Below, in pieces: positions 1 through 64,000 of a DNA stretch of 64,000 nt. Positions within the stretch are counted from its first letter, which is position 1. Each line of letters begins with the position of its first letter. Source of the stretch: Mytilus edulis (Eukaryota); NCBI RefSeq assembly GCF_963676685.1, contig NC_092355.1, positions 26,288,001 to 26,352,000 on the forward strand, written 5' to 3'. The translations under genes were made by a program, and so were the position numbers. Below the pieces are notes generated by a model, which did no database searches, had not been told where the DNA came from, and saw only the letters and a list, made by a program, of their open reading frames with translations.

Positions 1-49
1 TAATTGTAATAGTAACTGTATACTAGTATCTTATCTTTTTCTTAGATTT

Positions 50-280
50 GGATTGTTGATATTTTAACGCCACTATTAGGCTTTTTCGTGGAAACCAGGT
101 TCAATTCATGGAGGAACCCACAAATAACCATCGACCTTCAATAAGGAAACTGACAATCTTAGCCACTTCAGATTTGAGTCAAGTTCACTCGAATGGGTGG
201 GGATCGAACTCACCACCTCAGAAATTGATTGGCTGGTGATTACAATTGTAGAACTACTTAGACCACGTGGTCAACGAGGC
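50..280 (-). mobile_element. tRNA-derived SINE, degenerate
   Basis: Minus strand begins gcctcgttgaccacgtggtctaag (A-box-like) and has GAGTTCGATCC (B-box), followed by a non-tRNA body. Confidence 0.6.
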
Positions 281-725
281 AGACATTCTATTTATTTATC
301 ATTATAGATTTACTGAGTGTATTGCTAACTAGAGTTTCCCCAAATCTAGTATTCAAATGTTTATAGTCACGAGAAGCATCTCGAAAAACGAACTTATACA
401 AACACAACTTTGAGGATACTCTCTAATCAAATTTGTGAGAACAGAAATAATGTTCTAAACAATTTAGTTGATTAAAATGTGTTTAGATGGTATATGCTAT
501 GTCTTGTAACTTTTCCGGATGTAGACATTAACATGATTAATGTGATAAAATAAAGTTGATTGCATAAATACATACAGATGACAATAACTGCAGCAAGATA
601 TAATGGTATTAATAAAAAAAAAACATAAACAAATTTAGAATAACAAAAGTTACTAGTATTTCACATTTAACAAATATATTCCGAATATAACAAAGTTTGA
701 TGGAAACTGGGATTTCCATGTTTTC

Positions 726-3700
726 TCATATCTTTGTAACAAGTTTAGCATTCTTGAATATTTTGTCTTCCGCTTGAAAACTCCACAAATGGGTTTCCCA
801 GTCTTCATTCGTTTTTTTACTGGTAAAGTCATATAACTAAAACAAAAAGACAAACAAAAAAAGAGGTAAGTTTTTAAAGTAATGTATATGTCTATTATGC
901 CGTCTTCATGACCTTTTATAATTCGGTCTTTGTATATGATAAAAATACAATGACGTACAACATCGGTCAAATTTACATTCATTTGGCATATGATCAGATT
1001 CCAACACTATATATCTAATAGATACAATACTATGATCAAATTTGAGAATTTGCAATTAAATTATGCGATGTCTGAAGTACAATGTGTAACTCGCTTTTTT
1101 TGCATGTCAAATGCGCGATTACAAACGACACTAAGAGGCGCATGACTTGAAATTTCGGAAGACCAAAACAATTCCAAAGTTGTAGAGCTCTTGAAACCAA
1201 AATTGTGCAACATGTTACAAATGTTTGAAAAAACAAATCAATGAAAAAGTTTAATGCATGAAACATGTAAAATAAATGTTTGATGGCAATGTTTTTCGCA
1301 ATTGACATGTGTTCGCTGAAGGTAAGAACCTTTCAGCAATTCTTGTCAATTACGAGAATGTTTAAGACAGCTTGTCACAAGTCTTACATACAATATTTTT
1401 ATCAAGATTAACTGAATATATAACTCAGCGGTCGACACGTTATGGTAAGAGAATTAGTAGATATAGTGCTGCTGGTCGAAGTTGAGTGAGTGGTGGAGCT
1501 GAATGTATATGTCATAATAGAATAGGCTTTGTGTGAAGTTTTTGAAAAAATAAATATTAATAATAATAGAAAAAGAGTAGAGAAGAAAACGTATATATAA
1601 TAATCATAACCGTTTTTCTTCTAGTACTTTAAAAATCTCTATCCCAATCTGGCCTTGTTGACGTTGATGTATCATTGACTGAGTTCCTCAATACCATACC
1701 ATATCAAATTTATCATGCGGTATACCTGCAAATTTAAATCTTTCATGTTGTTTGTGTGGTATATATATTGCTAGACTAAACTGGTTTAGAAAGTTACATA
1801 GTATCATAACGTTTTAGAAGAAAATCAAAAGAAAAACAAACCCCGCAAAAACAGCATTGCAACGGCTACAAAACCAGGTTAAATTCACCATTTGCTTCAT
1901 AAAAAGTGCCTTTGCAAAGTAAAAAATAATACAGTTTCTATGTGTATGAATGATACTACAAAAACAGGATCTATACCAAAGTCTGGTGGCACCAATCTCA
2001 AGTCAGAAAATCATAAGTTAAGGCCACACCAATTTGATTCCTTGTTCCGTTAAATTAATTATAAAAGTAATCTGAGCCGGTTTTTTTGTAAACAAGTGAC
2101 CCGAGCATGTAAGCATTGTTTTCCTTTCCCCTTACTTGCATTCTTTTGCAAAATCATGCTAATTTTCGTTGTTAGAATAAAATACACAGAACTTCTTAGG
2201 ATTAATGTATTCTTCAACTGCAGATTTAGTTGCCGGCGGAAGAAAACTATCGAAACCCACTACATGCTTATGCACTTATCCCGAGTCAGGAGCCAGTAGT
2301 TGTCGTGAGTTGGTGTGGTTGATAGTTATTTCTCCGTTTGTATATAGATAAGTTCGTAGGTTTACCTGTTTGAATTGTTTTACACTAGTAAAGTTAGGGT
2401 CCTTTATAGCTTGCTGTTTGGTATGTGTTAAAGGCCGTCGTACAATTGCAATTGTATTAATTTTAAATACATGATCAGTTAGGGAACAACCCTTTTAATA
2501 AACATTTATTAGATAAATAATCCTTTATAAGAGGGACTGTCACTCAGATAAGGTGTCATTTTACTATTATAGAAAAGAAGAAAGGAAAACTTAGATTAAA
2601 AAAAAGAGGGTATTTATCATATTTGGAACAACTTTTCTAAAAGAGAGGTCAACTTATTTATAATAGTCAAGAAGATATATATATATATATTTGAGTTCAG
2701 GAATATTACATGTTTGAACCATATCATACCAGATACATGTATAGTTCTTTGTTTCCAACCTTATTATGAATTGGATTGAAAATTGTCTCCTTGGCGCTAA
2801 TACTACATCCTATTATACACAAAGTGCCCAAAAAGACAAACATCTAAAATGAGAACACCGAAACAACAGAGACACATACAACCATCACATAACTAAAAAA
2901 CTAAAATGTACACACATCGACGAACAGCTCGACCCCCCTCCTCCATAAAAAAGATAAATCTTGGTAAACAAGACAAAAACACTAGGTCTTCATAATTAAG
3001 TAAATGTCAACGTACAAGTGGTAAATCAATTTTTATACCCTCTTTGTTTATCAATATTGTCAAAATTTATTTTTCCTATGTTTACAAAAAAACGTAATAG
3101 TCGCTCACCTTTACTTTTGAAGCTTCGCCTAAAAAAGTTGAAACTGTTTTGTTTTAATAAAATTTTCAAATCGCTCGCTCCGCCTAATGTTTGGAGTCGA
3201 AAAATCCGTAGAACAAATAATTTAATTGGTGTGGCCTAAGGAACAAAACAAATCAAAACAAGTAAACATGTCAAGGAGTTCAATTCCAGAACAAAAATCA
3301 AGAAAAGTAAAGGAATTTGTAATAACTTATGCATGCATATGGTGCTACAAGATATCTAATTACGATATATCTATATATTTGTTTTCAAATGACGGGAAAA
3401 CTTTCTCTTTATAATGCATATGGCATTTCTTACGGTATTATTTGTGTCTCAAATCAAAAGATAAGTAATATAGAATCTGCTTAGATTTTGACCGTTTATG
3501 AGCTGCATAAGTCTAAACATGAGTAATGTGGGGCAAACTGTTTAACGCTGTGTCGCAGAAAAAAACTAAGGAGCCTGACAAACAATTATCATTAACTCAC
3601 CAATTTTCTACAAAATAATATAACAATTTCCCTCAATAAAATACTCAAAGTACCCGATGGCAAGTTCACAGACTTTATCCGCTGTTTACATACTACCATA

Positions 3701-4298
3701 TGCCATGGCTTTGAATTGACGTGGTTCAACACGTGAACGTTGTTGCAAATTAAGCACTTTGTAACATTTTATCACTCCAATAAACTAACATATACAAATA
3801 TCATTTTTCTTCCTAATCAAAAATCAACGAAGCTATAGTACTCATATTTTACTTTACCATGGTCATCAAATTTTTATCTTTAATTGTTATTAAATATAGT
3901 ATTGTCTTTGTTATATTTAACTCTTTAAATCATTCTGAATAATGTTATCTTGATCAATTGAATCACAGTTTAGTTTGTATTACCTTGCTTTAAGTCTAAG
4001 ATAAACTTTGTCAGCAATAGCATACGTTAAACTGAACATCGATGTCTTTAATTCCAGTTTGTTTTTACAAAAAAAAAAAACATATGCTTTGTGTCTTTCT
4101 AATTTTCAATATTGTTGATGTTTTAAATTGCGCAAAGTATAGTAGCATCATATCATGCATATTTTACCCTAAATTTATATTTAAATTTAAAGCTTTGTCC
4201 CCAATGGTATTGCTAGCATGTTGTATCCGGGTTTCCACATTCTGCTCTTGTTCCTCTTTTATTTCGAAAGATACGAAAAATTCCAAAAGTTCAGATAT
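726..4298 (-). pseudogene. Pseudogene of the tandem muconolactone-isomerase-like gene
   Basis: Exon 4298-4168 (ISELLEFFVSFEIKEEQEQNVETRIQHASNTIGDKAL...) has ATA instead of ATG and is 131 nt versus 123 nt in the paralog, a frameshift. There is a remnant of the exon-3 end near 3858 (GACCATG|gtaaagt). Exon 1725-1610 (GIPHDKFDMVWY*GTQSMIHQRQQGQIGIEIFKVLEEKR) is 116 nt like the paralog, with an in-frame TGA at 1690-1688 and donor GT>TT. Last exon 836-726 is LYDFTSKKTNEDWETHLWSFQAEDKIFKNAKLVTKI*. Exon order and phases match 52076-57995. Confidence 0.85.
2021..3237. mobile_element. Non-autonomous TIR DNA transposon (Kolobok-like ends) with nested fragments
   Basis: Terminal inverted repeats AGGCCACACCAATT (2021-2034) and AATTGGTGTGGCCT (3224-3237) in TTAA/TAA context. 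Confidence 0.5.
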
Positions 4299-5802
4299 GA
4301 CTTCCTGGAAATACAAAATGATAAAAACAATAAAGCGGAACTCTCACTTTGAAGCAATTTCATTACATTCATTTATGTTTTAAGCAAGTGGAGTGTTCAA
4401 GGTAAATACTTTTAATATTAGACTTAAAATATTTTAGTTGTTAAACTGTCTTCCACCTAAGCGTAATCATTTGAAGTTTAGACTTGTCGAATATAAATTA
4501 CACAATTCAGTGGTTACAAATAGTAATTATAGTCCATCAGATGTAGTACGGATAACAAGCAAATCCTCAAATAGTTTTTGATGTGACCAGCCGTCTTATC
4601 AAGTGCATTCATTATTTACCATATAGATTAGGTCAAGCAAAAAGCGGAAGTAAAATACCATTATTAGAACTCATGAACTAATACAAATAGTTTAAAGTTT
4701 CTATTCACATTGATATGTGTAATCAAATGTATGTAGCATGTTTCATCACAAACTGTGCGATCACAAATAACATAGTGATCATATACTAAATATTCTATTT
4801 TAACATAAACTGATCATTTGCTGATGGTATAGTGTTTGTATTTCTTACCTTTCTTTCTTTATTTAGGTTCTAAAGTTGTCTTTTTCCATATGATAGATCA
4901 TTTAAAAGGGACGATAACTGTGAACCAGAATCGAATGTCAATACATTGATCGCATTACTATTGTCACAAATGGCGACCATGCAGAAAGACAGATTAATTA
5001 TCGCGTTGAATGAAATTGATAGAATTGATTTTCGAATATCTTGTACAATATAACAAAAACAATATTGTAGATAAAATATAAAAAGATTTATGATTTAGCA
5101 TAATTTTTAATGAGACAACTACCTACCCAAGAACAAATGACGTAAAAGTTAACATAAATAGGTAGCGATAAGTCTTTTAACAGGTCGAGAACTCTAGATT
5201 TTCTGACGTCAGAATATATTTGCATAGTAATTTCCAAAACACAAGGCCAATATGGCCTTGAAAAACTGACCAATCGACACAATGAACTACAATGCATTGT
5301 GGACTACTACGAGTAAACTACTACTTAAAACACGTGGAATTAGTGGGAAAACAGTCAATAAATATATTGTCTGGGACTCTCATTACCACAGTTTTTATTC
5401 TGCAAATATATTTAATGTAAAATATACAACGTAATCTTCAATTTGCATGCTCAGATTAAAAAAAATATTGTTTATTGGCTTCACGATTCGACTTTCTTTT
5501 TCGCCTTGCAAAAGTAGTTGAACCGGTTTTGTGCATTATTATAAATTGAACCTGCATTAATTTCACGACATGACACAGTGAAATATCCAATGAAGTGACC
5601 ACTGTCCAGTAAGAAAATCATTTGAGCTCTTTTAAACCTGTATAATGTCATTGCAAAATCATTTCTGCCTAGAAAAACACGAAACTTTCATTGAAACATT
5701 TCTTTCTGTACTGAATGTGTTTTTTTTGTTTTATCAGGACCTGAACTAATAGTAAGAACATCATAATATTCAGTATGCTAAAAAGAAGTGTTATGAAAGC
5801 GG

Positions 5803-5953
5803 CAGGGGCGGGTCAAGCCATTTTAAAAAGGGGGGTCCTAACCCAGGACAAAAGGGGAGGGGTTCCAACTACATGTCCCCATCCAAATGCACTGATCGTC
5901 CAAAAAAAAGGGGGTCCATCCACCGGAACCCCCGCCTCCTGGATCCGCCAATG
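5803..5953. mobile_element. Short GC-rich MITE
   Basis: caggggcgggtcaag...ctggatccgccaatg inverted ends; a related copy at about 13305-13447 lies just before SDR1 exon 2. Confidence 0.5.
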
Positions 5954-6679
5954 AGCGGGTACGGTATATAGCTCAATACATTTTTTATAGTTTAAATTCA
6001 TCCATCGATAATATCCGTTTGTTGCTAATTTTATCACAAAATATACCTCAGAGGTTTTTTTATCGTTCGGCTGCAGTCCTGTTGACATTTGTAAAATATC
6101 TCCAATATTAAAAGTCTCTGGATCATAGTGGGTGCCATATTACCTATTATTTTTTTTCTAAAACGTGCTTTGTATATAGAAATAAGAAGATGAGGTACGA
6201 GTGCCAAATGAGACATCTTTCCAACAAATACATAATTTAGTAAAGTAAGCAGTCATAGGTCCAATGCTGAAAAGTAAGCTATCAATGACCCAAAAATTAC
6301 TTGTGTAAAACAATCCAAACAACAAAAAAACCCCAAAAAACCGGCTCAATTAAATATATAAAAGGACAAGAAATCTATCCCATAAAAAAAATATATTGTA
6401 TAGGAGCCTGTATTTCAGTGGTTGTCGTTTGTTTATGTGTTACATATTTGTTTTTCGCTCATTTTTTTATATATAATTAAGGCCGTTAGTTTTCTCGTTT
6501 GAATTGTTTTACATTGTCATATCGGGGACTTTTATAATTTCTGTGTCATTTTGGTCTCTTGTGGACAGCTGTCTCATTTGCAATCATACCACATCTTCTT
6601 TTTTTTTATTATAGATCCAACGCTGCAATTTTCACAAAACATATAAAATTTTCCACCTTGTCGCACATAAATATTAATA

Positions 6680-6915
6680 AAATCATTACAGCTTATTTCT
6701 TATGCATGTGGAGCAAAACTTTGGTTAGCTTGCTTGCTTGTTTGTATATTGTACAAAATATAAAATATACAAGTTAAACTATGCCTATATATATATATAT
6801 TGTTTAAAGATGTCAATCTTATTTTCAAAGCTTGTATAAACAACTATACAAACAAAGCAAGCAAGCCAGCCAAAGTTTTACTTTGCAGGTTGAGGAAATC
6901 AGCTGTAATGATTTT
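6680..6915. repeat. Imperfect inverted repeat with arms of about 80 bp (foldback remnant)
   Basis: aaaatcattacagct...ttgcttgcttgtttgtata pairs with tatacaaacaaagcaagcaa...agctgtaatgatttt. Confidence 0.6.
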
Positions 6916-9825
6916 ATTCAGTTTGGCAAATGTCCGAGCCCGTTAAAAAACAAACAAACTGAAACTACAGTTGCTGACTTCACTACCTTCAAAAAAAGGG
7001 AACAGTTTGGAAGTCCCATATACTGAAATGTGACCTACAAAAATACTTATAAATAAATTTTGTTAACACTGCCATGTATGTAAATATTTCTTCGCCTTTT
7101 TTACGAACACAAAATTCAAGGATCCCACATTTGCCTTTAATTATCTATACGAACATTGCTGTACTCTTGAATATCAGCACCGGCTGTTATCGACGGCTTA
7201 CTTTACACCAGTAAGTTTGTCTCATGGGTAATTGTGTGTTTTCGCTGTTGTTTCGTTGCTTCTGGTGGACAAATACATGAAATCTCTGTGCCATCATCAA
7301 ACATGTTAATGGCTATATATCGGGTAATTCAAACCCTTTTTTCTTCACATAGAAACAACTCTTCGTTAATCTGAGCATGTAAGTAATACTTTATATCACG
7401 AACTATAAATGAGGATACACAAAATGAAAAACTAAGCGAAATTGTGAATCCCGCATTGCACGAAAAAATGTGTTGTATTTCAGTAAATAACACGTGTTCT
7501 TGGTTGATTGTAAACACGTAGTAGTCCATCATGCATTGTGACTCATTTAGTGGATTGGTCAAAAACCTAGGTAAAAATAAATTGCGTCACATGTAAATAA
7601 ACAATTACATGTGCGAGAACATAAGTATGCTAATTTATGCATTTCCATATAAGGTAGTGGTCCCGACCTGTTTAATAGTGATCAAAACACATACCAGATA
7701 GCAAAACGTATAAATACGTTTATCTACCTGTATTTGTATAGTAGAACGATCGATTGCAAAATAATAATAAAAAAAACCACACATTGTTTCCGCTATGTGT
7801 ACAAATGATGTAGTCATTATGGTTAAATTTTGTCAGGATAGATAAAAAATAAAACACGTCGCTAATTAAAATTATTGGCTTGCCGATCAATATTTTAACC
7901 TCTAACCCTTATTTTAACTTAAGGTAAGTGAATCAAAGTAACCACCTGACAAAAATCAACATTTATATTACAGTTTAAATACAATCAAAGGACGTTCGGT
8001 AGTGCGTATGGCAAAATGTTGGGTAATTTGCTAATTTGCATAGCGGCCATTTTACCTTATCATGACGGCAGCCATTACAATAGGGTTATATAAGCCCCTT
8101 AAAGAAAAATGCCAATATGCCAATACTAAACGTCGAATGAACAATTTGTTCGCATATATGTGAATTTAAGGCTTCTGTCCGTGTACATATGGGCATTGTC
8201 TACTCTGAAATTTTTCGGCCTTTTTAGTTGAAAAATCGCAAGCGTAACCATAGTATAATTACCATTTAAGATCATATAAAATGACGGAAAATCGGAAAAT
8301 CGCAACATTCAAAACAGAAACACACATGCTAGAAGATATTGTTCATGATCTGTTCGCATACAGGGAAACACCTCGTAGGTTGAATTCTAAAGTTAAATAA
8401 CTTTTAATTTACCTGTTTTTTTTAGTTTTCGGCCAAATTCTTTTAAAAACATGTTGATTTCAACCTTCCCATTTCGTAAAAATTCAAGTTTTGAGCATTT
8501 TCCCTTACAATTACACACCATTTTTTTGTAAATATCTGCCAAAGGTAGTTTTTAAAGCTACATTAGTTTTAGATACATGACAGAAAAGGACAGGATTATC
8601 CGCAAATCTAAAATAAATTATATTTTCAATCTCAAGCTAAGCATTGCTAAGGGAGGTAATTTGATCAAAAGGGAAAAGTCACGTTGTGCAAATCATTTGA
8701 ATAAAGCACCCTTGGTTTTGCCACATGGCTTGGCGGAAAATCCGATTGTCAGTTACCAATATATGGCGATGAGTTTAAGAAAAAGGAAACAGTTGTATAC
8801 CGCTGTTCAAAATTTTAAGTCGTAAACCGATTGAAACAAAACAAATCTGGGTTACAAACTTACACCAGGGGAAACATATCAACTCTCTCCTAACAGAACT
8901 TATCACATTTTACGTGTAGTTCTTTCACCTTTCCAGTGACTCCAACCATTTGTCTGTTTTCAATAATTTCATCTAAACGTGCAGTTTCAGACAGATTGTC
9001 TTCAGAAAGTTGAACATTCGTTTGGAAAACCGCTTCTGCCTTCTGTTCCTGTGTAGTCGCGTGGTGTCGTCTTTATGTTCTTCGTGATCAGAATATATGT
9101 TTTTCAATCAACTTAACAGATAGTAAGATTTCAAGTTAATCATATAAATTACTGATGTGACAAGAAGTTTAAGTTAAAGTAACATAATTACGTAACGTTT
9201 GTAAGCACACATATATGCAACAAAATATGTTTTTACTGTGATGTCCTAAGCTATGTCAAAACTTATATTTTGGCATTGCGCAAGGTTAATTTGTTTTTTT
9301 CTCAGACAGTTAATGAGCCTAGCGTCTTTACACTAAGATCGTTGCATTGGTACTGATGGATATTTGTTTGGGTACATAGGGTACTCACGTGAAATTCACC
9401 TCAAACGAGCTTATACGTGAAACTCATGTGAACATGTTCTTGTGAATTTCACCCCCCCCCCCCCCCACAAAAAAAAGTATTTTCATGATTTTAGTGAAAT
9501 TAAAACATATAGATGTTATTTGAATAATTTTATTTTGAAAATTCACGTGAAAAAGATTCCTTTGATTTTCATGTTAAATTTCCGTGAGTTTCACGTGTTA
9601 TTCACATGAGCGAAATTTCCCTGTGTAAACATCATGATGGCTTATGTATTTAAATTTGTTTTCAAATAGCTTTCAGTGACTGCGAGCACTAGTTAATGGG
9701 TACCATTTTTTTTTTCTATTCGTTTCGTGCTGATCTTTCTGTGAAACCCTAACAAATTATTTTATAGTTTGTTCTTATGTTGTACTGTTACACTTATAAC
9801 CCAGGTTACTAGAGGTTTGTTTTAT

Positions 9826-10210
9826 ATAAAGGCAACAGTAGTATACCGCTGTTCAAACTCATAAATCCATGGACAAAAAACAAAATCGGGGTAACAAACT
9901 AAAACTGAGGGAAACGCATAAATATAAGAGGAGAACAACGACACAACACTACAATGTAACTAACACACACAGAAACGGACCAAGCATCAGACAAAATCCC
10001 ACGAGAATAACAAATATAACATCAAAACCAAATACATGAATTTGGGATAGACAAGTACCGTGACACGTCTTATCGCAATGTCAATATACACTCAAAAATA
10101 AGAGAAAACAAACGACGCAACGTTAAATTGTAACACACACAGAAACGGACTATAATATAACAATGGCCATATTCCTGACTTGGTACAGGACATATTTAAA
10201 GGAAAAAATT
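9826..10210. repeat. Interspersed repeat; other copies at about 50706-50895 and 8790-8880
   Basis: Near-identical aaaggcaacagtagtataccgctgtt...actaaaactgagggaaacgc block. Confidence 0.7.
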
Positions 10211-11119
10211 ATCCCGTATAATTCTGTATATGTCCCAAGTCAGGAGTCATTGATTGCCATTGAATGGTGTCTGCCATATTTATTTTTCGTCTATTGTTTA
10301 TAGCCTCAATCAGCCGGTTGATGTTCTCTTTTGAAGTGTCTCACATTTGTCCTACCGGGGCCTTTCTAGTATACTCTATGGTACGGGTTTTGTTCATTGC
10401 TGAAAACCATACAATGACCTGTATTGGTCTAGTGTGCATAGTTTTTTTCATTGGAAATCACATCACTGTGTTTGCTTTAAATCCAATGGAAAATATTTCA
10501 TGATAGCTGCACGTCTGGTATCAAGATGTATCACATGTAGTCTCTATTTTATATGCAGCTCCAAGTTTGGTATCAAGATTAATAAAGGCAGACGTTTAAG
10601 CATCACTTCCGCAAAATAAATATTTATTACGACAGAGGTTTTTAGTATAGAAGCGATTCTAGCTACACGTTCGGGGATCGGTATCAAAATAATTTCAGAG
10701 GAGGTTCTAGCTGCATGTTTGATATCAAACTTATTACAGAAGATATTTTTAAGAACATGGTATATTTATACACGCACTGTGTACCAGATAAATTGATCCT
10801 TGAAATTGACAAAATTAAAATAAAGGTCAGTGATATTTATGCAATTTTACTTTACGATAACATCGGTGTGCAACGTGTGCATGATGTTACATATGATACG
10901 TAAATTACAATGTAACTGTAGCTTGGACAAGTTTATCTTTTTTAGATCTTTTGTATTATGTCGTACACATTCGTCATAAATCGGCCGATTCCGTACCTTC
11001 ATCGGGTAGAAGGAGTGTAGCGGAGTCTCCTTAGGATTGCCGATTGATCAGATAGAAAATGAGTTGTGGAGTCACCCGATAGTTGCCAATTGAACTCTGA
11101 CAATTTCTGATTGAAAAAC

Positions 11120-14100
11120 ATGGCTTACTTCAGAGAAAAAGTTGTCCTTGTAACAGGTAGGAATCATGTTCTGCTATCCGTCTGACTTTTCTAAAACATG
11201 TGAAGATTATTAAATTTGCTGTGTATTATATATTGCAAATGTATATATCTTTTTCCCCATAGTAATAGATTACTAACGGACTGTCCTTGGCGATAATGAT
11301 GATCTTGTCATAAAGAAATCAAAGAGAAATTACTTCAAAATCACGCGTGAAATTTAATTCTAGTTTGGTTACAAATGTTTCAAACATAATGATAATACCT
11401 CTTTTGAAAAAGCAGACCACTCGTTTTATATTAAAATTGAGGGTACGGAAGGGGATTTTTAGAATAGAGAATAATAGGGAGAAAATATATAATGAATAGA
11501 GAAGAATGGACAAAAAAAAAGAAATAAAGATAATAACCAGGTTTGGCAATATGAAGAATATTGCAAAATTGCTCAAGAATTAAAGAATACAAAAATGAAA
11601 GACTCCACCAAGGCACTCAAATATTGTACGACTTGAGATTCCTAAAAATGTTATATCTCACCCTGAATTAAAATAAATCGCTGATTTCCAATGTTATTGT
11701 TAGCCGCTGATATGGGTATGGTATTAGTGATTCAACGTATGCCCTAGTTTTATGTTTAATTTCAATAGATCTGTAAAAATCTGCATTAGTTCAGACTTGA
11801 CAACCTAAAACAATACATATTGAGAATACTTATTAATGTTGTTATTGTTTTTCTGTTATGAAACTCATTTTATAGCACATAAGACATAAGACATTTTATT
11901 TCACTAAAGACCCCAATGGGATATGAAGTACAATATTTTTCCTATTGTAGTAATTTAATCATCATGACTTTATCAGGTGACAATACCAACACTTAAAATC
12001 TAGGCTAAAATGAGGCTTATACATAATTAAAAATTTTAATTCAGTCGGGGACCCGCCGTTATCGCGGGTGTGTTCTAGTATAATATAATATATAATGAAT
12101 ACTGATATGTGACAGGAAGTACAAATTATAGTAACATGATTAAGCACATGTTTTAAAAGGTTTGAATAACACTTTTTCAAAATTTCAAAAGAATAAAAAG
12201 ACTGAGATATGGGGTACATGTCAATAAAACAGCAACAAAACAACACAAATAACCCAATGACAACTAATAAATCTAAAACGCCGAGTTGTATTCAAGTGCA
12301 TTTTTTGCGACAGACCTATACAAATGTCAATCTTATAAAGATCTCCAAGTTTTTCGAACGTAAATTTATCAATCTGATTTTGAGTGATGCCTTATCACTA
12401 GATATGATTACCAACGAATTTAACAGGAGCAACACGACGGGTGTTACTAGCAGAACAGGAAATGTTGACATTTTCTGAGAACCTGAGATGACCAGCGGAT
12501 TTTGTTGCTCAATATTTAGTTTCTGTGTAGAGTACTTTTTATTCGGTTGTTAGTCTATTTGTCGTTTTTTTGTTACCGTCTGTATGTCATCCGGTTAATG
12601 ATTTTGTTTAAACTGTCGATTAATTCGTTGTTGACTTTTTAACCTTGAATTGACACAAAAGTACTCCTTGAATTGTAACATCAGTGAAAATAACAGAGGT
12701 TGGGGGTAAACAAAGGTGCAATAATAGTATATAATGATGGTAGTATGTGGTACATGTAAATAAAACAGCAACCAATCAACACAAATAACCCAATGACAAC
12801 TAATAAATCTAAAACCACGAGCTGTATTCAAGTGCATGTTTAGCGACAGACCTACGCAAATGTCAATTTTACCATAACGATCTCCAATTTTTTCAAACGT
12901 TAATTTATCAATCTGATATTGAGTGATGCCTTATCACTAGAAATGACTTCATGTACCAACGAATTTAACAGGAGCAAAACGACGGATGTTACTAGTAGAA
13001 CAGGAACGATTGACATTTTCTGAGAACCTGAGATGACCCTCTGATTTTTTCTGTTCGCGATAATCAATATTTAGTTTCAATGTAGTGTACTTTTTAATCG
13101 GTTGTTTATCTATTTGTTTTTTTATGTTTACTATGCTACCGTCTGTATGTCTTCCGCTTAATGATTTTTTTAAAACTGTCAATTGATTTGTTGTAGACTT
13201 TTTAACTTTGAATTGACACTCCTTGAATTGTGACATCAGTAAAATTAAGAAAAAAAAACCGCCCTCTTCAATTTTTTGTTGTTTTGCAACATGCAGAGCT
13301 ACTTTGCGGATCCAGTGGTTGGGGTCCGGGGGTCGGAACCCACTCATTCTATTTATTTATTTCTATTTTTTTTTTAATTATGTGAACGTTTCATGGTGTT
13401 CCGGCAGTTGCAACCCTCAGTTTTCAAAATGGCTGGTTCCGCACCTGAAGATTGTGTTTATATTAATCTTTCAGGAGCAAGTTCTGGTATAGGAGAAGCC
13501 ACCGCTGTTAAGTTAGCAGAACATGGTGCCACCTTATTTTTAGTGGCTCTCGAAGAGGACAAATTACAAATTGTACAACAAAAGTGCAAGGAAAAGGGTT
13601 TAGTAGAAGAAAAAGTAAGTTATTTAAATTTTAATATAAATATAATTTTGTCGCTCAATTATCAAGATCATCATGATAATAATTTTATAAAATGTATACT
13701 CAATCTTGTTTTCTAGTGTCACATAGACTAACATTAAAATACCTGGATTGAAGGTTGAATGAATAACCGTTTGACGTCCTGTGGTAAATGTTACACGCAT
13801 ATTTGGACGATAAGATGTCAATGTGATACGAACATGAACAATACCATCTCTATAGGAAAACGGGGGTCTGAAGGAATTTTACAGAGTAGAGAGTAATGAA
13901 CCAAATCTACAGCAAAATGACGCTCAAGGTTGATTTTACAGAATAAGATATACACCAAAATGGGGGTCTGGGTGGATTTGGATTACTGAGCCAAATAAAC
14001 AACAAAATGGGTGACTGGATGGGTTTTACAGAGTAGAGAATAATGAGCTAAATCTACAGCTAAATGATGGTCTGGATAGGCTTTACAGAGTAGGGAATAC

Positions 14101-17100
14101 TGAGCCAAATCTGTAACAAAATGATGGTCTGGATGGGCTTTTCAGAGTAGGGAATAATGAGCCAAAATCTGTAACAAAATGATGGTCTGGATGGGCTTTT
14201 CAGAGAAGGGAATAATGAGCCAAATCTGTAACAAAATGATGGTCTGGATGGGCTTTTCAGAGAAGGGAATAATGAGCCAATTCTGTAACAAAATGGGGTT
14301 CTGGATGGAATTTACAGAGTAGAAAATAACGAGCCAAAATGGATATGCTGCATCACAAAGTGCAAGAATCAATCGTGTACAAAACTAACTTCATTTAAAG
14401 ATGAAACAAATATATTAATCATGGTTTTCACCTGTATAAGAAGGAGTTCTGTGAATCGAATTGCTAACCAAATGGTTTACCCTTGTTTCACTTTTAATGT
14501 TGACATTAATTTCCTTTTGTTAGCAGAACACGCTTAGTTCATGAGTTGCCCGTAATTAAATAAGGGGTTAAATAGAAGGTCACATGAATACGGTTTCAAT
14601 GAGGTCGAATTATTCACTTGCAAGTGAATAATTCATTAGCGATGTTTCTTAGCTCATTTTCACAAAATTTAAACAAACCGGCTGCTAAAAGGGAATTGTT
14701 GTTCTACTATTTCACTTGCATTTATGATATAACAAAAAAAATCATATTTATATTGTTTTCATTTCTAGTATATTATATCCCTTTAACCAATAACATGGTT
14801 GACGCCTTCTTGCTGCGCACATACACACAATAGAAGAGGGATTTCTAGCAGTAAACGCTCGTTTGTTCTGTTATTATCCAGTAAATCAAATTAATCACTA
14901 AAAACTCGATCGACATGCATGTTTTCCTGTATATTGGTAGCTATTAACTTTTAAAAAAATGACTTAGAACCCTTTGTCCATTCTTATATTCTTAGAATTG
15001 CATTATCAAGTACTCAATGGTCCATATGTGTTTTCATGTGATTTAATTCTGATAAACAAACCATTATGTCAATTTACTCAAAGTTGACTTCATATTTTCA
15101 TGGAAGCTTTATGTTCATTGTTGTTGTTTACTTCACTTGAAACATGAATGTGTGCAAATGTTATTAAGTCTTGTGCGCAAACGGAATGCGCCTGTGAAAT
15201 TGTGTGCATTTTATTTGTTTAGTATTTTTTAAAATAATTTTAATGGGTTAATTTTTTTTTCTCACTCTGGTAGTTTTAACAAATTTACCATGTAGATAAC
15301 ATTTTTTACTGTATAAAATCGCGTGTAATGTATACGCATAATTATATTTTCTTCTTAGATAGGGTATTGCAGTGGTGACTTATCTAATATGTAGATAACT
15401 TTTTCTTTTATAAGACTTTAATAAAGTACTGATTCATTATCCCATGTAATGCATACGGATGATTATATTTTCTTCATAGATAGGGTATTGCAGTGGTGAC
15501 TTATCTCAATCGGCCTTCAGGGAAGACATTGTAAGGAACCTGATACAGAAATTTGGAAGATTGGATATATTGGTTTGTTTTATATGACATAAATATACCT
15601 TTTTGTTCACCATTATAAAAGAAAATATGATGTAACCCCCCAATAAAGCAGCGACTCAGCAAAGCAAAGTCGACATCCAGTTAATATTCGGTCCACAGAT
15701 ACAGACATCCATCATTCCTATATGACATAGTACTAAAATTGGAAGTGATACCTTTTCAGATTAAAGTTTTTATATGCGGAACGTATTATTTATCGACAAA
15801 ACGTTCAGACTTTGGCAATAAAAAAACCAATACAGGATAGTACAGCGATTCATTTTGGCATACAAAAGCAGGGATAAGGTATTGATAAACTTTATGACAG
15901 AAAAAAAAGCAATTAGGGTTATTTCATTGCAAAACATAACGACAAAACATCTGCTGAAAGTGTAACTGTATCTCGTAAATTTGAGATAATGACACTAATC
16001 TTGTTTTACAATGGCCTAAAACAGATTGCTCTCATAGAATAAGAGAAAAATAAAATAATTATGTATTATTTCTGTGCAAGTACGATATAGGTGGTCCCAA
16101 ATATTCGTGGCTAACGACACTCAGATATCAGAAGACTATATCTCATATACTGTGGATTCATTTCTATTCGTAGGATATCAATGTTCGTGGATTTTGTGGG
16201 TATAAGCGAACCACGAATTCAAATATTCAACGAAATAAAAATGTTCTATAGCCTTGTGTGCAGACTTTGGCAAAACCACATCATTAGATATTCACAACAA
16301 TGCAATATTTACTGAATCCACGAAAATTGATAATCACGAAAATGAATGAATCCACAGAATGTATATACGTTTCAGGCTGATATTGCAGGCTATGCTATGT
16401 TTTCAAATGTAAATGAAACTAAGGAAGAGGATTACGACAGATTCGTCAATGTAAACCAGAAGGCGAAATTCTTCCTGGCACAACTTTGCTTGCCTTATAT
16501 CAAAGAAACAAAAGGTTTGTTATTATGAGGGAAAACTTAATTCTTTCTTTTACAACTATGCTTGCCTTATCTGAAAAAAACAAACGGTTTGTTAGTATGA
16601 GGGAAACTAAATTCTTTCTTTCAAAACTATGCTTGTCTTATCTGAAAAAAACAAAAGGTTTGTTAGTATGAGGGAAAACTAAATTCTTTCTGTCACAACT
16701 ATGCTTGCCTTATCTCAAAGAAACAAACGGTTTGTTAGTATGAGGGAAAACTTATATTCTTTCTTTCACAACTATGCTTATCATTTCTCAGAGAAACAAA
16801 AAGTGTGTTAGTGTGAGGAAACACTAAATTATTTGTCATAACTATGCTTGCCTTGTATCAAAGAAACAACAAGTTTGTTTGTATGAGGGAAAACTAAATT
16901 ATTTCTAGCACAACTATGCTTGCCTTATCTCAAACAAACAACAGGTTAGTTTGTATGAGGGAAAACCAGAATGCAATAAAAATGGGTAAGATACATTGTA
17001 GTTTTTTTACATTGCATCAAAAATCGAGATGCATACACATTTTTGTAATAACAAATATGGAATATATCACGAATATGTAAACTGTTCTGTAATCAAATTC

Positions 17101-20100
17101 GCCTCTTTTTGATACATACAATCATAAGAAACGGCTTATGAATCTAAACATATTTTTAAGTAAATACAATTTTCGATGTAGGTAATATAGTCTACCTGTC
17201 AAGTAACAGTTCCACGATACCGGTAAGCATATTTTATTTATAATTTCATATTTAATGTATATTCTTCGAATCAGACATTATCAAACTAGAAATGAAATAG
17301 TACAGTTCTGTCCGAACACTGTGCTTATTGATACGGCACCAAACAACACAACAAAAGCATTCATATGTCAATATACTGTATTCAATAATAATTTGTATGC
17401 AATTCGCCGTTTCAGAATCTAATGTATCCTGGGTAATATTTTCAAAAGTGTACACCAAAACGTTCTGATTGGTTAAAAATATCATAAACAATTGAAATTT
17501 AACCAATGACGTGACATTTTGGGGTACGAACAATGATAATACCCATAGTCTTTTAGATTCTGAAACGGCCAATTGCACGCTGTTTAATTGCCATCTGAAC
17601 AGAAAAGCAGTTTTCTTGTGAATTAAGTTAATCATATATTTTTACTTTAAAGATTTAAAGAAAGCCACAAATGTTTGAATCATAGAATCTATTATAAAAC
17701 ACATTTTGAATGCATAACACATTTCGCTCAGTAACTTTGTTACTTAATTTGTAATATGAATTTGTATAAATTCAAAATTCAAAATTACTATGCAAAATTG
17801 AAAATGTAAATAAAAAAATTCTATATGTTTTTCAGCAACCGAGAATAATAGTTTACTGCATGGTAAAAGCAGCTATCGATATGCTTACAAAATGTCTAGC
17901 CAAAGGTAAAAGATATTTCGTATACAGTAATGTGTCAAGATGAAAAATGTAAAGGCGGGAATTGCCGGTATCGTCAACTAATCAAACTCATTGTTAATTT
18001 TTTTGTCTTGTGACTATTTCAAAATAAAAAAGACGTTTACCAAATTTCTTTTGTGATTGCTCAGTGCCTCATTTTTACCTGTTGTGTATCTGTCCATTTT
18101 TCCGATCGAACGTTTATTTAAATAAGTTGTGTAATGATAATTGAAACATATTATTCCCTGGTTATGTGTGTATATACACCAAATTTTTTACGTTCAAAAC
18201 CTTTGTTGAAACACTTCCCCTTCTTTCCAAAAATGTGTTAGGCTCTATTTGCAGGTTGAAAACACTAGGTACTAACTTAAAACATATAACAGATTTAACT
18301 TTATTGACGCATACAGTTAATGAATAAATTATTGAAGAAAATAATAATTGAATAAATTTCTTTCAGAATTAGGAGCTTACGGTGTAAGAGTGAATGCTAT
18401 CAAGTAAGTTATAATTAGGTGGTGATGTAGTACATAGAACGTTGTTACCAAGTACCTTAATCAGTAATCAATAAACAGTTGGTCCCTTAACCTTCAGTGT
18501 CCGATATTTAAAATTATTTAACAGAAAAGGTGTGCCTTCAATACACACTATTTTTTCCATCTGCTTATAATAGGCTGAGACCATAGTTTATCCTGCATTC
18601 TGAAAAGAAATGAAAAGAAATCGACAACTGTATAAATGGCGGTAATTTGAAACTGGACGTCAGAAGGTTATTTTCAAAACTTTTAAATTACCTCAAAGGC
18701 TGTCCATCCGACATGACTAGCGAACTGGTCTTACTTTTTTTACGGATTAGTGAACGTTTTACTTTGTACTTGTTTGGCTTTCTAACTATTTTGATGTGAT
18801 ATTCACTGATGTGTCTTATGTAGACGAAACGCGTCTGGCGTTTTAAATCAAAATATTTTAACTATTTAAAGGGGTTGCCCCAACACTTCGCCTTAAATGT
18901 AATTTGCAGCCTCAAAATAAGCAAAATACTTACTTTGACCTGTTGACAAAAATACAAGAATTTTAAGAAATTTTAACCTTACAATTCACAGGAATAATCT
19001 CATTGGATACATAAAAGTTTGACAAAAACTTAATTTGATCATTGAGGAGCTTGCATTTTATGTGATTAAAACTTTCAGCTGATTTTTAAAGAGCTAAATC
19101 CCTTAGGTGTTTTATAGCCCCTTAAGTCAGTTTCTCATTTATTATGATTAATAACCCATCGGTACTTTGTTTATATAATGGTTTTCACATGTATAAGGTG
19201 AACATGGCAGTCAGACAGAAATCTTCGAATGGGGTCCTTCTAGGCACTACGTGTAACATTGATTTTTTTCTAAAGAGTTTAATACATCACTGGACAAATA
19301 TTGCTAACGAGTTATGGGCCTGCATCATGTCGATAATTATGTATTTGCACAACATGATGTCATGGTTTTCTCAGAATGCTTATGACATCTTCACACTTAA
19401 TCCTTTAACCATGCAATGATCTATATTTCTTTATTAACAATGGTCAATTAACTAGCTTTAAAATACTCAAGTACGCTTAGATGTTTTTTGTGTCTTTTGA
19501 AGTGTTGTAAGTTGCATTCAGCTTTATACCGATCTACTGAGTCAGGCTATTTCAAACTGATATTTACGTTTGTTCAAATGACGTGCTGGTGCCTTAGTGT
19601 ACATGTATCCCAGCTCTAACAAACATGCTTACCCTTACACATTCTGACTGCGCCTGGAAGATAAAAAACTTTCGGTACAGACATGATTTATAGCAATTCA
19701 TTCTAAAATTATCCATTTATACATTTTGAAATTATAAAGACATTAAGGTTTCAACTCCCTCAGGCAAAGTTGGCTTTAGGTAGATTTGGCTATTTTTTAG
19801 GTTATCATTTGTCGTATAGCTGTCATAAGTCCTTGGCTTTTAGCGTTCCTGATGAAAATAATACAGAAAAGCGTTTCGGACGCATGAAATGTACATAACG
19901 TTTTGTTTTAAATTTTGTTGCACAAGTTACATTTCTAAGGGACATAACGATAAAAAGATATTATCTTTATCTTTTATTAAAATGGATGAAATATGATGAC
20001 AATAAGAAGATAACTATCTTATAAGAAATGCCGACTTTTGTCTTTCTATTTCTTAGTTTTGTTTCTTTTCTGATATATGATTGCTTATACTTAACTATAA

Positions 20101-21028
20101 TCTACTTTAATATTCATTATTCATTTATGGTTTGATAGTTTATCGTACATGAGAAACTTCATTGTATTTTATTATCAAATTGTAGTCCTGGCTTCATTGG
20201 TGGTACCAATATTCTTCGTAATAGTGGTTTGAAGGCAACAGATGAAGACCAAAAGAAGGTTGTATGCACACATTGTTCCGTCAATAAATTATGAAATAGA
20301 ATCGACCTTGAATATAAAAAAGAAGATGTGGTATGATTGCCAATTAGACAACTCTCCACAGGACACCAAAAGGACACATAAATTGACAAATCTAGGTCAC
20401 CGTACGGCCTTCAATATCAATATAAATGTTTGAAGTCAATATCGCTGTATTTCACTTTTGATATTGATATGATACCTTGTCCTGGTTTTGGATGACTTTT
20501 AGTTCTTCTTTTGTTTGCTTTATTAGCCCTTCAACGTTTATATCAGTTTTGGGGTTTTACATATGTAAGCCTCTTATTTCACAGAAACATTATTTGTCAT
20601 AATAAGAATTTTGGGTCAAGTGCATTGAAATTAGTACCGTCATGACCGTTAATTGTTATTGCAATACTGTCTGAAAAAATGACCTGAACTGATTTTCGGT
20701 GTTTTATTTTAGATCATATTTTATCGAGATGCTAACATAATTTATATTTCTAGGGCTCCCAAATCAATACGTCTCGAACGTACATAAAACAAATTATTTC
20801 AAAATTCATATCAACCAATTTAGATATATTTACATCTTGTATTTTAATGTCTAACGTTACTTTTTATCTTTATAGATTTCAGACAATGCAGCAAAACAAG
20901 CACACCTAAATAGGGCGGGAAAACCAGCAGATGTTGTTTCCCTCTTGCTCTTCTTGGCGTCAGATGAAGCATCGTACATTACCGGAAGTATTAACTATAT
21001 GGATGGTGGAAAACATTTATATCCTTGA
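11120..21028 (+). CDS. SDR1: classical short-chain dehydrogenase/reductase (FabG-like), 260 aa, 9 exons
   Basis: Exons 11120-11156, 13475-13614, 15480-15572, 16376-16514, 17182-17222, 17836-17905, 18367-18403, 20186-20258, 20876-21028; all GT-AG and phase-compatible, 783 nt, no internal stop. Motifs: TGASSGIG (Rossmann), LDILADIAG, NIVYLSS, YCMVK (YxxxK), GVRVNAINPG, FLASDEASYITG...DGG. Confidence 0.93.
11662..11804 (-). pseudogene. Decayed copy of MIase-like coding exon 1, antisense in SDR1 intron 1
   Basis: ttttag|gttgtcAAGTCTGAACTAATGCAG...ATTGAAATTAAACATAAAACT...GCTAACAATAACATT...TTCAGG|gtgaga aligns with 58001-57873. Flanking homology continues to about 12330 (matching about 58160-58600). 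ATG is lost and the frame is broken. Confidence 0.8.
12210..13240 (+). repeat. Local tandem duplication of about 530 bp in SDR1 intron 1, containing an old Naiad-like 3' tail
   Basis: About 12210-12700 matches about 12740-13240; the corresponding SDR2 intron (about 46320-46740) has one copy. Confidence 0.75.
13860..14340 (+). repeat. 57-bp minisatellite, about 8 copies, SDR1 intron 2
   Basis: Unit gatggtctggatgggcttttcagagaagggaataatgagccaaatctgtaacaaaat; homologous array at about 43915-44450. Confidence 0.85.
16148..16359. mobile_element. MITE of about 210 bp with TIRs (second copy 54610-54822)
   Basis: tactgtggattca...tgaatccacag termini; absent from the matching SDR2 intron; ends about 16 nt before the exon-4 start. 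Confidence 0.8.
16466..16968 (+). repeat. 72-bp tandem array built from the SDR1 exon-4 3' end plus donor site, about 7 units
   Basis: Unit AAATTCTTTCTGTCACAACTATGCTTGCCTTATCTCAAAGAAACAAAAG|gtttgttagtatgagggaaaact; the first unit is the real exon end. Confidence 0.9.
18801..18840 (+). ncRNA. Degenerate minimal type I hammerhead ribozyme motif
   Basis: tca-CTGATGT-GTCT-tatgt-AGAC-GAAA-CGCG-TC-tggcg; core A9 is mutated; related copy at 27094-27136. Confidence 0.5.
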
Positions 21029-21099
21029 ACAATATTGTCCCATCTCTCATATACTTCAGATTTCAGAATTTTAGTGTGAATAACAACCATTATATGTTT

Positions 21100-21600
21100 A
21101 ATCGAAAATTGGGACATTTTATCACGAAAAAAGATCTCATTACACCAGAAATTTTGCGAAAAATTGTTCGTATTTATGTTAATCTTAAAAGTAGTCTTAA
21201 AGACCTGAGGACTATTTATATGTGTTTATTAAGCTATTCAGGTTTTTTCAAGGTTTTCAGAACTAGTGATTTTGAGAGATATCGATATAATGATGTACAC
21301 ACGCAAATTTATATTTGGTGAAGAGTAAAACTGATATTTACAGAGAAGGGAGGTATGTAGGTATTTTTAGAACTAATCTTGCAACTTGTCCTGTTTCTAT
21401 GCTAGAACGATATCTCAAAGTAGCTAGTATTACATCCAATTCTGATGAATTAATTTTTAGTTTTAGTAAGCTTGATAATTCTTATAAACTTAGAAGTACA
21501 TATCCGTTGTCATACACGAGAACTCGAGAAATACTACTATCAGGCTTACAGAGTATCAGCTTAGATAGTAAAAAAATGGACTTTATAGTTTCCGTTTAGA
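21100..21600 (+). mobile_element. DIRS/Ngaro-type tyrosine recombinase remnant just after the SDR1 stop
   Basis: Frameshifted peptides KKDLITPEILRKIV...LLSYSGF, KSKTDIYREG...CPVSMLERYL and LSYTRTREIL. Confidence 0.75.
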
Positions 21601-21604
21601 GAGA

Positions 21605-22065
21605 AAACTTTCCGTTCTCCTTCCTAAACTTCACAAATTAAGTGAACTTGTTATTCAAGGGATAAAAAACAAACGATGACAGTAAATGAATTACCCCCAT
21701 GCAGACCAATTATTTTCAATGTTACTCTGTCACCGAAAAGGTTAGCAAATTTATTGATTACTTTTTGATACCTTAAAAGACAGAACAGTTAAATAAGAGT
21801 TAGTGGGGATTTCATAAATAAAATAGAAAATTTAAGGCCTGATCGGGATTGCCTCTTAATTTCTTTTGACTGCACCAGCATGTATACAAACATGGAGTTC
21901 AATGAACTCATTCATTCTGTTGGACGGGCTTATAACAGTGCAGTAAAAGACGATTATCCGATTAAATTACCTAGCTGTGAAACAATTAAATCGTTAGTAG
22001 CCACAGTGTTAAAAAACAATTATTTTGAATTTAATGACCGATACTTTGTACAGAAAATGCCTGCT
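21605..22065 (+). mobile_element. Penelope-like reverse transcriptase fragment (N-terminal RT motifs)
   Basis: PKLHK, PCRPII, DFINKIENL, LISFDCTSMYTNM and VLKNNYFEFNDRYFVQ. Confidence 0.75.
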
Positions 22066-24652
22066 GCAGGAAAATTGAAGTCTATGTTAAGACTTTCAGA
22101 ATTACACCAAGGTGTGTCTGAAAATATCAAGGATACATTAAAAGAAGAACAATTACTTCCCATTGCCGGCAGTGCTCTTATGAGCTATGTCCTCGTTTGG
22201 GTATTTCTATGGAAAGGATGCCCGCATAGCTTCTTAATAGATATAGTTAGATGTGGTATGAGTGCAAATGACACAACACACCATCCAAGTGACAATTTAT
22301 AAAAGTAACCCATTATAGGTCACAGTCCGGTCTTCAACACCTAGCCTAGGCTCTTAAGTGGATTTGTTAGTTAATTGAAGAAAATAACACATATGCGCTT
22401 CTAAACCGTATATTGTCCCTAAAGATTACAAAAAATCGTAAATGTATGGCTATAACAAAATCAATCGTTTCTGTAGCAACATTCACCCCATTACATTTGG
22501 GGTTGGCTGTGCAGATATATGATGCATATGCATATGGAAATATGGGTAACAAACATTGATCGAAACTTTTTACTCACATTGTTTTCCTATGCAAAGGTAA
22601 GACTATATCTAACGAGTTTGACCGAATCAAAACGGTATTTACGCTCCAGATGGCATTTGTACTCAAAAACTCTGTTTGATTTGAACAAACCCTGTCCAGC
22701 GCCGAACTTGTTCAGGTAAAAAAAGGGAAGTGTGTTGTTTGCTAATACCCGTAATGAATCCGCATATGATGACTAAGAGACTGATTTATGTCTCTATTTA
22801 ATGAATACTTGAGCTTTTGTGTGTCGCTTTTAAAAATTATATAAGGGTCGTGACATATTTTGAATTATAACATTAGACAATTGGCATTACATTGTATAAT
22901 TGTTATCCTTCCCTTGAAAAATTGATGAATTAACTTTTTTACCAGGATTATCCCACTAAGACAATGTTCAGGCACCAAACTGACTTTGTTTTACACTCAA
23001 CCCAAACCCTAATCAAGGCAAGTAACACTTATGATTTTTTTTAAACCTCGCATTCGCCTCGGGTGACTATGGTATATTTTGTGTTATAACTGATCTGTCC
23101 AGACTTAACAAATACACAATATGTATTTATCTATAACTAGATACTAATTTTCACAAAATACACAACCTTTTAGATGCGAAATTAAAAACACTGTTTCAGC
23201 GCTTGAATTTTGTTTTTTTCAAAGATAGAAAAAATATTGAAATAATTTGATAAACTGGTGTTTTATAGTTTAGAAAATAATTCTGTAATATACTGCAGTG
23301 AAACACTATACACAATATGAAAGTTTATGGATATGAAAAGGTCAAGGCCACTTCTTCTTTTGCTATGTTATAAATGGGAAAAAATCAGAAGGTTCTAAAT
23401 CAACGCCATTTTGTAATGGCAGCTCTTCGTATAAGTAGTCAAATTTGTCGTTTTAACATTGTTTATAGCATATGCTTATGATTGAATCGTTTTTGTAGCA
23501 TTCTATGGAATAAATATCAGAAAATTTCTCCTTTTTGTCCTTGTGGTTGATATATTGATATGTTTAGGTTTGACCTTTGACCTCAATTTCACAAAAATAT
23601 GACCACTCTGGATATTTACGACCCAACTTTTCTTATTGTACACGTTTTCCTCATTCCATCGATATATAATTTAGGTGTGTGTTCTTCCGGACCATTAAAG
23701 TTTTAAAAAATGAACTCTGGTTGCAGTACTAAAAGGAGTTCCTATGAAAAATTGCATTGTCAATATTTACAGAAATGCAACCTATAAAGGGTGAAAAAGG
23801 GGAACATTCAGAATATAACCAAATTTGCTTTATTTCAAAGATTTCGAAAAAAATAACTCAAATATGAAGTTTTTAAAATATTTAATAAAAATTGGTAGAA
23901 TCATGGGCCTTAAATATGATGACTCAGCATAAATTCACACTTTACAGTATGCATAGTTTACTTAAAGTCCTGGATACAAAATTAATTTATATTATTTGCA
24001 TATTTGTAAGTTAAATTGTTAAGAAGTACTTAAATATAATCTTCGCAGTCATTGAAACTCATAGATCCTTCCTGAATATTACTTATGGGGTGTTTTTGTC
24101 CTTTTGATTACCCAAAAGTAAGCCGCAACAGCTAAATCTGCCTTTTTTGTCACCACAGCATAATAAATACAAGCTAGAAAATCAAAAATATCTCAACAAA
24201 ACTTACAATAGTGTATTCTATCCTGAAAATGTACTAAATATTCCAAATTGCTAGAAACAGCAGAATGATTTAGGAAATTTGAGGCCCAAGGGACAAAAGA
24301 CATAGAAAATTGCATACCCTCTGGGTCATAAAAACAAATAGTTTAACTTGTAAATGCTATGATAACATGATTTTAAAGTTCTTGATATAGAAAACAATAA
24401 CTATGTTACGAAGTTAAGCAAAAATCAGATGTTAGGAGTCATCTCTATTACATTTTAAGTGAATTTGTATCTCAGACTGGTATCTGCATACATACAACTG
24501 TTGCAAATATGGCTTTGTTTGACACTTCTCTATATATATTAGCTAGATTGTGTCAGATATATGGTTACAGATGATACTGTTGTGACAAGAATTGTAAATT
24601 GACCAATTGAGGCAGAAAGTGTGTACTTCAATCGACAAATAGGCATACATAC

Positions 24653-24802
24653 TTTGGTCGCTTTGGAGATTCCGTATATCGTCAAGTTATTGGAATTCCA
24701 ATGGGGACTAACAGTGCACGACTTATTGCGGACCTGTTTTTGTATTGAAATGAGTTACAATTTATGACTAAAATTAGCAAAGACCCATCGAAATAACATT
24801 TG
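24653..24802 (+). mobile_element. Penelope/Naiad-like RT fragment
   Basis: FGDSVYRQVIGIPMGTNSARLIADLFLY*NELQFM, with stops. Confidence 0.7.
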
Positions 24803-25825
24803 AGGAAGTACACCACTAATTCATGGTCCCATTGCTTTCTATGTTAAATTCCTCCATTTCAAGCAGGCACACCTCTTTTGTTTTAAGTTCAAATAAAGTG
24901 TCAATTATTGCATTTCAAAGCAACACTTTATGGTGTCTTGTACTGGAAAAATCAACATACCTTTAATTGCATATAAGAAAGAACTGGTTCCCGGAAATAA
25001 GGATGTACCAAAACAGGTACATGATCAGATCTGAAAAACAGACAAAATGTACCCTCTTTTTAAAATTTGGTGCAGTTTTTTTAATATTCAAAATTAAAAG
25101 TCCAAAAGTCCAAAAATATCCAAACATTTTATTTATTTTCTTTTGTTACATCTTCTGACATCGGACTCGGACTTCTCTTGAACTGAACGTTTAATGTGCG
25201 TATTGTTATGCGTTTACTTTTCCACTAGAGGTATAAGGGGAGGGTTGAGATCTCCTCTGGCCTTTGCTAGTCTTGTATGAATTTTTATTTTAGTTTCTTG
25301 TGTATAATTCGGAGTTTAGTATGACGTCCATTATCACTGTACTAGTATACATATTTTGTAAGGGGCCAGTTGAAGGACACCTACGTATGCGGGAGTTTCT
25401 CGCTGCATAGAAGACCCGTTGGTGGCCTTCGGCTGTTGTCTGCTCTGTGGTCGGGTTGTTGTCGCTTTGACACATTCCCATTTCCTTACTCAATTTTATA
25501 CAGTAAGATGTGGACTGGAGACATAGGCTGGATTTGATACTTTATATAATCTTGAATGTTGTAATGATTGACTGCTAAACATTACATTTATAGTATTTTG
25601 ATATGCTTTCAATATGTTATCAAAAGAGTTTCTAGGTTCTAGGCATTTTATATCAGAAAATATGCAAATAGGGTAAGCTGGCAATAATTAAACAGGGGAG
25701 GGTTATAAAATGTACAGTAAAGAAAAAAATGGAGTATACGCAGTGATTTCTTTACGGCTATAATTCTGACAAATGAGTATTAATGTGAGAAAAACTGATT
25801 TTAGAATTTGAATAAATGTTTGTAT

Positions 25826-28370
25826 AAGCTGATTTTTCAAGATTTAGATTCCTGAGGAATTTTATAACCTCTTAATCAGTTTCCCATTTATCATGATTAA
25901 TAACCACTTGGTATTTTGTCTATAAAATGGTTGTTACATTTATAAGGATAACATGGCAGTCTGACAGAAATCAACTGATCCTCGAATGGTGTCTTTCTCA
26001 GCACTACATGTAGCATTGTTTTTATTCTTAAGAGTTAAATAAATAACTGGACATATATTGCTTACGAGTTATGGGCCTGCAGCATGTCGATAATTATATT
26101 ATTGTGCAACAATATGTCATGGTTTTTTCAGAATGCTTATAACTTCTTCACACTAAATACTTTGAAGATGCAATGATTAGTCTAAAACATGGTATACATG
26201 TATATTTCTTTATATACATTGGTCCATTAACTGGCTTCAAAAAAATTTAGTAAACTTATATGTTTTATTTTTGTGTCTTTTGAAGTGTTGTTAGGTGCAT
26301 TCAGCTTTATTTCGATCTACTGAGTCAAGCTATTTCAAACTGATATTTACGTTTGTTCTAATGATGTTCTGTTACCCCAGTGTACAACTGTCCCAGCTCT
26401 CACAAACATGTTTACCCTACCACATTCTGAATACGTCTGGAAGATGAAAAACTTTCCCCTCCAAGCGTACCTTGGTACAGACACGATTTTTAACTATCCT
26501 ATCTAAGAAAGTTCATTTATAAATTTTGAAATTATAAAAAATTAAAGTTTCAACTCCCACAGGCAAAATTGGCTTTTGATAGATTTGGCTATTTTTTAGA
26601 TTATTGTTTTGTCATATAACTCGTTGATTGTTTCGGTTCTTATAAATCCCTGGCTTTCAAATAGTTCCTGGTGAAAGTTAATACAAAAAAGCATTTCGGA
26701 CGCATGACAAGTTTACAACGTATTGTTTTCAATTCTGTTTCACAAGTTGCATTTTTAAGGGGCATAATAAAAGAAAATATTTAAATTTGATGAAATATGA
26801 TACCAATAATATTACGATTACTATAGTAAAGCAAATGCTGGTTTTTGTCATTCTATTTCTTAGTTTTGTTTCTTTTCTGATATATGATTTCTTATATTCA
26901 ATTATAATCTATTTTAATATTCATTATTGATTCATTTATGTTTTGTTAGTTTATCGTACATATGTAACTCCATTGTATTATATTATCAAATTGTAGTCTT
27001 GGCTTCATTGATGGAACCCATATTCTTCGTAATAGTGCTTTAAGGCAACAGATGAAGACCAAAAGAAGGTTGTATGCATATCGTTCCGTCTGAGCGTCAC
27101 TGATGAATCTTATGTTGACGAAACACGCGTCTTGCATATAGCATTACAATCCTGGTACCTTTGATAACTGTATGCACATATTGCTCCGTCAATAAATCAT
27201 TAATAGAGTCGACCTTGGAGTCGATATCGCTGCATTTCACTCTCGAAACATTTATGATACCTTGCCCTTGCTTTGGATGACTTTTAGTTTTGTTTGTTTT
27301 GTTTTATTATCCCTTCCACGTGTGTATCAATTTTTGGGTTTTACATATGTTTGCCTCTTGTTTTACAAAAGAGTCATTATTTGTCATAATGCAAATCTTG
27401 GGTAAAATGAAATGAAATAAGTACCGTTAGTGTTGTAATTGAAAACATTACCTGTACGGATTTTAGGTGTTTTTTGTTTTTGGTCTACTTTTGATCGAGA
27501 TGCTAACAAATATTTTAAATTTTGGTAAACATTTCGTCTCAAACGTACATAAAAAAGATTGTTCCCGAAATTCATGTCAACCAATTTCGATATTTTTGCA
27601 TCTTGTATTTCAATGTCTAAAATTACTTTTTATCTTTAAAGTTTGCAGACAACTCAGTAAACAAGCACACCTAAAAAGGGCGAGCAAACCAGCAGATGAT
27701 GTTTCCCTCTTGCTCTTCCTGGCGTCAGATGAAGCATCGTACATTACCGGAAGTGTCAACTATATCGATGGTGGAAAACATTTATATCCTTGAACAATAT
27801 TCTATCAACTGTCACATAATTCAGATTTCAGACTTGAAGTGTAATTAACAACCATAATGTATTAAATAGAAAATTAGGACATTTTATCAAGAAGAAAGAT
27901 CCCATTACACTAGACATTTTGCGCAAAAATTGTTCATACGTATGTGAATCATAAAAGTAATATAAAAGACATAAGAACTGTTTGTTTGTGTTTATTAATC
28001 TATTCAGTTTTTTTAAGGTTTTCAGAACTAGTTATTTTGAGAGGTATCGATATAACGATTTACACACGCAAATTTATATTAGGTAAAGAGTAAAACTGAT
28101 ATTTTCAGAAAAGGGTGTAGGTAGGTATATCTAGAACTAATCTCGCAAATTGTTATGTCTCTATGCTAGAACGATATCTCAAAGTAGCTAGTATTACATC
28201 AAATTCTGATGAATTAATTTTTAGTTCTGTATTTTTGTTTAAGTTTGATTATTCTCATAAAGTAAACAGTTCAGGTCAGTTGTCTTAATGAGAGCTTGGG
28301 AAATACATTCTCGATAATTTACAGAGTATAGGCTTAGATAGTCAAAAATTAGACTGCATAGTTTCCATTC
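25826..28370 (+). repeat. Segmental duplicate of the SDR1 3' end (about 19076-21600)
   Basis: Colinear homology across intron 7, exon 8, intron 8, exon 9 and the YR remnant. Confidence 0.9.
26997..27793 (+). pseudogene. Duplicated SDR exons 8' (26997-27068) and 9' (27642 or 27649 to 27793): pseudo-exons or alternative terminal exons
   Basis: Each carries a 1-nt deletion relative to SDR1, with NPG>NLG and RAGK>RASK; ends FLASDEASYITGSVNYIDGGKHLYP*. Confidence 0.75.
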
Positions 28371-29390
28371 AAGATGGGCATCGATTTCTGCAGAGTCTGG
28401 TGTTGAGGACAGATTGTTCAAAAAGTATGGTCGATGGAAAAGTCATACTGTGCCCCTCTACTTGCTGACTTGTTTCTTTATTATTATGAGGCTGACTTCA
28501 TGCAGGAACTTCTTAGGAAGAAAGATAAGAAGTTAGCAATATCCTTTAACTCTACTTTCCGCTATATAGATGACGTTCTTTCACTAAACAATTCAAAATT
28601 TGGTGACTATGTGGAACGCATCTATCCCATCGAATTGGAGATAAAGGATACTACAGATACAGTTAAGTCAGCTTCATATCTTGACTTACATCTAGAAATT
28701 GACAATGAGGGTCGGTTGAAGACAAAACTTTACGACAAAAGAGATGATTTCAGCTTTCCAATTGTGAACTTTCCATTTCTAAGTAGCAACATTCCAGCAG
28801 CACCTGCATACGGGGTATATATCTCTCAATTGATACGATATTCCCGTGCTTGCATTTCCTATCATGATTTTCTTGATAGAGGGTTACTGCTCACAAGGAA
28901 GCTATTAAATCAAGAGTTCCAAATGGTGAAGTTGAAATCATCCCTTCGTAAATTTTACGGACGCCATCACGAGTTGGTTGACCGTTATGGAATAACCATT
29001 TCACAAATGATATCGGATATGTTCCTCACGTCGTAACTACAATCCCCTTCCCTTTAATGAATTTGACCTACCGAATTAGACTATTTACCGGATTTGTAAT
29101 CACATAAGCAACACGACGGGTGCCGCATGTGGAGCAGGATCTGCTTACCCTTCCGGAGCACCTGAGATCACCCCTAGTTTTTGGTGGGGTTCGTGTTGTT
29201 TATTCTTTAGTTTTCTATGTTGTGTCATGTGTACTATTGTTTTTCTGTTTGTCTTTTTCATTTTTAGCCATGGCGTTGTCAGTTTGTTTTAGATTTATGA
29301 GTTTGACTGTCCCTTTGGTATCTTTCGTCCCTCTTTCATACAAGAAAAGACGGTTATGTTAAAGAGTCTTTGAAGGATCGACTAATGTAT
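27880..29390 (+). mobile_element. Second, longer copy of the DIRS-type YR remnant, interrupted by a Naiad-like insertion
   Basis: LHSF...SAESGVEDRLFKKYGRWKSH continues after the insert as HTRKDGYVKESLKDRL. Confidence 0.75.
28449..29335 (+). mobile_element. 5'-truncated Penelope-like retroelement (Naiad-like): RT C-terminal half plus 3' UTR
   Basis: Uninterrupted CAPLLADLFLY...FRYIDDVL...SYLDL...LYDKRDDF...YGVYISQLIRY; the ORF ends with no C-terminal GIY-YIG; flanked by TCATAC (28443-28448 and 29336-29341). Confidence 0.85.
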
Positions 29391-30969
29391 TTTTTTTACA
29401 CTTTCTTTGTTTTCCGAAGCTTTGCTGCACACTGTCAGATGAACTGATCCCATACAAAAGTGTTGAGTTCATTTTGTAAATAATTTATATTCGCTTGAAG
29501 TTATGAATTATAACATAAATATATATTAATTAGAGGTATGTACATCGGTACGTAAACATTACCACGTGTATTTGTTTATAAATTTACACTTGTTGAAATC
29601 ATATAATAGATTAACTATTTTTCATTGGTCGAGTTAGAACTGACCTTTATATTTGAATGAGGTCAATTTAAATTTGTCGTGCTATATTTTTTGCGGTTTT
29701 GTAAATTATAGATATTGTCATTCGAGGTTCGTCTTTGGTGCAGAAAGTTTCCCATCCTTTCACCCGACTAAATTTATATGGTTTTTCAAAAAATGTACAT
29801 TTATCGTCATACAGAAAATGTACATTTTATCGTCATGCGCAAAACAATTACTATTTACGACATTTGGCAAGATTTTTTTTACCTTTATTCGTCATGACGA
29901 TAACCCAAAAAACGACCCTCCTGTATGGTACCTTCAACAATGAGCAAAACCAATAACGATTAGTTATCAAGACAATATGTGAAACAATTCAAATGAGAAA
30001 ACTAACGATCTGCTTTATTCTTAAAACTTTCAACGAAAAACTAACATAGCAAAGAAGGCATAACAAGCATTCTGACGTTAGGATTGATATATCGCCGTCA
30101 CGTGGTGACCCTCTATGCATCTCGTATAAGTTCAGGAGATTTCATATGGGATTCATGGCGTCATGTTAGAAATGTATGGTGACGTCATCACTGTATTTAA
30201 TTGCTTATTTTTATACACAACTTAGCAGAAAAAATACTCTGCGATTTATTCGTTGTATAATTCACTACTGACCTTTGACCTCACAACCTATGACTTTTAA
30301 GTTTTTGTATTAACCTTTGTGGGTTGTAATCACTGTATTAACTCATCCGTTGCTATTAATTGTGCAACAAATCTTAGATTCAACCATGATGACAAAACAT
30401 GATGTTTTGTCGTTATTTTTTAATATTTCAATTTTGTAAAAAAAAAAAAAAAAATGCGAAGAGGAATGATTGTCAATACGACAAACAAAAATTCGCTGAT
30501 ATTCGCGGTACTGTTTTATCTGCTTTATCTAACGGAATTTCTCTGTTTTATGTTTTGTTTTTCAAGGTTAAATGCAATATATCTGTACAAAATCTTCAAA
30601 AGTAAATTAAAGGATTTAATGGGTTTTTTTTCAAGTTTGAACATGTAGCTTCCTTCGACTATATCCGATTCTGACGACGATTGGCAGAGACAGGCAGCTA
30701 ATGTAAGATCAACCCCCTGAAGTAGCTTTATTATTAGGAATCAGTATAACAAACATTTACTTGTCAGCAAAACGTAGAATATAATGATATTAAGAAGAAT
30801 TTGTCCTTACCCGACTTACCATTTTTTTCCATCGCTTCAGGGGTATTTATATCCAGTGGTGATGCTACAGAGTGAGTCCGGTTTTAAAGCTTTTTTGGGG
30901 TAGAAGCCAATAGATGACAATATAAATAGCTTACATGGAACTATGATCCTACAGCAGTCATCTGCGTAC

Positions 30970-31210
30970 AGGATCCGTGACAAACGATACAATTTCAATT
31001 TTGAAATTATTCAATTTTTCTCATCTAAGCAGCAATTCAATATACCATCTTCACCCGCGTATGGAGTATACACTTCTAAACGTATACGACTACACTACTC
31101 AAGACTTGGTGTATATATAGAACGTGATCGATGACTGAGCAAAATATTTGTGAGCCAGGGTCTTAACCCTTTTCTCAAAGAGTAAATCGGAAAGTACCAA
31201 GACCTATGAC
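30970..31210 (+). mobile_element. Old Naiad-like RT thumb fragment
   Basis: IRDKRYNFNFEII...NIPSSPAYGVYTSKRIR is homologous to the 28434-29036 ORF. Confidence 0.65.
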
Positions 31211-31946
31211 ACCTATATGTATTAGTTTATCATTCAGTGTCTACTTCATAATAAGCATAAGATGGTCTCGAGTTAGATTGTTCACGTTGTGTTTCTTTGT
31301 ATCTACTTTACTGTTTCACTTTACTGTTTCACTTTACTGTTTCATTTTACTTGTCTTTGTGCTATTACGTTCCTTTTGGTTGTATAACTCTTCGACTCCT
31401 TATCTATAAATCCAGCTATCAGGTGTTGGGCTCTGTGTGATCGTCGGTGAGTACATGTATATGTGCGATGCGGGCGCAAAGTTTCTTGTTACAGTTTTGT
31501 GTTAGTTTGCATACCCTGGTATTTACAACAAAGCGAATTAAACACAGTCAAGTCGGCATATGCGACTGTCATACAAGTGAGAGGTTTAGCTAGCTATAAA
31601 ACCAGGTTCAATCCACCATTTTTTACATTAGAAAATGCCTGTCCCAAGTCAGAAATATGTCAGTTGTAATCCATTCGTTTGATGTGTTTGGACTTTTGAT
31701 TTTGCCTTTTGATTTTTGATTTTCCTTTTTGAATTTTCCTCTGAGTTCAGTATTTTTGTGTTTTTACTTTTTTCTATAAAAGGCCACGCCATTTATCGTA
31801 TTTTCTTAAATTGTTGGGGCCTAATCTTCGATGGTCTACCACCAAGACCAGAAAATAAATATCAAATAGCATGAAATATATTTTATGGTTGTGAATTTCT
31901 CTAAAAGTCTTAAATCTAAATTATCTCAGAAAAGGTGGAATATTGT

Positions 31947-34900
31947 TCAAGGATATAAATGATATCCACCATCGATAAAGTTGATACTCCCGGTAATGTA
32001 CGATGCTTCATCTGACGCCAAGAAGAGCAAGAGGGAAACAACATCTGATGATTTTCCCACCCTTTTAAGGTGTGCTTGTTCTGCTGCCGTGTCTGCATAC
32101 TAAAAAGACAAGAGATAATTTTAGACATTGAAATACAAGATGCAAAGATATCGAAATTTGGTTGACATGAATTTCGGAAATAATCTATGTTAGGTAAATT
32201 CGAGACATAATGCTTTGGAATCCAAAATTTAAAATATATGTTAGCATCTCGATAAAAAAAGACTAAACAAACCCCACAAAAAATCCGCTTAGGTCAGGTT
32301 TTTTAAGAGGGTATTGCAATAACAACATTAACGGTTCTAATTGCAATGCACTTGACCCAAGATTCACATTTTGACAAATAATGACTCTTCTGTACAACAC
32401 GAGGCCAACATATGTAAAACTCAAAAACTAATTCAAACGTTGAAGGGCTAATAAAACAAACAAAAAAGAACTAAACGTCATCAAAAACCAGGACATGGTA
32501 TCATATATTTTTAAGAGTGAAATACAGCGATATCGACTCCAAGGTCGACTCTATTCATAGTTTATACTGTAACTAGGTGTGTTTATTTCCGAAACAAAGA
32601 CGCATAGCTATATTTTGTATGATGTCAATTTCATATTATTATACTTCACGTTAAAATGCCATATTTTGATTCGCTTAAAGGAGGGCGTTAATTTACTCTA
32701 TCACATTGCTGAGCGGTTGACAATTTTTTTAAATGTTACCATCTTGGATAGACCAATCACAAATAGGTAATTTATATGACAATGAATTGAATTTATATCA
32801 AGTTATTAAAGACAATACTAAAAGTTCTACGTTTTGGCTAGGATTGTATTATCTGACTTTCAAATAAAAAATAAAACACATTATACTGCACTCGTTCTAT
32901 TTGAGTAGTCAAAATGCGTTGACTGTATATTTCTACGTCATTAACAATCACTAACCTGGTATCAGTTTTCCTCATGAATATTTGAAAAGTAGAGTCAGAA
33001 CTAAATATTCATGACGAACTCTTCAATCTGTCCTTTTTTCCAATATACTATACAACGAAGAGTGGAACGACTCAAACTTATTTCTTTAACAATTGTTGAA
33101 AAAAACTTATTTCACTTGTTAACATTTTTCATTAACCCTGTAAATCATTATGTGTAATGCTTATTGTTGATATTCTATTCCATACTGAAAAGATTTCGTT
33201 CACCATTGATTTATTTCACATGTAATGTACATTAATCATGTTCATTGTGATGTATATTTCTCCGCCTGATATGAGTCCTTTTCAAAGGGGGGTTTTTTTT
33301 CCTGTTTCGGGCCGAATCCTTATATTGTTGATAGGTCAAGTCAATGCATCATTATTGTCTATTTACTTCACTTCTGTTAATTTTTCTAATACCCGTTACG
33401 TTGTAAAGTACGTGATAATATAGAAATATTTTTAGATACAATTCATTTGTAAAAGACAATAATAATGGGACATTCAGTATAATAAATTAAATAACACATA
33501 GTTCAGAGGGTGATAGAGCAGATTGATACCCCTCTAAAAAGCATTGTCAACCTTGGTTTCGCCGCGGTAGAATATGTTTTCTCGGGGTACCAACCTGCTT
33601 TATCACCCTCTCAGCTATGTGTTATGTATATACTTATTTATATAATGGTACACTTTCTCTCCAATCCGGGGTCCATTAAGGGATGGTATTTGTGTTACGA
33701 TTTAAAAAGCTATTAGTGTATTAATTTGAGTTTCAGTATAAAAAAAAAAATATTAGGTCAATGTCATGAAAATATAGATTTTTTGTACCTCGCCCTTTCC
33801 CAGTTTCCTAGCCTCATATAAAAAAGTTTATATTTTCCTGACATTGACCTAATATTGTATAATGATTGACGGAACAATATGTGTATAAAACCTTCTTTTG
33901 GTCTTCATCTGTAGTCTTCAAAGTACTATTACGAAGAATATTGGTATCAGCAATGTAACCAGGACTACAATTTGATAATACAATACAATAAAGTTACATA
34001 ATATGTACGATTAACTAACAAACAGATAATAAATAATGAATATTACAATAGATTAAATTTAAATATAAGAAATCGTCTTTCTGAAAAGAAACAAACCTAC
34101 GAAATAGAATGACAACATTCGGCATTTGTTATTATATAGTAATCTAATTATTGTCATCATATTTTATCAACTTTAAATATCTTTCTTTCGTTATTTCCCT
34201 TAAACATGTAACTTGTGCAACAAAATTGAAAACAACACGTTAAATTCATTTCATGGCGCGTCCGGAACGTTTTTCTGGATTTACTTTCCTCAGGAACGCT
34301 AAAAGCCAAATATTTGAAAGCCAAGGATTTATAAGAACCGAAACAATTGAAGAGCTATATGACAATAAATAACCTAGAAAAATAGTCAAATTTATCTAAA
34401 GCCGACTTTGCATGAGGGAGTTGAGACCTTAATTACTTTATAATTTCAAAACTTATAAATGGACAATTTTAGAAAAGTTTGCCATAAATCATGTCTGTAC
34501 CGAAGTACACTTGGAGGGGAACGTTTTTCATTTTACATGCGCATTCAGAATGTGGTAGGGTAAACATGTTTGTGAGAGCTTGGACACTTGTACACTGGGT
34601 TAAAAGAACATCATTAGAACAAACGTAAATATCAGTTTGAAAGAGCCTGACTCAGTGGATTGCTATAAAGCTGAATGCAACTAATAACACTTAAAAGACA
34701 CAAGATTTCTCTTAGGAATACAGGACAATGCAGGATAAACCATGGTCTCTGCCTATTTTGAAGCAAATGGTAATAAATATTGTGTATTAAAATCACATCT
34801 TTTCTGTTAAACAATTTTTAAATATCTGACACTGAAGGTTGAGGTAAATCAGGGTACTTGGTAACAACGTTCTAGGTACTACACCACCAACTAATTAGAA

Positions 34901-37900
34901 CTTACTTGATAGCATTCACTCTTACACCGTGAGGACCTAGTTCTGAAAGAAATTTATTTAATCAACATTTTGTTTCAATGATTTGTTCATAAACTGTATA
35001 CGTCAAGAAATTAAAGTTAAGCCCGTTATATTTTTTAAGTTAATATCTAGTGTTTTTAACATGCAAATAGAACTCAGCACATTTTTGAAAAAGAAGGGGG
35101 AGTGTTCTAACAAAGATTTTGAACGTAAGTGACCAATAATTTGGTGTATTTAAATAAACGTTAGATTAGAAAAATAGACAGGTACACAAAAGATAAAAAT
35201 GATATCAAGGACTGTACAATCACAATTTTTTTTTTAAAGTCCTTTTTATTTTGAAATAGTCTTTGCAATCAATTACAAAGCAGAACATTTAATAATTATT
35301 TCGATTGGTTCATCTAGACATATTACTGTACAATAAATATATTTTACCTTTGGCTAGACATTTTGTAAGCATATCAATAGCTACTTTTGCCATGCAGTAA
35401 ACTACTGTCATCGGTTGCTGAAAAACAAACAAACATTTTTTTTGTATTATTTACATTTCAATTTTACATAGTAATTTTGCATTTTATATACAAATTTATT
35501 TTATTCAATTTAGGTAACCAAGTTACTAAGGAGTTTGCATTCCACATGTTCCAAATGTGCTTTTATGGTAGATTATATGGTTCAAACATTTGTGGCTTTT
35601 TTTTATCTTTTACAATTTTTTAAGTGGTAATTTATGATTAAGTTTAATTCCCAAGAAAACTGCTTTCCTGTTCAGATGGCAATTAAACAGCATGAATCAA
35701 GGGTAATTTCATTGTTCGTACACCAAAATGAAAATGACGTGTTGGTGTACACTTTTTAAAATATTACCCAGGATGCATTAGATTCTAAAACGGCGAATTG
35801 TATACAAATAATTGTTGAAGATAGTATATTGACATATGAATGTTTTAGTTGTGTTGTTGGGTGCCGTTTTAATTAACGATGTTCGAACGGAACTGTACGA
35901 TTTCATTTTTTTAATTTGATGTCTGATCGGAAGAATATACATAAAATATTAAATATACTTACCGGTATCGTGGAACAGAGACTCGACAGGTAGATTATGT
36001 TGCCTACATCGAAAATTCGAATTACTTAAAAGTATGTTTAGATTCATACGCCGTCTCTTATGATTGTTTGTATCAAAAAGAGACGAATTTGTTTACATAA
36101 CAGTTTACTTATTATGCTATATGTTATATATATATAGAGCACGGCTCTTACGAATTAAGATTTTTAATGCATCGAAAACGCGTAGCGTTTGAGTGCATTA
36201 AAAATTTTAACGAGTAAGGCGTGGCTATATATGATTTGTAATATGACCAATGAAAATGCTATATTATACAGACATTAAATAGTTAATTATTAAGGCTTTG
36301 CCAAAATGACGTTATTCCCGCCTTAATTCTGCACGAGCTCTTGTCTGTTTAGAAGCTTAAAATGTCGGAGGCAATGGTTGATTTTTTAGGCGACGGTGAA
36401 GAAAACTTTGTCCTCTCTCAAATCTCCGAAGAGGACGTTGATTTATTTAGCACGTTCGCAGTTTTGCGGGGGAAAGAGGACGATATGTCACTATCGCAAA
36501 TTGCGATGAAATTAGAGAAGGATTATGCGGATGATGCTTTGTGCCAAGGAGGAGACCGCAATGTTGAGAATTTTACCATCCCACTGCAGTTTGAAAGTTT
36601 CGTTTCTAAAGAATCTTTTGATGACACAAATTTGGTCGCAGAGAGTGATTTTGATATTTTTCAAACTGCCATTTTTGACCTTGGACTAATTTCGAGGAAA
36701 TGCAGGCTCCAAGTGACCGTTTTACTACGGTTGTCACCGATGCAGAAATTTCAAATCTAGTCAATAAAAAAATGAACGCTAACACAAAAAAGAACACGAA
36801 ATGGGCAGTGGGTGTATTTAACCAATGGAGATCTTTCCAGGCTCAGAACGGGGATCCTATTCTTGAGCTACATATGATGAACGCGGAATGTATGAACTAT
36901 TGGCTAGACAGGTTTGTTGTGGAGACGAGGAAACAAAACGGAGACGAGTATCCGCCTAAATCTTTATACTACATTGTGTGTGGTCTCCTTAGACATTGTA
37001 GGGACATGAATGTCCACGACAAAAACTTTCTGGATCAGAAAGATGGCCGATTTGCTCATTTCAGACGCGTTTTTGACGCTAAAATGAAAGACTCATTATC
37101 GAAAAGAATAGGCACTAAGGTTTGCAGGGCAGACCCCGTATCCGATGATGACGAAGAAAAGTTTTGGACTTAGGGGACGGGACGAGCACAGAAATCTGGA
37201 CCATTCTCAGTTCGAAACTGGACAAGATGCTACTGAAAGATTTATAAGATTCATTGGTCGAAACAACAAGACGTTCAAAGGTGGTTTAGGTGATTTACGG
37301 CTGGATAACAAAGATATCAAACACTATGCAAGAGGTAAGTGTATACGTATTTAAATTATTTTAAAAAACATGTTTTTAAAACGGCAATTAGCATATCACG
37401 TTTTATGTATTTTTGAAACAAAAAGAATGACAAAGCCGTGACAAATTTGTTTCAGGCTAAATCGTATAAACTGGTAGAAATCTGAAGACTCCCATATTAA
37501 AAGCACGTGGTTGTCTTTTATTTTCACTTTGTTCATCCGTCCGTCCGTTTGTTTGTCTGTCCGTCCTTCAAAATCTAGTTATTGTGGGCGCTTCATCTCA
37601 AGATCCTCTCGAGCAAGACAGGACGGGGTTGCTGACTGGCCTACTAGTATATCATTTTCTGAATCTTCAGCTGTTTCCCATAAAATATTTAAAATTTTGC
37701 CGGTTGGACCCTTTCTTACTAATCAGTTGAGTTTTCTAGTTTTAATATTAATTTTAAACTTGTTAATAAATACCACTTGTTATTTCTTTCTGTTTCTATA
37801 CATGCAACATAAGTTTAGCGGAGGAAAATACATTTTAAAGTTCACAAATCTTCTTTTGCAGGACCAATATGCATAGTTGACTTCTATGAAACATGCTTGG

Positions 37901-40900
37901 AGGCAATTGGATCTGGCGTATTTTATCGCAAACCACTTATTTCTGATGTCCAAAATAAGCATCGCTACGGAAAGTCCGCAGAAAGAATTTAGTTGTCCCT
38001 CATACAAACCAATCTTTAATTTCTTTGAGATGAGGCAAGTATAATTGTGACAGATATAATTTAGGTGTCCCTCATACAAACATACCTTTTGTTTCTTTGA
38101 GATAAGGCAAGCATAGTAGTGGTAGAAAGAATTTAGTTTTCCCTCATACAAACAAACCTTTTGATTCTATGAGATAAGGCAAGCATAGTTGTGCCAGAAA
38201 GAATTCAGTTGTCTCTCATACACACCAATCTTTAATTTCTTTGAGATGAGGCAAGCATAGTTGTGACAAAAATAATTAAGTTTTCTTTCATACTAACAAA
38301 CCTGTTGTTTCTTTGAGATAAGGCAAGCAAAATTGAGACAGAAAGAATTAAGTTTTCTTTTTATATTAACAAAACTGTTGTTTCTTTGAGATAAGGCAAG
38401 CATGGTTGTGCCAGAAATAATTTAGTTTTCCCTCATACTAACAAACCTTTTGTTTCTTTGAGAAAAGTCAAGCATAGTTTTGACAGACATAATTCAGTTT
38501 TCCATCATGCTAAAACAACTGTTGTTTCTTTTAGATAAGGCAAGCATAATTGTGACAGAAAGAATTTAGTTTTCCCTCATATTAACATACCTTTTGTTTC
38601 TTTGAGATAAGGCAAGCATAATTGTGACAGAAAGAATTTAGTTTTCCCTCATACATGTCATACTAACAAATTGTTTGTTCTTTTGAGATAAGGCAAGCAT
38701 AGTTGTTACAGAACATGCAGAAAGAATTCAATTTTCCCTCATATTAACATGATTAAAAAAAACAGTTGTTTCTTTGAGATAAGGCAAACATAATTGTGAC
38801 AGAAAGCATTTAGTTTTCCCTCATAATAACAAACATTTTGTTTCTTTGAGATATAACATGTATAAGGTAAGCATAATTATGACAAACATAATTAAGTTTT
38901 ACCTCATACTAACAAACCTGTTGTTTTTTATACAAGGCAAGCATAGATGTGACAGAAAGAATTTAGTTTTCTCTCATACTAACAAACCTGTTGTTTCTTT
39001 GAGACAAGGCAAACAAAATTGTGACAGAAAGAATTTAGTTTTCCCTCATTCTAAACAACCTTTGGTTTCTTTGACATAAGGTAAGCATAATTGTGACAGA
39101 CAAAATGTAGTTTTCCCTCATGCAAACAATTCTTTTGTTTCTATAAAATAAGGCAGGCAAAGTTGTAGCAGAAAGAATCTAGTTTACCCTCATACAAACA
39201 TACCTTTTGTTTCTTTGAGATAAGGCAAGCACAGTTGTGCCAGGAATAATTTCGCCTTCTGGTTTACATTGACGAATCTATCGTAATCCTCTTCCTTAGT
39301 TTCACTTATACTTGAAAACAAAACATAGCCTGCAATATCAGCCTGAAAATTATATAGATATATGAGATATAGTCTTCTCATATCTGAGAGGCATTAGCCA
39401 CGAAGATTTTGGACTTCCTTTATCTTATTTGCATAGAAGAAATAAATAATCATTTTATCTTTTCTCATATTCTATAAGAACAATATGTTTTGATACATTG
39501 TAAAAGATTAGTGTCATTATCGCTATTTTGCGCATTTTTCCTCTGATCTTTTTTTGTGATAATTTTCATATCATTCTACTCGCTAGAGATGGAAAATTAT
39601 CGCTAGAAACTAAGCATGCATGTGGCGTTGCTATCGAAATTGACATGAAGTTGACATGAAATTGACAACGTCGTCATAGGTAAAATAGCGATAAAAAGAT
39701 TATCATTGTTCATCTCAACTCGATTGCCTTTCTCACCGTCCCGGCTCAAGCGAGAAAAGCAATCTCGTTGAGATGATAACCGATAATCTATAATTATCTT
39801 AAACTTACTTGATGCAGTTACACTTTCAGCAGACGTTTTATTGTTATGTTTTGCAATGAAAACCTAATTGATTCTATTTTTCTGTCATCAATTTTATCGA
39901 TACCTTATCCTTGTATATGTGTGGCAAAATGAATCGCTGTACTATCTTGTATTCTTTTTTATTATTGCCAAAACCTGAACGTTTTGTCGATACATGATAA
40001 CACTTTTATGTAAATACAGATTCTGAATTACTTAAAAAATATACAAAATATGTTATCTCTCAGTATGACTTTCTTTTAGAGAAACAAATGTTTTCGGTCC
40101 TGATGCTACTAAATTTAGCTAATCTTTACTTCTGTGTGATGTATCATTCGTTCAAGACATTGTGAATGATAAATCCTAATAAGATTTGATTATATATTAT
40201 ATATCTTGTTTTAAGTGAAAGTATGCATGTCATTGACAAAGATTTTCATTTATGTGACAGAGGTATGGCTACATGTAGTACATGTTAATAAGACTATTTA
40301 TCGGATGTGTTCTCTCATAAGCAACACGACAGGTGCCACATGTGGAGCAGGATATGCTTACCCTTCCGGAGCACCTGAGATCACCCTTAGTTTTTGGTGG
40401 GGTTCGTGTTGTTTATTCTTTAGTTTTCTATGTTGTGTCGTGTGCACTATTGTTTGTCTGTTTGTCCTTTTCATTTTTAGCCATGGCGTTGACAGTTTAT
40501 TTTCGATTTATGAGTTTTACTGTCCCTCTGGTATCTTTCGTCCCTCTTCTTTAATTCTAAATTGTATTCTCTCAAACTGTATTTAGACGATTAAGGGGGT
40601 ACCTAACACCTTGACTAAAATTAATTTGGCTCGTTTAATTCTCTTATTTTTTTTAAACAAAATATTAACTTTTACCCTTTGAAAAAAATATAAAAGTTTC
40701 AATAAACTTGAACAAATCACTTCTCGCGAAAAAAAATGGCTGGATATATAGCAGTTTGACAAACACTAATTTTGATCATTGAGAAGCTTAATATTTCCTT
40801 AACAATCCAATGTGATTAAAAAGTTTAGCTGATTTTTACAGAGTTATATCTCTGTAGTGTTAGGTACCACAATAATGATAAACATTTTGGAACACTTTGA

Positions 40901-43900
40901 TACGTTCCGAGTACAAAACTTTAAATTAGAAAGGTATCATTTTTAGCTGCTTTTATAGCGCCAAGCCTCTCACTTTGGTGACAGTCTCATCAAATTCCGT
41001 TTTATTTACAATGTAAATATAACTGTATCTAGACGATTAACATGATTAATGATAAACTTTTTAGAACATGTTGATACGTTCCGATTACAAAACTTTAAAT
41101 TAGAAAGGTATCATTTCCAATGTTAGCACTATGTCATATAGAAATAATGAATGTTTGTATCTGTGGACCGAGTATTAACTGGAAGTCGACTTATTTTAGT
41201 TAGGTCGCTGCTTCCTTGGTGGTTACATCATATTTTATTGCATAATGGTGAACAAAAATGTGCATTTATATCAAATAAAACAAACCAATATATCCAATCT
41301 TCCAAACTTTTGTATCAGGTTCCTCACAATTTCTTCCCTGAAGGCAGATTGTGATAAGTCACCACTGCAAAACCCTATCTAAGAAGAAAGTAGAATCATG
41401 CTTATACATTACATGATATAATATATAAGTACGTGTAGTAGAAAAGGTTATCTACATGGTAAATTTGTTAAAAAAAAATAAGAGTAAAATAAAACAGTTA
41501 ACTTATTGAAAACAACCATTATTATTTAAAATTCCTATACAAATGGAATGCACAAAATTTCACGGGCGCATTACATTTGCGCGCATTAGGGATGTACTTT
41601 TTTTTAGATTGCGCACAAGATTAATTATCATGTGTACAGATTCATTTTATATGTAAAGTAAACAACTACAATAAATATAGACCATTCATGAAAATATGAA
41701 GCCAACTTTGAGAGAGAAAAAACAAGCCTCTTTTGGAAAGTTAATATAAAGGTTCGTTTATCAGAAACAAATCACAGGGAAACACACGTAGACAATTCAA
41801 TACTTGATGATGCGATTCTAGGAAAATCCGAATGGAAACAGGGTTAAGAGCTACCAATATGCAGCAAAAAAGGCATGTCAGATTGAGTTTATGTGATTAA
41901 TTTAAATATTTTGTATTTGTTTTTCTAGTACTGAGGATTCGTTTTACTGGATAATAACAAAACAAATCAGTGTTTCCTGTTATAAATCCCTTTTTCATCA
42001 TGTGGAAGGTGCGCAGCAAGAAGTCGTTAACTAATAGAACAAGGGTAAAATTGAGAATGGAAATGGGGAATGTGTCAAAGAGACAACAACCCGACCATAG
42101 AGAAGACAACAGCAGAAGGTCACCAAAAGGTAAACTAAATGTTTCTAAAAAAAGTTATATATCATTGCAGCGAGAAATTCCCGCATCCGGAGGCGTCCTT
42201 CAGCTGGCCCCTAAACAAATATATATGCTAGTTCAGTGATAATGAACGCCATACTAAACTCCAAATTGTACACAAGAAACTAAAATTAAAAATAATATAA
42301 GACTAACAAAGGCCAGAGGCTCCTGACATTAGACAGGCGCAAAAATGCGGCAGGGTTAAACATGTTTATGAGATCTCAACCCTCCCCTATACCTCTAGCC
42401 AATGCAGAAGAGTAAACGCATAGCAATACGCACATTAAAGTTTAGTTCAAGAGAAGTTCGAGTCTGATGTCAGAAGATGTATCCAAAGAAAATAAATAAA
42501 ATGACAATAATACATAAATAGCATCAGACTACTAGCAGTTAACTGACATGCCAGCTCCAGACTTCAATTAAACTGATTGAAAGATTATGTCGTCATCATA
42601 TGAATATCAGACACAATCCTTCCCGTGAGGGGTTTAGTATCATACCATCATAACATATATGAGAAGATTATAACCCGTGTATACTGTAAACCAACCTATT
42701 TTCGCGGATACTATATTTCGCAATATACCAATAAAAGTCAATTTCGCGGCTTTTTAAGTTCGCGATTTTCTCATTTAATTGATGTGGTTTAATAAAGATT
42801 TACTTATTTTCGCGTTATTTTTCTACTCGAGAAAGACGCGAAAATAAATCGCCCGCGAAAGCATTTGGTTCAAAGAACACAATGTGTTACATATAAGCTA
42901 ACAAGTTAATTCGTCATTTTTAACAATATCTGACGTAATTTCTGATACATGAAAACCCTATTTCCTGATACTTCAGCTAACACATACCGCTGTTAACTTG
43001 TTCAAAGAATCTGCTGAAATACATTAAAAAGCTGTGGGTCGACTTCTACACACGATGTAATGCGTCGAATTTCACAAACTTCATTAATACATCTACATGA
43101 GATGGTTTCTTACACCAGTCAATTAAAATTAAAATATTTGATGTCATGAATATTATCTATCAGATTTATTTTTGTTCAATCAGTACTGCAAGTGAAATTG
43201 AAACAATAATTCGCTTTTAGCAGCCAGTTTGGTTAAATTTTGTCAAAAGAAGCTAATAAACATCGCTGATTAATTATTTATTAGCAAGTGAATAGTTCGA
43301 CCTCATTGAAACCGTATTCATGTCACCTTATATTTAACCCCTTCGTTAGAGATGGATAACGCATCAAGCAGGCGTCTTCGGCTATCTAAAGGAAAAGAAT
43401 GTCAACATTGAAAGTAAAACAAGGGTAAACCATTCGGTTGACTAATTTGATCCACAAAACTCGTTCTTTTACAGGTAAAAACGATAATTAACATATTTGT
43501 TTAATCTATAAAATTAGATCAAACTACCTACAGTTGCACGTTTTGCTAACTATTTATATCTATAGTTATGTTTATATCGGGTTATATGATCGTCGGCAGT
43601 CTTCTGGGTTACTCTGTGGTTAATTAAATGGCGTCTAAACTAAAATACACACGAAATGTGGATACATGTGAGTACGTGCATCTTCACTTCAGACTATTTT
43701 TTTAGTTCGATATACCTTTTAGTAAATTATAAATCAAATATGAGAATTTGAATCACTTCCATGAAAATAAATTTGACAGCTAATGCATGCTGCTTTAATA
43801 GGATTTTTTTTCTTCTAATTTACCTTTCATTTTCATCTGCTGTTGCGAATGCCTATTTTTATTTTCAGTTTTGTACACGATAGATTCTTGCACTTTGTGA

Positions 43901-46900
43901 TGCAGAATATTCATTTTGGCTCATTATTCTGAACTGTGTAAAACCCATCAGACCCCCATTTTGCTATATATTTTGCTCAGTATTCTCTACTCTGTAAATC
44001 CTATCTAGACATCCATTCTGTAAATCCTATCTAGACATCCATTTTGCTGTAGATTTTGCTCATTATTCTCTAATCTGTAAAAACCATCCAGACCCTCATT
44101 TTTCTGAAGATTTAGCTTATTTTACTCTACCCTGTAAAACCCCTCCAGACCCCGATTTTGCTGTAGATTTGGCTCCCTTATTCTCTACACTGTAAAACCC
44201 ATCCAGCCCCCCCCCCCTCCATTTTGCTGTAGATTTTGCTCATCATTCTCTAATCGGTAAACCCATCAAGACCCCTATTTTTCTATAGTATTGGCTCATT
44301 ATTCTCTGCTCTGTAAATCCTATCCAGACACCCATTTTGCTGAAAATTTTGCTCATTATTCTCTAATCTGTAAAAACCATTCAGACCCTCATTTTTCTGT
44401 AGATTTGGCTCGGTATTTTTACTCTGTAAAACTCATCCAGACCCCCATTCAAATGTCTTAACAATATATATGTAGGACTCAAATCTGTGGTGGATTCCAG
44501 ATCTATGGCAGATTCAAAATCTATAGTAAATATGCCATCCCAAAGGAATGGCCGATTTAAAAAAATCCTAATCTATGGCAAATTTTGTAAATTCTAAATC
44601 TATGGCGGATTTTTGTTCTTTCTCAATCTAAGGCAGATTTTGTGCAAATGTAGAACAAGACAGTACTTATACAATCACGGACTTGTCATAAGTTAGTTGA
44701 AATGTACGACAACGGGACCATGTCTGTAAACATTTTTGAAATACAAATTCCATAGTGGTCAACCATAAAAAAGTGTAGGAGTTATGTACCATAATACAGA
44801 ATTAAAATGATCTTCCACAGAAAGCATTTCCTAATCTGTGCATGGTACCTGTTTAATCCAGTAATTAAAACAACTAGAAAAAAGGGAAGTCCCTCAACAA
44901 AGAAGAACACAGTCTTTTATAACAACAAATTAAACAGTTTGATTTTTCTCATAATATTTATTGTAGCGTTAATTAATCTTTTTATACTGGTGACCCGCAA
45001 ATTGTTCCTTTTCTGAGTATTTTAACACAAGACTTCAGGAAAAATTAGGGAGCCAACAACTTTGCTGAAGTCGGCGAATTATATGGCGTTATTTTATTGT
45101 GACGTTATGTTTTACTCTTTTCCCGGAAAATTACGTAATTCCGAAATTTGTCATAGATTTGATTTGTTTGGCGTTTGTAACGTCATATTTGCCATCGATT
45201 AGGAATCTGCCATAGATTTGGAACCCGCCATAGATTTTAGTCCTTAATATATGCCAATGATTATAATTCAATAAAATCAACGGTACCAATTTTGTTGCAC
45301 CAGATGCGCATTTCGACAATACATGTCTCTTCAGTGATGCTCGTGGCCAAAATATTTGAAATCCAAAGCTTATATAAAAGATGAAGAGCTATAATCCAAA
45401 AGGTCCAAAAAGTATAGCCAAATTCGTGAAAGAAATCAGAGCTTTGCATGAGGGAGATACATTCCTTAATTTATAATAATTTTTAATATTGTGTTGAAAA
45501 ACATAGTAATTACAGAAATTTCGTGTTAGCATTCTGGTCTCGAATGCGAGAGTTTTTTTTTTTAAAGCGTACGAAAAAGACCACATGGTCAGTTCGGATT
45601 CAGAATAACATGTGCAGGTATGGTAATATATATTCACAGCACTGTTATCTTGCAAATTGGTGACTATGCGGTATAGTCTTTGCTCATTGGTGAAAGTCGT
45701 ACGGTGACCTATAGTTGTTAATTTTTTACTCTTGTGGAGACTTTTCTCATTGGCAATCATACCAAATCTTCGTATTTTTATATTTTATAACGTGTCGGTA
45801 AAGAACAAAGCTGGGTTCATTTTCGTATCACATTGACATCTTCTTGTCCTAATATTCGTGTAACATTTGCCACTGGACGTTTAACGGTAATTCATCCTTC
45901 AATCCAGGTATTTCAATGTTTTTTTATGAAACACTAGAAAACAAGATTGAGTATACATTTTGTAAAACTATTATGATGATCTTGATAAATGAGCGACAAA
46001 ATTATACTCATATAAATTTAGAAAACTTACTTTTTCTTCTACTAAACCCTTTTCCTTGCATTTTTGTTGTACAATTTGCAATTTGTCCTCTTCAAGAGCC
46101 ACTAAAAATAATGTGGCACCATGTTCTGCTAACTTAATAGCGGTGGCTTCTCCTATGCCAGAACTTGCTCCTAAAAGATTAATATAAACACAATCTACGA
46201 GTGCGGAACCAGCCATTTTGAAAACTGAGGGTTACAACTGCCGCAACACCATGAAACGTTCACAAAATAATAATAAAAAAGATAGACATAAATAAATCGA
46301 ATGATGGGGTTAAAAAGTATACAACAAATTAATTGACAGTTTAAAACAAATCACTAAGAGGATGACATACAGATGGTAACATAGTAAAAAGAAAAAGACA
46401 AACAGCCAAACAACCGATTAAAAAGTACACTACATAAACTAAATATTGAGCATCGTGAACATCAACAATCCAAGGGTCATCTCAAGTTCTCAACATTTCC
46501 TGTTCGTCGTGTTGCTCCTGTTAAATTCGTTGGTTGTCATATCTAGTGATAAGGCATCACTCAATATCAGATTGATAAATTAACGTTTGTAAAATTGGAG
46601 ATCATTTATAAGATTGACATTTGCGTACGTCTGTCGCGAAAAAAAATGCACTTGAATACCGCTCGGCTTTTTATATTTATTAGTTAATTGTCATTGGGTT
46701 ATTTGTGTTATTTGGTTGCGGTTTTATTGACATGTACCCCATATCTCAGTCTTTTTATTCTTTTGAAATTTTGAAAAAGTGTTATTAAAACCTTTTAAAA
46801 CATTTGCTTAATCATGTTTATACTATAATTTATACTTCCTGACACATATCAGTATTCATTACATATTATAATTTTTTTTTTTCTATATTCTGGCTAAACA

Positions 46901-49202
46901 AAATCTCCAACAAAGACCTACATGAGATGACCAGCACCAAGGACATGGAGACCTAGATAATACAAAAAAGACGAAGATGGCTTGGACAAGTTATACGCAA
47001 ACCATCTGATGACATGACCAAGGTTGCCCTTAGATGGACACCAGAGGGAAAAAGAAAAAGAGGCCAACCTAAAACAACATGAAAACGCACCATAGAAAAT
47101 GAGCTCAAGGAAAGAGGATATACCTGGGGCACAGTGGAAAGAAAAGCGAACAACCGAGAAGAGTGGAGGAAACTTGTCCTTGCCCTATGTGCCATAAGGC
47201 ATAGCAAGGACTAAATAAGAAATACATATTATATTATATAAATTATTATATACTATTATTGCACCTTTGTTTACCATGTTGTTCTAATTTAATTATGTTC
47301 ACTTGTTTGTTAAAATAATGTACATCATACCCCATGAGGGGGTTTTAGTGAAATAAAATGTCTTATGTCTTATGAAATTACTTTTATAACAGAAAAAAAA
47401 ACAATAGATATAAGTATTCTGATTGTGTTTTGTTTTAAGGTTGTTATGTCTGAACTAATGCAGCTTTTCAGTTCAATTGAAGTAAAACATAAAACCTGGA
47501 TACATATTGAATAACTCATATCAGCGGCTAACAATTACATCGGAAACCAGCGATATTTATAGATTATCGTTGGTCATCTCAACGAGATTGATTTTCTCGC
47601 TTGACCCGGTACGGTAAAGCAATCGAGTTGAGATGACCAATGATAATCTGTTTATCGCTATTTAACCTATGACGACGTTTTCAATTTCATTTCAATTTCA
47701 TTAGCAACAACACGTGCCTCCTTAGTTTCTAGCGATAATTTTCCATCTCAAGGGAGTAGCATGATAAGAAAAATTATCACAAAAAAAGAACAAAGGAAAA
47801 ATACACAAAATAGCGATAAATTTAAATTCAGGGTGAGATATAACAATGTTAGGAATCTCCAGTTGTTCAATATTTGAGGGTCTTGATGGGGGCCTTTCAT
47901 TTTTGTATTCTATAATTTTTAGGCAATTTTGCTATATTCGTTTTACTTTTTGATTATTATACTTTTTGATTATTATTCTCTTTTCTATATACATTTTGAT
48001 TATTATTCTCTATTCTTTATACTTTTTGACTATTATTCTCTATTCTTTATACTTTTTGAACATTTATCTCTATTCTTTATACTTTTTGACTATTATTCTC
48101 TATTCTTTATACTTTTTGACTATTATTCTCTATTCTTTATACTTTTTGACTATTATTCTCTATTCTTTATACTTTTTGACTATGATTCTCTATTCTTTAT
48201 ACTTTTTGACTATTATTCTCTGTTCTTTATACTTTTTGACTATTATTCTCTGTTCTTTATACTTTTTGACTATTATTCTCTGTTCTTTATACTTTTTGAC
48301 TATGATTCTCTGTTCTTTATACTTTTTGACTATTATTCTCTATTCTTTATACTTTTTGATTATTATTCTCTGTTCTTTATACTTTTTGACTATTATTCTC
48401 TATTCTTTATACTTTTTGACTATTATTCTCTATTCTTTATACTTTTTGACTATTATTCTCTGTTCTTTATACTTTTTGACTATTATTCTCTGTTCTTTAT
48501 ACTTTTTGACTATTATTCTCTGTTCTTTATACTTTTTGACTATGATTCTCTGTTCTTTATACTTTTTGACTATTATTCTCTATTCTTTATACTTTTTGAC
48601 TATTATTCTCTATTCTTTATACTTTTTGACTATTATTCTCTGTTCTTTATACTTTTTGACTATTATTCTCTGTTCTTTATACTTTTTGACTATGATTCTC
48701 TGTTCTTTATACTTTTTGACTATTATTCTCTGTCTATTCTTTATATCTAAGAACCTTGTTTGTCTCTATTCTTTATATTTACATGTTCTTTATTTTTTGG
48801 TCCATTTTTCTGTATTCTTTATATTTACCCCCTATTATTCTCTATTCTGTAAACCCCCATCCGCTCCCTCAAATTTAATATAAAACGAGTGTTCTGCTTA
48901 TTCGTGTTATTAAAAAGAGGTATTATCATAATTTTTTTAACATTTGTAACTAAACTAGAATTAAATTTCCCGTGATTTTGAATTTATGTCTCCTTGTATT
49001 ATTATGACAAGGTAATCATTATCGCCAAGGACGTCTGTCGGTCAGTCCGTAAGTAATCTTTCACTATGTAAATATATACACATATGCATCATATAATATA
49101 TAGCAAATTTAACAGTTTTCACATGTTTTAGAAAAGTTAGACGGATAGCAGAACATGATTCCTACCTGTTATAAGGACAACTTTTTCTCTGAAGCTAGAC
49201 AT
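31947..49202 (-). CDS. SDR2: classical SDR (FabG-like), 260 aa, 9 exons, inverted paralog of SDR1
   Basis: Exons 49202-49166, 46170-46031, 41378-41286, 39342-39204, 36003-35963, 35417-35348, 34942-34906, 33964-33892, 32099-31947. Exon lengths are identical to SDR1 (37,140,93,139,41,70,37,73,153) and the frame is open. Motifs TGASSGIG, YCMAK, VRVNAINPG, ITG...DGG. Confidence 0.93.
36130..37480 (+). mobile_element. Crypton-like (DUF3504/ZMYM-KCTD1-type tyrosine recombinase) remnant in SDR2 intron 4
   Basis: NTKKNTKWAVGVFNQW...FVVETRKQNGDEYPPKSLYYIVCGLLRH...FDAKMK, then RGRDEHRNL...KTFKGGL; internally deleted; terminal hairpin of about 100 bp at 36131-36232. Confidence 0.75.
37980..39252 (-). 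repeat. 72-bp exon-4/donor-derived tandem array in SDR2, about 17 units
   Basis: Same unit as 16466-16968, starting within SDR2 exon 4. Confidence 0.9.
39520..39795. mobile_element. Hairpin-ended element of about 270 bp (inverted copy at 47561-47820), probably non-autonomous Crypton-like
   Basis: gattatcattgttcatctcaactcgattgc...gcaatctcgttgagatgataaccgataatc terminal inverted repeat; two dispersed copies. Confidence 0.6.
40300..40550 (+). mobile_element. 3' end of the same Naiad-like family as 29090-29335
   Basis: Near-identical cataagcaacacgac...gtatctttcgtccctctt. Confidence 0.85.
42046..42680. repeat. Interspersed repeat; inverted partial copy at about 25125-25500
   Basis: aaaattgagaatggaaatggggaatgtgtcaaag...gagtctgatgtcagaagatg is the reverse complement of the 25 kb copy. 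Confidence 0.75.
43915..44450 (-). repeat. 57-bp minisatellite, about 9 copies, SDR2 intron 2
   Basis: Reverse complement of the 13860-14340 unit. Confidence 0.85.
45297..45340 (-). ncRNA. Minimal type I hammerhead ribozyme with intact core
   Basis: gcauca-CUGAAGA-GACA-uguau-UGUC-GAAA-UGCGCA-UC-uggugc: 6-bp stem I, 4-bp stem II, palindromic short stem III, AUC cleavage triplet. Confidence 0.8.
46885..47220 (+). mobile_element. RTE-clade LINE 3' end
   Basis: RRRWLGQVIRK...KVALRWTPEGKRKRGQPKTT*...NREEWRKLVLALC; possible TSD tacatattata (46860-46870 and 47223-47233). Confidence 0.8.
47440..47832 (+). pseudogene. Decayed MIase-like coding exon 1, antisense in SDR2 intron 1, split by a hairpin element
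   Basis: ttttaag|gttgtt, then ATG at 47446: MSELMQLFSSIEVKHKTWIHIE*LISAANNYIGNQ...[47561-47820 insert]...FKFR|gtgaga. Confidence 0.8.
47935..48740 (+). repeat. 30-bp minisatellite, about 26 copies
   Basis: Unit TATTATTCTCT(A/G)TTCTTTATACTTTTTGAC, very homogeneous. Confidence 0.95.
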
Positions 49203-49369
49203 GTTTTTCGGTCAGAAATTGTCCGAGATAATACAAAAGGTCTAAAAAAAAGATTAACTTGACCTAGCTTTCATCTAAATAACGTATCGTATGATACACC
49301 ATGAACATCTAGATAACGTATCGTATTATACACCATATACACACGTTACACATCAATGTTACCATAATA

Positions 49370-50260
49370 ATGTTTATCGGTTTACTGATAATACAGGTTT
49401 AAAATTCCGCATTTATTTTCGAGTCCCCCTTTTTTTCTTTGCATTCTGAACTTTGACCGTGTCTGTCACGTGACGTTACCGTATTGTGTCGTCACTTCTA
49501 AATTTTTTAACGTTTGAACGGGAAGCTTGTTCAAAACTGTTTTTGTAAAATCCAGTTCCATCCTCAACACAGATGAAACCTCAGAAAAGAAATAGGCAAC
49601 CGCATGTACAAGAATTAAATCATTGCCTTGTAATTTGCCATCCAAATATAAAAGCTCAAGATAGAGATTTATTCAGGCTTGACGGAGTGCACTTGTCAGA
49701 TGTGGGTAATGATGTTTTCTTAAATAATGTTCAGGGACCTTTAGAATTTTTTGCAAGTTCGGACCGTCGAGTATTTCCTAATTGATGAGTCTATAAATTA
49801 TATTTCAGTACGGTGTAGTAAACTCGTTTCGTTGGGGATGAGAGTGTATAGAATTCTCATTTGGCGGGATCTGGCAAGGGGGGTCATGACCCTGTAATTC
49901 TACGTTAGACCATATGTTAAAATATTCTACTGTGGTACCACAGGGAAGTTGTGTTTTTTTATAAACGGCTTTCTCTTGTTTACCAGAGCGGCCGGTTCAT
50001 CACTGTTACCCGTTTTGAATTTTATCCTCCGAGTACCGAGGAAGCGTTATTCAAGTTATGGCCTAGCGTCAGTGTGGGGTCGTGCTCCTCGTTCAATCTA
50101 ATTTTCCTTAGAGGAACTTTTGTTACTTCTGTTACCAGAAGAACACCTACTTGACAATATTAAAAATGCCGGCGGTTTGTATCGTCTTGCCAGACCTCGT
50201 TTACTGTTTTTTCCTCCTGCGGCCGATTTAATTCCACATAAGATTTCTTGAATTATTTAG
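49370..50260 (+). mobile_element. Ngaro/DIRS-like remnant with an SGNH-hydrolase fragment, inserted upstream of SDR2
   Basis: HPNIK...DLFRLDGVHLSDVGNDVFLNNVQ (DxxH block of SGNH hydrolases); it interrupts homology with the SDR1 upstream region. Confidence 0.55.
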
Positions 50261-52075
50261 TATTAAGGAGTTGCGGAATGATTGCCTATGAGACAACTCT
50301 TCTGTAAAAACAACGTTGGTATTAGCATCTAAAGGTACGCGTACAACCTTCAACAATGAGCAAAACCGTTACCATATGTTTTATTCCACACAATATTTCT
50401 TTAATTATTTTAATCTTTAATTGAATAAAACATGCATAAATGTCACTGACCTTTATTTTAGTTTTGTCAATATCAAGGAGCAACTTCGCTGGAACACAAT
50501 GCGTGTATAAATATACAAGGGCTCGTAAGTATATCTTATGTAATATGTTTAGCTACCAAATGTGCAGCTAGAACCTCTTCTGTAATTAATTTTGATACCG
50601 ATCCCCGAACGTGTAGCTAGAATCTCCTCTGTAGTAAATCTTTTTACCGGACATGGCACTAAAACATCTGTTGTAATACATATTGATATCGGGGAAGTGA
50701 TGCAAAATAAAGGCAACAGTAGTATACCGCTGTTAAAAACTCATAAATCGATAGAAAAAACCAAATCCGGGTTACAAACTAAAACTGAGGGAAACGCTTT
50801 AAATATATGAGGAGAACAACGACACAACATTAAAATGTAACACACACAGAAACGAACTAAGCATTAGACAAAATCCGATTAGGATAAAAAATATAGCCAA
50901 TGATACAATTATCCGCCAGAAACCGAAAGAATTATTTAATTTGAGCTTCTATAAACCCCTTCGATTAGGATATAACATATCAGTGAGAAATTACCCATTG
51001 GTCAGTGGTTTAGCTACACAACTTTAGAATATTTAGAGAAGCAGTTCCGTATAACATGTGTTACGAAGATTATTTTAGCATTGTCGAATGCTTTTGAATC
51101 AAATTGAAGTAAAATGCGGTTTCAAAATGTTGCTGTTATTCTAATATAACAGACTAATACCAATCAACTAAGCATTTGAATTACAAGCTCCTGTCTTGGT
51201 GACTTGTGGAGAAGTTAAACATGTTTGTGAGCTCTTGCGATCTTCTACATAGTACTTGTATTGCTTCTTTTTATCTATCAAATATCAGCGTGTAAATGTT
51301 TTTTATTTTGTTATAAACTATATTGCACTGTGACGTCATAAACGTATTTATAACATAGAAGCTTGCATCAAAACCATGAGACCTTTTATGCTCAAATATA
51401 CGGTATTGAGTGTTCTCGTTGTTGAAAGCCTAACTATTTCCTATAATTGCTTACATCCAATTTATTTGAACTTTGGCGGACAGTTGACTCGTTTGCATAA
51501 TATCACATCTACTAAGTTGTATATACTGTAATTTGTTTTAAATATATACGTAATAAAAGTAAATGATCAACAAACACTGTTTTAACAAGCAGCGTTTACA
51601 TGCTTCATACAATATATGAAAAGATAGAAGTTAATAAATATTGGTCACCGTACGGTCTACAACAATGAGCAAAACGCCTACTACATCAAAGGTAAACGAA
51701 ATGACCAATTTAGAACAATTCAGACAAGAAAACTAACAGCCTTGTTATTAGTTTAGACTTTTCTTTTATAATTATGAACATAAGTCAGTTCTCGTTTGAT
51801 TTTTTTAAATGTGTCGGTTCAGGGCCTTTTATATCTTACTACGCGGTAAAGTTTTTACTCATTTATGAAGACCGAAAGTTTTTTCTAGATTGGCTATTGT
51901 AGGGGCAATACCGCATTTTCTAGCGGGATTTAAAATCTTGACACGGAAGGTTGTATTTATTTATTATCAGTAACAAAAAAAGCATACACACAATGTAAAA
52001 CGTTTGAAAACAAATAAATTAGTATCATTCGCTTTTAAAATCAAGTAATTTTAGATGAGAACACTACAGTCTTTG

Positions 52076-55000
52076 TTATGACATTTTTGTGACGAGTTTC
52101 GTCTTCTTGTAAATCTGGTCTCCCATCTTGACCCACATCGGAAGTTTTAACATTAGGCCCTCCCAGTCTTCCGGATTATCTTTACATGAAAACGCATGCA
52201 GCTGAAATTAAAAAAATGATATATATAAGTATATCATGAAATTTGTTTTAAGGAAAAGTTAAAACGTCTTTGACGAAGTTAAATATTGGGGTAAAATATA
52301 CAAATAATACAATCGCTTACAATAAGAGGGCAGGTTTCAACTCCCTCAGGCAAAGTTGGCTTTATATGAATTTGGATATTTATTTTAGGTATATTTGACA
52401 TATAGCTCTTCAACGATTTTCGGTACTTATTCATCTTCGATTTCAAATGTTTGGCTTTGATCGTTCCTGATGAAGGTAAATCCAGAAAAGCGCTTCGGAC
52501 GCAAGAAATTATCAAACGTGTTGTTTTCAATATTGTACCTGGTGTTACAATGTCGATCAACATGTCAATTGTAAAATACAAACTTGTCAATGCTTGCGTA
52601 TACTAATTTTCGTAAACACCCTTTTCTCGGAAAGATTTGAGCCTACAAGAAAAGAAGTGATACGATACTAAACACAACAAATACTCTTAGACTAGTACTT
52701 TAACATCATGCAATTTTAAACATTTATTGCCCGTGCATGATGGAGATGTGAAGATTTGTTCAATGACATGTGGTATAGTCTGCACCAATCAAATATTGTT
52801 TAAACTATCAATATGTATAAACAGTGGAATAATATGCTTTAATTTGCTGAAGGTGTCTTAGAAATTTAAGGTTAAAACCCAGGTTGAGGTCTGTAAGAGT
52901 TATATGTACATACAGGACATAAAAGTTAGGTTTATGGTTTGATGTAGCATACATAGCTTTGAACCCCTTACGCAACAAAAGGTTATTATGAATGTTATAG
53001 AGCCCAAATTTACAAATTTTGTTTATTTGGTATCAAACCAAAAAATTTAAATAAGGACTCAGGTACTTCAAATTATGTGAATTTGAAAAACAGACTAAAT
53101 AATTGTCTAATGCTGAAATGTATTCAGCAGTGAAACTACTGAATCATTTTTTCTCAAATCATATAAACCAATCCACATGACACTGGTTTCTTATATAGTA
53201 TTCGTTTGGTATATTAAAGATTACAAGAGAGCCGTGGTGTAGTGGTTAGTGCATCGGACTACTATCACAAAGGTTCCTGGCTCGATTCCTGTTCCGGGAT
53301 GAAAATTTCAGGGACTGAATTTTCGGCTCTCCCTTGACACCATTTGCGAGTATGGTCTTGAGGCGACGATAGTGTTAAGAGAGCCATATCTCTTGTCCGT
53401 TAAAGACACCCTTGTAGATTTCGAAAAAAGAGAAGGCTAATGCCGCTACAAGGCAGCACTCGCACCCGCAAAGTGGAAAGGGATTAATATAAGTTGCAAA
53501 ACTTGTTTCCCAATCCACATACATATGTTTAAACTAAAGATTAAACGTTTTGGAGAGGGAAGTTATTAAGAAACATACCCGTCTTTCACCAAGTACTTTG
53601 AAAATTTCAATTTCGATCTGTCCGTTACTGCGTTGTTCTAGAATTGAAGCTGCCTCGTCTCGCCAATATTCCAAAAATTGTTCTAATGGTATACCTGTCA
53701 ATCATATACAAATGTATACGTGAAGCCGAAATGAACAAAGTACACAATGTATACCATTGTAACTTGCCTTTTTAATTCAGATTTATATCGCACATATTCT
53801 AATCTTGCATTTGTTTTTCCTGAATCGATTTATGAATTTCGAACAACGATATACTACAGTAACTGTTACCTTAATTTACTCATATACATTTGATAAAATT
53901 TGAGTATTACTAATTGTGTTTGTTTCTACACTAAGAAGATGTCTCTAAGAGGAAAATTCCACCCATCAGTTCTAAAAAGGAAAAAAAAAAGCTGAAACGA
54001 ATGATACGGTGATGTATGATGTATAATGTTTACTCTGACACAAACTTTGTGTTATTAAAAATAGTATGAGTTTTTTACTTGAAAGTAAGACTAAGTGTTT
54101 TACTTTAATTTGCTTTTTTAAACTTTTTCTGCCGAAAATAGCAAAATCCTTTAACTAACACGCGTGTTGTGTCATGTTTTTTTTTTTAATATGATATATG
54201 ATCTGTGTTTAAGGGGCACCAGCTACGAGATATATAAAAAATATAATTTCGTATACGTTATGTGTACGTAAGAGGAACTCTATTCAATCGAAAGACGTGC
54301 GTTGCAAGATTTTAATGCAAAGGTATACGCTTGGTGAACGCTTTTACTCCAGAAATTTTTCATGCAGTATAGAAATGTTCAAGCAGCTCTAGCGTTTTGA
54401 AAGTGAATACCTGTTCGCCACAAGCACTTAATACATTCATTACACGGGCGTTGGAAAACGCTACAGATAACTTTGAGACACGTTTAGGGCACGTTGTATA
54501 CGCCCCAAGATCGTTCGACTTTTATTTGGACTTTTACTTGGACGTACGCGGGGCGTGTTTGTACCATACGCCTGGCGTTGTTTAAGCGCGTGGCGTATCA
54601 AAAACGTACTACTGTGGATTCATTATAATTTGTTGGATACCAATTTCGTGGGTATCGTGGGTACAGGTGAACCACGAATTCAAATGTTCAACGAATATCA
54701 TATTTCCTTAGGCTTTGTATACAGAGATCGGCAAAACCAAGAAATCAAATATTTACGAATATGCAAGTTTTTAACAATCCACGAAAATTGATACCAACGA
54801 AAAAAAAAATGAATCCACAGTATTCTGACATTCCAAGACACTTGCCCTGACATTTATATATGACATATGTTCGAATAATTACAAGACCATGTGATATACG
54901 CTGATGTGTGACGCCGGTATTAAGAGGGTAAAACAGAGGGCCTAGACAATACGCTATGGGTAGATACTATAGTTTTACTTTACCATGATGTTCTATTGTA

Positions 55001-57995
55001 ACTTCAAACCAAGTGACATATTTTCCTGTCAATTTCCTTGGAGCTGGTCCTGTTAACTTTACATCAACGCCTAAAAGCTTAGCCCACCTTTCATAACTGG
55101 TAAGAGGTGTGCATGTTACTTTAAAGGGCCCGCGATACATCAATTCTGAAGTAACCGTATCCAAAACTGTAGCATCTTCTACTTCAAGAACTATAAATAA
55201 ACAAAAATAATTTGTGTAAATTCCTCACATATATAAGATGGTGCACACACACAAATACGATATAGCTATCACGTAATGAATTCGTCATTGTTGGTATGTT
55301 GAATAAAACAATTGAATAAGGAATAGAAAGTTACAGTAGTATCCTAAATATTTTATCATGTTTATTAGTGGTTACTATAATAAAGTGCAATAATGCGGAG
55401 GAGCTGCATACTAAAAAAAAGCACACATTCACCGCTTCCAAAAAGATGCATTTAAATCTTAAAACTTCATTATCGGCCTCAACCATACAATTGCGAGCTA
55501 AATTAAGGTTTTTGGTTTATTAGGTCTTCCCACTATTCTGTTGAAAGACTTATTGTATTTGTTCTGGTTATTCTCTTTTTTCTTCTTCCACCAAATTTGT
55601 TTCGTGCCCTGTTTTGTGGTTTCGCGAGATGTTGCTTAGATTTTTTTTTGCATATGATATCCAACAGGTATTGCGATTTTGAGACTATCCCTGTTTAGTT
55701 GAAGACTTGTTATTGTTAGAGTTTTCTCCCAAAAAAGAATAGAACACTAAATCAAGGTCAAAGTCAAAGGTCGAGGTCAAATTCTAATTATTTACTTTTT
55801 CTAGTTCATTGATCTCCTCTGTCACTTATAAAGATATATATAAAAGTACTAGTGCAATATGTTTGCTTTATCGTGATTGAGATATGATACGTTTGATCTG
55901 AAACAAGCCAATGACATCAAGAGTTATTGGACCTGAAATTATTCAATAAAAGGTGAATTGATAATAACTCCAACTTGTTACATGATAAAGCCGTAGAACC
56001 GTTAACAAACTGTTGCTTGACATGTGACCTTGAAAAATATCACCCGGAAATGACCTGGAGTAAAACGGAAGTAGCTTTTTGAACTTATTTCATGGAAAAA
56101 TTCTTAGAACCTATATTTTTTTAAATATGCATACATTTGTCTTTATATTCTTTATAAGATATCGAGCGGAACACGTGCAGTTCTACCTGTTACATATTTT
56201 ACGGAAATTGAATTAACTTTAAAAGCGGTCATTCAAACATACAGAATAGTTTGACATAAGAAGGGTAAAACTAAAACGTTTTTAAACTTACTTGCAACAA
56301 TTTTGGCTTCCCCAATAACCTGAAATTAATTCGTAATTTTTTTCATATTTGTAAGTTGATCGATATAGATCATAAGGGTTTGTTTTGACTTGTTGTCCTT
56401 AATTTCAATGTTCTTTAATTTATGAGCCATTTTGTCTGTATCAGGTCTTTCCACAATCACCTGGAAAGACCTATTATTTTTGTTCTGATTTTTTTTTTCT
56501 TCTTCAGCCAAATTTTTTTCTGGCCCTGTTTTGTGGTTTTGCAAAATGTCGCTTATATTATTTTTTTTTTTGGCATATGATATCTTACAGTTATAGCGCT
56601 TTTGATACTGACCCTTTTAAGTCGAAGACCTTTTGATGTAAGAGTTACATCCCCACACTGTTTTCTTTGTGTCAGATCTCCTCCAGAACCGCAAAGCGAC
56701 AATTTTTTTGTTGTTTTTTTTTTAGGGCGAGGGGGTCATTGGGTTAATATTTTTTTTGTTGTCTCCGTTGTATCCTGTTTTATTTTTATTAATGTTGCAT
56801 AGTTATACTAACCGTTATACGTGTTTTACTGATCCACCGACCTTTGCGATCTCACTACGATCTTAGTGCGCTATCACTACGCTTTTACTACGACCTGATG
56901 TCGCCACGACCGCACTACGATTGTTTTAAACATGTTCAATGTTGGCCACGCTCATCACGATCTTGGAGACCTCACCACGACCGTGATACGACCTTACTGC
57001 GATCTACACGATCGTACTTTCGTACGATCATCAAAATTTTCATTTTTTTCACAGTTCGTAGTGCGATCGTGGCCTAGTGGGACTGCGGTATTAGGTAAAC
57101 AATAACTTTGTCGTTTGTCTTACTGACATTTATCAAACACCTGCTTTAAATGATGAAAAAGTAATTTATCTGAATATCATTTCGCTCTTTACTATTTTTT
57201 TGCTATAGATAATTCAATAACTCTGTTCTCGATTTCGTTGTACTAAAATTATAATGATCGATACCTCTTTTGAAAAAACGCACGTGGTTACGGTGCCAGA
57301 ATTCGGCCAAGAAAGTAGCAAAAGATATGTTGTTACCTCAAGATGCTATGTCGTTTCTTCAAGATAATATGTCGTTTTTCAAGATATTATGTCGTTTCCG
57401 CAAGATAGCCGGTATGTCGTTTCTTCAAGATATTGTCACGGTCGTTTCTTCAAGATATTATGTCGTTTCCTCAAGATAGTATGTCGTTTCTTCACGATAT
57501 TATGTCGCTCACTCACGATAATATGTCGTTTCCTCAAAATATAATGTCGTTCACTCACGATAAGATGTCGTTTCCTCAAGATGCTATTTCGTTTCCACAA
57601 GATAGTTATTTCAGTATTTCTATGTTGTGGGAAGCATATTTTATCTTGAGGGGACGATATAATTATCCTGTGGGAACGATATAATATCTTGAGGAAACGA
57701 CATAGCATATTGGAGGAACGAGATAACTTTCTTGTGGGAACAACATAGCATCTTGAGGGAACAAAAAAGTCACATACATGTAGTATCTTATAGGAACAAC
57801 ATTTTTGTTGCTTTCATACGTTTTATATTAACAATTGTATAACTGTATTTTCCATTCAATGTTACGTCTTACCCTGAATCTAAATATTGCGTGGTCTTTG
57901 ATGTAGACGTTAGCCTGTGTTATGAGTGACTCAACAGCTGTTCCGGTTTTATGTTTTATTTCAATTGACATGAAAAACTGCATTAGTCTAGACAT
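52076..57995 (-). CDS. 199-aa protein with two tandem muconolactone delta-isomerase (CatC/MIase)-like dimeric alpha+beta barrel domains
   Basis: Exons 57995-57873, 56319-56292, 55190-54984, 53694-53579, 52201-52076; GT-AG, intron phases 0,1,1,0; 600 nt open. Protein MSRLMQFFMSIEIKHKTGTAVESLITQANVYIKDHAIFRFRVIGEAKIVAILEVEDATVLDTVTSELMYRGPFKVTCTPLTSYERWAKLLGVDVKLTGPAPRKLTGKYVTWFEVTIEHHGIPLEQFLEYWRDEAASILEQRSNGQIEIEIFKVLGERRLHAFSCKDNPEDWEGLMLKLPMWVKMGDQIYKKTKLVTKMS. Internal repeat FRVIGE/FKVLGE. Family call is from a by-eye match to CatC motifs as I recall them. Confidence 0.8.
52462..52501 (+). ncRNA. Hammerhead-like motif with variant stem II, inside a dispersed repeat (about 52320-52535)
   Basis: cgttc-CTGATGA-aggtaaatcca-GAAA-AGCGCT-TC-ggacg; more decayed copies at 19842-19883, 26663-26703 and 34258-34300 (-). 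Confidence 0.55.
53229..53520 (+). mobile_element. tRNA-derived SINE
   Basis: gagccgtggtgtagtggttag (A box) and GGCTCGATTCC (B-box-like), followed by a non-tRNA body of about 220 bp. Confidence 0.8.
54610..54822. mobile_element. MITE, same family as 16148-16359
   Basis: tactgtggattcatt...aatgaatccacagta TIRs. Confidence 0.8.
57320..57800. repeat. 21-bp tandem repeats in inverted arrangement (MITE or foldback)
   Basis: (gatattatgtcgtttcctcaa)n at about 57325-57605, then reverse-complement units at about 57640-57800. Confidence 0.8.
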
Positions 57996-58979
57996 GACTA
58001 CCTAGAAACAGTCAGAACATTTATATCTAGATATAAAAATAATTGTTACCTTATCTGTTATGATCCACGGTGGGTATATTAGTCAACAATATCAATAAAA
58101 GGGTGAACATATTCACATTAGAACTTCATTGTAAACAAAGATGCAATACTAGTATATACATGTATAATGAATACTGATTCGTGACAGCAAGTACAAATTA
58201 TAGTAACACGATTAAGCACACTTATTAAAAGCTTTTAATGACACTTTTGCAAAATTTCAAATCGGTAAAAAGACTGAATGGTTTTACATTACTAATTTTT
58301 GGGGCCCTTTATAGCTTGCTGTTCGGTGTGAGTCAATGCTCCGTGTTGAAGGCCGTACCTTGACATATAATGGTTTACTTTTATAAATTGTTATTTGGAT
58401 GGAGAGTTGTCTCATTGGCACTCATACCACATCTTCCTATATCTATCTATGAGATAGGTTAATGAAACTGCAACCAAACAGCACAAACAAATAACCCAAA
58501 GACAACCGTTTCTGATAAATCTAAAAAGTTTAGCTATATTCAATGTTCTTATTTTTCGGAGGCCCTTCACATGCACATGTAATTTGGCTGTCAATATTTT
58601 AGTTTTGATTCAAGCTACAAAATGTATCAAACAAGGAAGTGAAATGGCTTGTTGTCATGTTTACTTTCTTGTCAAATGGAAGATGTTGTTATTTTACAGG
58701 CAAATGAACTATTTTTGTTTTGTAATTTTCATTTCCTTAAACCTCGTTTCAGTTTCATTTGATATCTGTCCTTGTTCATACTAACTAATGACGGTTCGAC
58801 ACTACACAACAATATTTAATGGAGCATAGCGATAATAAACGTCTGCAATGAAGATTGCAACCCCAACATGAATCCTCCTAATTGCTCATTACCATGCAAA
58901 TTTGTTTATTCAAATTTTAGACTGAAAACGCTTTCTAATAGAAAAATAGATATCTTGTTACGGTTTCTTCAATGTTATT

Positions 58980-59072
58980 AAAATAAGTTCTCATCACTTG
59001 CTCCTTGACTTTTTATATGTCGCCGTGTCACGTGACACATAAAAAAAGGAGCAAGTGATGAGAACTTATTTT
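58980..59072. repeat. Perfect 27-bp inverted repeat enclosing GTGTCACGTGACAC
   Basis: aaaataagttctcatcacttgctcctt (58980-59006) and aaggagcaagtgatgagaacttatttt (59046-59072). Confidence 0.85.
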
Positions 59073-59824
59073 TATAATATTGCGGTTTTTGTTGGTCGTT
59101 AGTGTGGATGAAATATTTGCCACTGGAGGTTACCAAAACAACGACTTATCAATTATAAGGGTTTCTCAGTTCAATGATGAAACTATATATGTTCGAGTAC
59201 CACGTTTAGAATCAACATCAATTACAGAAGAGGTTCCAGGTCCACGTATGGAAGCATCACTTATAACAGAGGACATCCTTACGATCAAGAGTCTCAATAT
59301 TTATACACGCACTGTGTTCGAATTAAATCATTGCTTGATATTGACATAATAAAACAAAGGGTCAGCGTTTTCTCTGTGTTTAGTAACGTGTGCAATGAGT
59401 ACAGTACATAATCTCTTATATGATATGCTATCAAAATGTTAGGCCATGGCAATCATTTTACATCGTTTATCTCGTACAGTTTTGTACCGACATTTTTAAG
59501 ATGAAAATAGAATGATGTTAATACTATATGTTTTGTTTTATTATCTTTTATCCGAGGAAAATAGTGGAAAATTAGTTTTGTGCTATCAAGGAGTAGCCAG
59601 TTTAAACTTATTTAAGATTGAAGAGACAAAATTTTAATGGTGTACAGTATTTTTCAATCGTTTATTAGATCATACTTTAATTCCACTCTGTTGAGAAAAA
59701 TAAATTAAAGTTTTGGTGTAATTAAAAAAATGGTTGACCAAGTTTGTGGGCTTTTTTTAACAAGAAAACACTCAATCATAAACAACAATAGTCTTGGCCT
59801 TATAAATTTGTTTACATGTAAAAC

Positions 59825-62800
59825 ATGGCTAACTTCAGAGACAAAGTTGTCCTAGTAACAGGTAGGGATATATATTATGTACTATAAGTTTTACTTATAT
59901 TGAGAACCCGGGATTGAGACACTCGTTTGCTTTAGTTTTTGTATAACCCGTGATAACAATATTAATTTGTTGTATAATTTATAATGCATATATGTGTGTA
60001 TTATTTACATTTCAATAGACTACTACATTTTGTACTTACGGACTGATCGAAAGACGTCCTTGACGATAATGATTACCTTGTTATAAAAATTCAAGGACAC
60101 ACAAATTCAACATCACGCGGGAAATTTAATTCTAATGTTATTAGTAACAAAATGTTCTTATATATCTTTATATTGAAAACAGAAATACAATGAACTATTA
60201 ATTGATTTCGTTTTTTTTTAGTCATTTGTTTATTAATCTGATATTGTGTAATGCCTGATTGCTAGTATATACATGTAGGTATGATCACTAACAAATTTAA
60301 CAGGAGCAACACTACGGGTGTTACTAGCAGAACAGGAAATGTTGACATGTTCTGAGGACCTTAAATGACCCTCTGACTTTGCAGTTCGCGTTGCTAAATA
60401 ATTAGTTAATGTGTAGAGTATATTTTGATATGTAGTTTGTCTTTTTTTACATCTTCTTTTGACTATGTTACTGTCTGTCTATCTTCGTTTAAACTGTCAT
60501 GTAACTTTTGTAGAACCCCCCCCTTTTTGGCATAAAAGTATTCCGCGAGAATTTTGACACCATTGATGATTTTTAAAACAAAAATGCCCTTCTGAAATTA
60601 TTGTTGTTTTGTAACATGCGTCCAAGGGAAAGAGTGGTGGGGGTCAGAACCTCCTTTTATTCGATATTTTTTTCTTACTATTTTGTAAACATTTCATGGT
60701 GTTCCCATATTTGGAACACTCATTTTTCAAACGTTGAGATTATTTTTATGTTGATCTTTCAGGAGCAAGTTCTGGCATAGGAGAGGCCACCGCTATTAAG
60801 TTAGCAGAACATGGTGCAACATTATTTTTAGTGGCTCTTGAAGAGGACAAATTACAAAATGTACAGCAAAAATGTATGGAAAAGGGTTTAGTGAAAGAAA
60901 AAGTAAGCTCTTTGGATTTTGATAGATAAAAGAAGAATGATGTGATATGAGTGCCAATTAAACAACTCTCATTGAAAGTCATAATTTGTACAAGTAAACC
61001 ATTAGGGAACAACAATTTAAATCCAAAGAGGGTGCGGGTGTACTTTTTTGTTCTGATTCCCAATTTGATGAAAAGTAAATATTCTGGTCAAGCAGATTAC
61101 AAAATAAAATATTCTGAATCTGTATTTTTCCTATACGTTATAGTGTAAGATATTGAAAAAAAAAAAATGATTTGTTTGATTGCATTGAGAACCCCCCTCC
61201 CCCAATTGAAATTAAATGGTTGTCCTTTATGTGTAAAAGTGCGGCCTTCAACATGGATGTCTTGGTGATTATAATTTTGCGCTTATTTATCAAGATCATC
61301 ATTACAATTTTATGCTCAATCTGGTTTTATAGTGTTTCATACACTTATTTCACTGTCCACTGCTGTCTTTGCAGGATGCTTTAATGATGCGTGTGTTGTT
61401 GTTTTTTTTGTATGATACGGCCGGTGATCGAGCCTTCTTTAACCCCCGCATTCGAGGCCAGCACGCTTCGACAAGGTTAAATTTTCTGTAATTGATTAAT
61501 TTTATAAATAATCGACTAACCTTGTTAAACTGTGTACTAGTATTTTAGAAGCTGCGAATAAAACAATTTCGTAGGACCATTTAATAATCTGAGGTGTTGG
61601 GTGTGCAGGAAGGTTTTAAAAATGAATAAGATGTGATGAATGGGTTTTCTTTTACAAATCGTGTCTTGCATGGAGAGTTGTCTTATAGGCACTCATACCA
61701 AATCTTCTTAATATATCTATTTCCTTACACTCGAAATCGGATTTCTCAAATATCCCGTATTTCAGTTGAAACCATTTTCAATATATTTTTCTGTTAATAT
61801 AATATGAAAACATTTCGATTGACAGGTAATGTTAATCTCTTATGAGATTTGCATAAGTACAATGTACATGTATCTCTGTATAACATAAACAATTGGACAC
61901 AATCTTCGATGCCCCTCTCATTATTTGGTTCTTTTGGGCCCCAAAAACTGTAGTTGAGGGACACTTGATCTGACTCCCACTTCCAAGATCCATTTTTCTG
62001 AATGTCGTTTGCACCTATCCATGGATAATACAACTTCAGTTCTAAAACATAACGTTACAACTATATAATTTTCATTCCGCCATTATGATAACAAAAATAC
62101 TGCTGAACATCACAAAAGTATTGTGGCCAGATGCGGCCATTTCGCCTTTTTGCGTTTTCGTGTTTTCTTCCTTCACTTTGCAAACGCGAAATCGGAAAAT
62201 CAGGACATCGAGAAATCGAGAAAGCGAAATCGAGAAATCAAGAAATCGGGAAATCGGGAAATCGAAAAATAGAGAAATCGAGAAATAGGGAAATCGGGAA
62301 ATCGAGAAATCGAGAAAGCAAAAACGCGAAAACACGAAAGCGAAACGTGAAAACGCGAAATGAATTTCTCTTTTTCGCGTTTTTGCTTTCTCGATTTCCC
62401 GATTTCCCAATTTCTCGATTTCTTGATTTCTCGATTTCCCGATTTCCCGATTTCTCGATTCTGTATCTCTTGATTTCGCTTTCTCGATTTCTCGATTTTC
62501 CGATTTCCCGATTTCTCGATTTCTCGATATCGCGTGAAAGTGAAAGGAGAAAACGCGAAAACGCGAAAAGGCGAAATGGCCGCATCCGGCCGCCATGCAA
62601 AAGAGGTATTTGATAAATAATGTCAATGATCTGTAAATAGAGATCATCTCTTGATTTGCGTTACAGCAAAATGACTTGAGTGTGTACGTACATACGTAGG
62701 TAATAAAAGATAAAATTTGTGTAAAACTTTCCTGAACCATGCATGCGTTCATTATAAGGTTTGATAAACTTCCCTCCTTTCAGAGTAATAAATAGTCCTA

Positions 62801-63998
62801 TAGGTAGATATATTGGTTATCTATCGGATTAGTCTACAGTAATTCTTAATCTTAAAGAATGGTATTATACATGTACCTATTACAATGTATTAGTAACCTG
62901 ATAATGATTGCATGGCTCCACCAGAAAAAAAACTTTACCAAAGATATAACTTTTGCCTACATTTTCACACACTAAAGTAATTTTGGAATAATAACATTAC
63001 GTGTATGTTTCATTATAAACAAATATGTTTTTCTGATTGACTAGCAGAAATCTCGCGTTAATCTGAAACCAACATTCATTTCCAAATGAAATGTACCATT
63101 TAGATTGACACGAGCTTCCACAATAAAATGTACACTAGGTAAATAAAAAAATCTTAACGGAAATCATTTTCAAAAAAGCAATTAAAAGTATTGAATACTT
63201 CTTTGAGTAATTATATAGGGTTGTTAGAAGCATTGAACGTGGGTACATTTTCAGAATGAAACGCTTCCGCAGTGCATACACAATGTACTTCGGTCAACGC
63301 TTTTACACCACAATAAATTTACAAAAAGAAACATTCAATTATTAAATAAATTGGAAATTGAAACGCATCAAATACATTGTATTAGTGAAATGAAATGATA
63401 TTTACTGCAAATGCAAAATCCTGGAATTTTTATAACATAAAACAAAGAACCTTTTTTCTTGTCAAGGAGCCAAGGGGCCAAAAAGCCAACAAGCCAGTTG
63501 TTTGGTGGTTGTCGTTTGTATGTGCAGTTCATAAATGTTTCTCTCATCTTATACATATATCTTTGGTTTTCCTGTTAAGTCAAATGTTTTCTTTTTTCTT
63601 TTTTTTATTGTTTTCTTTTCTTTTTGTATCTTCAGCCATCGTGGATTGTAAAATGTATTAAAAATCTGTCTCGATCTGTATTGACATATGTTAATTTTGA
63701 GATCGGAACGCAACTTATTTGTCATTTCATATATTTTTTTTCATATCTGACTATGAACTATGGGCTATGTTCATTTTTGAAGGCCATACAGCGACATATA
63801 ACGGGTACTTTCTGTGTCATATATTCTCTTGTGGAGAGTTGCCTAATTTGCAATTAGACAACATCTTCTTGTTTTAGTATATTATGTTTACTTTTATCTT
63901 CTTAGGTAGCATATTGCAGTGGTGACTTATCTCAATCTGCCTTCAGGGAAGAAATTGTAAAGAACCTGATACAGAAATTCGGAAGATTGGATATACTG
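59825..63998 (+). CDS. SDR3: third SDR paralog, exons 1-3; the gene continues beyond the window
   Basis: Exons 59825-59861 (MANFRDKVVLVTG), 60763-60902 (ASSGIGEATAIKLAEHG...KGLVKEK) and 63906-63998 (VAYCSGDLSQ...GRLDIL), with donor GT at 63999-64000. Confidence 0.9.
61794..62041 (-). pseudogene. C-type lectin domain exon (WIG, EPN), antisense in SDR3 intron 2, probably decayed
   Basis: ttttag| LKLYYPWIGANDIQKNGSWKWESDQVSLNYSFWGPKEPNNERGIEDCVQL; the expected WND..C ending is not recognisable. Confidence 0.7.
62119..62596. mobile_element. Palindromic foldback element of about 480 bp with 8-bp GAAATCG(A/G) internal repeats
   Basis: Ends tggccagatgcggccatttcgcctttt and aaaaggcgaaatggccgcatccggcc; the two halves are near reverse complements. 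Confidence 0.85.
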
Positions 63999-64000
63999 GT

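What the first reader, a model, noticed from the sequence alone, without database searches (positions are those of the whole stretch)
726..63998. Interleaved cluster of MIase-like and SDR genes: candidate animal metabolic gene cluster
Seen: every SDR copy is tied to opposite-strand MIase-like sequence. The intact MIase-like gene is head-to-head with SDR3 (ATGs about 1.8 kb apart), a pseudogene is head-to-head with SDR1 (about 6.8 kb), and pseudo-exons sit in intron 1 of SDR1 and SDR2. Known: bacterial CatC acts in catechol/beta-ketoadipate catabolism, and related alpha+beta barrel proteins act as isomerases, dehalogenases or cyclases. Inference: an isomerase/cyclase plus ketoreductase pair acting on one small molecule (for example catechol-derived, algal or halogenated compounds), co-regulated from a bidirectional promoter. 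Caveat: the MIase-like paralogs are far more diverged than the SDRs, so this is not one simple block duplication and the linkage may be historical.
Basis: partly seen in the sequence, partly recalled or inferred. Interest (0 to 1): 0.85.

Follow-up and report, generated by a model that had tools for sequence, protein, structure and literature searches.

The report
Ovorubin-like and SDR gene array
In a blue-mussel chromosome segment, a dehydrogenase gene and a small two-domain gene were duplicated together; the small gene has the muconolactone-isomerase fold but most resembles the apple-snail egg pigment protein ovorubin, and a shared metabolic pathway is not shown.

Summary
The window (Mytilus edulis, C12:26.288-26.352 Mb) has three intact 9-exon classical SDR genes. 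It also has one intact two-domain "MIase-like" gene (= XP_071142570.1, uncharacterized), one pseudogene and two exon-1 relics, each opposite an SDR.

- **One origin.** The pairings come from one ancestral head-to-head pair copied by old segmental duplications. The relics are as diverged as the surrounding non-coding DNA.
- **Not general.** Other family members in this genome (C12 upstream copies, two on C3) have no SDR of this subfamily beside them. That subfamily exists only at this locus.
- **Promoter.** Both genes are spliced in RNA contigs. One MIase-like transcript starts from a leader exon inside SDR3 intron 1, so the genes overlap at their 5' ends.
- **Synteny.** Accession order suggests the linkage also holds in M. 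coruscus and M. galloprovincialis. Scallops, abalone and Pomacea could not be tested.

The new lead is that ovorubin, described as an orphan family, has relatives in mussels, scallops and abalone.

The parts
52076..60069 (-). Intact two-domain MIase-fold, ovorubin-like gene (product = XP_071142570.1, 199 aa). Coding exons: 57995-57873 (the transcribed exon begins at 58001), 56319-56292, 55190-54984, 53694-53579 and 52201-52076. A non-coding leader exon lies at about 60069-60040.
   Evidence: The exon translations are exact substrings of P0021. The splice joints 55190|56292 and 56319|57873 appear in RNA contigs of four runs. The leader joint 58001|60040 appears in run X1, with donor GTAAGT. The AF2 model has pLDDT 86.7 and two beta-alpha-beta-beta-alpha-beta domains.
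59825..63998 (+). SDR3, a classical FabG-like short-chain dehydrogenase. Exon 1 is 59825-59861, exon 2 is 60763-60902 and exon 3 is 63906-63998. Exons 4-9 lie beyond the window, with the stop near window+70432.
   Evidence: Sequence reading. The exon 1-2 joint 59861|60763 appears in runs X2 and X7. The downstream exons are in L010.
11120..21028 (+). SDR1, nine exons: 11120-11156, 13475-13614, 15480-15572, 16376-16514, 17182-17222, 17836-17905, 18367-18403, 20186-20258 and 20883-21028.
   Evidence: tblastn and splice-site reading. Exon-level Pfam adh_short and adh_short_C2 matches.
31947..49205 (-). SDR2, the inverted duplicate of SDR1, with nine exons. In-frame cores as matched: 49202-49170, 46168-46031, 41375-41283, 39342-39202, 36007-35987, 35417-35349, 34940-34905, 33993-33919 and 32087-31950.
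26968..27793 (+). A promoter-less SDR 3' fragment (exon 8- and exon 9-like). It belongs to a third copy of the 3' block, 25827-28369.
729..4298 (-). Pseudogene of an older MIase-fold paralogue (nearest intact relative found: P0015 of M. galloprovincialis). Exon 1-like piece at 4298-4191 with no ATG, exon 4-like piece at 1726-1607 with a stop, exon 5-like piece at 836-729. Exon 3 was not found.
   Evidence: tblastn E 4e-9, 3e-13 and 4e-19 against P0015.
11656..11778 (-). Relic of MIase-fold exon 1, with a stop, inside SDR1 intron 1.
   Evidence: E 9e-6. The block 11677-11939 matches 47554-47312.
47446..47547 (+). Relic of MIase-fold exon 1, with a stop, inside SDR2 intron 1.
   Evidence: 62% amino-acid identity to exon 1. 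DNA 47405-47559 matches 58029-57881 at 75%.
10641..21090 (.). Left arm of the inverted segmental duplication. Its partner is 50638-31885.
   Evidence: Self-blastn gives 73-89% identity, introns included.
31885..50638 (.). Right arm of the inverted segmental duplication.

Best explanation
The window is the right-hand end of a tandem array, all on the minus strand, of a mollusc family of about 195-aa cytosolic proteins. Each protein is built from two MIase-fold (ferredoxin-like alpha+beta barrel) domains. The closest solved structure is the subunit of the apple-snail carotenoprotein ovorubin (PV1).

A Mytilus-specific subfamily of classical FabG-like SDR genes sits inside this end of the array. 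One ancestral head-to-head pair (MIase-fold gene plus SDR) was copied by old segmental duplications. First came the split between the SDR3 unit and the SDR1/2 unit. Then came the inverted SDR1/SDR2 duplication and a partial 3' copy. The SDR copies stayed intact. The MIase-fold copies in the SDR1 and SDR2 units decayed to exon-1 relics.

Only the SDR3 unit keeps a working pair. The two genes are transcribed divergently and overlap at their 5' ends, so some co-regulation is likely (inferred).

For the protein, I think the most likely role is holding a small hydrophobic ligand in the pseudo-dimeric barrel, as ovorubin holds astaxanthin (about 55%, inferred from fold only). MIase-type isomerisation is less likely (about 20%). 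That it works together with the SDR is possible but not shown.
For: Species and gene:
- The product is exactly XP_071142570.1 of M. edulis, and the contig length is 82,303,794.

Array:
- Copies lie at C12:26.2126-26.346 Mb, all on the minus strand, plus two on C3.

Duplications:
- The inverted arms are 73-89% identical, introns included.
- The SDR3 unit is 71-77% identical to the SDR1 unit in non-coding blocks. The exon-1 relic is 75% identical to the intact exon 1.

SDR subfamily:
- It occurs only at this locus. The next best SDR is 56% identical, on C2.
- All three SDRs are intact.

Fold:
- pLDDT is 86.7 and 85.8 for the two models.
- Pfam MIase scores are borderline.

RNA:
- Spliced contigs for both genes, and a leader exon inside SDR3 intron 1.

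Family range:
- Mytilus, four scallop genera and Haliotis.
Against: - Homology to ovorubin rests on structure. The profile-to-sequence match is only E 0.72.
- The mussel proteins have no signal peptide, whereas ovorubin is secreted.
- No ligand evidence exists for any member outside Pomacea.
- Linkage conserved in three Mytilus species, plus overlapping divergent transcription, would also fit selection for co-regulation.
- In the four runs laid, contig depths of the two genes rise and fall together. This is only n=4, the runs were chosen for holding this DNA, and the tool warns that depth cannot rank genes.
Confidence: 0.6

Rival explanations
1. This is a two-enzyme metabolic gene cluster: the MIase-like protein is an isomerase, cyclase or dehalogenase, and the SDR is a ketoreductase acting on the same small molecule (catechol-derived, algal or halogenated). 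Both are driven from a shared bidirectional promoter.
For: - MIase is the best Pfam family.
- ClcF superposes on domain 2.
- The genes are head-to-head and both are expressed.
- Linkage is kept in M. coruscus and M. galloprovincialis.
- A protein-language-model search points to about 200-aa bacterial MIase-family proteins, score 0.84, which is a lead only.
Against: - There is a single origin of the linkage.
- The conserved C3 paralogues and the upstream C12 copies have no SDR of this subfamily beside them.
- The closest structure is a non-enzymatic binder, by 7 Z units.
- Only 8 columns are invariant across the family, and the position after the invariant Trp130, where a catalytic Glu would be expected, varies among Mytilus paralogues.
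- The SDR is generic. Its top PDB matches are unrelated oxidoreductases.
Confidence: 0.1
2. A carotenoid-handling or lipophilic-ligand-handling pair. The ovorubin-like protein binds a xanthophyll or another hydrophobic molecule in the cytosol. The neighbouring SDR oxidises or reduces a hydroxyl or keto group on that same ligand.
For: - The ovorubin match.
- The family occurs in mussels, scallops and abalone, animals known for carotenoid-coloured tissues (my own knowledge; scallop ovary carotenoids in PMC7411991).
- Divergent overlapping transcription.
Against: - There is no evidence of ligand binding outside Pomacea.
- The carotenoprotein actually purified from scallop ovary is vitellogenin-derived (PMC7411991).
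- According to PMC10168382, carotenoid association seems exclusive to Pomacea PV1s.
- The SDR subfamily is Mytilus-specific while the binder family is much older.
Confidence: 0.15
3. The two-domain protein has an unrelated role, for example a stress-response or regulatory alpha+beta barrel like the Dabb, GYD or ACT/RAM-type domains, and the SDR is a mere neighbour.
Against: These matches cover one domain only and score far below ovorubin.
Confidence: 0.15

Closest known systems
Ovorubin / perivitellin-1 (PcOvo, PV1) subunits of Pomacea canaliculata, PDB 9UAJ
   Same: - About 180-200 residues.
- A mollusc protein encoded by tandemly duplicated paralogues.
   Different: - Only 14-16% identity, with no significant sequence match (E 0.72).
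- Ovorubin is secreted, glycosylated, hetero-oligomeric and carotenoid-binding in eggs.
- The mussel proteins start directly with strand 1 and have no signal peptide. Their ligand, oligomer state and tissue are unknown.
Muconolactone delta-isomerase / chloromuconolactone dehalogenase family (Pfam PF02426; CatC, ClcF 3ZO7)
   Same: Each domain has the same beta-alpha-beta-beta-alpha-beta fold. There are recognisable motifs (R-V-x-G-E ... V-T-C-T-P-L). The Pfam match is borderline (22-27 bits).
   Different: - The bacterial enzymes are single about 95-aa domains that assemble into decamers (my own knowledge). Here two domains are fused in one chain.
- The window protein is below the Pfam cut-off.
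- Conservation of catalytic residues was not shown.
- No beta-ketoadipate pathway context exists in an animal.
Classical SDRs of the FabG / tropinone reductase / glucose 1-dehydrogenase type
   Same: TGxxxGxG cofactor motif, catalytic Ser and YxxxK, and a length of about 260 aa. Pfam adh_short and adh_short_C2 match. NCBI names the M. trossulus relative 'glucose 1-dehydrogenase-like'.
   Different: The usual NNAG motif reads (L)ADIAG. The substrate is unknown. The subfamily is confined to this locus in the genome.
Tandem ferredoxin-like proteins of the chlorite dismutase / HemQ / DyP and tandem-ABM kind
   Same: Two ferredoxin-like domains in one chain, with full-length structural alignment.

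Membership tests
Muconolactone isomerase family (PF02426) | Score at or above Pfam's gathering cut-off (26.7 bits) | tested here: inconclusive
   The window protein P0021 scores 22.2 bits (E 1.6e-4), below the cut-off. The abalone member P0042 scores 27.2 bits, above it. The scallop member P0039 scores 24.9 bits. The six-frame genome search and single exons gave nothing.
Muconolactone isomerase family (PF02426) | Single about 95-aa domain forming a homo-oligomeric barrel | tested here: not met
   Two fused domains in a 199-aa chain. Oligomer state was not tested.
Muconolactone isomerase family (PF02426) | Same fold as a solved member | tested here: met
Muconolactone isomerase family (PF02426) | Catalytic acid/base residue (Glu27 of ClcF, as the 3ZO7 entry title implies) | not tested
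   No residue-level alignment to a MIase was available. The candidate Glu after Trp130 is not conserved among Mytilus paralogues.
Ovorubin / PV1 family | Whole-chain tandem-domain architecture superposable on 9UAJ subunits, well above other folds | tested here: met
Ovorubin / PV1 family | Detectable sequence homology | tested here: inconclusive
   The family profile hits 9uaj_C 'Perivitellin ovorubin-1' at E 0.72, profile positions 35-70 against chain positions 45-79. The abalone protein alone gave no hit.
Ovorubin / PV1 family | Secreted egg protein with a signal peptide | tested here: not met
   All members start M-S-x-x and enter strand 1 by residue 3-5. The ovorubin chains align from residue 21.
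Ovorubin / PV1 family | Binds carotenoid; hyperstable oligomer | not testable with these tools
   Needs protein biochemistry.
Classical SDR | TGxxxGxG motif, catalytic Ser and YxxxK, and an adh_short profile match | tested here: met
   VTGASSGIG; YLSS / YMSS; YCMVK / YCMAK. Exon-level Pfam E 4.6e-6 and 8.9e-11. The M. coruscus relative P0054 matches adh_short_C2 at E 6.7e-42.
Metabolic gene cluster | Adjacent non-homologous genes acting in one pathway | not testable with these tools
   No substrate is known for either gene, and the enzyme status of the MIase-fold protein is doubtful.
Metabolic gene cluster | Linkage conserved beyond one lineage or arisen repeatedly | tested here: inconclusive
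   Within Mytilus the answer is yes:
- M. coruscus: MIase-fold gene CAC5371218, SDRs CAC5371220 and CAC5371221, on one 2.68-Mb scaffold.
- M. galloprovincialis: VDH95243 and VDH95238 on one 360-kb contig.

Within the genome the answer is no. The C3 copies and the upstream C12 copies lack this SDR.
Metabolic gene cluster | Co-expression | tested here: inconclusive
   The SDR3-specific exon 1-2 joint is seen in runs X2 and X7, where the MIase-fold gene is also spliced. The MIase-fold gene is spliced in all four runs. Exon 2 is covered in all four, but in X1 the contig has 12 mismatches and may come from a paralogue. These are assembled contigs, so expression levels cannot be compared.

The most novel reading that the evidence does not exclude
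The mussel, scallop and abalone proteins are the missing cytosolic relatives of the apple-snail ovorubin/PV1 subunits. That would mean PV1 is not an orphan family and descends from a fused pair of MIase-fold domains. I put this sub-claim alone at about 0.65.

Beyond that, in Mytilus this binder and the divergently transcribed SDR could form a two-gene module that holds and oxidises or reduces a xanthophyll or another lipophilic ligand.
Probability: 0.1. Interest if true: 0.8.

Novelty: new member of a known kind. Interest (0 to 1): 0.45.

Why it matters
Animal metabolic gene clusters are rare. This one would matter if it were real, but the evidence shows one ancestral gene pair multiplied by segmental duplication, not repeated selection for linkage.

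The more useful result is a side product. The literature describes ovorubin/PV1, the hyperstable carotenoprotein behind apple-snail egg colour and defence, as an orphan family with no relatives outside ampullariids (PMC10168382). A family of uncharacterized proteins in mussels, scallops and abalone shares its whole-chain architecture and carries a faint MIase sequence signature.

This gives a testable origin for PV1. It also gives candidate small-ligand-binding proteins in commercially important bivalves.

Tried and rejected
- **Pfam MIase in six frames.** The search over the whole genome found nothing. The exons are too short.
- **Pfam on single exons.** Nothing found.
- **A four-exon model.** I considered an alternative GTAACA donor at 57866. 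It is rejected by the 28-nt exon 2 (56319-56292) seen in P0021 and in RNA joints.
- **Family profiles against PDB sequences.** Only RAD4 noise and ovorubin at E 0.72. The abalone protein alone gave nothing.
- **The look-up of encoding contigs.** I used accession order and shared contig lengths as a proxy.
- **Literature.** No paper on the 9UAJ structure, and none on MIase in molluscs, was found in the library.
- **Pfam adh_short_C2 over the genome.** Too few candidates were scored to map all SDRs.
- **Spliced models.** Searches used exon references, or the database protein P0021 that the exon search returned. One script joined the leader exon to 12 nt of exon 1 only to read its frame.
Full report
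**What the window is.** It is AT-rich animal DNA (32% GC) from contig C12 of a 1.37-Gb genome, at 26,288,001-26,352,000. The product of the intact MIase-like gene is identical to XP_071142570.1, 'uncharacterized protein [Mytilus edulis]'. The contig length, 82,303,794, equals that recorded for this protein. So the genome is Mytilus edulis, and the gene is already annotated, though unnamed.

**The observation.** Self-comparison shows a large inverted duplication. The arm 10.6-21.1 kb matches 50.6-31.9 kb at 73-89% identity, introns included. There is also a third, direct copy of the SDR 3' block at 25.8-28.4 kb.

Each arm carries a complete nine-exon SDR: SDR1 on the plus strand and SDR2 on the minus strand. 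A third gene, SDR3 (+), starts at 59825 and runs beyond the window. The 'MAGS...CVYINLS' reading upstream of exon 2 is the polypyrimidine tract of intron 1. The true first exon encodes M-A-x-F-R-x-K-V-V-L-V-T-G. All three copies keep canonical splice sites, TGASSGIG, the catalytic Ser and YxxxK.

On the opposite strand lie four MIase-like features:
- The intact gene, with coding exons 57995-57873, 56319-56292, 55190-54984, 53694-53579 and 52201-52076. Each translation is an exact substring of P0021.
- A pseudogene at 729-4298.
- Two exon-1 relics inside intron 1 of SDR1 and of SDR2.

**What the MIase-like gene is.** Searching exon 3 by reference against 1.84 billion representatives returned full-length relatives. 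A profile search widened the family to Mytilus species, four scallop genera and Haliotis. All members are 'uncharacterized'.

Pfam's best family is MIase, but only at the border. The window protein scores 22.2 bits, the scallop member 24.9 and the abalone member 27.2, against a cut-off of 26.7.

AlphaFold models of the mussel protein (pLDDT 86.7) and the abalone protein (pLDDT 85.8) show two beta-alpha-beta-beta-alpha-beta domains.

Against the PDB the top match is ovorubin of Pomacea canaliculata (9UAJ):
- Foldseek gives E 1.5e-9.
- The next matches (tandem ABM proteins, HemQ/chlorite dismutase, a SecDF domain) reach only 10.5-11.7.

Sequence support for the ovorubin link is weak. The family profile hits 'Perivitellin ovorubin-1' at E 0.72, at the structurally equivalent place.

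I therefore read the family as fused MIase-fold domains that share the whole-chain architecture of PV1 subunits. Homology is probable (about 0.65) but not proven. PV1 has been described as an orphan family without relatives outside ampullariids (PMC10168382). The mussel proteins have no signal peptide, so they are not egg perivitellins.

**Is the interleaving a cluster under selection?** Several results argue for one ancestral pair that was then copied.
- In this genome the family forms a minus-strand array at C12:26.2126-26.346 Mb, with at least four apparently intact genes and several fragments. There is also a tandem pair on C3.
- The SDR subfamily occurs only here: three genes, a 3' fragment and an exon-4 fragment 2.3 kb from the start of P0004. 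The next SDR in the genome is 56% identical.
- No exon of this SDR subfamily lies within about 20 kb of the C3 copies or near the upstream C12 copies.
- Non-coding blocks of the SDR3 unit are 71-77% identical to those of the SDR1 unit. The exon-1 relic is 75% identical to the intact exon 1. The relics therefore fit copies made together with the SDRs and then left to decay. The order of blocks differs between units, so there was also a local rearrangement.
- The pseudogene at 729-4298 is an older paralogue. Its nearest intact relative found is P0015 of M. galloprovincialis.

So 'every SDR copy has a partner' counts as one event, not three.

**Other species.** The last protein search, with the exon-2 reading frame, found partial SDR models. 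Their accessions give a proxy for gene order:
- In M. coruscus the SDR models are CAC5371220 and CAC5371221. The MIase-fold gene is CAC5371218, on the same 2.68-Mb scaffold.
- In M. galloprovincialis the SDR VDH95238 and the MIase-fold gene VDH95243 share a 360-kb contig.

The linkage is therefore probably at least as old as the genus.

**Expression and promoter.** Contigs of four runs were laid on 54950-60949.
- All four runs carry the minus-strand introns 55190|56292 and 56319|57873. They are therefore RNA, and they confirm the exon model.
- Run X1 joins 58001 to 60040. That is a leader exon with a consensus GTAAGT donor lying inside SDR3 intron 1.
- Older gene models use another leader near 59220-59276.
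- The SDR3 exon 1-2 joint is present in runs X2 and X7.

The two genes thus overlap or abut at their 5' ends, which fits shared regulation. Contig data cannot measure co-expression.

**Function.** The SDR is generic. Its best PDB relatives are assorted oxidoreductases, tropinone reductases, DHRS6 and FabG, so no substrate can be inferred.

For the two-domain protein I favour a ligand-holding role by analogy with ovorubin. An MIase-type isomerase role comes second. Both are inferences from fold alone. Only eight columns are invariant across the family, and the candidate catalytic Glu position varies.

**Verdict.** This is a real and neatly described arrangement. Its origin is an ordinary segmental duplication, it includes one working divergent gene pair, and a metabolic link is unproven. 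The unexpected part is the ovorubin-like architecture of the family.

Noticed in passing
window 16466-16966 and 37979-39252: The 72-bp minisatellites (7 and 17 copies) just downstream of SDR exon 4 are tandem copies of the 3' end of that exon. They encode repeated '...KTKFFLSQLCLPYLKETKG' in frame-like units. SDR2 has about 17 copies and SDR1 about 7.
   Followed up: partly
window 58275-58450: This short interspersed repeat has enormous depth in all four RNA runs (mean depth up to about 160,000 per bin), with many loose ends. It is a highly transcribed repeat family. Related copies lie near 12084-12290 and 46700-46870.
   Followed up: no
window 61797-62033 (-): An open frame inside SDR3 intron 2 matches the C-type lectin domain (Pfam Lectin_C, E 1.8e-7). 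It is flanked by a palindromic 8-bp microsatellite block at 62125-62591.
   Followed up: partly
window 36362-37173 (+): Two overlapping ORFs lie in an SDR2 intron, in a locally GC-richer stretch. The second has a QRICH1 domain (E 4e-11), which I take to be a domesticated or transposon-derived gene fragment.
   Followed up: partly
window 21800-22300 and 28434-29036 (+): Reverse-transcriptase-like ORFs (by eye; no Pfam hit at E 0.01) lie between the two arms of the inverted duplication, next to the partial SDR 3' copy.
   Followed up: no
window 45150-45500: Another first-stage note places a minimal hammerhead ribozyme at 45297-45340. Rfam found nothing in the whole window at gathering score, and nothing in this stretch at E up to 1.
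   Followed up: partly
C12:26277828-26277965 (+), about 10 kb left of the window (L008): An isolated SDR exon-4-like fragment (78% identical) lies 2.3 kb from the start codon of the neighbouring MIase-fold gene P0004, again on the opposite strand. It looks like a relic of a further copy of the pair.
   Followed up: partly
M. coruscus proteins P0053 and P0054 (CAC5371221, CAC5371220): The M. coruscus SDR copy reads HCMAK where the catalytic Tyr of YxxxK should be. It may be an inactive copy or an annotation or assembly issue.
   Followed up: no
window 10641-10843, 50433-50638 and 59211-59365: A repeated block upstream of each SDR first exon contains the alternative leader 'MSSVISDA...TSSV' that older gene models fuse to the MIase-fold protein (P0043, P0044).
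   Followed up: partly
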